A DNA stretch of 64,000 nt from Alphaproteobacteria bacterium UBA830 (GTDB taxonomy: Bacteria; Pseudomonadota; Alphaproteobacteria; MPNO01; UBA830): the NCBI GenBank assembly GCA_905181725.1, contig CAJIYX010000020.1, positions 4,513-68,512 on the forward strand, written 5' to 3'. The notes below the pieces were generated by a model. That model did no database searches and was not told the DNA's origin. It saw only the letters and a list, made by a program, of their open reading frames with translations. This document shows positions 1 to 64,000 of the stretch, one piece after another. The stretch's first letter is position 1. Every line of letters starts with the position of its first letter. Made by a program: the position numbers and the translations under genes.

Positions 1-2
1 AC

Positions 3-584
3 ATGACCCTCGTCGATATCCGCCACCCGGACTTCGATGTGGAAATCGAAATTGCCTACGCCACCCCCGACAATTTCACAGGCGCGCCGGTCTATGCCCG
101 GCCCGGCTGCTATCTGCACTACGCCGCCGCGGCTGCCTTGGATGAAGCAATCCGACTGGCCGGCGTCCTGGAGCTGCGGTTTCGCATCTTTGATGCGCTG
201 CGGCCGACCGAGGCACAATGGGCGCTGTGGAATCATACCCCCGACCCGGAATTCTTGGCGGATCCACATCGCGGCTCGCCCCATTCAAGGGGTGTCGCCG
301 TCGATCTCACCTTAATCGATGCGGCGGGCAACGACCTGGATATGGGGACCGGCTTCGACGCGTTCACACCGCTCTCCCATCACGGCAATCCCGGCATTGG
401 TGCCGAAGCGCAGCGCAACCGCCATCTGCTGATGAAGATTATGACAACGGCGGGATGGGATTTTTTCCGCAACGAATGGTGGCACTATCAACTGTTCAAT
501 GCGCGTGACTACGATCTCGTGCAGGACGCCGATCTTCCGGAACCGATGATGCCCCCCGGCGCGACGAACGGCCCGGCCCCGTGA
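3..584 (+). CDS. ddpX: D-alanyl-D-alanine dipeptidase (VanX/DdpX family)
   Basis: Complete 193-aa ORF. VanX-type zinc dipeptidase motifs SPHSRGVAVDLTL and NEWWHYQL. Same length as E. coli DdpX. Confidence 0.85.
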   Translation: MTLVDIRHPDFDVEIEIAYATPDNFTGAPVYARPGCYLHYAAAAALDEAIRLAGVLELRFRIFDALRPTEAQWALWNHTPDPEFLADPHRGSPHSRGVAVDLTLIDAAGNDLDMGTGFDAFTPLSHHGNPGIGAEAQRNRHLLMKIMTTAGWDFFRNEWWHYQLFNARDYDLVQDADLPEPMMPPGATNGPAP

Positions 585-788
585 TGTCGGCCAGTGATCT
601 CAACGGTGAGCAGCGAGGATATCACATACCCCCGGCAGCGCGCCGGAAATCAACGCAAGAAGACCTTGATCTTTGTAAATCTTTTGATAACAGGCTTGTG
701 AACAGAATTATTGACGCACTACAGTGCAAACGCTAAGCGACGTCTGGGCAATCTCTGGGCAAAATTCGGGCAGCCGACAGAAATTAAG

Positions 789-1829
789 ATGAAACACTTT
801 GTTCGAAACGGAATACTGGCGCTGTCACTTGCCGTCACTGCGGGTGCGCCGTTGCCAGCCCAAACCGCGGAACCCCAGAGTTCCGCCGTCGTCGTGATGT
901 ATCATCGGTTCGGCGAAAGCGTGCATCCATCGACGAATATTCGTCTCGATCAGTTCGAGGCGCATTTGGCGGAACTGTCGAAGCCCCAATATAACGTGCT
1001 GCCGATACCGGAAATTATCGCCCGGCTGAGGGCAAAACAGCTACTGCCAGGCCGCACGGTCGGGATTTCGATCGACGATGCCTTTCTGTCTGTCTATGCC
1101 GAAGCGTTCCCCCGGCTTAAAAAAGCAGGGTTCCCCTTCACCCTGTTTGTCGCGACCAATCCGGTCGACCGCCGGATTGGCGGGTATATGAGCTGGGATC
1201 AAATCCGTGAGCTGAAGAAAGCAGGGGCGACGATCGGAAGCCAGACCCATACGCATCTGCATATGGCATCCACTAGCCCCGAGCAGAACCGTGCCGACCT
1301 GCAGAAATCGAACGAACGTTTCGGAGCCGAGCTCGGCGAGGCGCCAACGATGATCGCTTATCCGTACGGCGAATTCAGCCTGGCGGTCGGGGCGGTAGCA
1401 AAAGAAGCCGGGCATGCGACCGGCTTCGGGCAACATTCGGGCGTCCTTCACCCGGACGCCGACATGGCCTACCTGCCGCGCTTCGCCATGAATGAAAATT
1501 TTGGCGGCGATAGCCGCTTCCGGCTGGCAGTCAACGCGTTGCCGTTGAATGTCTCCGACATCTCTCCGCTCGACCCTATGCTGAAACGCGACAACAATCC
1601 GCCGATTTTCGGATTCACCGTCAACGGGCCAGCGGATCAGCGGCTTTCACGTCTGGCCTGTTATGCATCGGGCCAGGGAAAAGCAAGGCTCGAACGGCTG
1701 GGCTCCCGGGTCGAAGTTCGTCTCGAGAATGCATTTCCAAGCGGGCGTGCGCGGATAAACTGTACGATGCCAACGCGGGAAGGGCGCTGGCACTGGTACG
1801 GTCTGCAATTCTATGTGCCGAAGGGCTGA
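789..1829 (+). CDS. secreted polysaccharide deacetylase (NodB-homology) family protein
   Basis: ORF 711..1829. The ATG at 789 gives a signal-peptide-like N-terminus MKHFVRNGILALSLAVTAGAPLPAQTA. Deacetylase-like motifs VVVMYHRFGE, ISIDDAF, HTHTHLHM. Confidence 0.75.
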   Translation: MKHFVRNGILALSLAVTAGAPLPAQTAEPQSSAVVVMYHRFGESVHPSTNIRLDQFEAHLAELSKPQYNVLPIPEIIARLRAKQLLPGRTVGISIDDAFLSVYAEAFPRLKKAGFPFTLFVATNPVDRRIGGYMSWDQIRELKKAGATIGSQTHTHLHMASTSPEQNRADLQKSNERFGAELGEAPTMIAYPYGEFSLAVGAVAKEAGHATGFGQHSGVLHPDADMAYLPRFAMNENFGGDSRFRLAVNALPLNVSDISPLDPMLKRDNNPPIFGFTVNGPADQRLSRLACYASGQGKARLERLGSRVEVRLENAFPSGRARINCTMPTREGRWHWYGLQFYVPKG

Positions 1830-1877
1830 CGCTTCGCTGAGCTGGGCGCAGGATCGGGAGCAGGGTAGGGCGCAGGT

Positions 1878-2924
1878 TTAGGCGTCGGGCGAAACCGACC
1901 GACCCAGCTTGGCATCGTCAAACGCTCGTAACGTGTTGACCCGCATAATCACGCGAAGCGTCTTGATGTAATCGGCGCCACGCTCCGAATACCGCAACAG
2001 CGCACCCGCCAGACGATATCCATCAATCTCACCCGTTTCGGCCCGCATCTTGGCGCGCTCATTCCGGAAGTCACGATAAGCGGAGTGGCTGTTTAGATTA
2101 TGCGCGTAGGATTTTACCCCGTCGATCAGGTGATCGAACGCACGCACTCGGAAGGTTGTACCGTCGGGACGTTTCTCTGGAACGATACCCTTCTTGTGCG
2201 CCTTATAGGCTCTCTGGCCGAATAATGCGTTGCCTTCGCGCGCGAAGCGGGACGTTCCCCATCCGCTTTCTTCCGCCGACTGGGCAATTGCAAGCGACGG
2301 CGGGATGATATCGACATGTGCGAGCAGGGCAACTGGGTCGGCACTCTTTGCGCCGTAACGCTCCGCCGTTTCTTCAAGCCAGGCCCGATCCCGTTCGCCG
2401 GGCATACGGCCTTCGGCTTCCTGGTCGCGCAACCAGATGACGCGCGCGCGATCCTGCATGATCAGCTCATTGACGTGCAGAATAAGCGGCAGGGTCGATT
2501 TGATGAATGTCGTTTTACGCAATTCGGCACGCGGCTGGTGCCTTAAATCCTGCGGCAGGGTCGCCAGAAACAGGCGCGGCACTTCTCCGTGGACCCGCAC
2601 ACCTTCAATGTCGTAGCCGATATCACGGAACAAATCCCACAATTTACTAGTCGAATGGGCGAGGGTCACGTCGAGCGGTTTCGCCAGCGCGGCCTCACCA
2701 ACACCGGTTGTCGCGAAGCGTACCTTCGTCTTTGAAATCGGCAGGTTGGCGGCAGGGGCCGAATTCTGCGCCCCGGCTGCGTGACCCGCATCAGTCGGCG
2801 CAAAATCAATTTTTGTCAGCGCCCCGACGGCGAACATGCCGGTGGCGCCCGCAATAAGCACCGCAATTGCGGTCTTGTGAAACATCACACCCGTCCCCGC
2901 GGGGGCTTTAACCGATCTGGCCAT
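1878..2924 (-). CDS. glucosaminidase-domain protein (Bax/FlgJ-like muramidase)
   Basis: ORF 1878..3032. The internal ATG at 2924 is preceded by a GGATGG Shine-Dalgarno-like sequence. TM/signal segment present, plus glucosaminidase motif AQSAEESGWGTSRFAREGNALFGQ. Confidence 0.7.
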   Translation of the reverse strand: MARSVKAPAGTGVMFHKTAIAVLIAGATGMFAVGALTKIDFAPTDAGHAAGAQNSAPAANLPISKTKVRFATTGVGEAALAKPLDVTLAHSTSKLWDLFRDIGYDIEGVRVHGEVPRLFLATLPQDLRHQPRAELRKTTFIKSTLPLILHVNELIMQDRARVIWLRDQEAEGRMPGERDRAWLEETAERYGAKSADPVALLAHVDIIPPSLAIAQSAEESGWGTSRFAREGNALFGQRAYKAHKKGIVPEKRPDGTTFRVRAFDHLIDGVKSYAHNLNSHSAYRDFRNERAKMRAETGEIDGYRLAGALLRYSERGADYIKTLRVIMRVNTLRAFDDAKLGRSVSPDA

Positions 2925-3038
2925 GTCCCATCCATCCTTTCGACTCCGCCCAATTTTTTGTGGGTCGGTTTCGTTTTCCCGTTTCTTCCGCGATCGCGTT
3001 GCGGCCCCGTGCCGGCCTCGTCGGTGCGCCAAAAGGAG

Positions 3039-3599
3039 CTATTCGATCGCCTCGACCCTAAGCACGTCGGGCACGTAGTGTTTCAGCAAATTCTCGACAC
3101 CCATTTTAAGTGTCGCCGTTGAACTCGGGCAGCCGACGCAGGCACCCTGCAGGCTCAGGTAAACGACACCGCGCTCAAACCCGCGATAAACGATATCGCC
3201 GCCATCCAGCGCCACCGACGGTCTTATCCGCGTGTCGAGCAACTCCTTGATCTGCCCGACGACCTCGTCTTCTTCCGCGTCATCTTCGGTGCCGGCGTCA
3301 TGTTCTTCGGCAGGCAGCACAACAGGATCTCCCGAAGCGAAATGCGCTTCGATTGCCGCGGTGACAAACGGCTCAAGCGCCTGCCAGTCCGCCGTCTCGC
3401 TTTTCGCTACCGATACAAATTCAGCCCCGAAAAACACCCCCCTCACCCCGTCGATCCCGAATAGCCGAAGCGCCAGAGGCGCTTTCTCCGCCATGTCCGG
3501 CGACGCAAAATTCGCCGTCCCCGCCGTCATTACCAGGCAACCGGGAATGAATTTAAGCGTGGCGGGATTGGGCGTTGCTTCGGTAACGACGTTAATCAT
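3039..3599 (-). CDS. NifU/Nfu-type iron-sulfur cluster scaffold protein
   Basis: 186 aa. Nfu N-terminal domain (TPNPATLKFIPG) and C-terminal CxxC motif (LQGACVGCPSS). Terminates with TAG. Confidence 0.85.
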   Translation of the reverse strand: MINVVTEATPNPATLKFIPGCLVMTAGTANFASPDMAEKAPLALRLFGIDGVRGVFFGAEFVSVAKSETADWQALEPFVTAAIEAHFASGDPVVLPAEEHDAGTEDDAEEDEVVGQIKELLDTRIRPSVALDGGDIVYRGFERGVVYLSLQGACVGCPSSTATLKMGVENLLKHYVPDVLRVEAIE

Positions 3600-3954
3600 T
3601 CAGGGTCATCACGGCCTGTTATTCGCGACGGTTTTCGAAGGTCTCAACCGTCATTCGATGAGGAGAAATTGGGTTAAGCGGAAGTTAAGATCAACCTGAA
3701 AACAGGGGTCATGGATTCGCCCTGTTGCAACCCGTTGATATTGAGGCCGCTTTCAAATCATTTCGCATGCGGAAAGTTATTGGGTTTCGGCAATTATGGT
3801 TAATTTGACGTGAACAGCATCGCTGTCACCCGGTCGGGACACAGCCCTTGACTGCCGGTCCCCAAGTAGAAAACCGCAGAAATTAAACATTACGGTCACT
3901 GGAATAACGACTGAGGACAGCTGAAAGGAAGAATCGAACGACAGCTTCAGGCGA

Positions 3955-5004
3955 TCAGGTGCGCCATCGCAAGGTCGTTTCCGACAAGGGATTTTCAAAC
4001 GCTTTGCCAGCAGCCGCGCTGCGTTCCCACTCGTTTTTCAACCGAAAATACCACTTCGCCTGCTGGTCGGGCTGACCGGTCAGACGCAGATCGGGATCCC
4101 AGCGAAGACCCCTGGCCTGTTTTTCGAACACCGCCTGATCCTGTCCAAGAAAGGACCGCACAAAGGGCATAGCAAGCGGTTTGAACAGGGTCAGCCACGG
4201 CATGGACCACCACATCATATGGGTGGTGAGCGTGCGGTTCTCATCGACCGGCGTACACGCGGTCATCCCGCAGTAAAAATTCCTGCCGGCACTGATATGC
4301 TCGATCCGGATACCGGGGAGAGCAAAGGCAATCTGGACCTCGGGCGCGCCGCCGAGCAACCGGTAGACCTTTGAATTCGACGACGCGCGGTGAACCGTCA
4401 TGTCGAACCCGAGCGGTGTCGGCGCGAAATGCTTTTCCTTGTCACGCCGTTCGCCGGGCCTGCGCCACCACCACGATTCATGCACATGCGGCGTATGGGC
4501 CGGGTCAATCAGCCCGACCACCGCGTGGTCGATATTCACCGGAAATTCGAGCGCGTGGACGATCTGCGGCGCGGCGTCACCGACATCCGGCACCTCGGGA
4601 GCCGCAATATCGGCGCCGTCGCCGTCACCGAACCAGATCCAGATAATACCCTGGCGTTCGCGCACCGGAAAGCTGCCCACCGTGATCTTTGCCAGATCGA
4701 CCGGGTCATCTGCGACAAGGGCAGGAATAGACGTACAGCATCCGTGGCGATCGAAGGTCCAGCCGTGATAGCAGCATTCGACCTCGTCGCCCCGGATACG
4801 CCCGGCAGATAACGGCGCACCGCGATGAGGACAGTTATCGCGCAGCGCGAATACGTCACCGCCCGCCATGCGGCCGAATACGACCGGCTGCCCGCAGAGT
4901 TCCCGATGCACAAGCTTGCCGGCGCCGACATCGCGCGAGGCGATGCCGAAATACCAGATATTGCGCAGGATCATTGGGGATGCAGTCAAGGAAGGCGGGG
5001 CCAA
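3955..5004 (-). CDS. Rieske [2Fe-2S] domain oxygenase (PaO/aromatic-ring-hydroxylase-like)
   Basis: Rieske motif CPHRGAPLS...CCYHGWTF. The start is either TTG at 5004 or ATG at 4974 (MILRNIWYFG). Confidence 0.8.
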   Translation of the reverse strand: MAPPSLTASPMILRNIWYFGIASRDVGAGKLVHRELCGQPVVFGRMAGGDVFALRDNCPHRGAPLSAGRIRGDEVECCYHGWTFDRHGCCTSIPALVADDPVDLAKITVGSFPVRERQGIIWIWFGDGDGADIAAPEVPDVGDAAPQIVHALEFPVNIDHAVVGLIDPAHTPHVHESWWWRRPGERRDKEKHFAPTPLGFDMTVHRASSNSKVYRLLGGAPEVQIAFALPGIRIEHISAGRNFYCGMTACTPVDENRTLTTHMMWWSMPWLTLFKPLAMPFVRSFLGQDQAVFEKQARGLRWDPDLRLTGQPDQQAKWYFRLKNEWERSAAAGKAFENPLSETTLRWRT

Positions 5005-5018
5005 TACCGGAACAAGCG

Positions 5019-5558
5019 TCAGGTCAGCATATCGAGCTGTTCAGACGACAGTGTTCCCGGCACGATGGTGATCGGAATCGGGAACTTGCCGGACAACTTG
5101 CCGCCGATAGACGATACCAGCGGCCCCGGGCCCTTCTTGTCGGTACCGGCGCCAAGTACCAGGATCGAGATCCGCGGTTCTTCCTCGATGAGGGCGAGAA
5201 TGGTTTCGGCAGATTTACCCTCGCGTATGTAAAGCGTCGGCAGTTCGCCGGTCCATTCCTGAACCTGCGAAGAATGCTTGTGCAGAAAATCCTCGGCTTC
5301 GGCACGACCCTCTTCGCGCATTTTTTCTTCGACGGCCATCCAATGCTGAAATTCCGCCGGTTCCATGATGTAGAGGAGGGCAAGACGTCCCCCCGTCCGC
5401 CGGGCACGGCAGGCCGCGAAATAAATGGCGTTGATGCATTCCTGTGTATTGTCGACAACACAGAGAAAGACACGGTTGCTCCGCGCGGACGGATCCGGCG
5501 GCGCGGCATCCTCGAACGCCGTTTCTTCCGGCTCGGTATCGGCAATCTCATCGTTCAT
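5019..5558 (-). CDS. universal stress protein (UspA) family
   Basis: 179 aa. USP-like fold signature: VFLCVVDNT... then C-terminal PGPLVSSIGGKLSGKFPIPITIVPG. Confidence 0.7.
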   Translation of the reverse strand: MNDEIADTEPEETAFEDAAPPDPSARSNRVFLCVVDNTQECINAIYFAACRARRTGGRLALLYIMEPAEFQHWMAVEEKMREEGRAEAEDFLHKHSSQVQEWTGELPTLYIREGKSAETILALIEEEPRISILVLGAGTDKKGPGPLVSSIGGKLSGKFPIPITIVPGTLSSEQLDMLT

Positions 5559-5560
5559 GG

Positions 5561-6316
5561 TCAGGCCCTTCTGAAGATAACGCCAGCGAACCAGCCTGCC
5601 ATAAGCGCGATTGCAATAGCAATCGCGCCATACCAGGCGGCATGATCGTGTGCGAAGTCGTATATCTTTGCTTCAAGACCGACCTTCTGGACAGTCAGTG
5701 GCGTTTTCTCGCTGCTGACGAGCTGGCCGTTCTTGAAAAGATGGACAGTCACCTGATAGGTCCCGATCGGCACATTCACCGGAAACGGGATCGTTGAGCG
5801 AAACAGACGCCCGCGGATGATCTTTAGGTCGGACATGTCCTCGCTATAGAGCGCCTGACGTTTTTTGGTGCGAATAAACGCCTCGCGAAACGTCAGAACA
5901 CTCGCGGCGTCGCCCGCCGTCCGCGTAAAAAGATCGATCCGGTCAGAGCCGATCTGCAGTTTTTCGAGAATTGCCGGCGCCGCGATTTCATCCAGTGGTT
6001 TCGATGCCGCAGTCCGGTAATAGGCCGGCGCTTTTTCGAACGTTACCGACGCACCGTTCACCCAGATCCCGGCGACCCGTTCCTTCCGGCGGATGATCTC
6101 GTCCCGTCTCGGGCCCTCAACCGTAACCACGATATCGCCGGAACCTTCGGTGGCACCGAACAGGAGCAGTTCAGCGCCGGTAAACCCGGTCGAGATCGCC
6201 ACTTCGCGGGTAGACAGATCGACGACGATACTCTGTGCCGCCGCCGGCGCCGCAAGGAAAAGAGCACCAAAAATCGCACAGCATCGGGCAAAGCGTCTCT
6301 TCACAGGGAACATCAA
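5561..6316 (-). CDS. TIGR02186-like alphaproteobacterial membrane protein (function unknown)
   Basis: 251 aa with an N-terminal signal sequence and a C-terminal TM segment. Its start overlaps the stop of the upstream TauE gene (TTGA/TGATG overlap), implying translational coupling. Confidence 0.6.
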   Translation of the reverse strand: MMFPVKRRFARCCAIFGALFLAAPAAAQSIVVDLSTREVAISTGFTGAELLLFGATEGSGDIVVTVEGPRRDEIIRRKERVAGIWVNGASVTFEKAPAYYRTAASKPLDEIAAPAILEKLQIGSDRIDLFTRTAGDAASVLTFREAFIRTKKRQALYSEDMSDLKIIRGRLFRSTIPFPVNVPIGTYQVTVHLFKNGQLVSSEKTPLTVQKVGLEAKIYDFAHDHAAWYGAIAIAIALMAGWFAGVIFRRA

Positions 6317-7233
6317 TGTGTACCCCCGATACCCAGCGAGTACAGGTTATCCGGCGTCACCACCAAGGTCCAGGCGACGCGTGCACAGACCGCGAGCACA
6401 ATCAGCCCCAGCGCAATACGCACCTCTTCGCCCCGCAACCGCGATCCAACGCGGGCGCCGATCTGCGCGCCGAAGACGCTGCCGACAACCAGCAGCATGG
6501 CGAGCACAATATCGACGGTCTGGTTGTTGACCGATTGCAGAAACGTGACGTTTGCGGTGACAAAGACGATCTGGAAAAGCGATGTGCCGACGACAACCGA
6601 GGTCGGCATTCCCAGCAGATAGATCATTGCCGGAACCATGACGAAGCCACCGCCGACGCCCATGATGGCCGCGAGGATACCTACAAAGACACCGATGCCG
6701 AGTGGCAACAAGGCGCTGATATAGAGCTTCGAGCGCCGGAACCGCATCTTGAACGGCAGACCGTGGAGCCAGGTGTGATAGTGCAGCTTGCGGCGCGGTG
6801 CCGACGGATTGCGACTGCGAAACCACGCGCGCACGCTTTCCACCACCATCAGCGCGCCGACGATGCCAAGAAAGAGCACGTAGGAAACCGCGATCACGAA
6901 ATCGATCTGGCCGATCCCACGCAGGAAGGTAAACAGCGAGACGCCAAGCGTAGAGCCGATAAATCCGCCGATCATCAGGACAATGCCCATCCGGAAATCG
7001 ACGTTGCCTCGGCGCCAGTGGGCCAGCGCGCCAGATACGGAAGCTGCGACGACCTGGTTGGCTTCGGTTCCTACCGCGACAGCCGGTGGCACACCGATAA
7101 AGATCAGCAGCGGCGTCATCAGAAAGCCGCCGCCGACGCCAAACATACCCGACAGAAAGCCCACCATACCTCCGAGCCCAAGCAGCATAAGCGCATTGAG
7201 CGACATTTCGGCGATTGGCAGGTAAATCTGCAT
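6313..7233 (-). CDS. sulfite exporter TauE/SafE (DUF81) family permease
   Basis: 306 aa, polytopic and glycine-rich TM protein with the internal duplication typical of TauE/SafE. Confidence 0.8.
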   Translation of the reverse strand: MQIYLPIAEMSLNALMLLGLGGMVGFLSGMFGVGGGFLMTPLLIFIGVPPAVAVGTEANQVVAASVSGALAHWRRGNVDFRMGIVLMIGGFIGSTLGVSLFTFLRGIGQIDFVIAVSYVLFLGIVGALMVVESVRAWFRSRNPSAPRRKLHYHTWLHGLPFKMRFRRSKLYISALLPLGIGVFVGILAAIMGVGGGFVMVPAMIYLLGMPTSVVVGTSLFQIVFVTANVTFLQSVNNQTVDIVLAMLLVVGSVFGAQIGARVGSRLRGEEVRIALGLIVLAVCARVAWTLVVTPDNLYSLGIGGTH

Positions 7234-7381
7234 GGTCGGATCTTATTGGATGTATGCGAACGAGGTCTTTTTGCGCCCTTCGATCCTGCGACGCAAGGGG
7301 GCGTCGGTCATAGGCGTCACCTTGTCACACATATCTCGGTTGCGCGTATCCCGGCGACGGCCAGTCGGCAGCAGACCCGTT

Positions 7382-8380
7382 TCAGGATGAAATCAGGCCA
7401 ACGATTTCGTGGATTTCGCGCAGGATGGGATCGGTGAGTGCGCGCGCCCGCTCTGCACCATCAGCAAGGACGGCATCTATGTGACCGGGGTCGGCCATCA
7501 GCTTGCGCATCTCATCCGATATGGGTGCGAGTTTCTCGATCGCCAGGTCGGCAAGGGCCGGCTTGAAATCACCGAACCCGCGCCCGCCGAATTCCTGCAG
7601 TACGTCGGCCGACGTCTGACCGGAAAGCGCCGCATAAATACCGACGAGGTTGGCGGCTTCCGGCCGTTCTTTCAGGCCGTCTGTTTCCGACGGAAGCTCT
7701 TCGGGGTCGGTTTTTGCCCGCCGGATTTTTTTCGAAATCTCATCCGCCGTATCCGTGAACGTAATTCGCGACTGGTCCGACGGATCGGATTTCGACATTT
7801 TCTTCGATCCGTCCCGCAGGCTCATGACGCGGGTCGCCTCGCCGAAAATCAGCGGCTCAACGATCGGAAAGAACTCGACACCGAAATCGGTATTGAATTT
7901 CTGGGCGATGTCGCGTGTCAATTCCAGGTGCTGCTTCTGATCTTCACCGACCGGCACATGTGTCGCCTTATAGGCCATGATGTCGGCCGCCATCAGGTTC
8001 GGATAGGCATAAAGCCCGACCGAGGCGGTTTCGCGGTGCTTGCCCGCCTTTTCCTTGAACTGGGTCATCCGGTTCAGCCAGCCGAGCCGCGAGACGCAGT
8101 TGAAGATCCAGGCCAGCTGCGCGTGGGCAGATACCTGGCTCTGATTGAAGATGATGCTACCCTTCGGATCGATGCCGGCGGCGAGGAAGGCTGCCGTCAC
8201 CTCCCGCGTATTGCCGACAAGTTCTTTCGGATCCTGCCATACGGTGATCGCGTGCAGATCGACGACGCAATAGATGCATTCGTAATCGTTCTGCAGGCCG
8301 ACGAAGTTTCGGATCGCGCCCAGGTAATTGCCGAGGTGCAGATTGCCGGTCGGCTGCACGCCGGAGAAGATCCGGTTCAT
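7382..8380 (-). CDS. trpS: tryptophan--tRNA ligase
   Basis: 332 aa. Class I aaRS motifs (GNLHLGNY as the HIGH variant, KMSKS). End-to-end TrpRS-like. Confidence 0.95.
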
Positions 8381-8421
8381 CGTGAAATATCCCGTAGTGT
8401 GAAAGCGCGCGGGTTATCGCC

Positions 8422-9972
8422 TCAACCCGACGAACGGTCAAGCAGGCGCTTGATATCGGCGAGCCGAGCGGCACCGAAACCGACCGCTGCTGCTGCAAAC
8501 ACGACCAGGCCCAGCGCAACCAGGACGGCGAGAACAACGGCGGCACGGGCCGCATCCGCATCCGCGATGCCGGAAAGCACATCCTGTGCGAACCACAACG
8601 CACCCCCCATCGCCGCACTTGCCAGCAATATCCTGGGGATCGCGCGCCGCAGCCGCGCATCGGCCACGAAATGCCCCCGACGCACAAGCAGCCACGCCAG
8701 AAGCCCGGCATTGATCCACGCCGATATAGCCGTCGCGAGGGCGATGCCGACATGCAGCAACGGCCCCATCAGTGCGAGATTAAGGAACAGATTGATGGCT
8801 ACACAGAACGCTGCGACCTTCACCGGCGTCGCCGTATCTTCCCGCGCGAAAAAGCCGGGGGCGAGCACCTTTATCAGCACATAGGCCGGCAGACCGAGCG
8901 CGTAAGCCGCCAGCGCCGCAGACGTCGCCGCGGTTTCGGCGACACCGAATGCGCCGCGTTCGAAGAGCACCGACACGATCAGGTCCGGCATCACCATCAG
9001 CGCGATCGCTCCCGGTAACGTCAGTAGCAGGGCGAATTCAAGGGCGCGGTTCGTGCTGGCCGTGGCGGCGGCATCGTCACCGGCGCGCAGCTGGCGCGAC
9101 AAGAGCGGCAGAAGTGCGGTGCCCACTGCCACGCCGATCACACCGAGCGGCAACTGGTTTATCCGATCCGCGTAATACAGGAACGACACCGACCCGCTCG
9201 GCAGAAGCGAGGAAATTACCACGTCAATCAGCAGGTTGATCTGTACAACACCAGCCCCGATCACCCCCGGCAGCATCAGGAACAGCAGCCGCTTTACCCG
9301 CGGCGTCAGCCGGGGCCGCAGCAGTCGCAGCCGGAATTCCGCCCGGTGGCAGGCGACCATCAGCCAGATAAATTGTGCCGCCCCGGCCACGGCGACGCCC
9401 CAGGCCAGCGCATGACCGGGTGTCTCGAGGAATGGCGACAAACCCAGAATCGCGCCAATCAGGCAGAGATTGAGAATGATCGGCGTCGCCGCCGCCGCGG
9501 CAAACCGGCCCAGCGAATTGAGCACGCCGCCAAGCTGCGAGACGAGCGAGATAAACAACAGATAGGGAAACGTGACCTGCGCCAGCTCAACCGCCAGACC
9601 GAAGCGGTAGGGATCGTCCGCAAAGCCCGGCGCAAAGCCATACATGACCCAGGGCATCGCGACCTGAAGGGCCGTCACGAAGAACAGCAGGGTGACGACA
9701 AAAACGGAGAGCACTTCCTCGGTAAAGGCGCGCGCGGCGTCGCGCCCGCCTTCCGACATCTGTCGCGTAAACAGTGGCACAAAGGCGGCATTGAAGGCGC
9801 CTTCGGCAAACAGGCGGCGGAAAAAATTCGGTAGCTTGAAAGCCACGAAAAATGCGTCGGCCACCGGCCCTGCACCCAGCGTCGCCGCAATCAGGATATC
9901 GCGGGTGAACCCCAGCAGGCGGCTGATCATTGTGTAGCCACCAACAGTGGCGATGGAACGGAGCAGGGCCAT
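8422..9972 (-). CDS. murJ: lipid II flippase MurJ (MviN)
   Basis: 516 aa polytopic protein. Canonical MurJ N-terminus ISRLLGFTRDILIAATLGAGPVADAFFVAFKLPNFFRRLFAEGAF. Confidence 0.9.
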   Translation of the reverse strand: MALLRSIATVGGYTMISRLLGFTRDILIAATLGAGPVADAFFVAFKLPNFFRRLFAEGAFNAAFVPLFTRQMSEGGRDAARAFTEEVLSVFVVTLLFFVTALQVAMPWVMYGFAPGFADDPYRFGLAVELAQVTFPYLLFISLVSQLGGVLNSLGRFAAAAATPIILNLCLIGAILGLSPFLETPGHALAWGVAVAGAAQFIWLMVACHRAEFRLRLLRPRLTPRVKRLLFLMLPGVIGAGVVQINLLIDVVISSLLPSGSVSFLYYADRINQLPLGVIGVAVGTALLPLLSRQLRAGDDAAATASTNRALEFALLLTLPGAIALMVMPDLIVSVLFERGAFGVAETAATSAALAAYALGLPAYVLIKVLAPGFFAREDTATPVKVAAFCVAINLFLNLALMGPLLHVGIALATAISAWINAGLLAWLLVRRGHFVADARLRRAIPRILLASAAMGGALWFAQDVLSGIADADAARAAVVLAVLVALGLVVFAAAAVGFGAARLADIKRLLDRSSG

Positions 9973-10075
9973 ACCGCTTACACCCTCCTAAAGGTCGCCA
10001 GACGGCGATTGCGGGCCGGGTTGCGTTCCATGGAGATCAATATCGGCCCGAATTGCGGCGTGGCAATGGCATGGC

Positions 10076-12844
10076 CTATTCCGCCGCCGCCGGTGCATGC
10101 GTATCAGTCTGAGGCGTAGGGTCCCGCATAACGACAAGAAGTGAATTCCGAATCTGGTCGAGCTTGTTCTTATTCGCAATCTGCAGACCGAACACGTCCT
10201 TGACGTAAAAGACGTCGACCGCGGCCTCGCCGAAGGTGCTGATATGAGCCGACGCGATCTGTAAATTCAGCGCGGATAGCGCGCGCGTCAGATCATAGAG
10301 CAGTCCGGTGCGGTCACGTCCATTCACCTCGATGACGGTATGTGTCCGGCTCGCCTTGTTATCGATTAGAACGCGCGGGGCAACCTTGAACACCTTCAAC
10401 CGGCTCGGCAACCCGTCGTCTTTCTCCAGCTCGTCGCGCGGACGCAGACGGCCCGCGAGGGTCTGATCGATGCGGGCGTAGAGCCGGGCCAGTTTATCGG
10501 CACGCTCGAACGGTTCTCCGTTTTCGTCCTGGACCCAGAACGTATCGAGGGCCATGCCGTCGGTCGTCGTGAAAATTTTCGCATCCACAATATTGCCGCC
10601 GCTGAGCGCCATGGCCCCGGCGATTCGCGAAAAAAGGCCGGGATGATCATGCGCGTAAGTCGTAATCTCAGTCGCACCCTTGAACCGGTCAACACGGCTT
10701 TTGATCGTCAGCGGGGCGGCGCGCGATTCCGCCTCATGCGCGATACGCGCATGCCACGCAAGCGTATCCGGATCAAACGACAGCCAGTAGGACGGATAGC
10801 CCCGGGCGATATGGGCGTCGACGGATTCCACCGGCAGGTCGGTCAGCAGATCTCGCATTTCATGCTTGGCGTGCTCGATTCGCGCACCACGGCCCTCGAC
10901 GGAATGCCCGCTGGTCAGGCGTTCTTCGGCCGCCTCATACAGGTCGCGCAGAAGCGCGGCTTTCCAGGCGTTCCAGACATTCGGGCCGACGGCCCGGATA
11001 TCTGCCACGGTCAGCACCAGTAATAGGCGCAGCCGTTCGACGGATTTCACCACCGTGCAAAAATCGGTGATCGTCTGGGGATCGTTGATATCGCGGCGGA
11101 ACGCCGTGTTGCTCATCAACAGGTGATAGCGCACCAGCCATTCAACGGTTTCGGTTTCCTCATCGCTCAGCCCGAAACGCGGGCACAGTTCCAACGCGAC
11201 ATCGGCGCCAAGTTCGGAATGATCGCCGCCACGGCCCTTCGCGATATCGTGCAGCAGGACGGACACATACAGCGCCCGTCGGGATTGCACATCATGGATC
11301 ACGTCGGACGAGATCGGCATGTCTTCGACATACTTGCCGTTCTCAATGCCATGCAGAATGCCGATGGCAAACACCGTGTGCTCATCGACCGTATACACGT
11401 GATACATGTCATGCTGCATCTGGGCGACAACACGGCCGAAATCCGGAACGAACCGGCCGAATACTCCAGCCTCGTTCAGGCGCCGCAACGTCGTCTCGGG
11501 ATCGATTTTCGATGTCAGCATTTCGGTAAACAGCCGGTTCGCCTCGGGGTCGTCTCGGATGGTGTCGATCACGTGGAGGTTCCGAGTAATCGCGCGCAGC
11601 GCCTTGGGATGAATATCGAGTTTCTCGGCCTGCGCGGTGTGAAACAGGCGCAGGATCTTTACCGGGTCGTCAACGAACTCCCGCGCTTTGACGATATTGA
11701 GCCTGCCGCCCTCTATCTCGAACCCCTTGATTGATTTCTGGAACAGCCCGATTGACGGGAGGCGGAATCTCGGTTTGCGCTTGTGTTCGGCTTCAAGCGC
11801 GGCACAGAAGATACGGGTCAGGTTGCCGATCTCTTTCGCGATCAGATAGTAATGCTTCATGAAACGTTCGACACCGCGCGCGCCGGCGCGATCGCGATAG
11901 CCCAGAAGCCCGGCGATCTCCGGCTGCATATCGAAGGTCAGGCGGTCCTCGCCACGCCCGGCCAGAAAATGCAGATGACACCGCACATCCCACAGGAAGC
12001 GATGGGCGCGGCCGAAGCGATGCGCTTCTTTCTTGGTCAGCACGCCACGGTCGACAACATTTGCGACCTCATCGACCTTGTATAGATACTTTGCGATCCA
12101 GTAGAGCGTCTGCAGATCGCGGAGGCCGCCCTTGCCTTCCTTTATATTGGGCTCAAGCACATAGCGGGAGCCACCCAGCTTGTCGTGCCGGGCATCGCGC
12201 TCGGCGAGCTTTTCCTCGACGAATTCGGGGCCGGAGCTTTCGGCAACTTCGGCATAAAATCGCCGCCGCAGTTCATTGTAGAGCTTCTTGTCGCCCCACA
12301 AGTAACGGGATTCAAGCATCGCCGTACAGATGGTCAGGTCACTGCGCGCCAGCCGGATGCATTCATCGACGGAGCGCGTCGCCTGGCCGACCTTCAGCTT
12401 CAGGTCCCACATCATATAGAGAATGTATTCGATCACCTGTTCCTGGCGTGCGGTTTCCTTGTAGGGCAGCACGAACAGGAGATCGATATCCGAAAATGGC
12501 GCCAGTTCGCCGCGCCCGTAACCACCGACCGCGGCAACGCAGAGCCGCTCACCCTCGGTCGGATTGGCCGCGGGATAGACGTGATCGGTGGCAAAATCGT
12601 AGACCAGACGGATAATCTGGTCGGCAAGAAACGAGAGCGCCTCGGCCACCTGTTCACCATTCGCCTCGCCCGCATCGAAGCGGCTGCGCACCTCGGCCCG
12701 TCCATCTTCCATCGCTTCCTTGAGCAATGCCAGAAAGTCGCCACGGATTTCCTGCGGCGTGACCTTGCCGGCTATCAGCTGGTCAAGCGCGCCGACAAGG
12801 GCGGCACGGTCGATGATCCGGCGCTGTTTCAGGATGGAGGGCAT
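10076..12844 (-). CDS. glnD: [protein-PII] uridylyltransferase/uridylyl-removing enzyme
   Basis: 922 aa with a nucleotidyltransferase domain (GGYGRGELAPFSDIDLLFV), an HD domain and two C-terminal ACT domains. Confidence 0.93.
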   Translation of the reverse strand: MPSILKQRRIIDRAALVGALDQLIAGKVTPQEIRGDFLALLKEAMEDGRAEVRSRFDAGEANGEQVAEALSFLADQIIRLVYDFATDHVYPAANPTEGERLCVAAVGGYGRGELAPFSDIDLLFVLPYKETARQEQVIEYILYMMWDLKLKVGQATRSVDECIRLARSDLTICTAMLESRYLWGDKKLYNELRRRFYAEVAESSGPEFVEEKLAERDARHDKLGGSRYVLEPNIKEGKGGLRDLQTLYWIAKYLYKVDEVANVVDRGVLTKKEAHRFGRAHRFLWDVRCHLHFLAGRGEDRLTFDMQPEIAGLLGYRDRAGARGVERFMKHYYLIAKEIGNLTRIFCAALEAEHKRKPRFRLPSIGLFQKSIKGFEIEGGRLNIVKAREFVDDPVKILRLFHTAQAEKLDIHPKALRAITRNLHVIDTIRDDPEANRLFTEMLTSKIDPETTLRRLNEAGVFGRFVPDFGRVVAQMQHDMYHVYTVDEHTVFAIGILHGIENGKYVEDMPISSDVIHDVQSRRALYVSVLLHDIAKGRGGDHSELGADVALELCPRFGLSDEETETVEWLVRYHLLMSNTAFRRDINDPQTITDFCTVVKSVERLRLLLVLTVADIRAVGPNVWNAWKAALLRDLYEAAEERLTSGHSVEGRGARIEHAKHEMRDLLTDLPVESVDAHIARGYPSYWLSFDPDTLAWHARIAHEAESRAAPLTIKSRVDRFKGATEITTYAHDHPGLFSRIAGAMALSGGNIVDAKIFTTTDGMALDTFWVQDENGEPFERADKLARLYARIDQTLAGRLRPRDELEKDDGLPSRLKVFKVAPRVLIDNKASRTHTVIEVNGRDRTGLLYDLTRALSALNLQIASAHISTFGEAAVDVFYVKDVFGLQIANKNKLDQIRNSLLVVMRDPTPQTDTHAPAAAE

Positions 12845-12923
12845 TTAGCGGTTACCGTTGGTGCAGACCGCCGGAATATATAACATTTGTAAAGAATATC
12901 CGAACGCGATTGCGATACCAGTT

Positions 12924-12951
12924 CCTTGATTGAGACCGATCTCAATCAAGG
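12924..12951. promoter_or_regulatory. perfect 12-bp inverted repeat CCTTGATTGAGA-ccga-TCTCAATCAAGG in the divergent glnD / nbaC intergenic region
   Basis: Read directly from the sequence. Lies between divergent starts (glnD 12844, nbaC 13019). No T-run follows, so a terminator role is unlikely. The operator function is inferred only. Confidence 0.5.
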
Positions 12952-13018
12952 AGTTCGATCTCGCACATATGTCAGTATAGTCCGCCTGTCTGCGCCGTCA
13001 GAATCCGAAAGAGACCCC

Positions 13019-13564
13019 ATGACCGTAAGCGCCCCGTTCAATCTCGACCACTGGGTCGACAAGTTCCGCGATCAGGTGAAACCCCCGGTCGGCAACAAGC
13101 TGTTCTTCGAGGAAGACGGCATGATCTCCCAGATAATCGGTGGGCCGAACACGCGGGTCGATTTTCATGACGATCCGATGCAGTAATTTTTCTATCAGAT
13201 TAAAGGCGGCATGATCCTGAAGGTCATCGATGATGGCGAGATCACGGATGTCCGCATCAACGAGGGCGAAGTGTTGATGCTGCCGCCGCACATACGCCAT
13301 TCGCCCCAGCGTCCGGTGCCGGGATCCTATGGGCTTGTCGTGGAATCGCCGCGTATATCAGGCATGCTGGATATATTCGAATGGTACTGCTTCGAGTGCA
13401 TGGCCTGCATCCACCGCATCGAGGTTCCGGTGAACAACATCGTCGACGACCTACCGCCGCTATACGAGGCGTTCTACGCCGACGACGCGGCCCGCACCTG
13501 CGGCGATTGCGGCGCGGTGTATCCCGGCAAGGGAAAGCCTCCGCCGGGATGGGCAGATATCTGA
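13019..13564 (+). pseudogene. nbaC: 3-hydroxyanthranilate 3,4-dioxygenase interrupted by an in-frame TAA (13184..13186)
   Basis: ORFs 12926..13186 and 13211..13564 are in the same frame. The joined product MTVSAPFNLDHW...DFHDDPMQ*FFYQIKGG...LPPHIRHSPQRP...FEWYCFEC...CGDCG matches HAAO/NbaC end to end. Confidence 0.8.
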
Positions 13565-13596
13565 TCGCCGATCACCGAAAGCCTGCAACCTACAGC

Positions 13597-16314
13597 CTAG
13601 AGCAATCCCTTTAGCCGGTAGAGCGCTTCGAGCGCGGCGCGCGGGGTAAGCTCGTCGGGGTTGATGTCGGCCAGTTCGTCTTCGACCGCCGACGGAGCCG
13701 CATCCTGTGCGGGCAGGGGAACGGTTGCCGAAAACAGCGGCAGGTCGTCGGCAAGCTGGGCCAGCGCCCCGGACTGTTCTCCCTGCTCAAGGGTCCGCAG
13801 AACCTCCTGTGCGCGCGCGACCACGGCGAGCGGCAGACCAGCAAGTTTCGCAACGTGCACGCCGTAGGACTGGTCGGCGGCGCCGGCGATCACTTCGTGC
13901 AGAAAGACGACGTCGCCTTCCCATTCGGCCACGCGCATCGAATGGCAGGCGAGCGCATCAAGCCTCGCGGTCAGCGATGTCAGTTCATGAAAATGGGTGG
14001 CGAACAGTGACCGGCAGCGATTGACTTCATGCAGGTTTTCCAGCGTCGCCCAGGCGATGGACAGGCCGTCAAAGGTTGCGGTCCCGCGGCCGATCTCGTC
14101 TAGGATAACAAGCGACCGGTCGGTTGCCTGGTTCAGGATCGTCGCTGTCTCGACCATCTCGACCATAAACGTAGACCGCCCGCGCGCCAGATCGTCAGCG
14201 GCGCCAACACGGCTGAACAACCGGTCGACGATACCGATGTGGGCGTCGTCGGCGGGCACGAACGAGCCGGCCTGTGCGAGGATGACGATGAGCGCGTTCT
14301 GGCGCAGGAAGGTCGATTTACCCGCCATGTTCGGACCGGTGACCAGCCACAGGCGGTGGGCATCGGCGAGGTCGCAGTCATTGGCAACAAAGCCGCCGTC
14401 GCGGGCCGCCACCAGCGACGCCTCGACCACCGGGTGCCGCCCACCGGCAATCGCGAACGCCGTGCTGTCATCGACACGCGGGCGCACGTAGCGCCGGTCG
14501 ATAGCCAGTGCGGCCAGCGCCGCTGATACATCGAGCCGCGCCAGCGCATCGGCGGCAAGCGAAATTGCGTCGGCCCGCGCTGCGGTCTCGGTCACGAGAT
14601 CGTCGAACAGTTCCAGTTCCATCGCCAGTGCGCGCTCGCCCGCCCGGGCCAGCTTGCCTTCAAGCTCGCCAAGCTCGACGGTGGTGAACCGCATCGCGCT
14701 CGCCAGGGTCTGGCGGTGGATGAACGGGCTGTCTTCGCCCATCGGCATCTTCTCAGCCTGGGCCGTCGTAACATCGATGAAATAACCGAGCACATTGTTA
14801 TGGCGGATCTTCAACGACGCGATCCCGGTATCTTCAACGTAGCGCGCCTGCAGGGCGGCAATGTGTTTGCGGCTCTGATCCCGGAGCTGTCGCAGCGTGT
14901 CGAATTCAGGCGCATAGCCGTCACGGATAAAGCCACCGTCCCGGGACATCAGCGGCAATTCATCGGCCAGTGCACGGGCCAGCCGGTCGATCAGAACCTG
15001 ATGCTCGCCGATATCGGCAGCCGCCGTCGCGGTATCCGCCGCCAGGTCCGGCGCTGCTTCGAGAAGGGCGCGCAGATCGACCGCGACCGACAGCCCGTCG
15101 CGCACCGCACCGAGATCGCGCGGACCGCCCCGGCCGATAGTCAGCCGTATCATAGCCCGTGCCATATCGGGTGCCGCGCGCAGACGGTCGCGCACATCTT
15201 CGCGCGCACGCGATGACTCCGCGAACCAGGACACGGCATCATGGCGCGCCCGGATCGCCGCGGCGTCGGTCAGCGGTGCTGCCAGACGGGCGGCAAGCAA
15301 GCGGCCGCCCGCGCCGGTGACCGTACGATCGATAACCGATAGCAGCGAGCCGTCACGCGCGCCGTTCATCGTACGCACCAGTTCGAGGTTGCGCCGGGTC
15401 GCGGCATCGATTTCCAGCGCTTCGCCGCCGGCCATCCGGCGCGGCGGCTGCAGGCGCGGCAGCTTTCCTTTCTGCGTCAACTCGACATAGGCGACGATAC
15501 CGCCGCAGGCCGCCAGTTCGGCCCGGCCGTAATCGCCGAACGCATCGAGCGCCTTGACCGCGAAAATTTCTTCCAGCCGGCGACGGCCCGCCGTGCTGTC
15601 GAAGCTGGAATCAGACTGCACTGCCAGCCTGTCGCGGAAATCGGCACAGATGTCGTAAAACTCGGGCTGACCCAAGAGCCGCTCCGGCACCAGAAATTCA
15701 CCGGGCTCGATGCGCGCAAGGGCGGCTGCGAGGTCGGCGTGATCCACCGGTTGTGCAAAGAAGGCACCAGTCGATACGTCGAGCCAGGCGAGCCCCAGAG
15801 CACCGCCGGCCTCGGCAACCGCGGCCAGATAGTTGTGACGCCGCGCATCGAGCAGCGCTTCCTCGGTAATCGTGCCGGGCGTGACCACACGCACGACCTC
15901 GCGCCGGACGACCGATTTGGCGCCGCGCTTTTTTGCTTCCGACGGATTTTCTGTCTGTTCACAGACCGCTACCCGGATGCCTTTTCGGATCAGGCGCGAC
16001 AAATAGGACTCAGATGCATGAACCGGCACCCCGCACATCGGGATATCGGCACCCTCATGCTTGCCGCGCTTAGTCAGCGTGATGTCGAGCGCGGCGGCCG
16101 CCTGTTCGGCATCTTCGAAGAACATCTCGTAGAAATCGCCCATGCGATAGAACAGGAGGTCGTCCGGATGTGCCCGCTTGATTTCCAGGTATTGCGCCAT
16201 CATCGGCGTCGGCGCATCGCTCCCCACCTTGGCAGGCGTATTAACCGCCGGCTTTTTGTCGGGCGCAGGCACATCCGCCGCGTTGATTGGTATGTGTTCT
16301 GTATCCACCACCAC
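13597..16314 (-). CDS. mutS: DNA mismatch repair protein MutS
   Basis: 905 aa. [12 protein letters not shown]-terminus and Walker [10 protein letters not shown]. Terminates with TAG. Confidence 0.95.
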
Positions 16315-16489
16315 GCTAATTTATCACAGCCGCCCGCGCGTACGAACAGGCATCGGGGAATCGGTTCAAATTCTTGTCCTATAAATGTCGTAGAGTGCAT
16401 TGCGAAGAATAGCCCCTAGAATACTTTGTTGGAGCGCCGCGTTTTCCTCTCTATCCTGCGAGACGAATACCCAATTACCTGAGGCGAAC

Positions 16490-18832
16490 ATGGCCAAGCG
16501 GATTTATAGCGATCTCGATAAAGAATCTCTCATCATGCACCGGACCGGACGCCCGGGTAAGGTTGAGGTTGTCGCGACAAAGCCGCTAACCACACAGCAC
16601 GATCTTGCGCTGGCATATTCGCCAGGCGTCGCCGCTCCCTGCCTCGAGATTTTCGACGATCCCGACACCGCCTACGAATACACGGCCAAGGGCAACATGG
16701 TTGCCGTTATCTCCAATGGCACGGCCGTGCTGGGCCTCGGTAATCTGGGCGGGCTGGCGTCCAAGCCGGTGATGGAAGGCAAAGCAGTGCTGTTCAAGCG
16801 GTTTGCCGATGTCGATTCCATCGATCTGGAGCTCGATACCGAAGACGTCGACGAATTCATCAATTGCGTCCGTTACCTCGGACCGTCATTCGGCGGTATC
16901 AATCTCGAAGATATCAAGGCGCCCGAATGCTTTCTGATCGAAAGCCGTCTGCGCGAATTGATGGACATTCCGGTGTTTCATGACGATCAGCACGGCACGG
17001 CGATCATCGCCGCCGCCGGGTTCATCAACGCGCTGGACCTGACCGGCCGGGATATCAAAAAGACCAAACTTGTCGTCAACGGTGCCGGGTCCGCCGGTAT
17101 CGCGTGTATCGAACTGCTCAAGGCATTCGGCATGCAGCACGACAACGTTCTGCTGTGCGATACCCGCGGCGTCGTCTACCAGGGCCGCGAAGAAGGCATG
17201 AACCAGTGGAAATCGGCGCATGCCGCCAAGACCGATGCGCGCACCCTGGCAGAGGCGATGGAAGGTACTGATTCATTCTTCGGGCTGTCCGTCGCCGGGG
17301 CCGTGACCAAGGACATGGTCAAATCGATGGCCAAGAACCCTATCATCTTCGCGATGGCCAACCCGGATCCGGAGATCACCCCGGAAGAAGCACGCTCGGT
17401 CCGCAAGGATGTGATTTTCGCGACCGGCCGGTCCGATTATCCGAACCAGGTTAATAACGTACTTGGTTTCCCGTATATCTTCCGCGGCGCGCTGGATGTC
17501 CGCGCACGGACGATCAACGACGAGATGAAAATCGCCGCCGCCAAGGCGCTGGCCCAGCTTGCGCGCGAGGACGTGCCCGACGAAGTTGCCGCCGCCTATT
17601 CCGGCAGACGCCTGCGCTATGGGCCGGAATACATCATTCCGGTGCCGTTCGATCCGCGTCTGATCTCGACGATCCCGCCCGCCGTCGCCCAGGCAGCGGT
17701 GGATACCGGTGTTGCCCGCAAGGAAATGCCCGATCTTGAAGCCTACAAGGTGGAACTTTCGGCACGGCTTGACCCGACCGTCTCCATGCTGCAATCGACC
17801 CATGCGGTCGTGCGCGCCAATCCGCGCCGAGTCGGTTTCGCCGAAGGCGAGGAAGAAACCTCCATCCGCGCCGCGATTTCTTTCTCGCAATCGGGACTCG
17901 GCACACCGGTGCTGATCGGGCGCGAGGAGCAGATCAAGGATACGATCAAGCGGCTGGGGCTGAACGGCGCCGACAATATCGAAATTCACAACGCCGCCCT
18001 GTCGCGCGGCAATCGTCATTACATCGAATATCTTTACCAGCGGCTGCAGCGCGACGGCTATCTCTACCGCGACTGCCAGCGCCTGGTGCATCAGGATCGC
18101 AACGTATTTTCGGCCTGCATGCTGGTCCATGGCGATATCGATGCGATGGTGACCGGGCTATCGCGCAGTTATTCGGTCAACCATGAAAACATCCGGCTCG
18201 CCATCGACCCGATGCCGGGCGCCGAAGTTTTCGGCCTCTCGATGGTGACATCGCAGGGTCATACCGTGTTTATCGCGGATACCACGATCAACGAACGTCC
18301 AAGCGGCGAGCAACTTGCTCAGATCGCCCGGCAATGTGCCGCCGAAGCCCGCGCACATGGTCACGAGCCGCGCGTTGCCTTCCTTTCCCATGCGACGTTC
18401 GGCAACCTGCCGGGCGCGCTGGCGACACAGGTCCGCGAAGCCGTCGCGATCCTCGACGCCGAGGGCGCCGATTTCGAATATGACGGCGAAATGTCACCCG
18501 ATGTCGCGCTGGATATGGAGCTCCGCGTCGTGTTTCCATTCTGCCGCCTGACCGGACCAGCCAACATTCTGATCATGCCGGGCCTGCACGCGGCTGCAAT
18601 TTCATCCCAGATTTTGCAGAAACTGGGCGGCGGCACGGTGATCGGACCGCTTCTGACCGGATTGAGCCGCGCTGTTCAGATCGTTCCGATAAACGCAAAC
18701 GATGCCGTAATGGTCAATTTCGCCACAATGGCGGCGCACGATTCGCTGGTTATCGCCAACCGCGAAGGTGGAGCAGCCAAAACCTCTAAGCCCAAAGCGG
18801 CCGCTAAAAAGAAGCCGACGCCGAAGAAGTAG
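16490..18832 (+). CDS. maeB: NADP-dependent malic enzyme (malic enzyme plus PTA-like domain)
   Basis: ORF 16400..18832; the ATG at 16490 gives [18 protein letters not shown]. Malic-enzyme N-domain and phosphotransacetylase-like C-domain. Has an extra Lys/Ala/Pro-rich C-terminal tail. Confidence 0.9.
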
Positions 18833-18858
18833 CGGAATTCAATCCCGGCAAAGACACT

Positions 18859-19386
18859 ATGACAAGGACCGGGATCAGGAAAGAAGAGCCCATGTCACAA
18901 CCGCGCATTCCGTCCGGGCGGCAAGCGACGCTGACGACCCGCGGTGAACAGGCTGATCGCGTGCGCGGGCTGGAGACCGGCGCCGACGATTACGTCACCA
19001 AGCCCTTCGCCCCTAAAGAGCTGATCGCCCGCATCCACGCCGTCATGCGGCGCGCCCGGCCGGCCCTGTCGGAGGAACGGCTGACCTATAGAGATATTGA
19101 AATGAACCTAACCGAGCACAAGGTCACTCGGCGTGACCGCGCTGTTGTTCTGGGTCCGACCGAATTCCGCCTGCTGCGCCACTTTATGGAGCACCCGGGC
19201 CGCGTGTTCACCCGCGATCAGCTGATCGATTCAGTCTGGGGCCATGGCATCTATATCGATTCCCGAACCGTGGATGTTCATATTCGCCGGCTCCGCAAGG
19301 AGCTGAACGGCAAGGGCAACCAGGATGTAATCCGTACCGTGCGGTCCGCCGGGTATTCGCTGGACGCAGAGAGCGCGATCTCCTGA
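18859..19386 (+). pseudogene. phoB: phosphate-regulon response regulator PhoB, 5'-truncated (receiver domain largely missing, winged-helix domain intact)
   Basis: 175-aa ORF. Homology starts at [26 protein letters not shown], the end of the receiver, and continues through a full OmpR/PhoB effector domain. Only 26 nt separate it from the maeB stop. Confidence 0.7.
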
Positions 19387-19408
19387 TTAAACGGGCCTGA
19401 CCGCTTGA

Positions 19409-20674
19409 TCAGGTGAACATGCCCTTGAGCATGAAGAAAAAGGCCGCTGCCAAAAGGCCGCCGGCGGGCAACGTGACAATCCACGAAGCGAAGATACTCC
19501 CGATAACCCGCAGATCGAGTGCCGCGATACCGCGCGCCATGCCGACACCCATGACCGCACCGACGGCTATATGGGTGGTCGAAACGGGCATCGCGGTACG
19601 CGACGCGATGACGACGGTTAACGCCGCGGCCACCGTGGCGCAAAAGCCGCTGGTCGGTGTCAGCGCAGTGATTTTTGAGCCGATGGTCCGCATCACCCGG
19701 TACCCGTAAGTCACAAGCCCCAGCACGATGCCGGCGCCGCCAAGCGCCAAGATCCATAGCGGCATCTCCAATTTCTGCGTTACCTCGCCACCGGATTGAA
19801 TCAGCCCGTAGACCGCCGCCAATGGTCCGACACCGTTTGCAACGTCGTTTGACCCATGGGCAAACGCCATTGCGCAGGCGGTGAACACAATCATCGGCGC
19901 AAACACCCGCTCGACGCTGGCGAGATGCGCTGTCTGGTCCATAGTTTCATGGACAGTCACCCGTCTGATCGCGCGCTTGCCGATCAATGCGGTAACGATC
20001 CCGATCAGGGCCGCCACCGCCGCGCTTTCGTAGCCGTTGAGATCAATATTCAGATGCTTCAGACCCTTGAAGATCGTCACCAGCGAAATCACGAAGCCGA
20101 CGAGGAACAGGTAGACCGGCGCCCAGCGGATGGCGCTTTCAAAGGGTTTCTCCGCCTGCAAGATCAGTTTGCGGATGCTCATCATCAACGCAAATGCGAC
20201 CATGCCCCCAAGCACCGGGGACACCACCCAGCTTGCGACGATCTGGCCAATCTTGCCCCAGGCGACTGCATCCACCCCGATCCCCGCGACGGCGAAACCG
20301 ACAATCGCGCCGACGATGGAGTGGGTTGTCGAAACCGGCCAACCACGGAACGACGCCAGCGCAAGCCAGCAACCCGCCGCCAACAGGGCCGCCAGCATAC
20401 CGAACACCAGCAGTTCGGGCCGGTCGGCAATCGCCGACGGGTCGATAATGCCTTTGCGGATGGTTTTGGTGACGCTGCCACCAGCAAGTGCGGCGCCTGC
20501 GAATTCAAAAATGGCGGCGACGATAATAGCCGTTCTCACCGTAATCGCGCCCGAACCGACTGACGTGCCGAGCGCGTTGGCGACATCGTTTGCCCCAATC
20601 CCCCACGTCATGAAAACGCCAAAGATTATTGCGAGCACGAGGAGCGTGGGACCGAACTGGGAGATGACGTCCAT
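19409..20674 (-). CDS. pit: inorganic phosphate transporter, PiT family
   Basis: 421 aa with the duplicated PiT signature GANDVANALGTSVGS / GSNDVANGVGP. Confidence 0.9.
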   Translation of the reverse strand: MDVISQFGPTLLVLAIIFGVFMTWGIGANDVANALGTSVGSGAITVRTAIIVAAIFEFAGAALAGGSVTKTIRKGIIDPSAIADRPELLVFGMLAALLAAGCWLALASFRGWPVSTTHSIVGAIVGFAVAGIGVDAVAWGKIGQIVASWVVSPVLGGMVAFALMMSIRKLILQAEKPFESAIRWAPVYLFLVGFVISLVTIFKGLKHLNIDLNGYESAAVAALIGIVTALIGKRAIRRVTVHETMDQTAHLASVERVFAPMIVFTACAMAFAHGSNDVANGVGPLAAVYGLIQSGGEVTQKLEMPLWILALGGAGIVLGLVTYGYRVMRTIGSKITALTPTSGFCATVAAALTVVIASRTAMPVSTTHIAVGAVMGVGMARGIAALDLRVIGSIFASWIVTLPAGGLLAAAFFFMLKGMFT

Positions 20675-20724
20675 GAGACTACTTGGGTAAGACGGTTACA
20701 GTGTGAGAAGCCGGCGCGACAGGC

Positions 20725-21405
20725 CTATCGGGCAAGCAGCAGGCGATGACGGTTGCCCGCCCGTTCGGCAAAGTTGGCAAGGTCACCGACCCAATGGATC
20801 ACGCGGTCCCACATCAGGGTAAGCACGGGCCCGATTTCCTCTTCGTGTTCGAACAGCAGCCGCATTAGACGGATCGCATGGATATCGGTGTCGGTTTCGA
20901 TCTTGTTCAGCTCATCGATCATGTACATGACCTTGTCTGCCTCGGCGCCCCGAAAACCGGTGCCGACCAGCTCGTCCATCTCTGCCATGATTTTGCCGAG
21001 GTGGTTGCACGCATCGACGCAACGCGTCGTAAGCTCCATCAGCGGCTCGCGCATTTCATCCGGCAGGGTCATGTGGCGGACGAACATCATACCTGCGATG
21101 TCCTGCGCCGTGTCGGCAATGGAATCCTGCAGGTCGAGAATTTCCAGAAGATCGCGGCGGTCGACAGGCAGAAACAGGCTTTTCGGCAGATGGGCCCGCA
21201 ATTCGTTTTTGATGTCGTCGGCCTCGCTTTCCAGCGTGTTGATCCTACCGCGGATCAATTCGACTTTCGGCAGATCGTGGTCCAACGCAGCCTCAAAAAT
21301 GTTGGGCACTTCGTTCGCACAATCGATCACGACACGGATGTGTTCCTGCAATGGCTTGAACGGCGACTGGCCGAACAGCTGCATCAGCGGGTTTTTGATC
21401 GCCAT
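20725..21405 (-). CDS. DUF47/TIGR00153 PhoU-like Pit accessory protein
   Basis: ORF 20725..21495; the ATG at 21405 gives MAIKNPLMQLFGQSPFKPLQEH. Family typically paired with pit. Confidence 0.8.
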   Translation of the reverse strand: MAIKNPLMQLFGQSPFKPLQEHIRVVIDCANEVPNIFEAALDHDLPKVELIRGRINTLESEADDIKNELRAHLPKSLFLPVDRRDLLEILDLQDSIADTAQDIAGMMFVRHMTLPDEMREPLMELTTRCVDACNHLGKIMAEMDELVGTGFRGAEADKVMYMIDELNKIETDTDIHAIRLMRLLFEHEEEIGPVLTLMWDRVIHWVGDLANFAERAGNRHRLLLAR

Positions 21406-21497
21406 GGGCGGTCTCTCTATATCGAGCGGCGTTGTCTCACCGCTGTTATAAACACCGGATAGGCTGATGCAACAACGAATGGGTTGATGCGGCAAAT

Positions 21498-22823
21498 TTA
21501 GGTGGATTCGTTTCCCGTCTCACCGGTGTCCCCGGCATCCCTGTCGATCCGGGCCATCAATCTGACCAGAAGCCACAACAGCGCAATCGCCGGAAGCGAC
21601 ATGGCGCCGACACCGATAAAAAACAGCGTCCAGTCGCCGCCCAGCGCATCCACCGCCCAGCCCGAAACCGATCCAAGCTGGATGCGTGCAAAATTCCCGA
21701 GCGATGCCAGCAGCGCGTATTGGGTCGCCGTAAAGGCGACGTTGCACAAACCAGACAGATAGGCGACGAAGGCGGTGGTCGCCATGCCTCCGGTCAGATT
21801 GTCAAAGAACACGACCGTCGCCAGCAGGCCGAAATCCTTGCCACTGGATGCAAGAAGTGCAAAGGCAAGATTGGTGATCATCATCAGCACCGCACCGAGG
21901 AACATGGCGCGCATAACGCCGAGGCGAACACACACCCAGCCGCCGACCAGAACGCCGAGCAGCGTCGCCGCAAGACCGACGGTCTTAGTGTAATTGGCAA
22001 TCTCGATCTTGGTGAACCCGAGATCGACATAAAACACGCCGGCCATCCGGCCCAGCATCGCATCGCCGAATTTGTAGAAAACAATAACAGCCAGCACGAG
22101 CACCGCCATCCAGCCGAGCCGCGTAAAGAAATCCTGCAGCGGGGCAACCGCCGCCCGGTTCAGCCAGTCCGCGACGTTTTTTGCCGGCGCCGTCAATTCG
22201 GGCGGATGATCCGGTTCCCGCGCAACCATCGTGGCGACCGCAATAACGCCGATAACCGCAGCGGCCGCGATAAAGGCTGCCATCCAGCCACCCGCCGCCG
22301 CAACATAGAGCGCGCCCGCACCGGTCAGAAAGGCGCCGCTATGCCAGCCATAAATGGCAATCGCCGCGCCCGTGCCGTATTCCTCCGGCTTGAGAGTTTC
22401 GACCCGGTAAGCGTCAATCGCGACATCCTGGGTCGCCGACAAAAATGACACCAGCAACGCACATCCCGCCAGCGCAATGGCGGCGGTTTTGGGATCCTGG
22501 GCACCCATTGCAATCACCACCGGCACCAACAGCATCTGACAGCCGAATATCCAGGATCGCCGCTGTCCAAGCCACCGGTGTAGCCCCGGCAATCGCCCCC
22601 GGTCGACCAGCGGCGCCCACAGGAAATTGATGGCATAGGGCGTCGCGACGGCCCCGATAATCCCGATGGAGGTTCGGGACACGCCTTCTTCTCGCAGCCA
22701 GATTGACAGGGTCGCAAAAACCAATGACGACGGCAGACCGCTCGCCATGCCGAAAAAGAAAATTGTCTTGAAACGCGGATCGCGCAGCCGCGCCGTCCAC
22801 TGCACCTGTCGGGAATCCGTCAT
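21498..22823 (-). CDS. ampG: AmpG-family muropeptide MFS permease
   Basis: 441 aa, roughly 12-14 TM MFS protein. N-terminus FFFGMASGLPSSLVFATLSIWLRE is typical of AmpG. Confidence 0.8.
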   Translation of the reverse strand: MTDSRQVQWTARLRDPRFKTIFFFGMASGLPSSLVFATLSIWLREEGVSRTSIGIIGAVATPYAINFLWAPLVDRGRLPGLHRWLGQRRSWIFGCQMLLVPVVIAMGAQDPKTAAIALAGCALLVSFLSATQDVAIDAYRVETLKPEEYGTGAAIAIYGWHSGAFLTGAGALYVAAAGGWMAAFIAAAAVIGVIAVATMVAREPDHPPELTAPAKNVADWLNRAAVAPLQDFFTRLGWMAVLVLAVIVFYKFGDAMLGRMAGVFYVDLGFTKIEIANYTKTVGLAATLLGVLVGGWVCVRLGVMRAMFLGAVLMMITNLAFALLASSGKDFGLLATVVFFDNLTGGMATTAFVAYLSGLCNVAFTATQYALLASLGNFARIQLGSVSGWAVDALGGDWTLFFIGVGAMSLPAIALLWLLVRLMARIDRDAGDTGETGNEST

Positions 22824-22944
22824 TTTAGGATTCTAGACGCCACCGGGTGTGTTTGGCCAGAAGCGACAACAGGAGACCACATGTTTAAACATATTAAAAT
22901 CAGGACCAAGACCAAATTGTCGGAAGCCGCGCGCCAAACACACG

Positions 22945-23184
22945 ATGCTGCTAGAAGATGATAGCACCCGCATCGGCCACTGGATCTTCGCCCCCGGCGA
23001 TCAAACCGGCTAGCACAACCACATGCATGGCTACATAGCCTTCAGCGCCGACAAAAGTGAAAAGCGTGTCGAATATGAAGACGGAAGAACCATGTTTTAT
23101 GTCTACGACGAAAAAACACAACAAAAACATATTTTTGACGATGAGGTTCGGGTTCTGGAAATTGAACACAAGCACGCCCCCTGA
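22945..23184 (+). pseudogene. small cupin-like ORF remnant with an in-frame TAG (23011..23013)
   Basis: Hand translation gives MLLEDDSTRIGHWIFAPGDQTG*HNHMHGYIAFSADKSEKRVEYEDGRTMFYVYDEKTQQKHIFDDEVRVLEIEHKHAP*. PGDQTGxHNH fits cupin motif 1, G-x5-HxH. Weak call. Confidence 0.3.
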
Positions 23185-23327
23185 CTGACCACCGAAAAAT
23201 TGATAACGTGCCTAGCCATCGCAGTTTGCAGTTCGTTGTCAGCATATGCTAATATTTGGCGTTGATTGTGACCTTTCCAAGGTATCAATTTGCTAACAGG
23301 GACGAACCACTAATCTGGAGTTTTAAG

Positions 23328-24332
23328 ATGAAAAGAGTAATTGCAGTGTGCGCCATGGTCGCGGCTGGAGCAGTTTTAACTGCTGGAGCGGTCAGCGCAA
23401 AGACTATCAATATGAAAATTGGTATGGTCACAATTAATGATTCAAACCATTTCAGCGCGAAGTGGATGAAAAAAGAAATTGAGGCGAAGACAAACGGTCG
23501 CATCAAAGTCGGTGTTTTTCCGGCTGCGCAGCTTGGTAAAATTCCTCGCCAAATTGAAGCAATTCAACTAGGTACCCAAGAGGTTTTTATGATTCCTCCG
23601 GGCTTTTTCATCGGCATTGATAAGCGCTTCATGGTCACCGACGCGCCGGGCATGTTTACAGATGAAAATCATGCAACTAGGGCCGTTAATCATCCGGATT
23701 TCTTTAATGTATTTTCACAAATCGGAGCAAAAAAAGGCTTCGTTGTGATGTCCATGTGGGGCTGCGGAGCAACATCCATTGCAACCATTAAGCCGTTCAA
23801 GAAGTTGGCTGATCTGAAGGGTAGAAAAATTCGAGTTTTGGCCACCCCTCTAGAGCGGGCGGTTATAGGTTCTTTGGGGGCAACCGGTGTCCCGATCCCT
23901 TATTCGGAAGTGTTGCCTTCGATGCAGCGGAAGACCATTGACGGTGTGCGCAGCTCCATAGGCGTCATGCATCCGTCAAAGTTTTGGACGGTTGCGAAAA
24001 ATATTACCCTGACGGGAATGGCACAGATCACATGTGGATCATTTACAAGTACAGCATGGCTTAATAAGCTCCCTTCAGATTTGAAGAAAATTGTGATGGA
24101 CGTCGCAAAAGCGTCAACGAAGCACTCGGGTAAATGGGGCTACGATCTCACTCGTTTAGCTGAAAAGAGATGGGCAGAAGAAAAAGGTGCGGTCGTAAAT
24201 CGCCTGTCTGACGCTGAACAGAAAGAGCTGATAAGTAGAGTTAAGCCTATTGGTGATAAAATTTTGGGACAAGATCCCAAAACCAAAGACATATTTGCTT
24301 TGCTGAAAAAGGTTGCAGCAGTCACCCGATAA
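23328..24332 (+). CDS. TRAP transporter solute-binding protein (DctP family), orphan
   Basis: ORF 23256..24332. The ATG at 23328 follows a GGAG sequence and gives the signal peptide MKRVIAVCAMVAAGAVLTAGAVSA. DctP-like throughout. No dctQ or dctM nearby. Confidence 0.85.
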   Translation: MKRVIAVCAMVAAGAVLTAGAVSAKTINMKIGMVTINDSNHFSAKWMKKEIEAKTNGRIKVGVFPAAQLGKIPRQIEAIQLGTQEVFMIPPGFFIGIDKRFMVTDAPGMFTDENHATRAVNHPDFFNVFSQIGAKKGFVVMSMWGCGATSIATIKPFKKLADLKGRKIRVLATPLERAVIGSLGATGVPIPYSEVLPSMQRKTIDGVRSSIGVMHPSKFWTVAKNITLTGMAQITCGSFTSTAWLNKLPSDLKKIVMDVAKASTKHSGKWGYDLTRLAEKRWAEEKGAVVNRLSDAEQKELISRVKPIGDKILGQDPKTKDIFALLKKVAAVTR

Positions 24333-24352
24333 GCAAATTTAAGAGAATGGAG

Positions 24353-24380
24353 CACCCCCGACCTAGTCGGGGGTGTTTTT
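24353..24380 (+). terminator. Rho-independent terminator after the TRAP binding-protein gene
   Basis: Perfect 9-bp stem CACCCCCGA / TCGGGGGTG, a 5-nt loop, then TTTTT. Begins 21 nt after the stop codon. Confidence 0.7.
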
Positions 24381-24428
24381 CGTTCTACAACGTTGTGAAC
24401 AAGACGCGTTTCAATAGGAGTATCTAAT

Positions 24429-24833
24429 ATGTCAAACCGGCCATCTCTCGCTTGGATGGAAAGATATCGGGAGACAGTCAATGCCGACCCCGAGATGTCC
24501 GTCATTGGCGACTGGTTCACGGAGAATTTCAAAATCTCCTTCGAAGGAACCGATTTTCTTATTTCGGTTCGCGAGGGCAAAATTACTGGGATTGAAGAGA
24601 ACCCACGCTTTGACCGCCCCACGGCATTTTCGCTGCGGGCGCCAATGTCTGTGTGGAACAAATTCATCAGTCCGAACCCACCACCGCTATTTCACGATTT
24701 TTTTGCGATGCTAATGCGTGTCGATGACTTCGTACTCGACGGCAATACGCTCACGACGATGCAGAACGCCCGCGCGCTGCACCGCATGATGAACATTCTT
24801 AAACAGATGGAGCCGCTCAATGCCCCAGCCTGA
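24429..24833 (+). CDS. SCP2 (sterol-carrier-protein-2)-like small protein
   Basis: 134 aa. General SCP2-fold pattern, judged by eye only. Overlaps the downstream hydrolase gene by 14 nt. Confidence 0.5.
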   Translation: MSNRPSLAWMERYRETVNADPEMSVIGDWFTENFKISFEGTDFLISVREGKITGIEENPRFDRPTAFSLRAPMSVWNKFISPNPPPLFHDFFAMLMRVDDFVLDGNTLTTMQNARALHRMMNILKQMEPLNAPA

Positions 24834-25668
24834 ACCAACGCATGAGCCGATTGTCGGCCGCTATATCAATATCACCAGCGGTGGGCTCAACTACCGTATT
24901 TTCTTCGAGGAAGCCGGCGAAGGCGTGCCTTTGATCTGCCTGCACACCGCCGGCACCGACAGCCGCCAGTTCCGTCACGTGCTGAACGACCCCGACGTGA
25001 CGTCGAAATGCCGCGTCATCGCCTTCGACATGCCGTATCACGGCCGCTCTAACCCGCCGGAAAACTGGTGGCTGACCAAGTATCAGCTGACCACCGACGT
25101 CTACCTGAACCTTATCCACGATTTCTGGCTGGCTCTCGGTATCATAAACCCTATCGTTATGGGGTGTTCAATGGGCGGTGCGGTAACGCTCGGCGTGGCC
25201 GCACGGTATCAGGAGGAAATCACCGGTATCATCGGTCTGGAAAGCGCCGCGTTTGCCGGCGGACGCGATAACGACTTCCTGCACCACCCGGCGATCCACG
25301 GCGGCGAGCTTGCCGCCAGTTACACATACGGGCTCAATGCGCCGTCTTCGCCGGAATCAGGCTGCCGCGAAAACTGGTGGTATTACAGCCAGGGCGGACC
25401 CGGCGTGTACAAGGGCGACGTCTATTTTTACTGCGAAGACTGGGACGCGCGCGAAGACATCAAGACCATCGACACCAACCGCTGCAAGGTCTCGCTGCTG
25501 ACCGGCGAATACGATTATTCGGCAACGCCGGAAATGTCACAGGCCGCGGCTGACGCCATCACGGGCGCGCGGCTAACCATTATGGAAGATATCGGCCATT
25601 TTCCGATGATCGAAAATTACGACCGGTTCAGGCCGTATCTTCTGACGGAACTGGAACAGATGCTCTGA
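24820..25668 (+). CDS. alpha/beta-fold hydrolase
   Basis: 282 aa. Oxyanion region PLICLHTAGTD, nucleophile elbow GCSMGG, C-terminal catalytic His region (IGHFPMIE). Confidence 0.8.
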   Translation: MPQPEPTHEPIVGRYINITSGGLNYRIFFEEAGEGVPLICLHTAGTDSRQFRHVLNDPDVTSKCRVIAFDMPYHGRSNPPENWWLTKYQLTTDVYLNLIHDFWLALGIINPIVMGCSMGGAVTLGVAARYQEEITGIIGLESAAFAGGRDNDFLHHPAIHGGELAASYTYGLNAPSSPESGCRENWWYYSQGGPGVYKGDVYFYCEDWDAREDIKTIDTNRCKVSLLTGEYDYSATPEMSQAAADAITGARLTIMEDIGHFPMIENYDRFRPYLLTELEQML

Positions 25669-25702
25669 CGGTCAGGACAACACCGATCTCCGGCGGGTAA
25701 AA

Positions 25703-27547
25703 TCAGGCGCTTTCGGCTTCTTTGCGAGATTCTTTCTTGCGGTCATGCGGGCTGAGCAGACGCTTGCGCAGACGGACGTGCTGCGGCGTTACTTCAACCA
25801 GTTCATCGTCGTCGATATAGGCGATTGCCTCTTCGAGACGCAGCGACCGCGGCGTCGTCAGGCGCACGGCTTCGTCCGTGCCGGATGCCCGGACGTTCGA
25901 CAGCTTCTTGGTTTTCAGCGGATTGACCTCAAGATCATTGCCCCGGCTGTGTTCGCCGATGACCATGCCTTCATAGACCGCGGTCCCGGCGCCTATGAAC
26001 AATTCGCCGCGCTCTTCGAGGTTCCACAACGCAAAGGGCACCGATTTTCCCTGGCTATTCGAAATCAGCACGCCGTTGCGACGCCCCGGGACCTTACCCT
26101 TATGGGGTGCATAGGAATGATACAGGCGGCTCATAACGCCGGTACCGCGGGTCTCGTTTAGAAACTGACCGTGATAGCCGATCAGCCCGCGTGAAGGTGC
26201 AAGGAATGTCAGCCGTGTTTTGCCGCCGCCGGACGGGCGCATATCCGTCATTTCGCCACGGCGTTCGCCGAGCGCCTCGACCACCGGGCCGACATAGGCT
26301 TCATCGACATCGATCACAACTTCTTCGATCGGCTCTTCGCGCCCACCCGTATCGGGGTTGTCACGATACAGGACGCGCGGACGGGAAACGGAGAGTTCGA
26401 ACCCTTCGCGACGGAGCGATTCAATCAACACGCCAAGCTGCAATTCTCCGCGGCCTTTGACCTCAAAAACGTTCTCGTCATTGGTGCGTTCGATACCGAT
26501 GGCAACATTGCCTTCCGCCTCGCGCACAAGCCTCGACGCCAGCAGACGCGACGTCACTTTGTCACCGTCATCGCCCGCGAACGGTGAATCGTTAATCGAA
26601 AAACTCATCGACAATGTCGGCGGATCAACAGGCATTGCCTGAATAGGTACGCCGGCGTCCGGATCTGTAATCGTGTCCGCAACCGTCGCTTCTTTCAGAC
26701 CGGCAATAGCAATGATATCGCCGGCACGCGCTTCATCGACCGGCACGCGTTCGATGCCCCGAAACGCCAGCAGCTTTGTCAGCCGTCCGGTTTCGAGCTT
26801 TTTGCCATCCTGGCTCAGCGCTGTGACGGGTGCGTTGACGCGGGCGACGCCGCGCTCGACGCGCCCGGTCAGAACACGGCCGAGATAGTTGTCATATTCG
26901 AGGATCGTCGCCAGCATGGCGAACGGCGCTTCCACATCCGCAACCGGCGGCGCGAAGTGCTTGGTGATCAGCTCGAACAGCGGGTTCAGCGATTCCCGCG
27001 GCGCTTCGAGATCTTCCGCTGCCCAGCCTTCCTTTGCCGATGCATAAAGCGTCGGGAAATCGAGCTGCTCATCCGTCGCGTCGAGGGCGGCAAACAGATC
27101 GAAAACTTCTTCCTGAACTTCGTAGGCGCGCTGATCGGGACGATCCGCCTTGTTGACGACGACGATCGGTTTGAGTCCGAGCGCTAGCGCCTTCATGGTG
27201 ACAAACTTGGTCTGCGGCATCGGCCCTTCCGCCGCGTCCACCAGCACCAGGGCGCCATCGACCATCGACAGGATACGCTCGACCTCGCCGCCGAAATCGG
27301 CATGGCCGGGGGTGTCGACGATATTGATACGGATACCGTTCCATTCGACCGATGCGCATTTGGCAAGGATTGTGATACCGCGTTCGCGCTCCTGATCGTT
27401 GGAATCCATAACACGTTCGGCAATACGCTGGTTGTCCCGGAACGTGCCGGACTGCCGCAGTAACTGGTCGACCAGCGTAGTTTTGCCATGATCGACATGC
27501 GCGATGATCGCGATATTACGAAGTTCTGTCACGGTTCGGTTTTCCAA
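25703..27547 (-). CDS. typA: translational GTPase TypA/BipA
   Basis: 614 aa with G1 motif AHVDHGKTT and [11 protein letters not shown] start. Confidence 0.95.
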
Positions 27548-27556
27548 AATTAACGA

Positions 27557-27576
27557 GGCGGGTCATCTGACCCGCC
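27557..27576 (-). terminator. candidate terminator hairpin between the kinase gene and typA
   Basis: Perfect 9-bp stem GGCGGGTCA-tc-TGACCCGCC. On the minus strand the T-run comes only after 8 nt, so the call is weak. Confidence 0.35.
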
Positions 27577-27635
27577 CGTTCGATTTCAACATGCGTTTAC
27601 GTTACGCCAGCGCTGTATACAGCGAATTGAGAAAA

Positions 27636-28628
27636 TTATCCCAGTTTTTCCTTTACCAGGGCTGAAAGCGACGTTTCCGGTCGCGCCCCGTAATGGCTGA
27701 TGATCTCCGCGGCGCATATCGATCCGACCCGCCCGGCAATTTCCAGCTCGTAGCCCTGGGTCAGGCCAAACAGTACACCCGCCGCATAAAGATCGCCGGC
27801 ACCGGTAGTGTCGACAATGTTCGTGACCGGCTCGGCCAGAATTTCAATCACCTGGTCGGCGGTCACAATCACCGAGCCCTCGGCGCCCCTAGTGACCGCG
27901 GCGAGATCAACCTTGCCGACAAGCCTACCAACCGCATCATCGAAGGAATCGGTCTCGTACAGGGACGTAATCTCGTCATGGTTGGCAAACAGGATATCGA
28001 CATGACCTTCGACGAGATGCTGGAAAGATGCCCGGTGGCGATCAACGCAGAACGGATCGGACAGCGACAGGGCTACTTTACGGCCCGCGGCATGCGCAAG
28101 TTCGGCTGCCTTCACGAAGGCTTCCTTCGCCGCGTCGCGGTCGAACAGATAGCCTTCAAGATAAGTGATCTGGGCATCGCCGATCGCTTCCGGGTCGATG
28201 TCGTCGGGACCCAGCATGACGCTGACGCCGAGGAATGTCTGCATCGTTCGGTCGGCATCGGGGGTCACGAAAATCAGGCAGCGTGCCGTGGACTCGCCTC
28301 CAGTCGCTGGCCGGGATCGGTAATCGACGCCGGCGGCCTTGATATCATGGCTAAAAACGCCGCCGAGCTGGTCGTCACGCACCTTGCCGATATATGCGCC
28401 TGCGCCGCCGAGCGAGGCGATGCCTGCCAGCGTGTTTGCAGCGGACCCGCCAGACGTTTCCATGCCGGCATCCATTTCGCCATAGAGCCTGTCGGCTTCA
28501 TCGGCATCGATCAGGGTCATCGTACCCTTGCTGAGTTTGAGGCGGTCAATCATTGCTTCATCAGCCTGTGCGATCACATCTACAATCGCATTGCCGACGC
28601 CGACGACGTCTAACTGGGCGTCTGCCAT
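27636..28628 (-). CDS. adenosine kinase / PfkB-family carbohydrate kinase
   Basis: ORF 27636..28790. The ATG at 28628 is preceded by GGAG. Starts MADAQLDVVGVGNAIVDV. PfkB signature DTTGAGD. Confidence 0.8.
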   Translation of the reverse strand: MADAQLDVVGVGNAIVDVIAQADEAMIDRLKLSKGTMTLIDADEADRLYGEMDAGMETSGGSAANTLAGIASLGGAGAYIGKVRDDQLGGVFSHDIKAAGVDYRSRPATGGESTARCLIFVTPDADRTMQTFLGVSVMLGPDDIDPEAIGDAQITYLEGYLFDRDAAKEAFVKAAELAHAAGRKVALSLSDPFCVDRHRASFQHLVEGHVDILFANHDEITSLYETDSFDDAVGRLVGKVDLAAVTRGAEGSVIVTADQVIEILAEPVTNIVDTTGAGDLYAAGVLFGLTQGYELEIAGRVGSICAAEIISHYGARPETSLSALVKEKLG

Positions 28629-28819
28629 AAGGTACTCCTGAAACAGTCTGGGAATTTTTGAGAATCGGCGCGCAGTATAGCGACGGCGGGCAACACTGCA
28701 ATGGAAACCGCTCTGAGCCGCCCCATAGCTAAAAACGTAACCGAAAAGGGGCCTTGCGCCGCCTGTCACAGCCCGGTTAAACAGGCGCATAATGCACCAG
28801 AGTCAGGATCGGCAAGGCT

Positions 28820-29515
28820 ATGTTTTCAGGACTTTTTCTCGCGATTGAGCAATTGGGCGATCCCCGAATTCGCGGCGTAATCGTCCGCGCGGTGGTGATA
28901 AGCGCCGCGCTGTTCATCGGGCTGATGTTCGCCATCGGCTGGCTTTTGAGCGGCTTGTCTGTGTTTGGGATCAGCTGGATCGACGGCGCAGTCTCTTTTC
29001 TGGGCGGGGGCACTGCCTTCGTGATCGGGCTGTTCCTGTTTCCGGCTTTCACCGGCATTATAATCTCCTTCATGCTCGAAGAAATCGCCAGCGCTGTCGA
29101 AGCCCGGCACTATCCAGACCTGCCAGCGGCACGCGAAGAGCCGGTGATGGAGATGGTCGGCAACGCGGTGCGGTTTGCAGGCGTGACTGTGATTTTGAAC
29201 CTGCTGGTGTTCATTTTCGTGGTGCCGATCATGCTGATCACCATCGTACTTATCCCGGTCATTCCCTTTGTCTTCTATGGCCTCAACGGGTATCTTCTCG
29301 GGCGCGAGTATTTTGAATTCGCGGCTATCCGGCGGCTGAACCCGGCGGCTGGACGGACGTTACGACGACATTTCAAACTCCGCGTTTTTATGTGCGGTAT
29401 AGCGATTGCCGTGCTGATGACGATACCGTTCGTGAACTGGGTGATGCCGGTGGTTGCGGCGGCCTATATGTTGCATGTATTTGAAGGCGTTCGCGGTCGC
29501 GCGGCAAACGCCTGA
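28820..29515 (+). CDS. EI24/CysZ-like membrane protein
   Basis: 231 aa with four or more TM segments. N-terminus MFSGLFLAIEQLGDPRIRGV is typical of the EI24/CysZ family. Confidence 0.6.
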   Translation: MFSGLFLAIEQLGDPRIRGVIVRAVVISAALFIGLMFAIGWLLSGLSVFGISWIDGAVSFLGGGTAFVIGLFLFPAFTGIIISFMLEEIASAVEARHYPDLPAAREEPVMEMVGNAVRFAGVTVILNLLVFIFVVPIMLITIVLIPVIPFVFYGLNGYLLGREYFEFAAIRRLNPAAGRTLRRHFKLRVFMCGIAIAVLMTIPFVNWVMPVVAAAYMLHVFEGVRGRAANA

Positions 29516-29629
29516 CTCGGAATAAGACGGCCAAAGAATCACAGTCGTGCAGGCGGCAAGACAACACAGCCGCTTGTTGCGGCGAAAGTAGAACCGCCGC
29601 ATTGCGGCACTTACCGGAAAGACAGGACC

Positions 29630-30124
29630 ATGGCGGACCAGAAAAACCCGATCAAAACCGAAACCTCTGCGGCGTTAGCGCTTAAAGCCGATTCCGGCGC
29701 GACACCTCCGACCACGCTCCGCCCTGCGAAAGTCGCGCGCCCGGCACATGATCTGCAGGCCATCTCAAGCCCGTCCAATCTGAGCAGCCCGGAAGGCAAA
29801 AAGCTGATTGTCGGCCGTGAAATCGAACTCAGCGGCAATATCAGCGCCTGCGACAAGCTGGTGGTTGAAGGTCGGGTCGAGGCCGAGCTGCAGGACTGCC
29901 GTCAGATTGAGATTGCCGCAACCGGCACGTTCAAAGGCTCTGCCGCCATCGATATGGCGGAAATCAGCGGTAATTTTGAAGGCACCCTAACCGCACGCGA
30001 TATCCTGATCGTGCGGTCGACAGGCCGGATTACCGGCACTGTGCGCTTCGGCAAGCTCGAGATCGAACGCGGCGGCGAAGTGGTTGGCGATATAGGTCTG
30101 TGTGACACACCGGGCGACGACTGA
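29630..30124 (+). CDS. bactofilin (polymer-forming cytoskeletal protein)
   Basis: 164 aa. Disordered N-terminus, then a beta-helical bactofilin repeat region (IVGREIELSGNISACDKLVVEGRVEA...GTVRFGKLEIERGGEVVGDI). Confidence 0.8.
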   Translation: MADQKNPIKTETSAALALKADSGATPPTTLRPAKVARPAHDLQAISSPSNLSSPEGKKLIVGREIELSGNISACDKLVVEGRVEAELQDCRQIEIAATGTFKGSAAIDMAEISGNFEGTLTARDILIVRSTGRITGTVRFGKLEIERGGEVVGDIGLCDTPGDD

Positions 30125-30149
30125 GGGTCGCAGCAGAACCGACTAATTT

Positions 30150-30572
30150 ATGCCCCGCCGACTTATTGTCGTCGCACTCAGCGCCGCGCTGAGCGCCTGT
30201 GTCGCCCAGTCGGGTGGGCCAGACACCCCCGAGACGCCGGTCGACGACCAGTCCATGTCGGAACCGGAACAGCCGAATATGGTCGCCACACCCACCCCGC
30301 CGCCGCAACAGGCCGCGATCGACCCGGCAAGCCTGGTCGGGATGACAGGCGAGCGTGTAACAGTGCTGTTTGGGACACCGGTCTTCGTAAGACGCGATCC
30401 GCCGGGCGAGTTCTGGCGATATCGCGGCCAGACCTGCGTATTGGAGTTGTTTTTCTACCTGCAGCGCGGCGCACAGCGGGTCGATCATCTCGAAACGCGG
30501 AACACCGGCAGCAAACCGGAAGACCGGGCAAATTGCATCGCAAAACTGCGAAAGCCGCCGGTCGAAGGTTAG
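30150..30572 (+). CDS. hypothetical lipoprotein
   Basis: 140 aa. Lipobox ALSAC at the N-terminus, then a Pro-rich linker. No family recognised. Confidence 0.5.
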   Translation: MPRRLIVVALSAALSACVAQSGGPDTPETPVDDQSMSEPEQPNMVATPTPPPQQAAIDPASLVGMTGERVTVLFGTPVFVRRDPPGEFWRYRGQTCVLELFFYLQRGAQRVDHLETRNTGSKPEDRANCIAKLRKPPVEG

Positions 30573-30623
30573 TTCGGGGCTAATTTAGGGCTCAATCGGG
30601 GGTATTCATCTGTTATATGCCCG

Positions 30624-31163
30624 TCAGCGCTGATCTTCGGGGCCGATCCGGTCGCGATCCGGCGCCGGGGTATCGACTTCTTCAAAATCCCCATCGATGA
30701 CAGGGCCACCCGCCATCGGACCACGACGGCCTGGACCCGCGCCTGAACCGGGACCTGAACCGGGCGGTCCGCCGCTGAATCCACCGGCTGAGACCGATAT
30801 TTTTCCGCTTCGCACCAGCCAACGACCGATCGCACTGGCTGCAAACCGCCGAAAAGGCGGCACGAACAACAAAAATCCGACCGTGTCGGTGAAAAATCCG
30901 GGTGTAAGCAGCAAAATACCGGCAATAAGCAGGCATAAACCGTCAAATACCTCCTGAACCGGCAATTCATTGCGTGCCGTAGCTTGCTGCGCACGCTGAA
31001 GGACCGCAAGCCCCTGGAGCCGTAATAAAGTGGTCCCGGCAAAAGCGGTCACGATCACGATACCCAGGGTGGGCCACAGGCCGATCCAGCCGCCAATCTC
31101 GATAAAAAGGCCTATTTCGATGATCGGAATGGCAATAAACATTGCCAGCAAAAGTATTGCCAT
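30624..31163 (-). CDS. fxsA: FxsA family membrane protein
   Basis: 179 aa. N-terminus IPIIEIGLFIEIGGWIGLWPTLGIVIVTAFAGTTLLRLQG is typical of FxsA. Confidence 0.8.
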   Translation of the reverse strand: MAILLLAMFIAIPIIEIGLFIEIGGWIGLWPTLGIVIVTAFAGTTLLRLQGLAVLQRAQQATARNELPVQEVFDGLCLLIAGILLLTPGFFTDTVGFLLFVPPFRRFAASAIGRWLVRSGKISVSAGGFSGGPPGSGPGSGAGPGRRGPMAGGPVIDGDFEEVDTPAPDRDRIGPEDQR

Positions 31164-31350
31164 GCTTGCGATTTCCCGGTCGACGTCCTATGTACTCAAG
31201 TGTACGGGTTCGTTTGCGAAGGTTGAAACAAGGGTTGGAGTAGCCTGCGCTGCGCGATACCGAACAATGTGGTAACGATAACGACATAACCAACGTATTA
31301 TAGATGACGTAACGTCCAACGTATGCCCCTGCGTCCATCCGCCCCGCCCT

Positions 31351-31392
31351 GGATGGCCCGACTTGGGATGGCCCGACCTGATTGGGCCCGAC
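31351..31392. repeat. three copies of GGCCCGAC at 15-bp spacing (31355, 31370, 31385) upstream of the Tim44-like gene
   Basis: Read directly: GGATGGCCCGAC-tt-GGGATGGCCCGAC-ctgatt-GGGCCCGAC. Lies about 60 bp upstream of the ATG at 31451. Confidence 0.6.
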
Positions 31393-31450
31393 CGGGATCG
31401 AAAGCGTCGGACAATAATGGAGCGCCCCGGGACGGGCGCCGGAAAGCAAA

Positions 31451-32164
31451 ATGATGGGTGACGGGTTTCAGTTTCTCGATATTGTCCTGTTCGCGATGGT
31501 CGCGGCCTTTCTCGTGCTGCGTTTGCGCAGCGTATTGGGCAAAAAAACCGGTCACCAGGAACCACGGCAGGATCCCATTTCCCGGCGTCAGCAAGACGCC
31601 GATAAGGACGGTAACGTCGTCGAACTGTCAAATAACCGGAATAACGATGGCCCCGACGGTGCGGCAGACGAGTTGGAGACCGACCCGGCGGCCGGCCTGG
31701 ACCCCAATGACCCCCTATCCGCAGGCATCACCCAGATCCGCATTGCTGATAACAGCTTCCACCCGACGGAATTCGCCAATGGCGCACACGGTGCATTTGA
31801 GATGATTGTTCAGGCCTTTGCCGACGGCGATACCACCACGCTCGACAATCTGCTCGCCGAAGACGTGTTCGAAAACTTCAACGACGCAATCGAGACCCGC
31901 AAGACAGCCGACGAAAGACTTGAGACGACGATTATCGGCATCAAGTCCGCCGACGTCATCGAGGCTGAGATGGACGGCCGCAACGCGATGGTTACCGTCA
32001 AATTTGTCTCGGAACAGGTCAACGTGACGCACGATTCCGAGAACCGCGTGGTTGACGGCGATCCGAACCAGGTAACGGAAATCACCGATATCTGGACATT
32101 CTCGCGCGACACCAAAACGAACGACCCGAACTGGAAGCTGGTTGAGACCCGCAGCCAGAACTAG
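31451..32164 (+). CDS. Tim44-like domain protein
   Basis: 237 aa with an N-terminal TM helix and a C-terminal Tim44-like domain. Conserved alphaproteobacterial position next to mltA. Confidence 0.8.
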   Translation: MMGDGFQFLDIVLFAMVAAFLVLRLRSVLGKKTGHQEPRQDPISRRQQDADKDGNVVELSNNRNNDGPDGAADELETDPAAGLDPNDPLSAGITQIRIADNSFHPTEFANGAHGAFEMIVQAFADGDTTTLDNLLAEDVFENFNDAIETRKTADERLETTIIGIKSADVIEAEMDGRNAMVTVKFVSEQVNVTHDSENRVVDGDPNQVTEITDIWTFSRDTKTNDPNWKLVETRSQN

Positions 32165-32237
32165 GTCCGCCTGTTCCCTGCCCGTCCCGCGCGCTACCCG
32201 CTAGCAATCGCGTCGTATCGGATAACGGCCAATCTTC

Positions 32238-33455
32238 ATGACCCAATACCCCGCACCGCCGAAGACCAGAACCAGAATTTCAGCGCGTGTGCTGATGCTG
32301 GCTTTGGGCCTCGTTCTCGTCCTGGCAGCCTGTACGCAGGCACCACCGAAAAAATCCGCCGATACGCCGTCGTTCCGTGACGTTCCGTTCTCGGCGCTGC
32401 CGGGATGGGCATCCGATCGGCATGCTGCGGCAATCCCGGCACTGCTCCGGTCCTGCCCGCCAATGGAAAAACGCGGCGTCAAAGGATTCAGGGGGGTATC
32501 CGGAGAAAGCTTCGGCAGCGCCGCAATCTGGCAGAGCATCTGTGCTGGGGCCCGCGCGCTGCCCGCCGGGGACGATAGCGCCGCCCGCCGCTTTTTCGAA
32601 GACCGCTTCACGCCCGCGGAAGTATCGGGCAGGGACGGCACTGACGGGCTCATAACCGGGTATTTCGAACCTGAGCTGCGAGGCACCCGGAAACGTCAGG
32701 GCGCCTTCAACGTACCCCTGCATGTGCGCCCACCGGATCTGGTGGCCGTCGATCTCGGCCGGTTCAGCAACGAGCTTAAAGGCAAACGAGTTGTGGGCCG
32801 CGTGATCAAAGGCCGCCTAGTTCCCTATCACAACCGCAGCCAGATCGAGCGCGGCGCGCTGCGCGGCAAAAAGCTTGAACTGGTTTGGGTCGATGACGCC
32901 GCGGATGCCTTCTTTCTGCATATTCAGGGGTCGGGGCGAATTCGGCTGCGCGACGGCTCTGTCCTGCGCGTCGGCTATGCCGGCACCAACGGCCAGCCCT
33001 ATACCGCCATCGGCCGCGCGCTGATTGCGCGGGACGAGATTCCGCGCGAACGCATGTCGATGCAGGCAATCCGAAAATGGATGGGCGCGAACCCGGCCGA
33101 TGGCGCAAAGCTTATGCGGACGAACAAATCCTATATATTCTTCCGCGAACTGACAGGCGCCGGACCAATCGGTGCGCAGGGCGTCGCGCTGACGCCCGAA
33201 CGCAGCATCGCCATCGACCGGGGAATATTGCCACTTGGCCTGCCGGTCTGGATGGACACCGTGCTGCCGGATGCGGCAGCGACCCCCTATCGCCGACTGA
33301 TGGTCGCGCAGGATACCGGCGGCGCAATCAAGGGTGCTGTGCGAGCAGACGTATTCTGGGGGCCGGGAACACGGGCAGCAAAGATGGCCGGCAGCATGAA
33401 ATCGCCCGGGCGGGTCTGGTTTCTACAACCGCGCAATGCGGCGCCCGGCAGCTAA
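32238..33455 (+). CDS. mltA: membrane-bound lytic murein transglycosylase A
   Basis: 405 aa. Lipobox LVLAAC. MltA and 3D domains (GYFEPEL..., AQDTGGAIKG). Confidence 0.85.
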   Translation: MTQYPAPPKTRTRISARVLMLALGLVLVLAACTQAPPKKSADTPSFRDVPFSALPGWASDRHAAAIPALLRSCPPMEKRGVKGFRGVSGESFGSAAIWQSICAGARALPAGDDSAARRFFEDRFTPAEVSGRDGTDGLITGYFEPELRGTRKRQGAFNVPLHVRPPDLVAVDLGRFSNELKGKRVVGRVIKGRLVPYHNRSQIERGALRGKKLELVWVDDAADAFFLHIQGSGRIRLRDGSVLRVGYAGTNGQPYTAIGRALIARDEIPRERMSMQAIRKWMGANPADGAKLMRTNKSYIFFRELTGAGPIGAQGVALTPERSIAIDRGILPLGLPVWMDTVLPDAAATPYRRLMVAQDTGGAIKGAVRADVFWGPGTRAAKMAGSMKSPGRVWFLQPRNAAPGS

Positions 33456-33464
33456 GAACCACTG

Positions 33465-34430
33465 ATGAACGTCTTCGCCGCTGCGCTGGTGCCGCTGTTC
33501 CTGTCGGCGATTTTCACCGCCACCGCGATGGCGGACGAAATAAGCATCCGCACGTTTCCGGTCATCCTGTCACATGAAGAACACGATCGGCGTTAGGTTG
33601 GGACGCTGCGGTTCCGCGGCGGGCTGGACCTTCACTCCAAAGACGGTCGTTTCGGCGGGCTGTCAGGGCTGGACATATCACCGGACGGCCGCCGCCTGAT
33701 CGCTATCACGGACCTCGGAACATGGTTCACGGGACGCCTGACCTACGATAGCGCCGGACAGCTTAGCGGCATATCCAACACGCACATGCAGCCGGTTATC
33801 AGCACCGACGGCAACCCGCTCACCGGCCGGGCATCGACGGATCCAGAATCGATTGCCCGGTTGATTGACGTCTCACTGATCATCGGCTTCGAGCAACGCC
33901 ATCGGCTAAGTCGTTTCACTGCGCCCGGCGCACCGGCAAAACCTATCGGCTCACCGCAAGCGCTCGGCACCTCACCCCGGAATGGCGGGGCCGAGGCTGT
34001 CACCCGACTGTGGGGGAACGAGCTGTTGGTCCTGTCCGAACGGCTGGAGGCAGGCCCCGGCATCGCCGCCGGCTGGGTCGGCACCAATCGGACATGGGGC
34101 GCGGTGGGTCTGCGAAAGACCGGTCTTTTCCACCCGGTCGGCGCCGCAACCCGTGGTGACGGCACCGTCTTCCTGCTCGAGCGCCGCTTTACGGCCATCG
34201 GCGGGATCGCCGCCCGTATCAGCAGGGTTCCCCCGGGGACAATCGCGCCGGGTGGAGTTTTTGAAGGGTCAGAATTGGGGGAGCTATCGGCACCGCTGGT
34301 GGCCAATAACTTCGAAGAGATTGCGGTGCGCCGTGGCGCACCGGGCGAAACCCTGATCTACATCATCTCCGACGATAATTTTCACAGCCTCCAGCGCACG
34401 CTTCTGCTGATGTTCTCTCTTGCGGAGTAG
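33465..34430 (+). pseudogene. 'esterase-like activity of phytase' family secreted protein interrupted by an in-frame TAG (33594..33596)
   Basis: The ATG at 33465 gives the signal peptide MNVFAAALVPLFLSAIFTATAMA. A TAG sits at codon 44. The same frame continues into ORF 33786..34430 (GRFGGLSGLDISPDG ... ISDDNFHSLQRTLLLMF). Confidence 0.65.
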
Positions 34431-34477
34431 AATGGGTCCGGCCATTTTGGGCGGATGACCTTGTTCAACGCAAAATC

Positions 34478-35287
34478 ATGACCGCCGCCGCCCCGCCCGT
34501 CACCCCGCCCGTGACCCCACGGGTAGGCCTGTTCGCTACCTGCCTGGTCGATCTATATCGGCCGTCAGTCGGCTTTGCAGCTGCCAGTCTGCTGGAGCAG
34601 GCAGGTTGCGAGGTGTTCGTCCCGCGCGCGCAGGTCTGTTGCGGCCAGCCCGCCTATAACGCCGGCGATCGCGCAAATGCCGCGGCCATTGCACGCCAGA
34701 CCATCAATCTGTTCGAGGGGTTCGATTACATCGTCGCGCCCTCGGGGTCCTGTGCAGGCATGCTGCGCCGTCATTACCCGGACCTGCTTTCCGATGACCC
34801 CCAATATGCCACCCGGGCCCAATCGGTCGCCGATAAAACCTGGGAACTGATCGTTTTCCTGACCGATGTCCGGGGCTGGACGGATATCGACGCAAGCTGG
34901 CCCGCCAGCGTCACCTATCACGATGCCTGTTCGGGGCTGCGGGAGCTCGGCGTCAAGAATCAGCCCCGCCAGCTTCTGGAAAAAGTAGAAGGTCTGGAGC
35001 TGCGCGAGCTGGAGGCCGCTGACGTCTGTTGCGGGTTTGGCGGCACGTTCTGCATCAAGTATCCTGAGGTCTCCGGCGCGATGGTTGACAACAAGGTCGA
35101 TGAAATCGTCGCGACGGGTGCCGCCACCGTACTGTCCGGCGACCTCGGCTGTCTGATGAATATCGCGGGCCGGTTATCGCGGCGGGGAGAGGCTGTCGAG
35201 GCGCGGCATATGGCCGAGATCCTTGCAGGTCCCGCCATTGGTCCCGCGATCGGCCGTACTGCGGATAGCGACGGCGGGAAGGCCTGA
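34478..35287 (+). CDS. lutA: lactate utilisation protein A ((Fe-S)-binding, CCG-domain oxidoreductase)
   Basis: 269 aa with two cysteine-rich CCG-type motifs (VCCGQPAYNAG, VCCGFGGTF). Confidence 0.8.
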   Translation: MTAAAPPVTPPVTPRVGLFATCLVDLYRPSVGFAAASLLEQAGCEVFVPRAQVCCGQPAYNAGDRANAAAIARQTINLFEGFDYIVAPSGSCAGMLRRHYPDLLSDDPQYATRAQSVADKTWELIVFLTDVRGWTDIDASWPASVTYHDACSGLRELGVKNQPRQLLEKVEGLELRELEAADVCCGFGGTFCIKYPEVSGAMVDNKVDEIVATGAATVLSGDLGCLMNIAGRLSRRGEAVEARHMAEILAGPAIGPAIGRTADSDGGKA

Positions 35288-35289
35288 CC

Positions 35290-36747
35290 GTGGCGCACCA
35301 GATCAGTCTCGATTTTTCAAAAAATGCCGCACGGGCGCAGGCAGATACCGATCTGCAGTCGGCGTTGGCGAAACTGCAACGCGATACGCGTCTCGCCCGT
35401 TCGATTATCACCGGGCGGCTGCCCGAATTTGAAGATTTGCGGGACCGCGCTGTCGCGATCAAGGACCACACGCTGGCCAATCTCGATCACTATCTTGAAA
35501 CCTTCGAAGCCAACGTCACCGACGCGGGCGGACACGTGCACTGGTGCAATGATGCCGGTGGCGCACGCGAGACGATCCTGCAGATCTGCCGCGACAGCGA
35601 CGCGAAAATCGTCGGCAAGGGCAAGTCGATGGTGTCGGAAGAGATCGCGCTGAACGATTACCTGATCGCGCACGGGCTGGAGGTCGTGGAGACCGATCTC
35701 GGCGAATATATTCTGCAGCTGCGCGGAGAAACACCGAGCCATGTTGTGATGCCGGCGATCCATCTGAAAAAAGAACAGATCGCCGAGACGTTCCGCGACC
35801 ATCATACAACGCTCGACCCCGACCGGCCGCTGGACGTGCCGAGAGACATGACCGAGGAAGCGCGCGCCAAACTCCGCGAAAAATTTCTTGCCGCCGATGT
35901 CGGTATTACCGGCGCCAACATGCTGATCGCCGAAACCGGTTCCATCGTGGTTGTCACCAACGAGGGCAATGGTGATCTGACACAGACGCTTCCGCGGGTG
36001 CACATCGTTATCGCGGCAATCGAGAAAGTGGTGCCGAGGGTCGAGGACGCGTTGTCGATCCTGCGTATTCTCGCACGGTCGGCAACCGGCCAAGAGATCA
36101 CCTGTTATACCACCTTCGCAACCGGCCCGAAACGCCCGGACGATCTGGACGGGCCGGAGGAGTTTCATCTCATCCTGCTCGATAACGGGCGCACGAAGCT
36201 GCTCGAAGGCGCGTTCCGCGACGTGCTGCGCTGTATTCGCTGTGGCGCCTGCCAATCGGCCTGCCCGGTCTATGGCGCAGTCGGCGGGCACGCCTATGGC
36301 GGGGTCTATGGCGGACCCATCGGTGCCGTGCTGACACCGGCGCTAGACGGCATCGACAAGGCCTGGCCGTTGCCGGAAGCGTCGTCATTCTGCGGCAATT
36401 GCGAGGCTGTGTGCCCAATGCGTATTCCGCTGCCCGGCCTGATGCGACGATGGCGCGATATCGCCCATAACGAAAAACTGAACAAGGCCGGTGCGCGCCG
36501 CGGGCTGGCACTGTGGGCGTGGGCGGCGCGACGCCCCGCGCTCTACCGGCTCGGCGCCCGCATTGCATTGCGCCTGCTCAAGACATTTGGCGGGCGGCGC
36601 GGTTATCTGCGCCGCGTGCCGCTGGCTGGCGGCTGGACCACCGCGCGCGACCTGCCGGCGCCCGAAGGCGGGACGTTTATCGATCTCTGGCAAAAAGAAA
36701 ATCTGGGAAAGACCCAGGGTAATACCACGGGAAAGACGGGATCATGA
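35290..36747 (+). CDS. lutB: lactate utilisation protein B (4Fe-4S ferredoxin-type)
   Basis: 485 aa. LUD domain plus CIRCGACQSACPVY and CGNCEAVCP clusters. GTG start 3 nt after the lutA stop. Confidence 0.85.
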   Translation: MAHQISLDFSKNAARAQADTDLQSALAKLQRDTRLARSIITGRLPEFEDLRDRAVAIKDHTLANLDHYLETFEANVTDAGGHVHWCNDAGGARETILQICRDSDAKIVGKGKSMVSEEIALNDYLIAHGLEVVETDLGEYILQLRGETPSHVVMPAIHLKKEQIAETFRDHHTTLDPDRPLDVPRDMTEEARAKLREKFLAADVGITGANMLIAETGSIVVVTNEGNGDLTQTLPRVHIVIAAIEKVVPRVEDALSILRILARSATGQEITCYTTFATGPKRPDDLDGPEEFHLILLDNGRTKLLEGAFRDVLRCIRCGACQSACPVYGAVGGHAYGGVYGGPIGAVLTPALDGIDKAWPLPEASSFCGNCEAVCPMRIPLPGLMRRWRDIAHNEKLNKAGARRGLALWAWAARRPALYRLGARIALRLLKTFGGRRGYLRRVPLAGGWTTARDLPAPEGGTFIDLWQKENLGKTQGNTTGKTGS

Positions 36748-37436
36748 CCGCGCGGGACGACATCCTCGGGCGCATCCGCACGGCCCTTAACCGGCCCGAA
36801 GGCGCAGGGCCGCCACCGGCGCCCGAATATGCCAACCAGTCCCTGATACCCGCCCGCGCACAGGGAACACCGGCAGAGCTGACCGAGCGCTTTATCGCGA
36901 TGGCGACCGAAGTAGATATTTCAATCGACCGGGTTGCGGGAGCTGGCGGGGTCGGCACCGCCATCGCCGCTTGGCTGAGCGCCGAGGGTCTGCCCGACCG
37001 TGCGGTCGTTTCTCCCCACCCGGTAATGGACGCGTATGGCCTAGATGATGCGCCCGGGCTGACGACCCACCGGGACACAACACGGGGCGACGACCTCGTC
37101 TCCATCACACCGACAATCGCCGGAATCGCCGAGACTGGCTCGATCATGGTCACGACCGGACCGGGCACGCCCTATACCCTTAATTTTCTGCCCGAAACCC
37201 ATATCGCCATCGTCCATGTCGACCACATCGTGGGTGGATACGAAGACGCCTGGGCCCGGGTCCGGAGCAACGGAGAAATCGGTACCGCCCTGCCGCGTAC
37301 GGTGACGATGATCACCGGCCCGTCGCGATCCTCGGATATAGAACGCGAGGTCACGGTCGGCGTACACGGCCCAAAACGGCTACACATCGTGTTGGTTGGC
37401 GATATCGAAGGCGGGGCCGATGGCAAAAAAATCTGA
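36744..37436 (+). CDS. lutC: lactate utilisation protein C (LUD domain)
   Basis: 230 aa. 4-nt overlap with lutB. YkgG/LutC-like. Confidence 0.75.
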   Translation: MTARDDILGRIRTALNRPEGAGPPPAPEYANQSLIPARAQGTPAELTERFIAMATEVDISIDRVAGAGGVGTAIAAWLSAEGLPDRAVVSPHPVMDAYGLDDAPGLTTHRDTTRGDDLVSITPTIAGIAETGSIMVTTGPGTPYTLNFLPETHIAIVHVDHIVGGYEDAWARVRSNGEIGTALPRTVTMITGPSRSSDIEREVTVGVHGPKRLHIVLVGDIEGGADGKKI

Positions 37437-38058
37437 CCGGACCCCCGGTCATCCGACAAAGAGTTCCCCGGGCCGCCCCCCTCGCCGAACCCCCGATCGT
37501 GGCAAAAGTCGCGGTACAAGTCGTCCCACAGCAGACGAAGCAGCCCTGTTCCGGGCCGCCATGGCAGACGCCAAACCGATAGAACGGCACACACCGCCCA
37601 CCGAAGAAATTGCGCCGCCGGCCGCCCCGAAGCGTCAGCCCGCGCGGGCACGGGCACCGGCAATTACCAGCCAGCCCGTTCCACCGGCACCACGCACAAT
37701 GCCTAAACCGACACTCGAAGCCGGAAAAGCCGCGGACCTCGATCGGCGGACAATGGACAAGTTACGCAAGGGCGGGATGCGCCCCGAAGGTCGCCTGGAC
37801 CTGCACGGCATGACCGCCGACCGCGCACTCAGCGCGCTGAATTCATTTCTGGCCGACGCCCAGGGCAACGGCAAAAGATGTGTCCTAGTGATTACCGGCA
37901 AGGGCTCGATGAAAGAGGGCGGCGGAATTATCCGGCGCGAACTGCCATCTTGGCTGAACGCCCGCGGCAACCGGTCCCGCTTGCTCGGATTCGCTGGTGC
38001 ACAACCCGCCGATGGCGGGGGCGGCGCGTTCTACGTGCTGCTAAAACGGCGGCGTTGA
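37420..38058 (+). CDS. Smr/MutS2-family endonuclease domain protein
   Basis: ORF 37396..38058. C-terminal Smr domain (RLDLHGMTADRALSALNSFL...CVLVITGKG). Confidence 0.8.
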   Translation: MAKKSDRTPGHPTKSSPGRPPRRTPDRGKSRGTSRPTADEAALFRAAMADAKPIERHTPPTEEIAPPAAPKRQPARARAPAITSQPVPPAPRTMPKPTLEAGKAADLDRRTMDKLRKGGMRPEGRLDLHGMTADRALSALNSFLADAQGNGKRCVLVITGKGSMKEGGGIIRRELPSWLNARGNRSRLLGFAGAQPADGGGGAFYVLLKRRR

Positions 38059-38064
38059 GAATCC

Positions 38065-39375
38065 CTAAAGAATAAACTTCGACAGATCGGTATCCTTCGC
38101 AAGATCGGCGACGTTCTCCTGAACGTAATCCGCGTCGATCGTCAGCGTCTCGCCCGACCGGTCGGAAGCCGTGAACGAGACGTCTTCAAGCAGGCGTTCC
38201 ATGACCGTCTGGAGACGTCGTGCGCCGATATTTTCAACCGAACGATTTACCTCGGTCGCCAGACGGGCAAGCGAATCGATCGCCTCTTCAGTAAACTCCA
38301 GCTTCATGCCTTCGGTCGCCAACAACGCCGTATACTGGCGGATCAAGTTCGCTTCGGGCTCGGTCAGAATGCGGCGCATATCTGCCTCGTCGAGCGCGCT
38401 GAGTTCGACCCGGATCGGCAACCGGCCCTGCAATTCAGGCAGCAGGTCGGAGGGCTTCGACAGATGAAATGCGCCCGAGGCGATGAACAGGACATGGTCG
38501 GTTTTGATCGTGCCGTGCTTGGTCGCCACTGTCGTACCTTCGATGAGCGGCAGCAGATCGCGCTGCACCCCCTCGCGGCTCACATCGGCGCCGCCACGGC
38601 TGTCGGAGCGCACGCAGATCTTGTCGATCTCGTCGAGAAATACGATGCCGTTCTGTTCAACTGCGTCCAGCGAGATGCGGACCACGGCGTCATCATCAAG
38701 CAGCTTGTCGCTTTCCTCCGCGATCAGCAGATCATAGCTTTGCACGACGGTGAGCTTTTTGGGCTTCGTCTGGTTGCCGAAAGCCTTACCCATCATTTCG
38801 TTCAGATTGATCATGCCCATCTGGGCGCCCGGCATACCCGGGATTTCGAGCGCTGGCATGCCGCTGCCGGCATCCTGCACATCTATTTCGATTTCGCGGT
38901 CATCGAGCTCACCCTGACGCAGCATGGTCCGGAATTTCTGACGCGTATCCGCGCTCGCGCCTTCGCCGACCAGCGCATCGAGCACGCGCTCTTCGGCGGC
39001 AACTTCGGCCTTGGCGACAACCTCTTTGCGCATCCGTTCACGGGTCATATGGATCGCTATTTCGACCAGATCGCGGATGATCGATTCCACGTCGCGGCCG
39101 ACATAACCGACCTCGGTAAACTTGGTGGCTTCGACCTTCATAAACGGCGCATCCGCAAGACGGGCGAGCCTGCGGGCGATCTCGGTCTTGCCGACACCGG
39201 TCGGGCCGATCATCAGAATATTCTTGGGTAGAACTTCTTCGCGCAGATCGTCTTCCAGCTGCTGGCGGCGCCAACGGTTGCGCAGCGCAATCGCGACGGC
39301 GCGCTTGGCGTCATTCTGGCCGACGATGAAGCGGTCGAGTTCGGAAACGATTTCGCGGGGGGAAAAACTTGTCAC
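38065..39375 (-). CDS. hslU: ATP-dependent protease ATPase subunit HslU
   Basis: 436 aa with Walker [16 protein letters not shown]. Confidence 0.95.
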
Positions 39376-39378
39376 GGG

Positions 39379-39927
39379 TTACAGACTTTCAACAACGACG
39401 TTTTCATTTGTGTAGATACAGATATCGGCGGCGATTTTCATGGCTCGACGCGCGATTTCCTCAGCCTCAAGGCCGTCCTGATCAAACAGGCCGCGGGCGG
39501 CGGCAAGCGCAAACGGCCCGCCGGACCCGATGCCGATGATGCCGTCTTCGGGTTCCAGAACGTCGCCTGTGCCGGTGAGCACCAGTGAGACATCTTTGTC
39601 CGCCACCGCCATCATCGCTTCGAGACGCCTCAGATAGCGGTCGGTCCGCCAATCCTTTGCCAATTCGACGCAGGCGCGGGTGAGCTGTCCGGGATGCTGT
39701 TCGAGCTTGGCTTCAAGCCGCTCAAAAAGCGTGAAGGCATCCGCCGTCGCACCGGCGAACCCGCCGATCACACCGCCGTCGCCGAGCTGGCGCACCTTGC
39801 GCGCATTCGATTTCATCACCGTGTTGCCGAACGTCACCTGGCCGTCGCCTGCAACGACAACCTTGCCGTTTTTACGCACCGACAGAATGGTCGTGCCGTG
39901 CCATGTCGCAATATCGTTATCTGCCAT
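39379..39927 (-). CDS. hslV: ATP-dependent protease subunit HslV
   Basis: 182 aa. The N-terminal region contains the catalytic Thr motif HGTTILSVR. Confidence 0.95.
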
Positions 39928-39983
39928 AATTCTCCGGAAAGGCGCGGCTATCCGCGCCGGATAGGAAATGATCTATGTGACCC

Positions 39984-40015
39984 TAAGATGATGGTTCCCG
40001 ACGCGTCGTCAAGGG
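39984..40015 (-). promoter_or_regulatory. candidate RpoH (sigma32)-type promoter of hslVU
   Basis: Minus strand reads CCCTTGAC-N13-CCATCATCTTA about 55-90 nt upstream of hslV. The -35 matches CCCTTGAA 7/8. The -10 only loosely matches CCCCATnT. Confidence 0.3.
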
Positions 40016-40026
40016 TCTGTATCGGG

Positions 40027-40064
40027 GGCCAGTATCGGAGGCCGGTATGGAGGCCTATCAGGCC
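40027..40064. repeat. three imperfect tandem 12-13-bp units GGCCAGTATCGGA / GGCCGGTATGGA / GGCCTATCAGGCC
   Basis: Read directly. Lies between the hslV upstream region and the 3' end of the FHA pseudogene. Confidence 0.5.
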
Positions 40065-40139
40065 CCCACCAGAATTCAAATGGCTCCCCCGAAAGCTCCC
40101 ACGAGTCTAGGCGGATTCTAGCCGGACTTCAGCAGATGT

Positions 40140-40760
40140 CTACCGGACCAGAATCCTGAACCGGAACGGCGAATCCGACCGTCCCGCGACCAGTTCGCTC
40201 TCGCCGGTCATGAGCGGTGCGCTGAGCGGAAGGCCTTCGCCACCAAGAATTTGTCCGTTCAGGGCCGTGCCGTGATAGCTGCCACAATCACGTGCCGCCA
40301 GGGCGCCGGCTTCCTCCTCTATCTAAAAATGTCGGCGCAACAGGTTGAACGGCCGGTCATCCTCTATCGCGAGATGGATATCGCCATAGGTATCCTTGCC
40401 CTCGCCGGTCGCCGCGCGCCCGATCCGGAACGGCAGCTCACGTACGTTTACCTCTTCGGCGACGAGGCGAATATCCAGATTTCCCGGCACAGGCCCGGAT
40501 TGTTCCAATGGGGGGGTTCAAATCGGGCGCTGTCAAACTTGTTGTTTTCAACCGCTTCGGCCTCGAGCGGGTCGGGTTTCGTCGATTGCAGGTCCGGCGC
40601 CGCGGCGGCTGCCGAGAGGAGACGTTTCCGGCTTAACCATATAGTCGCCCTGCTGCAGACGGACGCCGCCGGACCGGACGCGGTACACGCCGTCCGCGCG
40701 ATCGCCCATCCTGTAAACCAACTCGCCGTCGGAAAACAGCCGGTCACTCATGCCCGTCAC
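40140..40760 (-). pseudogene. FHA-domain protein gene, multiply disrupted (two frame changes plus an in-frame TAG at 40323..40325)
   Basis: Three minus-strand ORF pieces in different frames (40548..40760, 40448..40747, 40323..40508). After the TAG the same frame continues IEEEAGALAARDCGSYHGTALNGQ... The joined sequence gives an FHA pattern: FRIGRA...LLRRHF*IE...D.GS.HGT.LNG. Confidence 0.65.
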
Positions 40761-41024
40761 GCCTACCCCGTTACGATGCCAAATTGGACTACAAACACTC
40801 GAATACGTGATTCATCATGTTGTTCTATTTTTTAAGAATATCCGCGCGAGGGATCAATACCTGAAGCATTCCGTTCCCGAACACTTGAACACTGGCGCCC
40901 GTGGCGCGTAGCTGATAAAAACGCGCGATCCCGGCGCGGCACCCCAATACGCAAGGCATTCACTACGCTGCTTTGCTGCGATGCGGGGTATGCCTGCGTC
41001 CATTCAAAGATTGGGTAATCGCTC

Positions 41025-41618
41025 ATGCGAGAAGCAAAAGTTGCCAGAAAGACCACCGAAACCGATATAGAGGTCGCGGTAAATCTCGACGGAACCGGCA
41101 CATATGACGTTGAAACTGGGATCGGTTTTCTCGATCACATGCTGGAAATCTTTTCGCGCCACAGCCTGATCGACCTGAAGGTGCGCGCGAAGGGCGACCT
41201 GCACATCGATTTTCATCACACAACCGAAGACACGGGTATCGCCATCGGCGAGGCCATCCACCAAGCGCTCAGCGACCGCCGCGGCATCTGGCGCTATGCG
41301 TCCGCCATGATCCCGATGGACGAAACGCTGAGCCGGGTAGCGATCGACGTTTCCGATCGTCCCTACCTGATCTGGAAGGTCGACTTTTCCAAGCCGAAGC
41401 TGGGCGAGATGGACACGGAACTGTTCAAGGAATGGTTCCAGGCCTTTGCGCAGAACGCCCGGGTGACGCTGCATGTCGAAAACATTTACGGCGAAAACAA
41501 TCACCATATCGTCGAAAGCTGTTTCAAGGCGCTGGCGCGGGCATTGCGCGATGCGATCGAAACCGACCCCCGGGCGGCGGATTCGATTCCGTCGACCAAG
41601 GGCACGCTCGGCGGCTGA
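41025..41618 (+). CDS. hisB: imidazoleglycerol-phosphate dehydratase
   Basis: 197 aa. [10 protein letters not shown]..., DHMLE, HHTTED and HHIVES motifs. Confidence 0.95.
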
Positions 41619-41632
41619 ACGGTTGGAATGAC

Positions 41633-42052
41633 ATGCGGGTTTTCAGCATACACCTGCGACCGTCGGCGCTGACGCCCGACCGCGACGCCGTTCTGGTCAA
41701 GGAAGGGTTCTGCTGGCCGGCCTTTGTCTTCGGGCCGTTCTGGGCGCTCTGGCATAGGATGTGGTTTGCCGCCATCGGTCTGTTATCGGTGCTGATCGCG
41801 CTGGGCGTTGCCGAGGCATTGGTGCGACTCGATCCGATGACCTATAGCGCCGTTATGATCGGCGTCGCAGCGATCATCGGGTTCTGCGCGAATGACTGGC
41901 GACGAAACGCTTTGACTATGCGTGGCTGGAAAATGGCGGGCCTGTCCGCCGCGTCCGACCGTGATCTCGCGCTGAGGCGGTTTATCGACCTGCACCCGGA
42001 CGCCCTGGACACGCAGCCCACCGGACCGTCATCACACCCGGTGGGATATTGA
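41633..42052 (+). CDS. DUF2628-like small membrane protein
   Basis: The ATG at 41633 within ORF 41432..42052 gives [10 protein letters not shown]...[20 protein letters not shown]. Commonly found between hisB and hisH in alphaproteobacteria. Confidence 0.65.
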
Positions 42053-42735
42053 CGGAAATCCCGAACCAGACCCGGCCGGAAACCGTCGTCATCGATTACG
42101 GGTCGGGCAATCTGCGCTCTGTCGCAAAGGCGCTGGAACGCGCGGCGCGCGACGCGGACATCGACACCGCTATCACTGTCACCGCCGACGCGGCGGCGCT
42201 GGACCGGGCCGACCGGATCGTCCTGCCCGGTGTCGGTGCGTTTGGCGATTGTGCTACCGGGCTGCGCGCCCTACCCGGCATGATCGACGCGCTGGACCGC
42301 AATGTGCGGGAACGCGGCAAGCCCTTCCTGGGCATTTGCGTCGGGATGCAGCTTATGGCCGATCGCGGCATCGAACACGGCGCCCATGAAGGGCTCGGCT
42401 GGATTCCCGGTGAAGTGCGCCCGCTGCAGCCGTCCGACCCCGGTCTCAAAATCCCGCATATGGGCTGGAATGTCGTTGAACCCCACGCGGATGCGAAAAC
42501 CCATCCGGTGCTCGCCGGCCTCACGGGTGGCTCCCATGCCTATTTTGTGCACAGTTACGCTATTGTCTGTGCGCATGAGACAGATGTGCTGGCATCTGCC
42601 GATTACGGCGGCGCTTTTACCGTGGCCGTTGGCCGCAACAACATGATCGGAACGCAGTTCCATCCGGAGAAGAGCCAAGCTGCAGGCTTGCGTCTGCTCG
42701 GAAATTTCCTGAAATGGGACGGAAAGACACGTTGA
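42049..42735 (+). CDS. hisH: imidazole glycerol phosphate synthase, glutaminase subunit
   Basis: 228 aa. [20 protein letters not shown], nucleophile GICVGMQ, and FHPEKS. Confidence 0.93.
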
Positions 42736-43307
42736 TGGTTGATGTAAAGACGGCCATAGAGCCGCTTGAAGAAGTCTTCGACGAAGACTTGGAAGACCTG
42801 TGCGATGCCGCCGAATCCGCAATTCTGGATGGCGGCGGGTTTGGCTGGTTGCGACCCCCGCCACGCGCGGTGCTGGGCCGCTATTTCCGGGGCGTTGTCC
42901 TGGTCCCGGAACGCCATTTATTCGTTGGCCGGCTAGACGGGCGCATCGTCGCTGCCGTCCAGCTTCAGGAACCGCCCCGAAACAACGAAGCCCAGGCCCA
43001 TGCAGCCCTGCTGACGACACTGTTCGTCGCCCCCTGGGCCCGCGGGCACGGCATTTCACCGCGGCTTGTCCAGGCGGTTGAAAAGCAGGCGGTCGAGCTC
43101 GGCTATCTGATGCTCAACCTCGATCTCCGCGCAACCCAGGATGCCGCCATCCAGGTCTATGAAGGTCAGGGCTTCGAGCGCTGGGCGACCAACCCGGCCT
43201 ATGCGCTGGTCGATGGCGAATTTGTCCCCGGGCATTACTATTCGAAGCAATTGCGAAAGCTGCCCAAAGCGAAGAAACCAAAGACCAGGAAAAACCCAGC
43301 GAAATGA
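42735..43307 (+). CDS. GNAT family N-acetyltransferase
   Basis: ORF 42714..43307. The ATG at 42735 overlaps the hisH stop (TGATG). Acetyl-CoA-binding region [15 protein letters not shown]. Confidence 0.75.
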
Positions 43308-44029
43308 TACTGTTTCCGGCAATCGATCTGAAAGACGGCGCATGCGTCCGCCTCGTCCGGGGCGAGATGGACCAGGCGACAACCTTTAACGACAACCCCG
43401 CGGCGCAGGCACGCGACTTCGCCGCCGCAGGGTTCGAATGGATCCATATCGTTGATCTGAATGGCGCCTTTGCCGGTGCACCTGTGAACGATGCGCCAGT
43501 CGCCGCGATCATCGCTGCCGTCGATGTACCGGTTCAGCTCGGCGGCGGCATCCGCGACATGGACACCATCGATCACTGGCTGGGCGCCGGCGTGCAGCGG
43601 GTGATCCTCGGCACCGCCGCGATCAAGAATCCGGATCTGGTCCGCGCCGCCTGCGACAAATATCCGGGGCGGATCGTTGTTGGCATTGATGCCCGCGGCG
43701 GACGTGTCGCCGTGGAGGGCTGGGCAGAAACATCCGACACCCGCGCGCTCGATCTTGCCATGCGGTTCGAAAACGACGGCGTCGCCGCCATCGTCTATAC
43801 CGATATCGATCGCGACGGCGCGATGCAGGGCGTCAATATAGATGCGACGGTTGATCTCGCCTTTGCGCTGACAACGCCGGTGATTGCCTCGGGCGGGGTA
43901 CGCGGTATTTCCGATATCGCCGATCTCAAAGCGCATGAAAGTGCCGGCATCGAGGGCGTGATTTCGGGCCGAGCGATTTATGACGGGCGGCTCAACGCCG
44001 CTGAAGCGCTCGCGCTGTTAAAGGGATAG
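43304..44029 (+). CDS. hisA: ProFAR isomerase
   Basis: 241 aa. Starts [17 protein letters not shown]; also GGGIRD. Confidence 0.93.
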
Positions 44030-44038
44030 ACCTCCCCT

Positions 44039-44803
44039 ATGCTCAAAGTCCGCATCATTCCCTGTCTCGACGTGAAGAACGGGCGCACCGTCAAAGGTGT
44101 GAATTTCGTCGACCTTATCGACGCGGGCGACCCCGTGGAACAGGCGAAAGTCTATGACAGCCAAGGCGCGGACGAGCTGACGTTTCTCGACATCACAGCA
44201 ACCCATGAAAACCGCGACACCATTTTCGATGTCGTGAACCGCACCGCCGAACAGTGCTTCATGCCACTGACCGTGGGCGGCGGAATCCGGCAAGTCGAAG
44301 ATATCCGCAAGATGCTGCTTGCCGGCGCCGACAAGGTGTCGATCAACACGGCCGCGGTCCACCGGCCCGAATTCGTCAGCGAGGCAGCCGAAAAATTCGG
44401 CGCGCAATGCATCGTCGTTGCCATAGACGCAAAATCGACCGGGCCCGACGAGTGGGAAATCTTCACCCATGGCGGGCGCGAACCGACCGGCATCGACGCC
44501 ATCGAATGGGCCAAACGCATGGCGGATCTCGGCGCCGGTGAAATACTGCTGACATCAATGGACCGTGACGGCACGCGGTCCGGGTTCGACATTGAATTAA
44601 CCCGCACATTGGCAGATGCGGTGACGGTGCCGGTGATCGCATCGGGCGGGGTCGGCACCCTGGACCACCTGGTGGCCGGTGTCCGCGATGGTCATGCCAG
44701 CGCCGTACTTGCCGCCTCGATCTTTCATTTCGGCGAATTTTCAATCCCCGAGGCTAAGGCCCATATGGCCGCCGCCGGCGCCGCCGTCCGCCCGGCCGAG
44801 TAA
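44039..44803 (+). CDS. hisF: imidazole glycerol phosphate synthase, cyclase subunit
   Basis: 254 aa. [16 protein letters not shown]; also TVGGGIR. Confidence 0.95.
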
Positions 44804-45672
44804 CCGCCGCCGAATTCCGCAGGAGCCAAACTCAAGAACGCCTCGAAACAAAAATCTCTGGGTGCTGCGTTCCTGGCGCAGCACGCGTCTCCTCAAGCGG
44901 ATGATCCGATCATCGTGCTGCCCAATGCCTAGGATGTCGCCAGCGCGTTGCTGCGGGCCCGCGCCGGGTTAAAGGCCATCGCCACCACGAGCGCCGGGGT
45001 CGGCTATACCGGCGGCTATCCGATGGGCGAAGTCATGCCGCTGGATGAGATGCTGGGCGATGTCAAACGCATGGCAGACCGCATCGCCACAGAGATGGAC
45101 GTGGCGCTGTCCGCCGATATGGAATCGGGCTATGGCATCGCGCCCGAGCAGATCGCCGATAGGATGACGAAGACCATCGCCGCCGGCGCCGTCGGTATCA
45201 ATATCGAGGATACCGATCACCACCAGCCAAAAACGCTGTTTGGTTTCGAACTCGCGGTCGAGAGAATCGCGGCGGCTCGGGCGGCGGCGGACGCCACCGG
45301 CATTCCGTTTGTGCTCAACGCGCGGACCGACGCCTATTGGCACAATGGGACAGGCGGGGGCGAGGCGGTGTACGACGACACCCTGCGCCGCGCCGAGGCG
45401 TTTCGCGCGGCCGGCGCCGACTGCATTTTTGCGCCGGGCCCAGCGGACCGTGACGTCATCGCCCGCCTTGCCGCCGATATCGACGCGCCGCTGAACGTCA
45501 TGGGCGGGGCGAAATCGGCGTGCGGCGGGTGACCGTCGGCGCAATCATGGCTCCCGCGACCTATCACACACTGGAACAGGCAGCCAATGAACTGCGTGAT
45601 TCCGGCACGTTCGGCTTTGCCGAGGGCGTGATGTCTCCTGCTGATCTAAGCGGACTGATGAAGGGCGTATAG
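44804..45672 (+). pseudogene. PEP mutase / isocitrate lyase superfamily gene: no start codon, in-frame TAG (44930..44932), indel/frameshift near 45505
   Basis: The frame after the hisF stop reads ...SLGAAFLAQHASPQADDPIIVLPNA*DVASA...ATTSAGV...SADMESGYG...PLNVMGG. It then changes frame to EIGVRRVTVGAIMAPATYHTLEQAANELRDSGTF...* (stop 45670..45672). The 5' boundary is undefined. Confidence 0.75.
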
Positions 45673-45740
45673 CCGTTCAGACAAAACCGTCCGGATGAAA
45701 CTGTGATGACAGGGGCCCGGCAATCTGATATCGCGTGGCT

Positions 45741-46076
45741 ATGAGCAAGAATGAAAATACCGACGCGGTAATCGCGCGCCTATTCGACACGATTGCCAGC
45801 CGCAAGGGTGGCGATGCATCCGGTTCGTATACGGCGAAGCTGTTGGCACGCGGCACCGACAAGATTGCGCAGAAGCTAGGCGAGGAAGCGGTGGAAACCG
45901 TCATCGCTGCGGTCACGAAAGACCGCGACAGCACGATCGGTGAAAGCGCTGATCTGATCTATCACCTGCTGGTGCTGTGGGCCGATGCGGGCATCCATCC
46001 GGAAGACGTGCTCGCCGAGCTCGAGCGCCGCGAAGGCACGTCAGGAATTGCCGAGAAAGCATCGCGTAAGGAGTAA
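45741..46076 (+). CDS. hisE: phosphoribosyl-ATP pyrophosphatase
   Basis: ORF 45735..46076. [29 protein letters not shown] and DLIYHLLVL motifs. Confidence 0.9.
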
Positions 46077-46079
46077 CCG

Positions 46080-46496
46080 ATGAAGTTCACCCAATACGAC
46101 GACCAGAACGTGTTCGCTAAAATCCTGCGCGGTGAAATTCCCTGCACCGGGGTACATGAGACCGAGCATTGCCTGTCGTTCCAGGACATCGCCCCGCAGG
46201 CCAGCGTGCATGTGCTGGTGATCCCCAAGGGTGCCTATATCTCATGGGCCGATTTTTCCGCCAACGCATCGCAGGCCGAACAGGCGGATTACGTTGCCGC
46301 TATCGGCGATACCGCACGGGCGCTGGGTGTCGACAAGACCGGCTATCGAATACTTGCCAATCACGGCCACGATTCACACCAGGAAGTGCCGCACCTGCAC
46401 ACCCATATCCTGGCCGGCCAGCCGCTCGGCCCGATGCTCGAAGGCGGCGACCTGCCGCCGGACACGGACTATGTCAGGAAAGAAGGCGGCGACTAG
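46080..46496 (+). CDS. HIT-family (histidine triad) nucleotide hydrolase
   Basis: 138 aa with the histidine triad HLHTHIL. Confidence 0.85.
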   Translation: MKFTQYDDQNVFAKILRGEIPCTGVHETEHCLSFQDIAPQASVHVLVIPKGAYISWADFSANASQAEQADYVAAIGDTARALGVDKTGYRILANHGHDSHQEVPHLHTHILAGQPLGPMLEGGDLPPDTDYVRKEGGD

Positions 46497-46506
46497 AAAA
46501 GCTGCG

Positions 46507-46896
46507 CTACTCACTGTCGTCGGTCTCCATCACCGGCTCATCACGCACCGCGACGGCGAGCAGCTCGATCCGATTGCCGCCGGTAAACGTCACCTGCACA
46601 CAGGACCGCATCGGCCAGTGCTCGGGGTTCATGCCGATCCAGTCTGTCCACATGTCGTCGAATTCTTTTTTCTGGGCGACGACATCCTCAAGAAAGACCT
46701 GAACCGAAATCAGCCGCCTCCTGTCGGTGCCGACGTGCGCCAGCCCGTTATCAAGTGCCGCAAAGGCTCGCTGTGCCTGACCGGCAAAGTCGAGCGTGAA
46801 ATCGTCCGACATGCCGAGCGCCCAGACCAGACCGCGATAGGCCGAGCCCCAGGAGCGGGTGGGGACGGTGCCGGGAATGCGTTGTATAGGAAACAT
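46507..46896 (-). CDS. RidA/YjgF-family protein
   Basis: ORF 46507..46932. The ATG at 46896 is preceded by GGAG. YjgF-like fold pattern. Confidence 0.7.
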   Translation of the reverse strand: MFPIQRIPGTVPTRSWGSAYRGLVWALGMSDDFTLDFAGQAQRAFAALDNGLAHVGTDRRRLISVQVFLEDVVAQKKEFDDMWTDWIGMNPEHWPMRSCVQVTFTGGNRIELLAVAVRDEPVMETDDSE

Positions 46897-46967
46897 AGTG
46901 ACTCCTGTAGCAAGATTGTTATTCCAGATCATAGAGTACTCTGCAGGATGAAAGAATCTCCGCCCCG

Positions 46968-48433
46968 TTATCGCCCCGGCGCGATCCGCCGATACCCCAG
47001 CGCCTCGGCAATGTGCACACGCCGCACACCCTCCGACCCATCTAGATCGGCGATCGTGCGCGCGACGCGGCGGATGCGGTGCCAGCCGCGGGCGGACAGG
47101 TGCAGACGGTCCGCGGCGTCGGGCGTGGCGATGGCGTCGAGCAGCTCGCCATCGGCATGGGCGTTGACGGAGACGCCGCTGGCATCACGTGATACCAGTT
47201 TTTCGAATCGGGCCGCCTGCACGGCACGCGCGGCGGCGGCGACGCGGACGGCGATATAGGCGGGCTTGACGGCGGGCACATCCACATGCAGATCGATGCG
47301 GTCGAAGAGCGGGCCCGAGATTTTGGACTGGTAATCGGCGGCGCAGCGCGATTCGCGGCCACAGGCCAGTGCCGGGTTGACGAGATAGCCGCATTTACAG
47401 GGGTTCATCGCGGCGATCAGCTGGAACCGGGCCGGATAAGTGACATGCGCATTGGCGCGGGCAACCACGGCGCGCCCGGATTCAAGCGGCTGGCGCAGGG
47501 CTTCGAGGGTACGGCGGTCGAATTCCGGCAACTCACCCATGAACAGCACCCCGTTATGGGCGAACGACGCTTCACCGGGCCGGGCGCGAAGGCCGCCACC
47601 GATCAGCGCCGGCACGTTGCCGAATGATGCGGGTCACGGAACGCGCGGCGCATCAGGAGCCGGCCGCCCTCCAATTGTCCGGCCACCGAATGGATCATCG
47701 AGGCCTCCACCGCCTCCACCGGGGTCAGCCGCGGCAGCAGGCCGGGCAGACGGGCCGCCAGCATCGACTTGCCGGAACCGGACGGACCCACCATCAGCAG
47801 GTTGTGGCCACCGGCCGCCGCGATCTCCAATGCGCGTTTGGCGCTTTCCTGGCCCTTTACGTCAGGCAGATCCGGGATCGGCGTGTCATCCACCGCGAGG
47901 GCCGGTTCAGGGCGGGTGAGTACCTGCGTGCCTGTGACATGGTTGACCAGCGACAGCAACGAGGCCGGGGCCAGCACGTCGATATCGCCGGCCCAGGCCG
48001 CTTCGCCGCCCTGTTCGGCGGGGCACACGATACCGCGCCCGGCGGTATTCGCGCCGATGGCAGCCGGCAGCACCCCGGCCACCCGGTTAATGGCGCCATC
48101 CAGCGCAAGCCCCCCCAATATGGTGTGTAACTCAAACGCATCATTGGGCATCACATCCATCGCCATGAGGACGGCTACCGCAATCGGCAGGTCGAAATGG
48201 GAGCCTTCCTTGAGCACATCGGCCGGCGCCAGATTGACCGTGATCCGCCGCGGCGGTAGCGCCATTCCCATGGCCGCCAGTGCGGCACGCACCCGTTCGC
48301 GCGATACCGCGACCGCCTTATCCGCCAACCCGACGATATTGAACGCCACCACACCAGACGACACCTGTACCTGACAGTCGATATCGAGCACGTCGATGCC
48401 GTTAAAGGCGACGGTGTGGGTGCGGGAGACCAT
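46968..48433 (-). pseudogene. comM: YifB/ComM Mg-chelatase-like AAA+ ATPase split by a frameshift near 47605..47615
   Basis: N-terminal piece 47603..48538 (MVSRTHTVAFNG..., Walker A GPSGSGKS, ends ...FRDPHHSATCRR*). C-terminal piece 46968..47615 in another frame (VPALIGGGLRARPGEASFAHNGVLFMGELPEF...). The family consensus reads straight through HHSAS..AL.GGG. Confidence 0.8.
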
Positions 48434-48686
48434 GCGATAGCGGCCCGATGAGGGTACGGGTTGAGTACCAGTGGTTGTGGAATCGGTGACGTTAGTATAT
48501 CTGGGTTGTGCGAAGCCGTCCATGTTCCGTGTCCTCATTCATAGAGCCTCTGATAAAACATAACCGGAACATTTAAGAGTTCAACCGGTGATTCATCCCC
48601 AAAAACTGTCGGCAGGCTTTACGGAATCGTTTGGGCCGGTTCTGCAACACATACCCAACCCATTGATTCTCATCACTATTCAAGAG

Positions 48687-48701
48687 TGGCACGAATCTTG
48701 C
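48687..48701 (+). promoter_or_regulatory. sigma54 (-24/-12) promoter TGGCACGAATCTTGC
   Basis: Exact match to the TGGCAC-N5-TTGC consensus, 46 nt upstream of the ATG at 48747. Confidence 0.6.
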
Positions 48702-48746
48702 TCCTAATGTTGGAGTACCCCGCGTTCACGATGAAAAAGTAAACCG

Positions 48747-49503
48747 ATGACCCTGGACCTCAAACCCGCTTTTCTCTCCACGGTTTCAGTCCTGGCGGTC
48801 GCGCTCACTGTCGCAGCAGCCCCGGCAAGCGCCGATCAGATAATCAGCCTTTATAGCGGTAACGGCTCTGTGGGCGGCGCGGATAGCCAGATCACCTTCC
48901 TTCGGGGCCCGCTTGGATACGGGATTCGGTTCGGCCTTCACGGCGACGGATTTCGCCAATGCAGGCACTAGCTCATCCGCCACGGTGATCAACAATCATC
49001 CGGCCTGGATTACGGCCACCGCGTTTAACGCGAATGCGGCCACCGCTGCGGTCCCGGCGCAATAGATTTCAAATTCGCCCACCGGCGGCGCTTCCTCGGG
49101 CGATAACGGATCGTCGGGCCTGTATGCGATCGAATTCACAATTACCGACGCCATCATCAGTGCTGCCAGCATCAATTTTGACTTCGCAGTCGACAACATC
49201 CTCGGGACGATATCGCCAAGTTTCGGCGTCAATCAGGGGCTGTTCCTGAACGGCGTAGCACTTTCCGGCATTACCAGCGGGGGCGGGTTCAATTCGGTCC
49301 ACACTTTCACCCGCACCGATACCGCGCCGCTGCTGCAAACCGGCGTCAATACGCTTTACATCAATCTCACCGATGTCGGCGGACCGGCCGGGATGATCTT
49401 CTCGACGACCATCCCGACCGAAGGCAGCACAGCAGTTGCTGTCCCCGAACCCGGCCTGGTCGGTCTTGGCTTTGTCCGCCGGCGGCATTCAGCCCGGGCG
49501 TAA
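48747..49503 (+). pseudogene. PEP-CTERM-anchored secreted protein: frameshift near 48900..48912, in-frame TAG (49063..49065), shortened C-terminal anchor
   Basis: Signal peptide MTLDLKPAFLSTVSVLAVALTVAAAPASA in frame 0 (ORF 48747..48971). The body continues in the +1 frame (LDTGFGSAFTATDFANAG...AAVPAQ*ISNSPTGG...LYINLTDVGGPAGMIFSTT) and ends in VPEPGLVGLGFVRRRHSARA*. Confidence 0.65.
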
Positions 49504-49542
49504 ACTGCGCTAGTCTCCCCGTAACAAAAAGCGGGAGAGAAT

Positions 49543-50337
49543 ATGCTCAAACTCTATGACGGCACGACGTCGGTCTGCGCCATCAAGGTGCGGCTCGCCC
49601 TGTTCGAAAAGGGCGTGGCGTTCGAGAGCCACAATATCGATCTGCGCAAAGGCGATCAGCTTGATCCCGCGTATCTCGCGCTGAACCCCAACGGCGTGGT
49701 TCCGACGCTGGACGATGACGGCGGGATCGTCATCGAATCCTCGGTGATCATGCAATATCTTGAAGACTGCCATCCTACCCCGTCGCTGCTGCCGGAAAGC
49801 CCGGCCGGCCGGGCCGCCATGCGCCTGTGGATGAAACGGGTGGACGATACGGCACATCCGAGCATCGGCAGCCTGACCCATGCGACGGTCTACCGCCCCG
49901 CGTTCCTTGCCCTCGATGAAGACGCGCGTGCAGAACGGCTAGCCAAAATTCCGGACCCGAAACGTCGCCAGCGTTTTGCCGCCGTTTACAAGGACGGGCT
50001 CGACGCGCCCATCGCAATTGCATCCGTGAAGAACCTGAACATGCTGATCGTCGACATAGAAGAGGCGCTTACCGTGGGTGATTTTCTGGCCGGAACTTCA
50101 TACAGCCTCGCAGATGCCGCGGTCACACCCTACGTCAACCGGCTGTTCGATATGGGGCTACTGGGCCTGTGGGCGGTCTCCGCCCCCAGGGTGTTCCGCT
50201 GGTATTCCGCGATCCGCGAACGGGCGAATTTCGCACCGGCGATCATCGACTACCTGACCGACAGCGACCGCGCGGCGTTCAATGCGATGGATCCCGAAGC
50301 CCCGGGCCGGGTGATGGAGATTCTGGCCGCGGGCTGA
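49543..50337 (+). CDS. glutathione S-transferase family protein
   Basis: 264 aa. N-terminal thioredoxin-like GST domain (LNPNGVVPTLDDDGGIVIESSVIMQYLED). Confidence 0.85.
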   Translation: MLKLYDGTTSVCAIKVRLALFEKGVAFESHNIDLRKGDQLDPAYLALNPNGVVPTLDDDGGIVIESSVIMQYLEDCHPTPSLLPESPAGRAAMRLWMKRVDDTAHPSIGSLTHATVYRPAFLALDEDARAERLAKIPDPKRRQRFAAVYKDGLDAPIAIASVKNLNMLIVDIEEALTVGDFLAGTSYSLADAAVTPYVNRLFDMGLLGLWAVSAPRVFRWYSAIRERANFAPAIIDYLTDSDRAAFNAMDPEAPGRVMEILAAG

Positions 50338-50372
50338 TAGTCCGTCCACCCGGATATCACGGCGCGCGGATT

Positions 50373-50792
50373 TCAGGCGGTGCGGGGCACCGGGAAGACC
50401 ATGTCATAGGCCCAGTTATAGCAGAATGCGTAGACCAGAAAAAACGCCGACAGGCTGATATCGAGCAGGAAGGCATCGATATAGGTCAGGTCGAGCCACC
50501 AGGCGATCAGAAACAATCCGGCGATCACCAGTCCCGCTTCGAACAGCACCGCGTGGACGATGCGGATACGGACGCCGCGCTTCGCCATGCCGCGGTGCTT
50601 AGCGTCCCACAGATCGAACATCCAGTTGTAGGACAGATTCCAGCTCATCGCGAGAACGCTAAACATCAGGCTGAGCGCGCCCATGACCTCCATCGGCCGG
50701 TCGAGCAGCCAGCCGCCGGGTACCGCCACCAGAAACAGGGCGATGGCCTCAAAAATCAAGGTATGACGCAGCCGGTCGGGGAAACTGCGCAC
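50373..50792 (-). CDS. PACE-family (bacterial transmembrane pair, AceI-like) efflux protein
   Basis: 139 aa with 4 TM segments and two tandem BTP repeats (RHTLIFEAIAL..., VHAVLFEAGLV...). Confidence 0.7.
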   Translation of the reverse strand: MRSFPDRLRHTLIFEAIALFLVAVPGGWLLDRPMEVMGALSLMFSVLAMSWNLSYNWMFDLWDAKHRGMAKRGVRIRIVHAVLFEAGLVIAGLFLIAWWLDLTYIDAFLLDISLSAFFLVYAFCYNWAYDMVFPVPRTA

Positions 50793-50803
50793 GGGCTAGC
50801 GGC

Positions 50804-51298
50804 CTAACGCTCCACCGTGCAGTCGATCCGCCAGGTCACCGCGCCGGCCTTGTCGCGGGCATCGTAATTGACCCGCGATTTTTTGAGCTGGGCGCGGGCC
50901 TCTTTGGAGAGGGCGGTCTGCAGATCGGCAGGCAGGTCCTCAAAATCGAATGACACCACGCGCGGCGCCTTCGGTTTCGGTGCAGCTTTGGTTTTGGCGG
51001 AAGGTTTTTTCTTTGCGCCGCCGGAATCATCTTTGCCCCAGATATCATCCCAGCCGGATTTATATTCGGGCGTTTTGATATTACTGAAATAGCCGTAATG
51101 GCCAACCGCCGCGCCACCGATCGAGTCGCGCGCAGACTTGCCGCCGTCACCGCTATCCGAGCTGGCCGAGGCGGATGTCGCCTCAGTCGATTTCGCATCG
51201 GTCGATGTGGTCTCGGTTTTCGATTCGGCGGATTTGGTCTCGGCCGGCTTGGGCGCTGCCTTGGTCTCGGATTGGGTCGATTTTTTCGTATCGCTCAT
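50804..51298 (-). CDS. hypothetical protein with Lys/Ala/Pro/Thr-rich low-complexity regions
   Basis: 164 aa. Low-complexity N-terminus, central GHYGYFSNIKTPEYKSGWDDIWG block, KKKPSAKTKAAPKPKAP linker. No family recognised. Confidence 0.5.
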   Translation of the reverse strand: MSDTKKSTQSETKAAPKPAETKSAESKTETTSTDAKSTEATSASASSDSGDGGKSARDSIGGAAVGHYGYFSNIKTPEYKSGWDDIWGKDDSGGAKKKPSAKTKAAPKPKAPRVVSFDFEDLPADLQTALSKEARAQLKKSRVNYDARDKAGAVTWRIDCTVER

Positions 51299-51382
51299 GA
51301 CTGTAGCTACTCAATGGATTTCGGGGACGACGTCTCGTACACCCGCGCGAAACCGGATGCAATCTCCGAGCAATCAGGATCG

Positions 51383-52438
51383 TCAGCCGGCGACCGTCGC
51401 ATGAATGCCGAGCAGCGGCAGAATGGTCACCGGATCGCGGCGGCCGAAGCCGCATTCGGTGGCGATACCGAATGAACCGACATGGTCCGCCGACGACGCC
51501 AGCGCCACCGCCAGGCGCGCCGCGGCGCCGTCCGCGCCGTCGGTAAAGTGGACAAGGCCGAGATACAAATCCGTCTCCGCCGGCAGGGAGAGTGCGCCAA
51601 GCGGGGCAAAATACGCGGCATCGCTGCGGTCACGCGGCACCGGCATATGGATGAAATTCACCGGGCGCGCACTCGCTTGCGCAATGCCGTTGGCATAGGC
51701 GACGCAGGTGGAAAGATCGGCGGGCTCGATAATATGTTTGTGACCGGGATCGCCGTAACACAGATGAATGCCCGCCTCGATATCCATGGGCACGAAGCCG
51801 AGAAGCCGGGCGATCCGCGCGGTGGAGGCGGTCAAAACGTCTTCATAATGCAAAGGCATACCGCCATCGGCGGCGACAACTTCGTGACAGACATCCCACT
51901 GGATGGCGAGCTGGTCGTGGGGGATCCCGGCGGTAATAGTCTGAACTTCCTGCGCCAGCGCCGCTTCGATAATCGGCTCGGCAGCGGCACGTTCAGGCAT
52001 CTCGAAAAACCCAGCGGTCAGCGCGATGGCGGACGGGATGGATACCTGGAACCGCACCGATGCCGGGATGATGCCGTCGGCTTTCAACTTTGCAAATGTG
52101 GCATAGGAGGCCACCGCTTCGGCGGCATAGCCCATGGTCTCGATCCTGACATCCGCGGCATCGATGCCGTCCCGGATCACATAGAACGGCCGTTCCAGGG
52201 CGTCCTTGTAACCGTGCAGCGATTTGCTGGCGGATTTAAGCTCGAAGTCCGGATGATCATCGAAGGTCTGTTTCTGCCAGCGGATCCAGTAGGCCCGCTC
52301 GCCGGTCTCGCCGTCCGGCCAGCGCAGCGCCCGCTCACCAACCGAGGCGGCAAGCGCGCGGAAAACTGCTTCGGCGTTTTCGAGCGGAATAGAGCCGACA
52401 AAATGAATAGGGTATTTCGGCCTGTACTGATCGGTCAT
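51383..52438 (-). CDS. uncharacterised protein, possibly MetE-C-terminal/UROD-like TIM-barrel family
   Basis: 351 aa. The HLCYGD and ECGFGRR motifs resemble the zinc-ligand motifs of cobalamin-independent methionine-synthase-like proteins. Weak call made by eye. Confidence 0.4.
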   Translation of the reverse strand: MTDQYRPKYPIHFVGSIPLENAEAVFRALAASVGERALRWPDGETGERAYWIRWQKQTFDDHPDFELKSASKSLHGYKDALERPFYVIRDGIDAADVRIETMGYAAEAVASYATFAKLKADGIIPASVRFQVSIPSAIALTAGFFEMPERAAAEPIIEAALAQEVQTITAGIPHDQLAIQWDVCHEVVAADGGMPLHYEDVLTASTARIARLLGFVPMDIEAGIHLCYGDPGHKHIIEPADLSTCVAYANGIAQASARPVNFIHMPVPRDRSDAAYFAPLGALSLPAETDLYLGLVHFTDGADGAAARLAVALASSADHVGSFGIATECGFGRRDPVTILPLLGIHATVAG

Positions 52439-52468
52439 CCGTGAACTCCCCTCACAATTCAGTTTAAG

Positions 52469-53416
52469 TCAGCTCGCACTCTGGCGCCGCTCGATCGCGT
52501 CCCACAGCATCTTCTCAACATGTACACCGTCGAGCCGATTGATCTCCTGAATGCCAGTCGGCGAGGTCACGTTTATCTCGGTCAGGAAATCGCCGATGAC
52601 ATCGATGCCGACAAAGGTCAGTCCGCGATCAATCAGCGCCGGCGCAATCTGTTCGCAGATTTCGCGTTCCCGCGTGGTCAGTTCGGTTTTCTGCGCGCCG
52701 CCACCGGCGTGGAAGTTGGCGCGCGCATCTCCCTTGACCGGGATGCGGGCGACGGCACCCGCGGGTTCACCGTCCACCAGGATGATGCGTTTGTCGCCCT
52801 GGCGGACCTCCGGCAGGTACCGCTGGATGATAAACTGCTCGCGGTATTTCTGCTCGAACATCTCGAGTAGCGCGCCGAGGTTTTCGTCATCAGGCGTGAT
52901 GTGAAAGACATCGGCGCCGCCATTGCCGAACAGCGGCTTGACGATGATATGCCCGTGCTCGGCACGAAAGGCATCTATCGCTTCGCGGCTCCGGGTGATC
53001 AGCGTGTCGGGCAATACGCCGTCAAAATGGGTGACGAACAGTTTCTCCGGCGCGTTCCGCACCTCGGCCGGATCATTCACCACCAGTGTATCGGGGTGGA
53101 TGTGCTCCAGCAGATGCGTGGCCGTTATGTAGTTCATATCGAACGGCGGGTCCTGTCGCATCAGCACCACGTCAACGGTCGAAAGGTCCAGCAGTTCCAT
53201 CGCGCCGAGGGTGTAGTGATTACCCTTTTCGCGGCGGACTTCCATCGGCTGCGCTTTCGCAGAGAGCCGTCCGTCGCGGAACACGAGATCGTTCGGCTCG
53301 TAGTGGAACAATCCATGGCCGCGCGCCTGTGCCTCCATCGCCAGCATAAAAGTGGAATCGCCATCAAGATTGATGCTCGAGACGTGGTCCATCTGTAGGG
53401 CGACGGCGAGGCTCAT
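52469..53416 (-). CDS. gshB: glutathione synthase
   Basis: ORF 52469..53548. The ATG at 53416 is preceded by GGAG. Starts [26 protein letters not shown]-grasp C-domain. Confidence 0.9.
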
Positions 53417-53497
53417 GATCGAAATCTCCGGTAATTGATGCGACCGTTTTTGCCGCATCCCTTTTTGCACCCTGCGGAACGCGGGATCAATGGGGGC

Positions 53498-53537
53498 GCG
53501 CCCGGGCGTAATAGGGAACGCGCCCGGGCGTGTTCCC
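53498..53537. repeat. GC-rich palindromic element: GCGCCCGGGCGT twice (53498, 53520), the second copy inside the hairpin GGGAAC-GCGCCCGGGCGT-GTTCCC
   Basis: Read directly. Lies in the divergent region between gshB and the His-motif membrane-protein gene. Confidence 0.5.
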
Positions 53538-53615
53538 ATTTGCCGCAAACGTCTCTCTGAATTGATGCAAATATGCCGCGAATGGAGCGCAAACTTAACA
53601 CCGGTTTAAAGCCAC

Positions 53616-54786
53616 ATGGATAGTTTCGGCAGCCGGAAATCAATCCATTCGAAGGGAAAATTCGTGGGTCGAATTACCACAGCACCCCTTCGGGCCCGGG
53701 TAGGCACCCATGGGTCCGTTGGAGCGGCGGTCGGACCTGGCTGGCTTTCAGGGCCCCGGTTCGACCGCCACTTTATCGGCACCACGGCAGCCATCGCGAT
53801 CCTGTCGGGGCTCATCGTTGCGGCGAAGCCAGGGCTGTTCCTGCCGGTCCTGTTTCTTGACCTCTGGCTACTCGGCTATCACCACGTGGTGTCGACATAT
53901 ACCCGACTGTGCTTCGACGCTGACAGCCTGCGCCGGCGCGGCTGGATGATCTATGCGCTACTGCCGGCGGTTTGTGCCACCGTCACGATCGTTGGCGTGG
54001 CCTTCGGGGTGGGGCTGTTGGCGACGGTCTATCTCCACTGGCAATGGTTTCACTATACCCGGCAGAGTTACGGGATCGCCCAGGCTTGCCACCGGGCAGC
54101 GGTCGCTGACGGCGCCGCGGTAGTTGAGAATGAACGGCGGGGCGCGCACGAACGGCTGGACCATCTGATTTTCTAGCTGGTGCCGCTATGGGGCATTCTG
54201 CACCGTGCCCATCAGGCGCCGGAAACATTTCTCGGCCTGCCGGTCTGGCACCCGCCGGTGCCGGGGATTGCGGTCGACATCGCTGCCGTCTGCGCGGTGG
54301 CCGGACTCTCATGGTGGGTGGCAAGCCGCATATCGATTTGGCGGCAGAGACGCCTTGCGGTCGGTCACTCCTGCTATGTGCTGAGCCATTTTGCCGTGTT
54401 CTATGTCGGGTATGTCGCGATCGAGAGCATCGATGCCGGCTGGATCGCGCTGAATATCTGGCACAACGCCCAGTACATCGCGTTTGTCTGGCTTCAGAAC
54501 AATCGAAGCTTCGGCGATAGAGCCGGGGCAAGTGGGCGTGCTGGCGGGCGCGCTGGCCGGCAGTTTATGTCCTGGCTGTCCCGTCGGCGGAATCTCTGGG
54601 CCTATCTTGGCGTCTGCCTAGGCATTTCCACCGCATTCTACGCGGGTCTGCATTATTCCGCGGCCGCGACAGGCCTCGGCCTGGCGGTGCTGATGGTGGT
54701 ACCAGACAATCAATTTTCACCATTAAATCGTGGATGCCCTGATCTGGCGGCGGCCGCGCAAGGTAAACGCGGCGGGTTCCGAATAG
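53616..54786 (+). pseudogene. polytopic membrane protein with four His-containing motifs (family not recognised): in-frame TAG (54174..54176), frameshift near 54698, in-frame TAA (54724..54726)
   Basis: ORFs 53616..54176 and 54180..54929 share a frame and are separated only by TAG plus one codon. After ...GLAVLMVV the +1 frame reads YQTINFHH*IVDALIWRRPRKVNAAGSE*. Motifs: LLGYHHVVSTYTRL, HWQWFHYTRQSYG, NIWHNAQYIAFVW, NFHHxIVDALIWRR. Confidence 0.6.
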
Positions 54787-54790
54787 CATT

Positions 54791-55981
54791 ATGGCGCGCA
54801 TTTTTTTCACATCCCGCAGCGCCGAACGGCCCGGGTATTTCTCCCTCGCGCGCGACGGAGAAACCATCGCCGCGCTCGACGGGCTGCGGGCCGCCGCAAT
54901 CTTTCTGGTCCTCGGCCGCCACGCGGTGAATCCATACAGACCGTTTGAAGGCGATGGCTTCGGGACGATGTTCGATGTCTTTGGCTGGGATGCGGCGACA
55001 CCCCTGATCAATGGCTGGATTGGCGTCGACCTGTTTTTCGTGCTTTCGGACTTCCTGATCAGCGCCGGTATTATCCGCCGGTCATCAACTACCGGAAACT
55101 TCCGGTTTGGCCGGTATATAGCGCGGCGCGCGCTGCGGATTTTGTTTGCCTATTACGCCATGCTGGCCATCGCTGCCGCCAGGGCGATCCCGTTCTATGC
55201 CGTCGGCGACGACATGATCGGCGTTAGGGTAGTTTATCACGCGCTGTTTCTGCAGGATTATCTGCCGTCGAATATCGTTGTTGCGTTCTGGTCTCTCGGC
55301 GTCGAGGAAAGGTTCTACATCGCCGCGCCGTTCGTTCTGGTGCCGCTGCTCGCCCTTCGACGTCGCAGCCTGCAGTATGGTGTCCTCGTCCTGCTGATCC
55401 TGACGCCGCTCGCATTCCGCCTGAACATTGCCGCCGGCGACACGGTTATCGCCGATGGCGAGCCCGTCGCCTTTCTGCGGCTCGACCGTCACCGGTTCCG
55501 GTGGTTGTCGGACCGGCACGTCATCGCTAGAATATTCTGGGCCGGCATTGGCGCTATGGCCGGGCTCTGGCTGTCGGCACCGATACTCGGCCGGATTGGA
55601 TCCTTCGACCGGATTTTTCTGCAATTGGTTCTCGCCGCCGGTTTCGGGGCAATTCTGCTCGGCGAATTGCTGCGCCATGACAGGGTTGCCGGGGGCGCTG
55701 GGAGCGTCGGGGGCCCTGATGGAATTCCAGACCGGCTATTATCGCTTCCGGTTCTGCGCCCGGTAGCTGTTCTGTCGTGTAGCCTGTACCTGGTTCACAT
55801 GACGACAATACCAGCGGCTCAAACCCTAAAAGAGGGGATTCTGGGAGTCTATTCAGGCTGTTTAGCCACGAATTTTACCATTTTTGTGCCAATTTAATTG
55901 ATTTTATCGGTTCTGGGCGCATTAATTCTGTATCGCGTGGTCGAAAAGTCGTTCCTGATGCTCCGGGACGCAAAATTCTAG
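54791..55981 (+). pseudogene. acyltransferase-3 (OafA/YrhL-like) family membrane protein with a premature TAA (55895..55897) 27 codons before the ancestral stop
   Basis: ORF 54791..55897 (LDGLRAAAIFLVLGRH, GVDLFFVLSDFLIS, WSLGVEERFYI). The in-frame continuation LILSVLGALILYRVVEKSFLMLRDAKF* reproduces the family's usual C-terminal helix and Y.vvEkP-like motif. Confidence 0.55.
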
Positions 55982-55997
55982 CACCGGTGCGCAGATA

Positions 55998-56822
55998 TCA
56001 GTGCAGCCGGGATTTCAGTTTCTGAACAATCGCCGCCGCATCGTGCCGCGCGCTGTCGCTATCCGCACCCTCGACAATCGCCTGAAATGCCTCGATCGCA
56101 GCGCCAAGATTGCCGAGACGGGCATTGATCACGCCCGCTTCGCGCCACAGCGGCATCATACCGGGCGCGAACATCAGCATTCCTTCAACCACCCGGAGCG
56201 CGTCTTCGGGGCGTCCGGCGCGTTCGTGGCGGGCCTTTATGTTGTTCTGCAGGCGCACGAGGATATCACGGTTGCCGACCGCCGCGTAATGTTCGGGCGT
56301 CAGCTCGGCCTCAATGCCTGCGGTTGCTTTGAGCAGTTCGCGGAGATCGACGGCTGATCGCTCGATCCCCTCATTAAACGGATCGATGATCAGCCGGGCG
56401 CCGTCTTCGCCGGTGCGGATCATGAAATGACCGGGGAAATTAATCCCGTCGGCGGCGAAACCGCGCGCCCGGGCGGCATGCAGGTACAGAATGCCCAGCG
56501 CCACTGGCAAGCCTTTCTTACGATCGATCACACGCATCAGATTGGCATTCTGGATATCGTCATAGGTCAGCATGTCGCCGTGGTAGCCATGCGAATGAAG
56601 AACGACACGGTTCAGGGCCTCGACCAGTGTCGCCCCGCCGCCGGCAAGAACATCGCCGACATCGGCTGCAAGCCGCGCCGTATGATCCCGGTAGCGGTCG
56701 AGAGCGACGCCGGGACGGTCAAGGGCGGCGAGCGCAAGCGCGCCTTCGGCGAGATCAATATCGTCGTCGGGGCGTGCCCCGATATCTCGGAGGATTTCTT
56801 CTGCTTTTGCGCGCGGTGTCAC
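55998..56822 (-). CDS. SirB1/UPF0162-like protein (transglutaminase-like N-domain plus TPR C-domain)
   Basis: 274 aa. By-eye similarity to the SirB1 family (GLPVALGILYLHAARARGF..., C-terminal TPR-like helices). Confidence 0.55.
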   Translation of the reverse strand: MTPRAKAEEILRDIGARPDDDIDLAEGALALAALDRPGVALDRYRDHTARLAADVGDVLAGGGATLVEALNRVVLHSHGYHGDMLTYDDIQNANLMRVIDRKKGLPVALGILYLHAARARGFAADGINFPGHFMIRTGEDGARLIIDPFNEGIERSAVDLRELLKATAGIEAELTPEHYAAVGNRDILVRLQNNIKARHERAGRPEDALRVVEGMLMFAPGMMPLWREAGVINARLGNLGAAIEAFQAIVEGADSDSARHDAAAIVQKLKSRLH

Positions 56823-56850
56823 GATGCCGGCATCACGATCCCAGGGGATG

Positions 56851-57477
56851 TTAAGGGTTTGAAGGCGGTCGCTTAATCTGCACGTAGTTTACCACTTTTT
56901 TGACATAGGACAGCCCGCGCGCGTGATTCATCACACGGTTGAGCTCGACCCGATCCTGTGCGAGACCGATCAGATACACCGTGCCGAGCACGGTTTCGAT
57001 CGAATAATTAATCGACGACACCTGCTTGTCGAACAGCAACGCGAATTTGAGCTGGGTCGAAATCCAGGTATCGCGCGCAAAACCGCTTGCACCCCCCGAG
57101 TCTGCGAGCTGCAATTCGTTGATGACCTCTTTAACACCTTTTGCCGACCAGGCGAGCCGGACAGCATCAGCCCGCATCGCTTCGGTCTCAACAGTGCCGG
57201 TCAACAGGACGCGTCCCATATAGACCTGCATTCCAACCTTTCGCCAAAGTCGTTCGTCCTTGTCAGACAACAGGGCATTGATACGCAGGCGCGATGCCCT
57301 GTCATCCGCCACGCCGGCAAGGCCGCGCTCTTCCATGGCGGCGCTGCCCGCGGTGGCACCCACACCGATTACGGCGCTGGCACATCCCTGAAGCGACGCG
57401 CCAAGGAGGACAGTGACCGACAGTGCCGCGGCCGCCGAGCGGAAACGGGAATTTCGGGTAGAGGAATTTCGAGTCAT
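56851..57477 (-). CDS. BON-domain lipoprotein (YraP/OsmY-like)
   Basis: 208 aa. Lipobox LQGC and two BON domains. Confidence 0.75.
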   Translation of the reverse strand: MTRNSSTRNSRFRSAAAALSVTVLLGASLQGCASAVIGVGATAGSAAMEERGLAGVADDRASRLRINALLSDKDERLWRKVGMQVYMGRVLLTGTVETEAMRADAVRLAWSAKGVKEVINELQLADSGGASGFARDTWISTQLKFALLFDKQVSSINYSIETVLGTVYLIGLAQDRVELNRVMNHARGLSYVKKVVNYVQIKRPPSNP

Positions 57478-57507
57478 GCGTGTCTTTCTCCGAAAAAAGG
57501 ATAGGCG

Positions 57508-57936
57508 TCAACGGCGAACGTGAGTGAAATCAGCCCAATCACCTGATTCGGTCCAAGCGTTGATTATGTGGTGCGGCCATTTGCGCGGTTCAACGAGAAC
57601 CGCATCGAACCGCTGAGTCAACACGGACAGGCGCGGGTTGGCCGCAACATAATGGGTCGCGGCCCGAACGATACGGCGGCGCTGGGTCCGGGAAATGGAT
57701 TCAGCGGCGCGCGCCCGCGTCTGGCGGGCCTTTACCTCGACAAAGGCAACCACGGCGCCCCGGCGGACAACGATATCGATCGCCCCCGCCGGGGTCCTGA
57801 CCCGGCGATCAAGAATGCGGTAGCCCGTCAGCCGGAGCACGATTGCAGCTCGGGTTTCCGCCTGACGGCCTAGATGTTCGCGCGCCCGGCGTGTATCGCC
57901 GCACTTACCCGAGTTCCCGCGCGCTTCATTGGTCAT
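57508..57936 (-). CDS. yraN: YraN family (UPF0102) endonuclease-like protein
   Basis: ORF 57508..58041. The ATG at 57936 overlaps the rsmI stop. Motif GAIDIVVRRGAVVAFVEVKAR. Confidence 0.8.
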   Translation of the reverse strand: MTNEARGNSGKCGDTRRAREHLGRQAETRAAIVLRLTGYRILDRRVRTPAGAIDIVVRRGAVVAFVEVKARQTRARAAESISRTQRRRIVRAATHYVAANPRLSVLTQRFDAVLVEPRKWPHHIINAWTESGDWADFTHVRR

Positions 57937-58777
57937 CGGACCCTTCGCCTTTTGAGCGGCCGAGGGCAAGCGCCCTTGTATAGACTTCCTTCCTAGCAAT
58001 GCCGGTGGCCACAGCCACCGTCGCCGCGGCATCGCGGACACTCATCCCGTCAAGTGCCTCGCAGAGCATTGCATCGAGATCGACTGGTACGTTTGTTGTG
58101 TCATCCGGCGGGCCGATAACGACAACCGCCTCCCCCTTGGGGGCTGCCATGTTTGCGTAGATCTCCGCCAGATCGCACAGGCTGCCGCGCCGGACCTCTT
58201 CATGCAGCTTGGTCATCTCCCGCGCGACGGCCGCCGAGCGGTCACCCAGAACATCGGCCATCGCCGCGACGGACGCGGCAAGCCGTTTAGGCGATTCAAG
58301 AAACACGAGGGTGGCTCGCAGCGGGGCGACTTCCGCCAATACATCGCGCCGCGCCTTATCCTTTGGTGGCAGGTAACCGGCAAACAGAAACCGGTCGGTT
58401 GGCAGGCCGGACAGTACCAGTGCCATCATCGGCGATGACGGACCGGGCGCTGCGGTGATGTAGATACCGGCATCCACGGCGTCGCGCACAAGGCGGTACC
58501 CCGGATCCGATATCAGCGGTGTGCCGGCATCGGAGACCAGTGCCACGGTTTTGCCACTTTCGAGGCGCGTTATGATGCCTGCACGCGCGGCGGGAGAACT
58601 GTGATCGTGATAAGGCACCATCGGCGTATCGATGCCGTAGCGTCTGACCAGCTTGCCGGTCACCCTTGTGTCTTCGCAGGCGATGACGTCGGCCGCCTGC
58701 AGGATATCGGCGGCCCGTGGCGACAGGTCGCCAAGATTGCCGATGGGTGTGGCGACAATATACAGACCGGCCGTCAT
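57926..58777 (-). CDS. rsmI: 16S rRNA (cytidine1402-2'-O)-methyltransferase
   Basis: ORF 57926..58888. The start at 58777 (MTAGLYIVATPIGNLGDLS) matches the E. coli RsmI N-terminus and leaves a divergent promoter region. Confidence 0.88.
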   Translation of the reverse strand: MTAGLYIVATPIGNLGDLSPRAADILQAADVIACEDTRVTGKLVRRYGIDTPMVPYHDHSSPAARAGIITRLESGKTVALVSDAGTPLISDPGYRLVRDAVDAGIYITAAPGPSSPMMALVLSGLPTDRFLFAGYLPPKDKARRDVLAEVAPLRATLVFLESPKRLAASVAAMADVLGDRSAAVAREMTKLHEEVRRGSLCDLAEIYANMAAPKGEAVVVIGPPDDTTNVPVDLDAMLCEALDGMSVRDAAATVAVATGIARKEVYTRALALGRSKGEGSDDQ

Positions 58778-58890
58778 CCGCGGGGATGAGCCAGCGCGTT
58801 TACTTGGCCGAGTACCGTCGATAGGCTGCGCCGCATTGTCTATCCCGTCGTCTATACCGTCGTTAATATCGTCAGAAATCGGATCCATTG

Positions 58891-60336
58891 ATGAAACTAT
58901 TTTCCGGCATTGCCGATCTTCCGGGCAAAATCCCGACCACTAGCGCCGCCCTTGCTGTAGTTGCGGTGCTTGCACTCGCCGGGTGTGAGAATACGGGAAC
59001 CGGCGGCGGACGCAACACGGCTGATGCCGGAGAGCTGACCGGCGCCAATGCGCCGAACCGGGTCGAATCGCCACTGCCAGGCGAACCGGGTGCCGCACCG
59101 CCGCCAATGGCTGCTGTTCCCATGGTGCCGACCCAACCGGGCATGACGGGGGAACAGATGACGCCCGGCATTCAATTGACCCCTCCGGCGGGTATGGTGA
59201 ACCGCACACGGGTTGCGTTGCTGGCGCCACTGAGTGGGCCGCGGGCCAACCTCGGCCAAGCGGTGCTCGATGCTGCCAAGCTCGCCCTTTTTGACGTGGC
59301 TGATGGAGAATTCGAGCTCCGGCCCTACGATACTGCTGCAACAGCCGAGGGGGCAGCCGGTGCCGCTGAAAGAGCCGTCGCTGATGGTGTGAAACTGGTC
59401 ATCGGGCCGGTATTTTCAGCCGCCGTGCGCGGTGCGGCCCCGATCGTTAGCGCTGCCGGGCTCAACATGCTGGCGTTTTCCAACAACCGGGACATTGCCG
59501 AGCCGGGCGTATACCTGTCGGGACTGTTCCCGGAATCGCAGATCTCGCGCGTGATTGCCTATGCGGCGCAGCGCGGGGTACGGCGGCTCGGTGTGCTAGC
59601 GCCTGCCGGGGCATTCGGAGTACGGGTACTGGAGGCGGCGCAACGGTCGGCAGCGGAATCCGGGATCGCGCTCGTGCGAACCGAGGAATTCGGCCCGTCG
59701 ACCGACGACATCGTGCGGGCAGCGCGGACGATTGGCGATTATGACGTGCGCCGCGCGGCCCTTCTGGCGCAAAAGAAGGCACTGGCCGGACGCAAGGACG
59801 AAGCTTCCCGGCGGGCGCTGGCACGGCTGGATATTCTCGATACGCTTGGCCCCATCGCGTTCGATGCGCTTCTGGTCGCAACCAGCCAGGGTGAGCTCGT
59901 GAAGATGGCGGCCCAAATTGGTAATTTCGATATCGATACGAAACGTGTTCGGCTTCTGGGACTGGCAAGCTGGGCGACAGACGGCACGGGACGCGAACCG
60001 TCCCTGGTCGGCGGCTGGTTTGCAGCTCCACCCGCGACCAGTGACAATGATTTTACCCGTAGCTATCGGGCAATGTACGAGACGCAGCCCCATCCGCTGG
60101 CGGCAAATGCCTATGATCTGGCGGCGTTGGCGGCAATCCTGGCTTCCCAAGAAGGCGGGGCCAAATACGATAGGGCGACTTTGACATCGGAGACCGGATT
60201 TGCCGGCATTAGCGGGCTTTTCCGCTTTTTACCCAACGGCCTGTCTGAACGAAGCCTTGAAGTGCGGGAAGTGACGGCATCCGGCAACAAAATCGTTGAT
60301 CCGGCCCAAAAGATCTTCGAAAGCCTCACTAACTAA
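58891..60336 (+). CDS. LpoA-like lipoprotein (type I periplasmic-binding-fold 'penicillin-binding protein activator' family)
   Basis: Lipobox LALAGC, Pro/Gly/Ala-rich linker, then a Leu/Ile/Val-binding-protein-like fold (RVALLAPLSGPRANLGQ...). Sits divergent from rsmI, as lpoA (yraM) does in E. coli. Confidence 0.65.
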   Translation: MKLFSGIADLPGKIPTTSAALAVVAVLALAGCENTGTGGGRNTADAGELTGANAPNRVESPLPGEPGAAPPPMAAVPMVPTQPGMTGEQMTPGIQLTPPAGMVNRTRVALLAPLSGPRANLGQAVLDAAKLALFDVADGEFELRPYDTAATAEGAAGAAERAVADGVKLVIGPVFSAAVRGAAPIVSAAGLNMLAFSNNRDIAEPGVYLSGLFPESQISRVIAYAAQRGVRRLGVLAPAGAFGVRVLEAAQRSAAESGIALVRTEEFGPSTDDIVRAARTIGDYDVRRAALLAQKKALAGRKDEASRRALARLDILDTLGPIAFDALLVATSQGELVKMAAQIGNFDIDTKRVRLLGLASWATDGTGREPSLVGGWFAAPPATSDNDFTRSYRAMYETQPHPLAANAYDLAALAAILASQEGGAKYDRATLTSETGFAGISGLFRFLPNGLSERSLEVREVTASGNKIVDPAQKIFESLTN

Positions 60337-60361
60337 GCAGAACAGCCCTCTGACAGACACT

Positions 60362-61537
60362 TCAGAGGCTTATTGCGGTAATTATCATGTTCAAACGCTG
60401 AATACCCGCACCTGTAGCGCGCAACCCGCGCATATCTGTCTCTAACAGCCCGGCATCGCTCAGAGCCGTAACCTTCGCGCCGTCGATGCAGTCCTCGAGG
60501 GGGCGGCCGACGATCTGTGCAAACTGCGCCCGGTCAATCCCCTCGGCCAGCCGCAATCCCATCATCAGATATTCTTCGGCCTGTTCCATGGGTGCGACGC
60601 GCTCGTACACCCGGGTCGCATGGCCATCCTGTGCGACCGCCTGGAGCCAGGCTGCCGGTGCCGGGACCTGTTCCGTCCGCAACCGAGCTGCGTCGAGGGT
60701 CAACCGCCCGTGCGCACCGGGTCCGACCCCAATATAGTCGCCACCACGCCAGTATACGAGGTTGTGACGGCTTTCCTGCCCCGAACGGGCATAGTTTGAG
60801 ACTTCATAGGCGCCAAACCCCGCTTTCAACATCATTTCACCGGTCAATTCATACAGATCGGCCGCCAGATCCTCCTCAGGCAGGGCAAAAAACCCCCGAC
60901 GATGGTCGGCATAGAACGGTGTGCCCTTCTCAATGGTCAACTGGTAGAGCGAAAGATGACCGGTACCACGCGCCAGGGCCTGTGCGAGTTCCGACGCCCA
61001 GGCATCGCGGCTCTGGCCAGGCAGGGCATAGATCAGGTCAAAAGAGACTCGATCAAAGGATCGTTCCGCAACCGTAATGGCCTTCGAAGCTTCTGCCGCG
61101 CTATGGACCCGGCCGAGAAACTTAAGCGCCGCATCGTCAAGGGACTGGATACCGACAGAAACGCGGTTCACACCCGCGGCCCGAAAATCGGCGAATTTCT
61201 GCGCTTCGATGGATGATGGGTTCGCTTCCAGGGTGACTTCGAGGTCGGTGGGCACCGACCAGTAATCCGACAATTTATCCAGCAGGGCCGCGACGATTGC
61301 CGGCGGCATCAACGACGGCGTACCGCCCCCGAAGAATACACTGTCGAGCCGCCGTCCTTTTGTTTTGATTCCGTAATGATCCAGCTCAGCCAACAGACTC
61401 CGCTGCCACGCTGCGTCATCTACGGTGTCAGCGACGTGGGAATTGAAATCGCAGTATGGGCATTTGGACACGCAGAACGGCCAATGGATATATAGGCCGA
61501 ATCCGCCGGGAAATGGATCTCCGGCGTTATTCATCAC
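60362..61537 (-). CDS. hemW: radical SAM heme chaperone HemW
   Basis: 391 aa. Radical-SAM motif CVSKCPYCDF and a HemN_C domain. Confidence 0.9.
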   Translation of the reverse strand: MMNNAGDPFPGGFGLYIHWPFCVSKCPYCDFNSHVADTVDDAAWQRSLLAELDHYGIKTKGRRLDSVFFGGGTPSLMPPAIVAALLDKLSDYWSVPTDLEVTLEANPSSIEAQKFADFRAAGVNRVSVGIQSLDDAALKFLGRVHSAAEASKAITVAERSFDRVSFDLIYALPGQSRDAWASELAQALARGTGHLSLYQLTIEKGTPFYADHRRGFFALPEEDLAADLYELTGEMMLKAGFGAYEVSNYARSGQESRHNLVYWRGGDYIGVGPGAHGRLTLDAARLRTEQVPAPAAWLQAVAQDGHATRVYERVAPMEQAEEYLMMGLRLAEGIDRAQFAQIVGRPLEDCIDGAKVTALSDAGLLETDMRGLRATGAGIQRLNMIITAISL

Positions 61538-62158
61538 TCAAGGCGCCGATGGAAAGCATGCCTCGATCAGCTTGGCAAAGGCGGCGGCCCGGTGGCTGCT
61601 CGCATGCTTGGCCACGGGATCTATCTCCCCGTAAGTACCGGCATCGCCGTCGGCGAGAAACATCGGATCATAGCCAAACCCGTTGTCACCGCGGGGTGGC
61701 CAAACCAGCGTGCCACCGATATCGCCCTCGAATATCTCGCTATGACCATCCGGCCAGGTCAGCGAGAGAGCGCAAACAAAGCGCGCTGTACGGTCAGGAT
61801 TGTCCCCCAGCTCGTCATTGACCCGTGCCATGGCCATATCAAAGTCCTTGTCGGGGCCGCCCCAGCGGGCGGAGTAGATTCCGGGCGCGCCGTCGAGACC
61901 GTTGGCCGCCATCCCGGAATCATCCGCCAAAGCCGGCAGTTCTGCGGCGAAAGCCGCGGCATCCGACTTTAGTTTGGCATTAGCAACGAAACTGTCGCCG
62001 GTTTCGTCGGGTTCTGGCAGATTTAGTTCCGCTGCCGAAACAACCTCTATCTGCCAAGGGCTCAGCAACTCGCCGATCTCCCGGACCTTACCGGGATTGT
62101 GGCTGGCGATAACCAGCCGCTTTTCAGTGAACTGACGCGCCATATCAGTCGGCATCAA
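61538..62158 (-). CDS. rdgB: RdgB/HAM1 non-canonical purine NTP pyrophosphatase
   Basis: 206 aa. [19 protein letters not shown], and GFGYDP motifs. Confidence 0.9.
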
Positions 62159-62871
62159 TCGGCAAGGGCCATGGTCTGGAACGTCGTCAGCTCGCCGACG
62201 CCCTTCTTGGCCAATTCCATCAATTGCAGGAAAGCCTCTTCGGAAAACGGGTCGGCCTCTGCGGTGCCCTGAATTTCAACAATACCGCCCGTGCCGGTCA
62301 GCACGAAATTGGCATCCGCCTCGGCATTCGAATCCTCGGGATAATCGAGATCGAGCACCGGAGTTCCCTTGTAAATACCGCAGGAGATAGCAGCGATAGA
62401 ACTCTTAACGGGGTCCACCGACAGCGCGCCGGAACGTATCAGCCCGGCCGTCGCCAGTTTGAGGGCAACATAGGCCCCGGTAATCGACGCGGTGCGCGTA
62501 CCGCCATCGGCCTGGATGACATCGCAATCGAGCCGGACCTGGCGTTCGCCAAGGGCTTCGAGGTCGACCACGGCGCGCAGGGAACGCCCGATCATTCGCT
62601 GAATTTCCTGGGTTCTGCCCGACTGCTTGCCGCGGGCGGCCTCGCGATCGGTGCGCTCATGCGTCGAGCGCGGCAGCATGCCATATTCGGCGGTCACCCA
62701 GCCACGACCGGAATTACGCATCCATGGCGGTACGCGTTCCTCGACAGTCGCGTTACACAGCACATGCGTGTCGCCGAATTTCGCGAGGCACGAGCCTTCG
62801 GCGTAAGAGCTAAAACCGGTTTCCAGCGTGACGGATCGCATCTGGTCGGGGGAACGGCCGGACGGGCGCAT
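62155..62871 (-). CDS. rph: ribonuclease PH
   Basis: 238 aa. MRPSGR...[14 protein letters not shown]...[11 protein letters not shown]. Confidence 0.95.
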
Positions 62872-62947
62872 GTTTTTCTCCTGTTTTGGAAAGTGCGCGC
62901 AAGCTATCCAAGCAGGGCCGCGCCGTAAAGCTATCTATGGAATCTAC

Positions 62948-62975
62948 CGGTAAATCGCCTGCCGTAAATCGCCTG
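62948..62975. repeat. 2 x 14-bp tandem direct repeat (CGGTAAATCGCCTG / CCGTAAATCGCCTG) abutting a TTGACA box
   Basis: Read directly. Ends 1 nt before the TTGACA at 62977. Confidence 0.6.
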
Positions 62976-62976
62976 A

Positions 62977-63004
62977 TTGACAAAAACCCGGCCAACACTA
63001 CATT
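62977..63004 (+). promoter_or_regulatory. candidate sigma70-type promoter of hrcA (TTGACA-N16-TACATT)
   Basis: Perfect -35 hexamer at 62977..62982, 4/6 -10 at 62999..63004, 24 nt upstream of the hrcA ATG. Inferred only. Confidence 0.4.
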
Positions 63005-63027
63005 CCTTTGGCGTTTCGGTGAATTGA

Positions 63028-64000
63028 ATGAACAATCCGAATTCCACCATAATCAGCGAACTGAACGACCGCTCACGCGAGGTTTTTCGCGAGATCGTCG
63101 AGGCCTATGTGGCCGAGGGCGGTCCCGTCGGCTCGCGTACGATTTCGCGTCGCCTGAAAATGCCACTATCGCCGGCAACCATCCGCAACGTGATGGCCGA
63201 CCTCGAAGATATGGGCCTACTCTATGCGCCGCACACATCTGCCGGGCGGCTACCGACCGATGCGGGGCTCCGGCTGTTTGTCGACGGTCTGCTCGAGATC
63301 GGCGATCTAAGCTCGGAAGATCGTGAAAATATCGAAGCGCGCTGTCTGAGCCATGGCACCAATCTGAATGAAGCCCTAGGCGAGGCCACGTCACTGCTGT
63401 CGGGGCTTGCACAATGCGCCGGTCTGGTGGTGGCGCCCAAAACCGCGCGGCCGCTCAAGCATATCGAATTCGTCAATCTGGGCGACGGGCAGGTACTGGC
63501 CGTTCTGGTGACCGATGACGGGTTTGTCGAAAACCGGATCATCGACATGCCGACCGGCACACCGCCATCGGCATTGGTGCAGGCAGGCAATTATCTGAAT
63601 GCGCGCTTCGCCGGCAAGACAATCGACGGCGCACGCCACGCCGTGGGACAGGAGATCGAGCTACGCCGGGCGGAGATAGACCAGATTACAGCGAACCTGA
63701 TCGATGCCGGGCTGGCAGCCTGGTCAGGGACCGGGGCCGCAGGCAATAGCGCGGGCTCGGGTGGCACGCTGATCGTCAAAGGTCAGTCCCGCCTGCTCGA
63801 TGAAGTGTCGGCCGTGCAGGACCTGGAGCGCGTGCGCGGGCTTTTCCAGGCGCTGGAAACCGAAGAACTGCTGGTAAAGCTGCTGGATGTGACCGATATA
63901 GCAGATGGCGTTCAGATTTTTATCGGTGCGGAGAATACACTGTTCGATCAAGCAGGCTGTTCGATGGTGGTCGCGCCGTTCAAGGGCGAAAGTCAGACCA
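63028..64000 (+). CDS. hrcA: heat-inducible transcriptional repressor HrcA (3' end beyond the window)
   Basis: Absent from the ORF track because no stop lies in the window. Hand translation from the ATG at 63028 gives MNNPNSTIISELNDRSREVFREIVEAYVAEGGPVGSRTISRRL...SPATIRNVMADLEDMGLLYAPHTSAGRLPTDAGLRLFVDGLLE..., which is HrcA throughout. Confidence 0.9.
   Translation, partial: MNNPNSTIISELNDRSREVFREIVEAYVAEGGPVGSRTISRRLKMPLSPATIRNVMADLEDMGLLYAPHTSAGRLPTDAGLRLFVDGLLEIGDLSSEDRENIEARCLSHGTNLNEALGEATSLLSGLAQCAGLVVAPKTARPLKHIEFVNLGDGQVLAVLVTDDGFVENRIIDMPTGTPPSALVQAGNYLNARFAGKTIDGARHAVGQEIELRRAEIDQITANLIDAGLAAWSGTGAAGNSAGSGGTLIVKGQSRLLDEVSAVQDLERVRGLFQALETEELLVKLLDVTDIADGVQIFIGAENTLFDQAGCSMVVAPFKGESQT

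Follow-up and report, generated by a model that had tools for sequence, protein, structure and literature searches.

How do so many broken genes come to lie among intact housekeeping genes in a single stretch of bacterial DNA? The window analysed here is the whole stretch of 64,000 nt from contig CAJIYX010000020.1 (GCA_905181725.1; positions 4,513-68,512, forward strand). It contains about 65 loci: 53 complete intact genes, 10 that are disrupted and two that run off the window ends. An earlier note on this DNA had counted ten inactivated loci among about 66, and the same ten were recovered at the same positions. Pseudogenes ordinarily make up 3-5% of bacterial loci. With a background of 3%, the binomial probability of at least 10 disrupted loci out of 66 is 2.7e-5; with 5% it is 1.6e-3. 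Of the window length, 77.6% lies within intact genes. The housekeeping genes that the note had called full length are indeed intact, except that this cannot be said of hrcA, which starts at 63028 and extends past 64000, so that its completeness is not judgeable within the window. The MutS protein of the window is closest to that of Rhodospirillales-type genomes. GC content is about 60% (range 0.53-0.66 across the window) with no AT shift. Annotation of the window and of its flanks gave no transposase-like ORF, and the reported absence of insertion sequence (IS) or phage remnants from the window agrees with the gene annotation.

The homology of the disrupted loci was read from Pfam matches at syntenic genes (Phytase-like, PEP_mutase, ChlI/Mg_chelatase, cNMP_binding/FHA and Acyl_transf_3) and from intact orthologues aligned to the window by tblastn. 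Six-frame translation located all nine premature stop codons where they had been placed, with the frames continuing beyond the stops and frame changes. For eight of the nine, the ancestral sense codon was recovered from relatives (Glu, Gln and Ser once each, Trp twice, Tyr three times); the ninth, the TAG of the PEP-CTERM gene, is absent from this set. The frameshifting lesions are deletions of 1, 2 and 28 bp. Based on homology, disabling lesions and the recurrence of those lesions, all ten loci are confirmed as pseudogenes, with loss of their products predicted. The lesions previously listed are all present, but the list was incomplete, since several genes carry more. Multiple independent lesions were found, as claimed, in the PEP mutase, FHA, PEP-CTERM and His-motif protein genes.

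The first three loci described here lie on the forward strand, and each is interrupted by a stop. The nbaC pseudogene (13019-13564), for 3-hydroxyanthranilate 3,4-dioxygenase, matches Pfam 3-HAO over residues 2-153 (E = 3e-44) and is interrupted by one in-frame TAA at 13184-13186. In five relatives this codon is GAA (Glu), and the TAA was found only in the window, L088 and L162. Its dN/dS of 0.17 fits a recent inactivation. A small cupin-like remnant (22885-23184) carries a TAG at 23011-23013 that is shared with relatives from four samples (L088, L092, L095 and L096). Its motif GDQTG-stop-HNH aligns with GDQTGWHEH of the intact 113-aa homologue in L087, and the stop was therefore read as TGG to TAG. 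This intact homologue matches Cupin_2 weakly (E = 3.5e-4, under the gathering score). The phytase-like esterase pseudogene (33465-34430; dN/dS 0.41) has a TAG at 33594-33596, directly after the signal peptide, where five relatives have CAG. The intact 321-aa orthologue in L001 aligns end to end at 96% identity.

The phosphate locus (18859-19386, forward strand) had been described as a 5' truncation of phoB. The 5' part is indeed lost, but the ORF is a phoR'-'phoB fusion made by a deletion and not a simple truncation. This deletion, of 6,148 bp, took phoR-pstC-pstA-pstB-phoU and the 5' part of phoB. Its junction at 18930-18940 lies within an imperfect 11-nt direct repeat, GCTGACG[A/G]CCC. About 16 initial codons of the fusion match the phoR start; in the phoB remnant, Pfam leaves profile positions 74-110 of the 111-position Response_reg and also matches Trans_reg_C. 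Intact 232-aa PhoB proteins are found in L094, L156 and L157, and L156 has the complete pst-pho operon at 98-99% identity. The dN/dS of the phoB remnant is 1.86. In another sublineage the same operon was deleted separately, by 5,998 bp and with other breakpoints, which indicates that it was removed twice independently. The window retains PHO4/PhoU_div without pst; L159 and L160 have pst without PHO4/PhoU_div. Automatic annotation of such metagenome-assembled genomes (MAGs) would split or mis-call decayed genes, an example being the 175-aa 'PhoB' ORF of this fusion.

A gene for a cNMP-binding/FHA signalling protein (40143-40751, reverse strand) is broken by two frame changes, internal deletions and a TAG at 40323-40325, which reads CTA on the forward strand. 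When the intact 275-aa protein of L004/L006 was aligned by tblastn, the window matched in three pieces (frames -3, -1 and -3), with residues ~64-106 gone and a further 11-residue gap. The stop (TCG to TAG) is common to the window and L001. The PEP-mutase/isocitrate-lyase-family pseudogene (44834-45672, forward strand; dN/dS 0.99) has lost its start codon (ATG to AAG, 44834-44836), has gained a stop (TGG to TAG, 44930-44932) and lacks 28 bp near 45515. The 28-bp deletion is also present in L001 and L003 and is thus an older lesion. The TAG is limited to the window haplotype, and L003 has a TAA at the same Trp codon. In comM/yifB (46968-48538, reverse strand), which encodes a Mg-chelatase-like AAA ATPase, a 1-bp deletion near 47615 is visible against L001 and L109, and there are in-frame gaps in the C-terminal half. 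Intact ComM orthologues of 543 aa occur at 85-88% identity; against that of L161 the window sequence aligns in two frames with 23 gap positions. The dN/dS of the N-terminal part is 2.07. Among the related lineages examined, L161 is the sole exception to comM breakage, and the gene is broken in differing ways in L001, L003, L109, L113, L114/L122 and L117.

The last three loci, all on the forward strand, include genes for cell-surface functions. A pseudogene for a PEP-CTERM-anchored secreted protein (48747-49503) has a 1-bp deletion near 48913 and a TAG at 49063-49065, and its C-terminal anchor is shortened. Its only intact orthologue is a distant one in L161 (49% identical, 236 aa, full anchor), where it lies beside a VWA gene that is missing from the window. 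A membrane protein gene with conserved His motifs (53616-54786; no match in a Pfam search) has two stops, TAT to TAG at 54174-54176 and TAC to TAA at 54724-54726, and a 2-bp deletion near 54698. Intact versions were found in L108 (396 aa), L113 (353 aa) and L161 (373 aa). The same lesions occur in L099, which is 100% identical to the window across 52310-55456, and the TAA also occurs in L153. The dN/dS of this gene is 1.03. The acyltransferase-3 pseudogene (54791-55981; dN/dS 0.41) carries a TAC to TAA stop at 55895-55897. It has also lost 57 nt in frame near 55456, and a change of GGC to GAC (55049-55051) replaces Gly by Asp in the motif FFVLSGFLI. The protein is intact in L161 (417 aa) and in L113 (about 404-417 aa).

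Are these lesions real? The window comes from a MAG, and such data do contain assembly artefacts: an apparent insertion in L099 at 55402-55456 proved to be a scaffold gap of 100 N flanked by duplicated sequence. Sequencing, consensus or assembly error is nonetheless a very improbable source of the stops and frameshifts. The same lesions were found, in gap-free matches, in assemblies of two other samples: ERZ1699356 (L002, L088, L097, L098; 99.87-99.98% match) and ERZ23495129 (L099, L162; 99.97-100%). This bears out the view that the stops are not sequencing errors. Some lesions are also common to strains only 95-97% identical (the FHA TAG in L001, the His-motif TAA in L153 and the 28-bp deletion in L001 and L003), nine are substitutions and not homopolymer indels, and the remnants show dN/dS near 1. 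The error explanation is already largely refuted. It is more improbable still that the genes are functional, with in-frame TAG and TAA decoded by reassignment or readthrough and with programmed frameshifts. TGA is missing from the nine premature stops, which are all TAG or TAA, but the TGA share expected among nonsense mutations from codon usage is 17-24%, which makes its absence among nine unremarkable. The intact genes argue against recoding, since 22 of the 53 end in TAG (12) or TAA (10), and 31 in TGA. The ancestral codons specify five different amino acids (Glu, Trp, Gln, Ser, Tyr), whereas reassignment would be expected to involve one. The same genes also show start-codon loss, large deletions and neutral dN/dS, and a search of the sequence gave neither a tRNA nor a recoding RNA element. 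The lesions are real, derived and heritable, they vary among co-occurring strains, and the same genes were struck independently in different lineages.

The state of these loci in relatives shows how the decay proceeds. Comparison with close relatives, proposed earlier as a check of ancestral length, gave intact orthologues for nine of the ten loci, and ancestral codons or undeleted sequence were found in relatives of 70-98% identity. The broken architecture is not ancestral: in L161 (~80% identity) the region from the cNMP-FHA gene (267 aa) through PEP mutase (286 aa), comM, the PEP-CTERM gene and the His-motif gene to acyltransferase-3 is intact and in the same gene order. Strains of 91-98% identity have differing sets of broken genes; Smr, lutC, Tim44, FxsA and rdgB are lost in other strains and each is intact in the window. 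The lesions are nested or strain-specific, as would be expected of events accumulating along a tree. Core genes stay under strong constraint. With 29 intact genes pooled as the reference, dN/dS is 0.12 (core genes 0-0.1; hslV, PHO4, typA and hslU each <=0.05), and the older remnants have values of about 1-2, mutation counts per gene being small. The lower values of nbaC, the phytase-like gene and acyltransferase-3 are as expected of recent inactivation. Together with the intact alleles of relatives, this contrast upholds the proposal of ongoing decay of accessory genes with the housekeeping genes intact. The pooled value is not clearly raised, and the sign of strong drift known from host-restricted bacteria is absent. 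Pseudogenes make up ~13 of ~89 loci (~15%) over ~80 kb of this one genome, made up of the window and its flanks of 7 kb (upstream) and 9 kb (downstream). Their density is patchy: no pseudogene lies in the upstream 7 kb or in the window's first 13 kb, and the ~9 kb past the window end contain at least three further remnants.

What has caused the decay? The organism is very probably an uncultured marine alphaproteobacterium in active reductive evolution, its habitat being read from Tara/GOS-type record names. Under this reading, accessory genes would have been freed from purifying selection. Two of the affected functions are sensing of the environment (phoR/phoB, cNMP-FHA) and the uptake of phosphate at high affinity (pstCAB-phoU). 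Others are the cell surface (the PEP-CTERM protein, acyltransferase-3 and its membrane partner) and help in DNA uptake and recombination (comM), and four genes belong to peripheral catabolism (nbaC, PEP mutase, phytase-like esterase, cupin). The knock-outs arose by ordinary spontaneous mutation, namely nonsense substitutions, start-codon loss, slippage deletions of 1-28 bp and ~6-kb deletions between short direct repeats. The remnants then drift neutrally and are eroded by further deletions. The underlying cause is probably relaxed selection on these functions, possibly with some selection for loss, after a clade-wide ecological change. Laboratory or enrichment passage, which the earlier note had offered as one possible cause, is excluded, since several environmental metagenomes contain this haplotype with its lesions.

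Two other causes deserve consideration. The losses may have been driven mainly by positive selection (streamlining, Black-Queen dynamics or the cost of surface and competence functions), with relaxed selection playing a minor part. The same loci were struck repeatedly and independently, with two ~6-kb phoR-pstCAB-phoU-phoB' deletions and comM broken in at least six ways; the two phosphate-uptake systems show complementary loss between the window and L159/L160; and selection is efficient in core genes. Parallel loss is, however, also expected from shared relaxed selection on dispensable genes. Streamlined marine genomes are densely coding, with few pseudogenes, but here remnants remain, 10 of ~65 loci are disrupted and intact coding sequence covers only 77.6%. 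Intact pst-pho alleles (L094, L156) still coexist at 98-99% identity, which means that there has been no sweep, and positive selection as the main driver seems unlikely. A recent move to a life dependent on a host or partner, with a smaller effective population, as known from young symbionts and recently specialised pathogens, would account for a pseudogene fraction far over the 3-5% background by the binomial comparison. Early host restriction typically removes regulators, surface proteins, competence and high-affinity nutrient uptake, and such functions are the ones lost here. Against a host shift, the window shows no IS expansion, no AT shift from ~60% GC and no raised core dN/dS, the low value arguing against severe drift; the lineage also appears in many plankton-type metagenome records. 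This explanation is doubtful as well. The gene loss itself, under way in the wild in a marine lineage, is a known process, and no new mechanism is involved.

How does this decay compare with known systems? In the pseudogene-rich genomes of host-restricted or specialised bacteria such as Mycobacterium leprae, Sodalis glossinidius, Yersinia pestis, Salmonella Typhi and the Polynucleobacter necessarius symbiont, accessory, regulatory and surface genes are lost by nonsense mutation, frameshift and deletion, and housekeeping genes remain intact. The window resembles this group in this pattern and in having genes with multiple lesions, with intact copies kept in close relatives. It differs in lacking IS proliferation and an AT shift, in its low core dN/dS and in its plankton metagenome records. 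Pseudogenes in Salmonella were reportedly found by Kuo and Ochman to be short-lived and strain-specific in their extinction dynamics. Most lesions in the window are likewise specific to strains or sublineages, with older remnants progressively deleted and with strains of 95-99% identity differing in which genes are broken. Unlike in Salmonella, their density is several-fold higher (~15% of loci; 20-30% of genes over the 29-50 kb stretch in several strains), and parallel hits to the same genes extend to lineages of only ~70-75% nucleotide identity. Among free-living marine bacteria, the CHUG Roseobacter lineage is also said to have undergone genome reduction. The window shares with CHUG, SAR11 and Prochlorococcus a marine planktonic setting and the loss of accessory sensing and uptake functions. 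SAR11 and Prochlorococcus are compact with very few pseudogenes, whereas the abundant remnants and low intact coding fraction of the window point to erosion in progress and not to a streamlined end state. Candidatus Endolissoclinum faulkneri, reportedly a Rhodospirillales-type, long-term obligate intracellular endosymbiont of tunicates with extensive pseudogenes, is an alphaproteobacterium of the same broad group with an eroding genome. Unlike in that endosymbiont, erosion in the window is young: each gene has between one and five lesions, and intact alleles are still segregating. The MutS of a MAG labelled Ca. Endolissoclinum sp. is just 64% identical to that of the window.

Pathogens and insect symbionts are well-known homes of pseudogene-laden genomes. 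To our knowledge such genomes have rarely been documented in planktonic marine bacteria, whose small genomes are usually put down to streamlining without remnants. Here the intermediate stages can be seen: for the same genes, alleles that are intact, newly broken, broken several times over or deleted occur side by side in related strains from different samples. A broader reading, which we put forward tentatively as a possibility, is that a widespread marine alphaproteobacterial clade (spanning at least 70-100% nucleotide identity) is early in reductive evolution, its co-occurring strains inactivating the same genes repeatedly and independently (comM, the pst-pho regulon, the cNMP-FHA protein and surface-modification genes). 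That would suggest that the whole clade has recently come to depend on a host, a partner or a nutrient-rich open-ocean microhabitat. If true, the clade would be a natural time series, at the level of populations, of genome reduction that starts without IS elements. If the decay is genome-wide, the lineage would be useful for learning which functions go first and by which mutations, and it could separate selection from drift in early oceanic genome reduction.

An earlier note, made from the sequence alone, had claimed ten inactivated loci among about 66 in the window, a number that agrees with the tally of 53 complete intact genes, ten disrupted loci and two genes cut by the window ends. All of the premature stops that it listed were found in place. 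The stop in the FHA gene (encodes a cNMP-binding/FHA signalling protein) appears as CTA on the forward strand because the gene lies on the reverse strand. Six-frame translations left each gene recognisable past its stop or frame change, and Pfam supported the family assignments; the nbaC product reads as 3-HAO end to end but for its stop. The lists of lesions were too short for the acyltransferase-3, comM and PEP mutase genes, which were shown to carry additional ones. Among the housekeeping genes described as full length, hrcA exits the window (63028 to beyond 64000) and cannot be called as such.

Alignment with relatives gave the ancestral states of eight of the nine premature stops and of the frameshifts. 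A single substitution created the stop in nbaC (GAA, Glu, to TAA), in the phytase-like gene (CAG to TAG), in the FHA gene (TCG to TAG) and in the cupin gene (TGG to TAG, within GDQTGWHEH of the intact homologue). PEP mutase has lost its start codon (ATG to AAG) and carries a TGG to TAG change and a 28-bp deletion. Deletions of 1 bp were found in comM and in the PEP-CTERM gene, the latter also with the one TAG whose ancestral codon was not recovered. The gene encoding the His-motif membrane protein has two stops (TAT to TAG and TAC to TAA) and a 2-bp deletion. Acyltransferase-3 combines a TAC to TAA change with a 57-nt in-frame deletion and a Gly to Asp replacement in FFVLSGFLI.

The proteins of the window, MGZ0244819.1 and MGZ0245083.1 among those of its source MAG, are entered at NCBI as "MAG: ... 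[Alphaproteobacteria bacterium]". A scan with MutS against species-representative genomes was dominated by universally conserved peptide patterns and yielded no species-level reference and no firm taxonomy below class; the matches listed were all Rhodospirillales-type relatives, at no more than 68% identity. Many syntenic contigs of related strains (handles beginning with L) were recovered through exact-protein lookups and one metagenome scan. Near-identical contigs came from two samples, ERZ1699356 (L002, L088, L097, L098; 99.87-99.98%, gapless) and ERZ23495129 (L099, L162; 99.97-100%). Strains at 91-99% identity were represented by L001, L003-L006, L087, L089-L096, L108, L109, L153 and L156, and relatives at about 70-85% by L113, L114, L117 and L159-L161. 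Record names with TARA_, AACY and CE prefixes suggest ocean plankton metagenomes. A topical literature search found no paper on the lineage, and literature searches gave no match to the sample or assembly identifiers. An apparent 155-nt insertion within the acyltransferase gene of L099 proved to be a scaffold gap of 100 N bordered by duplicated sequence and is not biological. The contigs of both near-identical samples break off within a few hundred bases of about 29036-29379, inside an EI24-family gene (28820-29515), where the window reads through; the spot may vary between strains and so upset short-read assembly.

The sharing of lesions among strains is nested, the pattern expected of real mutations on a tree. 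The 28-bp deletion in PEP mutase is common to the window, L001 and L003, but the TAG in that gene belongs to the window haplotype alone, and the corresponding codon of L003 is TAA. The FHA stop was also found in L001, the TAA of the His-motif gene in L153 and the cupin stop in contigs of four other samples; the nbaC stop is restricted to the window haplotype. The entire syntenic stretch is intact in L161, a 262-kb contig of about 80% identity (ERZ3421540 NODE_96, with a copy at NCBI), with orthologues of acyltransferase-3 (417 aa), the His-motif protein (373 aa), the PEP-CTERM-like protein (236 aa), ComM (543 aa), PEP mutase (286 aa), cNMP-FHA (267 aa) and Smr (191 aa). Several clusters likewise contain undamaged orthologues of ComM (85-91% identity). 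Sequencing error is effectively excluded, as the lesions occur in near-identical assemblies of two other samples and are nested in strains.

The truncated phoB has a different history from the simple 5' loss that had been proposed. In L156, which is 98-99% identical to the window, maeB is followed by phoR (473 aa), pstC, pstA, pstB, phoU and phoB (232 aa), and then by the convergent PHO4 gene (pst-pho region at 4046-10699); this order is the ancestral arrangement. Positions 4095-10242 of L156 (6,148 bp) are missing from the window, and the junction (18930-18940) falls within the imperfect 11-nt direct repeat GCTGACG[A/G]CCC. The 175-codon open reading frame at 18859-19386 (forward strand) therefore joins the first 16 or so codons of phoR to phoB from about residue 82, a phoR'-'phoB fusion that retains a start codon, positions 74-110 of the 111 in the Pfam receiver-domain profile and the complete DNA-binding domain. 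A deletion of L156 positions 4374-10371 (5,998 bp) was found in L087, L089-L091, L093, L095 and L096 (L091, 3402-4051); some 105 codons of phoR remain in these strains, and their phoB begins only at residue 123. The two deletions, both between short repeats, are independent because each type keeps sequence lost by the other. Thus, phoR-pstC-pstA-pstB-phoU and the 5' part of phoB were deleted twice in sublineages of one species, and strains that match the window at 98-99% identity still have the operon. In a sister lineage (L159, L160), pst-pho is present and the low-affinity PHO4/PhoU_div transporter is missing.

Decay varies among strains across the clade. Syntenic-contig gene tables showed Smr, lutC, Tim44, FxsA, bactofilin and rdgB, all intact in the window, to be broken or missing in other strains, and strains with those losses keep intact phytase-like, FHA or nbaC genes. 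Damage to comM differs among L001, L003, L109, L113, L114/L122 and L117, and the FHA gene is damaged in L001, L003, L005 and L117. Of acyltransferase-3, L117 has only a 3' remnant, and L113 has no PEP mutase; genes of these two contigs were scored by tblastn with reference proteins, greedy longest-ORF calling picking wrong-strand frames at this GC. Between its GST and PEP-CTERM genes, L161 (8213-9791) carries one more, which encodes a 265-aa VWA-domain protein that has a PEP-CTERM-like anchor; no trace of this gene was found in the corresponding window interval (48538-49543). Most of the PEP-CTERM gene is deleted too in L001.

In L100 (GCA_054189545.1), whose identity to the window exceeds 99.8%, the nucleotide-sanitising gene rdgB/Ham1 is split into 125 and 51 aa (4675-5216), and decay therefore reaches genes usually regarded as housekeeping. 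The His-motif protein (about 373-396 aa; window 53616-54786, L108 1021-2214, L161 2865-3986) contains GYHHVVSTYTR, WHNAQY and NFHHYIVD and matched no Pfam family. Its gene always adjoins acyltransferase-3 where present, and the two products may act together in modifying surface polysaccharides. A TRAP-type DctP solute-binding gene (23256-24332) has no adjacent genes for the DctQ/DctM membrane components and is followed by a conserved 134-aa open reading frame (24429-24833) without a Pfam family, a layout also seen in every relative, L159 included. The binding protein may be an orphan, or the permease genes may have been lost at an earlier time.

The ten disrupted loci are a minimum because entire genes are also missing from the window, namely phoR, pstCAB and phoU (compared with L156), the VWA gene (L161) and LMWPc (L159). 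The binomial probability of at least ten disrupted loci among 66 is 2.7e-5 at a background of 3% and 1.6e-3 at 5%. Intact genes account for only 77.6% of the window, which holds no tRNA genes and no Rfam family matches along its 64 kb. Only intact housekeeping genes occupy its first 13 kb and the 7 kb upstream. Past the 3' end (L098, 1-8872), three further remnants were found: a DUF1848 fragment (about 129 codons) lying between dnaK and grpE, a GST-like C-terminal fragment without its N-terminal domain, and a frame that an in-frame stop divides into 160 and 88 aa. Across roughly 80 kb, window and both flanks together, pseudogenes make up about 13 of some 89 loci.

Recoding was rejected as an explanation of the stops. 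TGA is absent from the nine, as expected from codon usage, which predicts a 17-24% share among nonsense mutations (P about 0.1-0.2), and it is the commonest normal terminator of the 53 intact genes (TGA 31, TAG 12, TAA 10). The excess of transversions among nonsense changes was likewise dismissed as a sign of defective repair, single-base routes to stops being mostly transversions. Nei-Gojobori dN/dS between the window and relatives was 0.12 for pooled intact genes (n=29), with hslV, PHO4, typA and hslU at 0-0.05, versus, among the older remnants, 1.86 for that of phoB, 0.99 for PEP mutase, 2.07 for comM and 1.03 for the His-motif gene. The values for nbaC, the phytase-like gene and acyltransferase-3 (0.17-0.41), the single-lesion group, fit recent inactivation. 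Together with the derived and nested lesions, these ratios bear out the proposal of ongoing decay of accessory genes. Laboratory or enrichment passage, also offered as its setting, can be excluded, since several assemblies of environmental samples contain the haplotype.

Ongoing reductive evolution is the best-supported explanation of the window. Accessory genes would lose selective value, be inactivated by ordinary substitutions and by deletions arising through slippage or between repeats, and persist as neutrally drifting remnants until deleted. That the same loci were lost repeatedly and independently is compatible with either shared relaxed selection or selection for loss as the driver. 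Severe drift of the kind seen in established symbionts is argued against by strongly constrained core genes, a GC content of about 60% and the lack of IS elements, and a finished streamlined state by the low coding density. Reductive evolution is well known in kind. The window adds a new case, resolved in unusual detail, from an uncultured lineage of marine alphaproteobacteria in which polymorphism is visible at the population level and losses occur in parallel.
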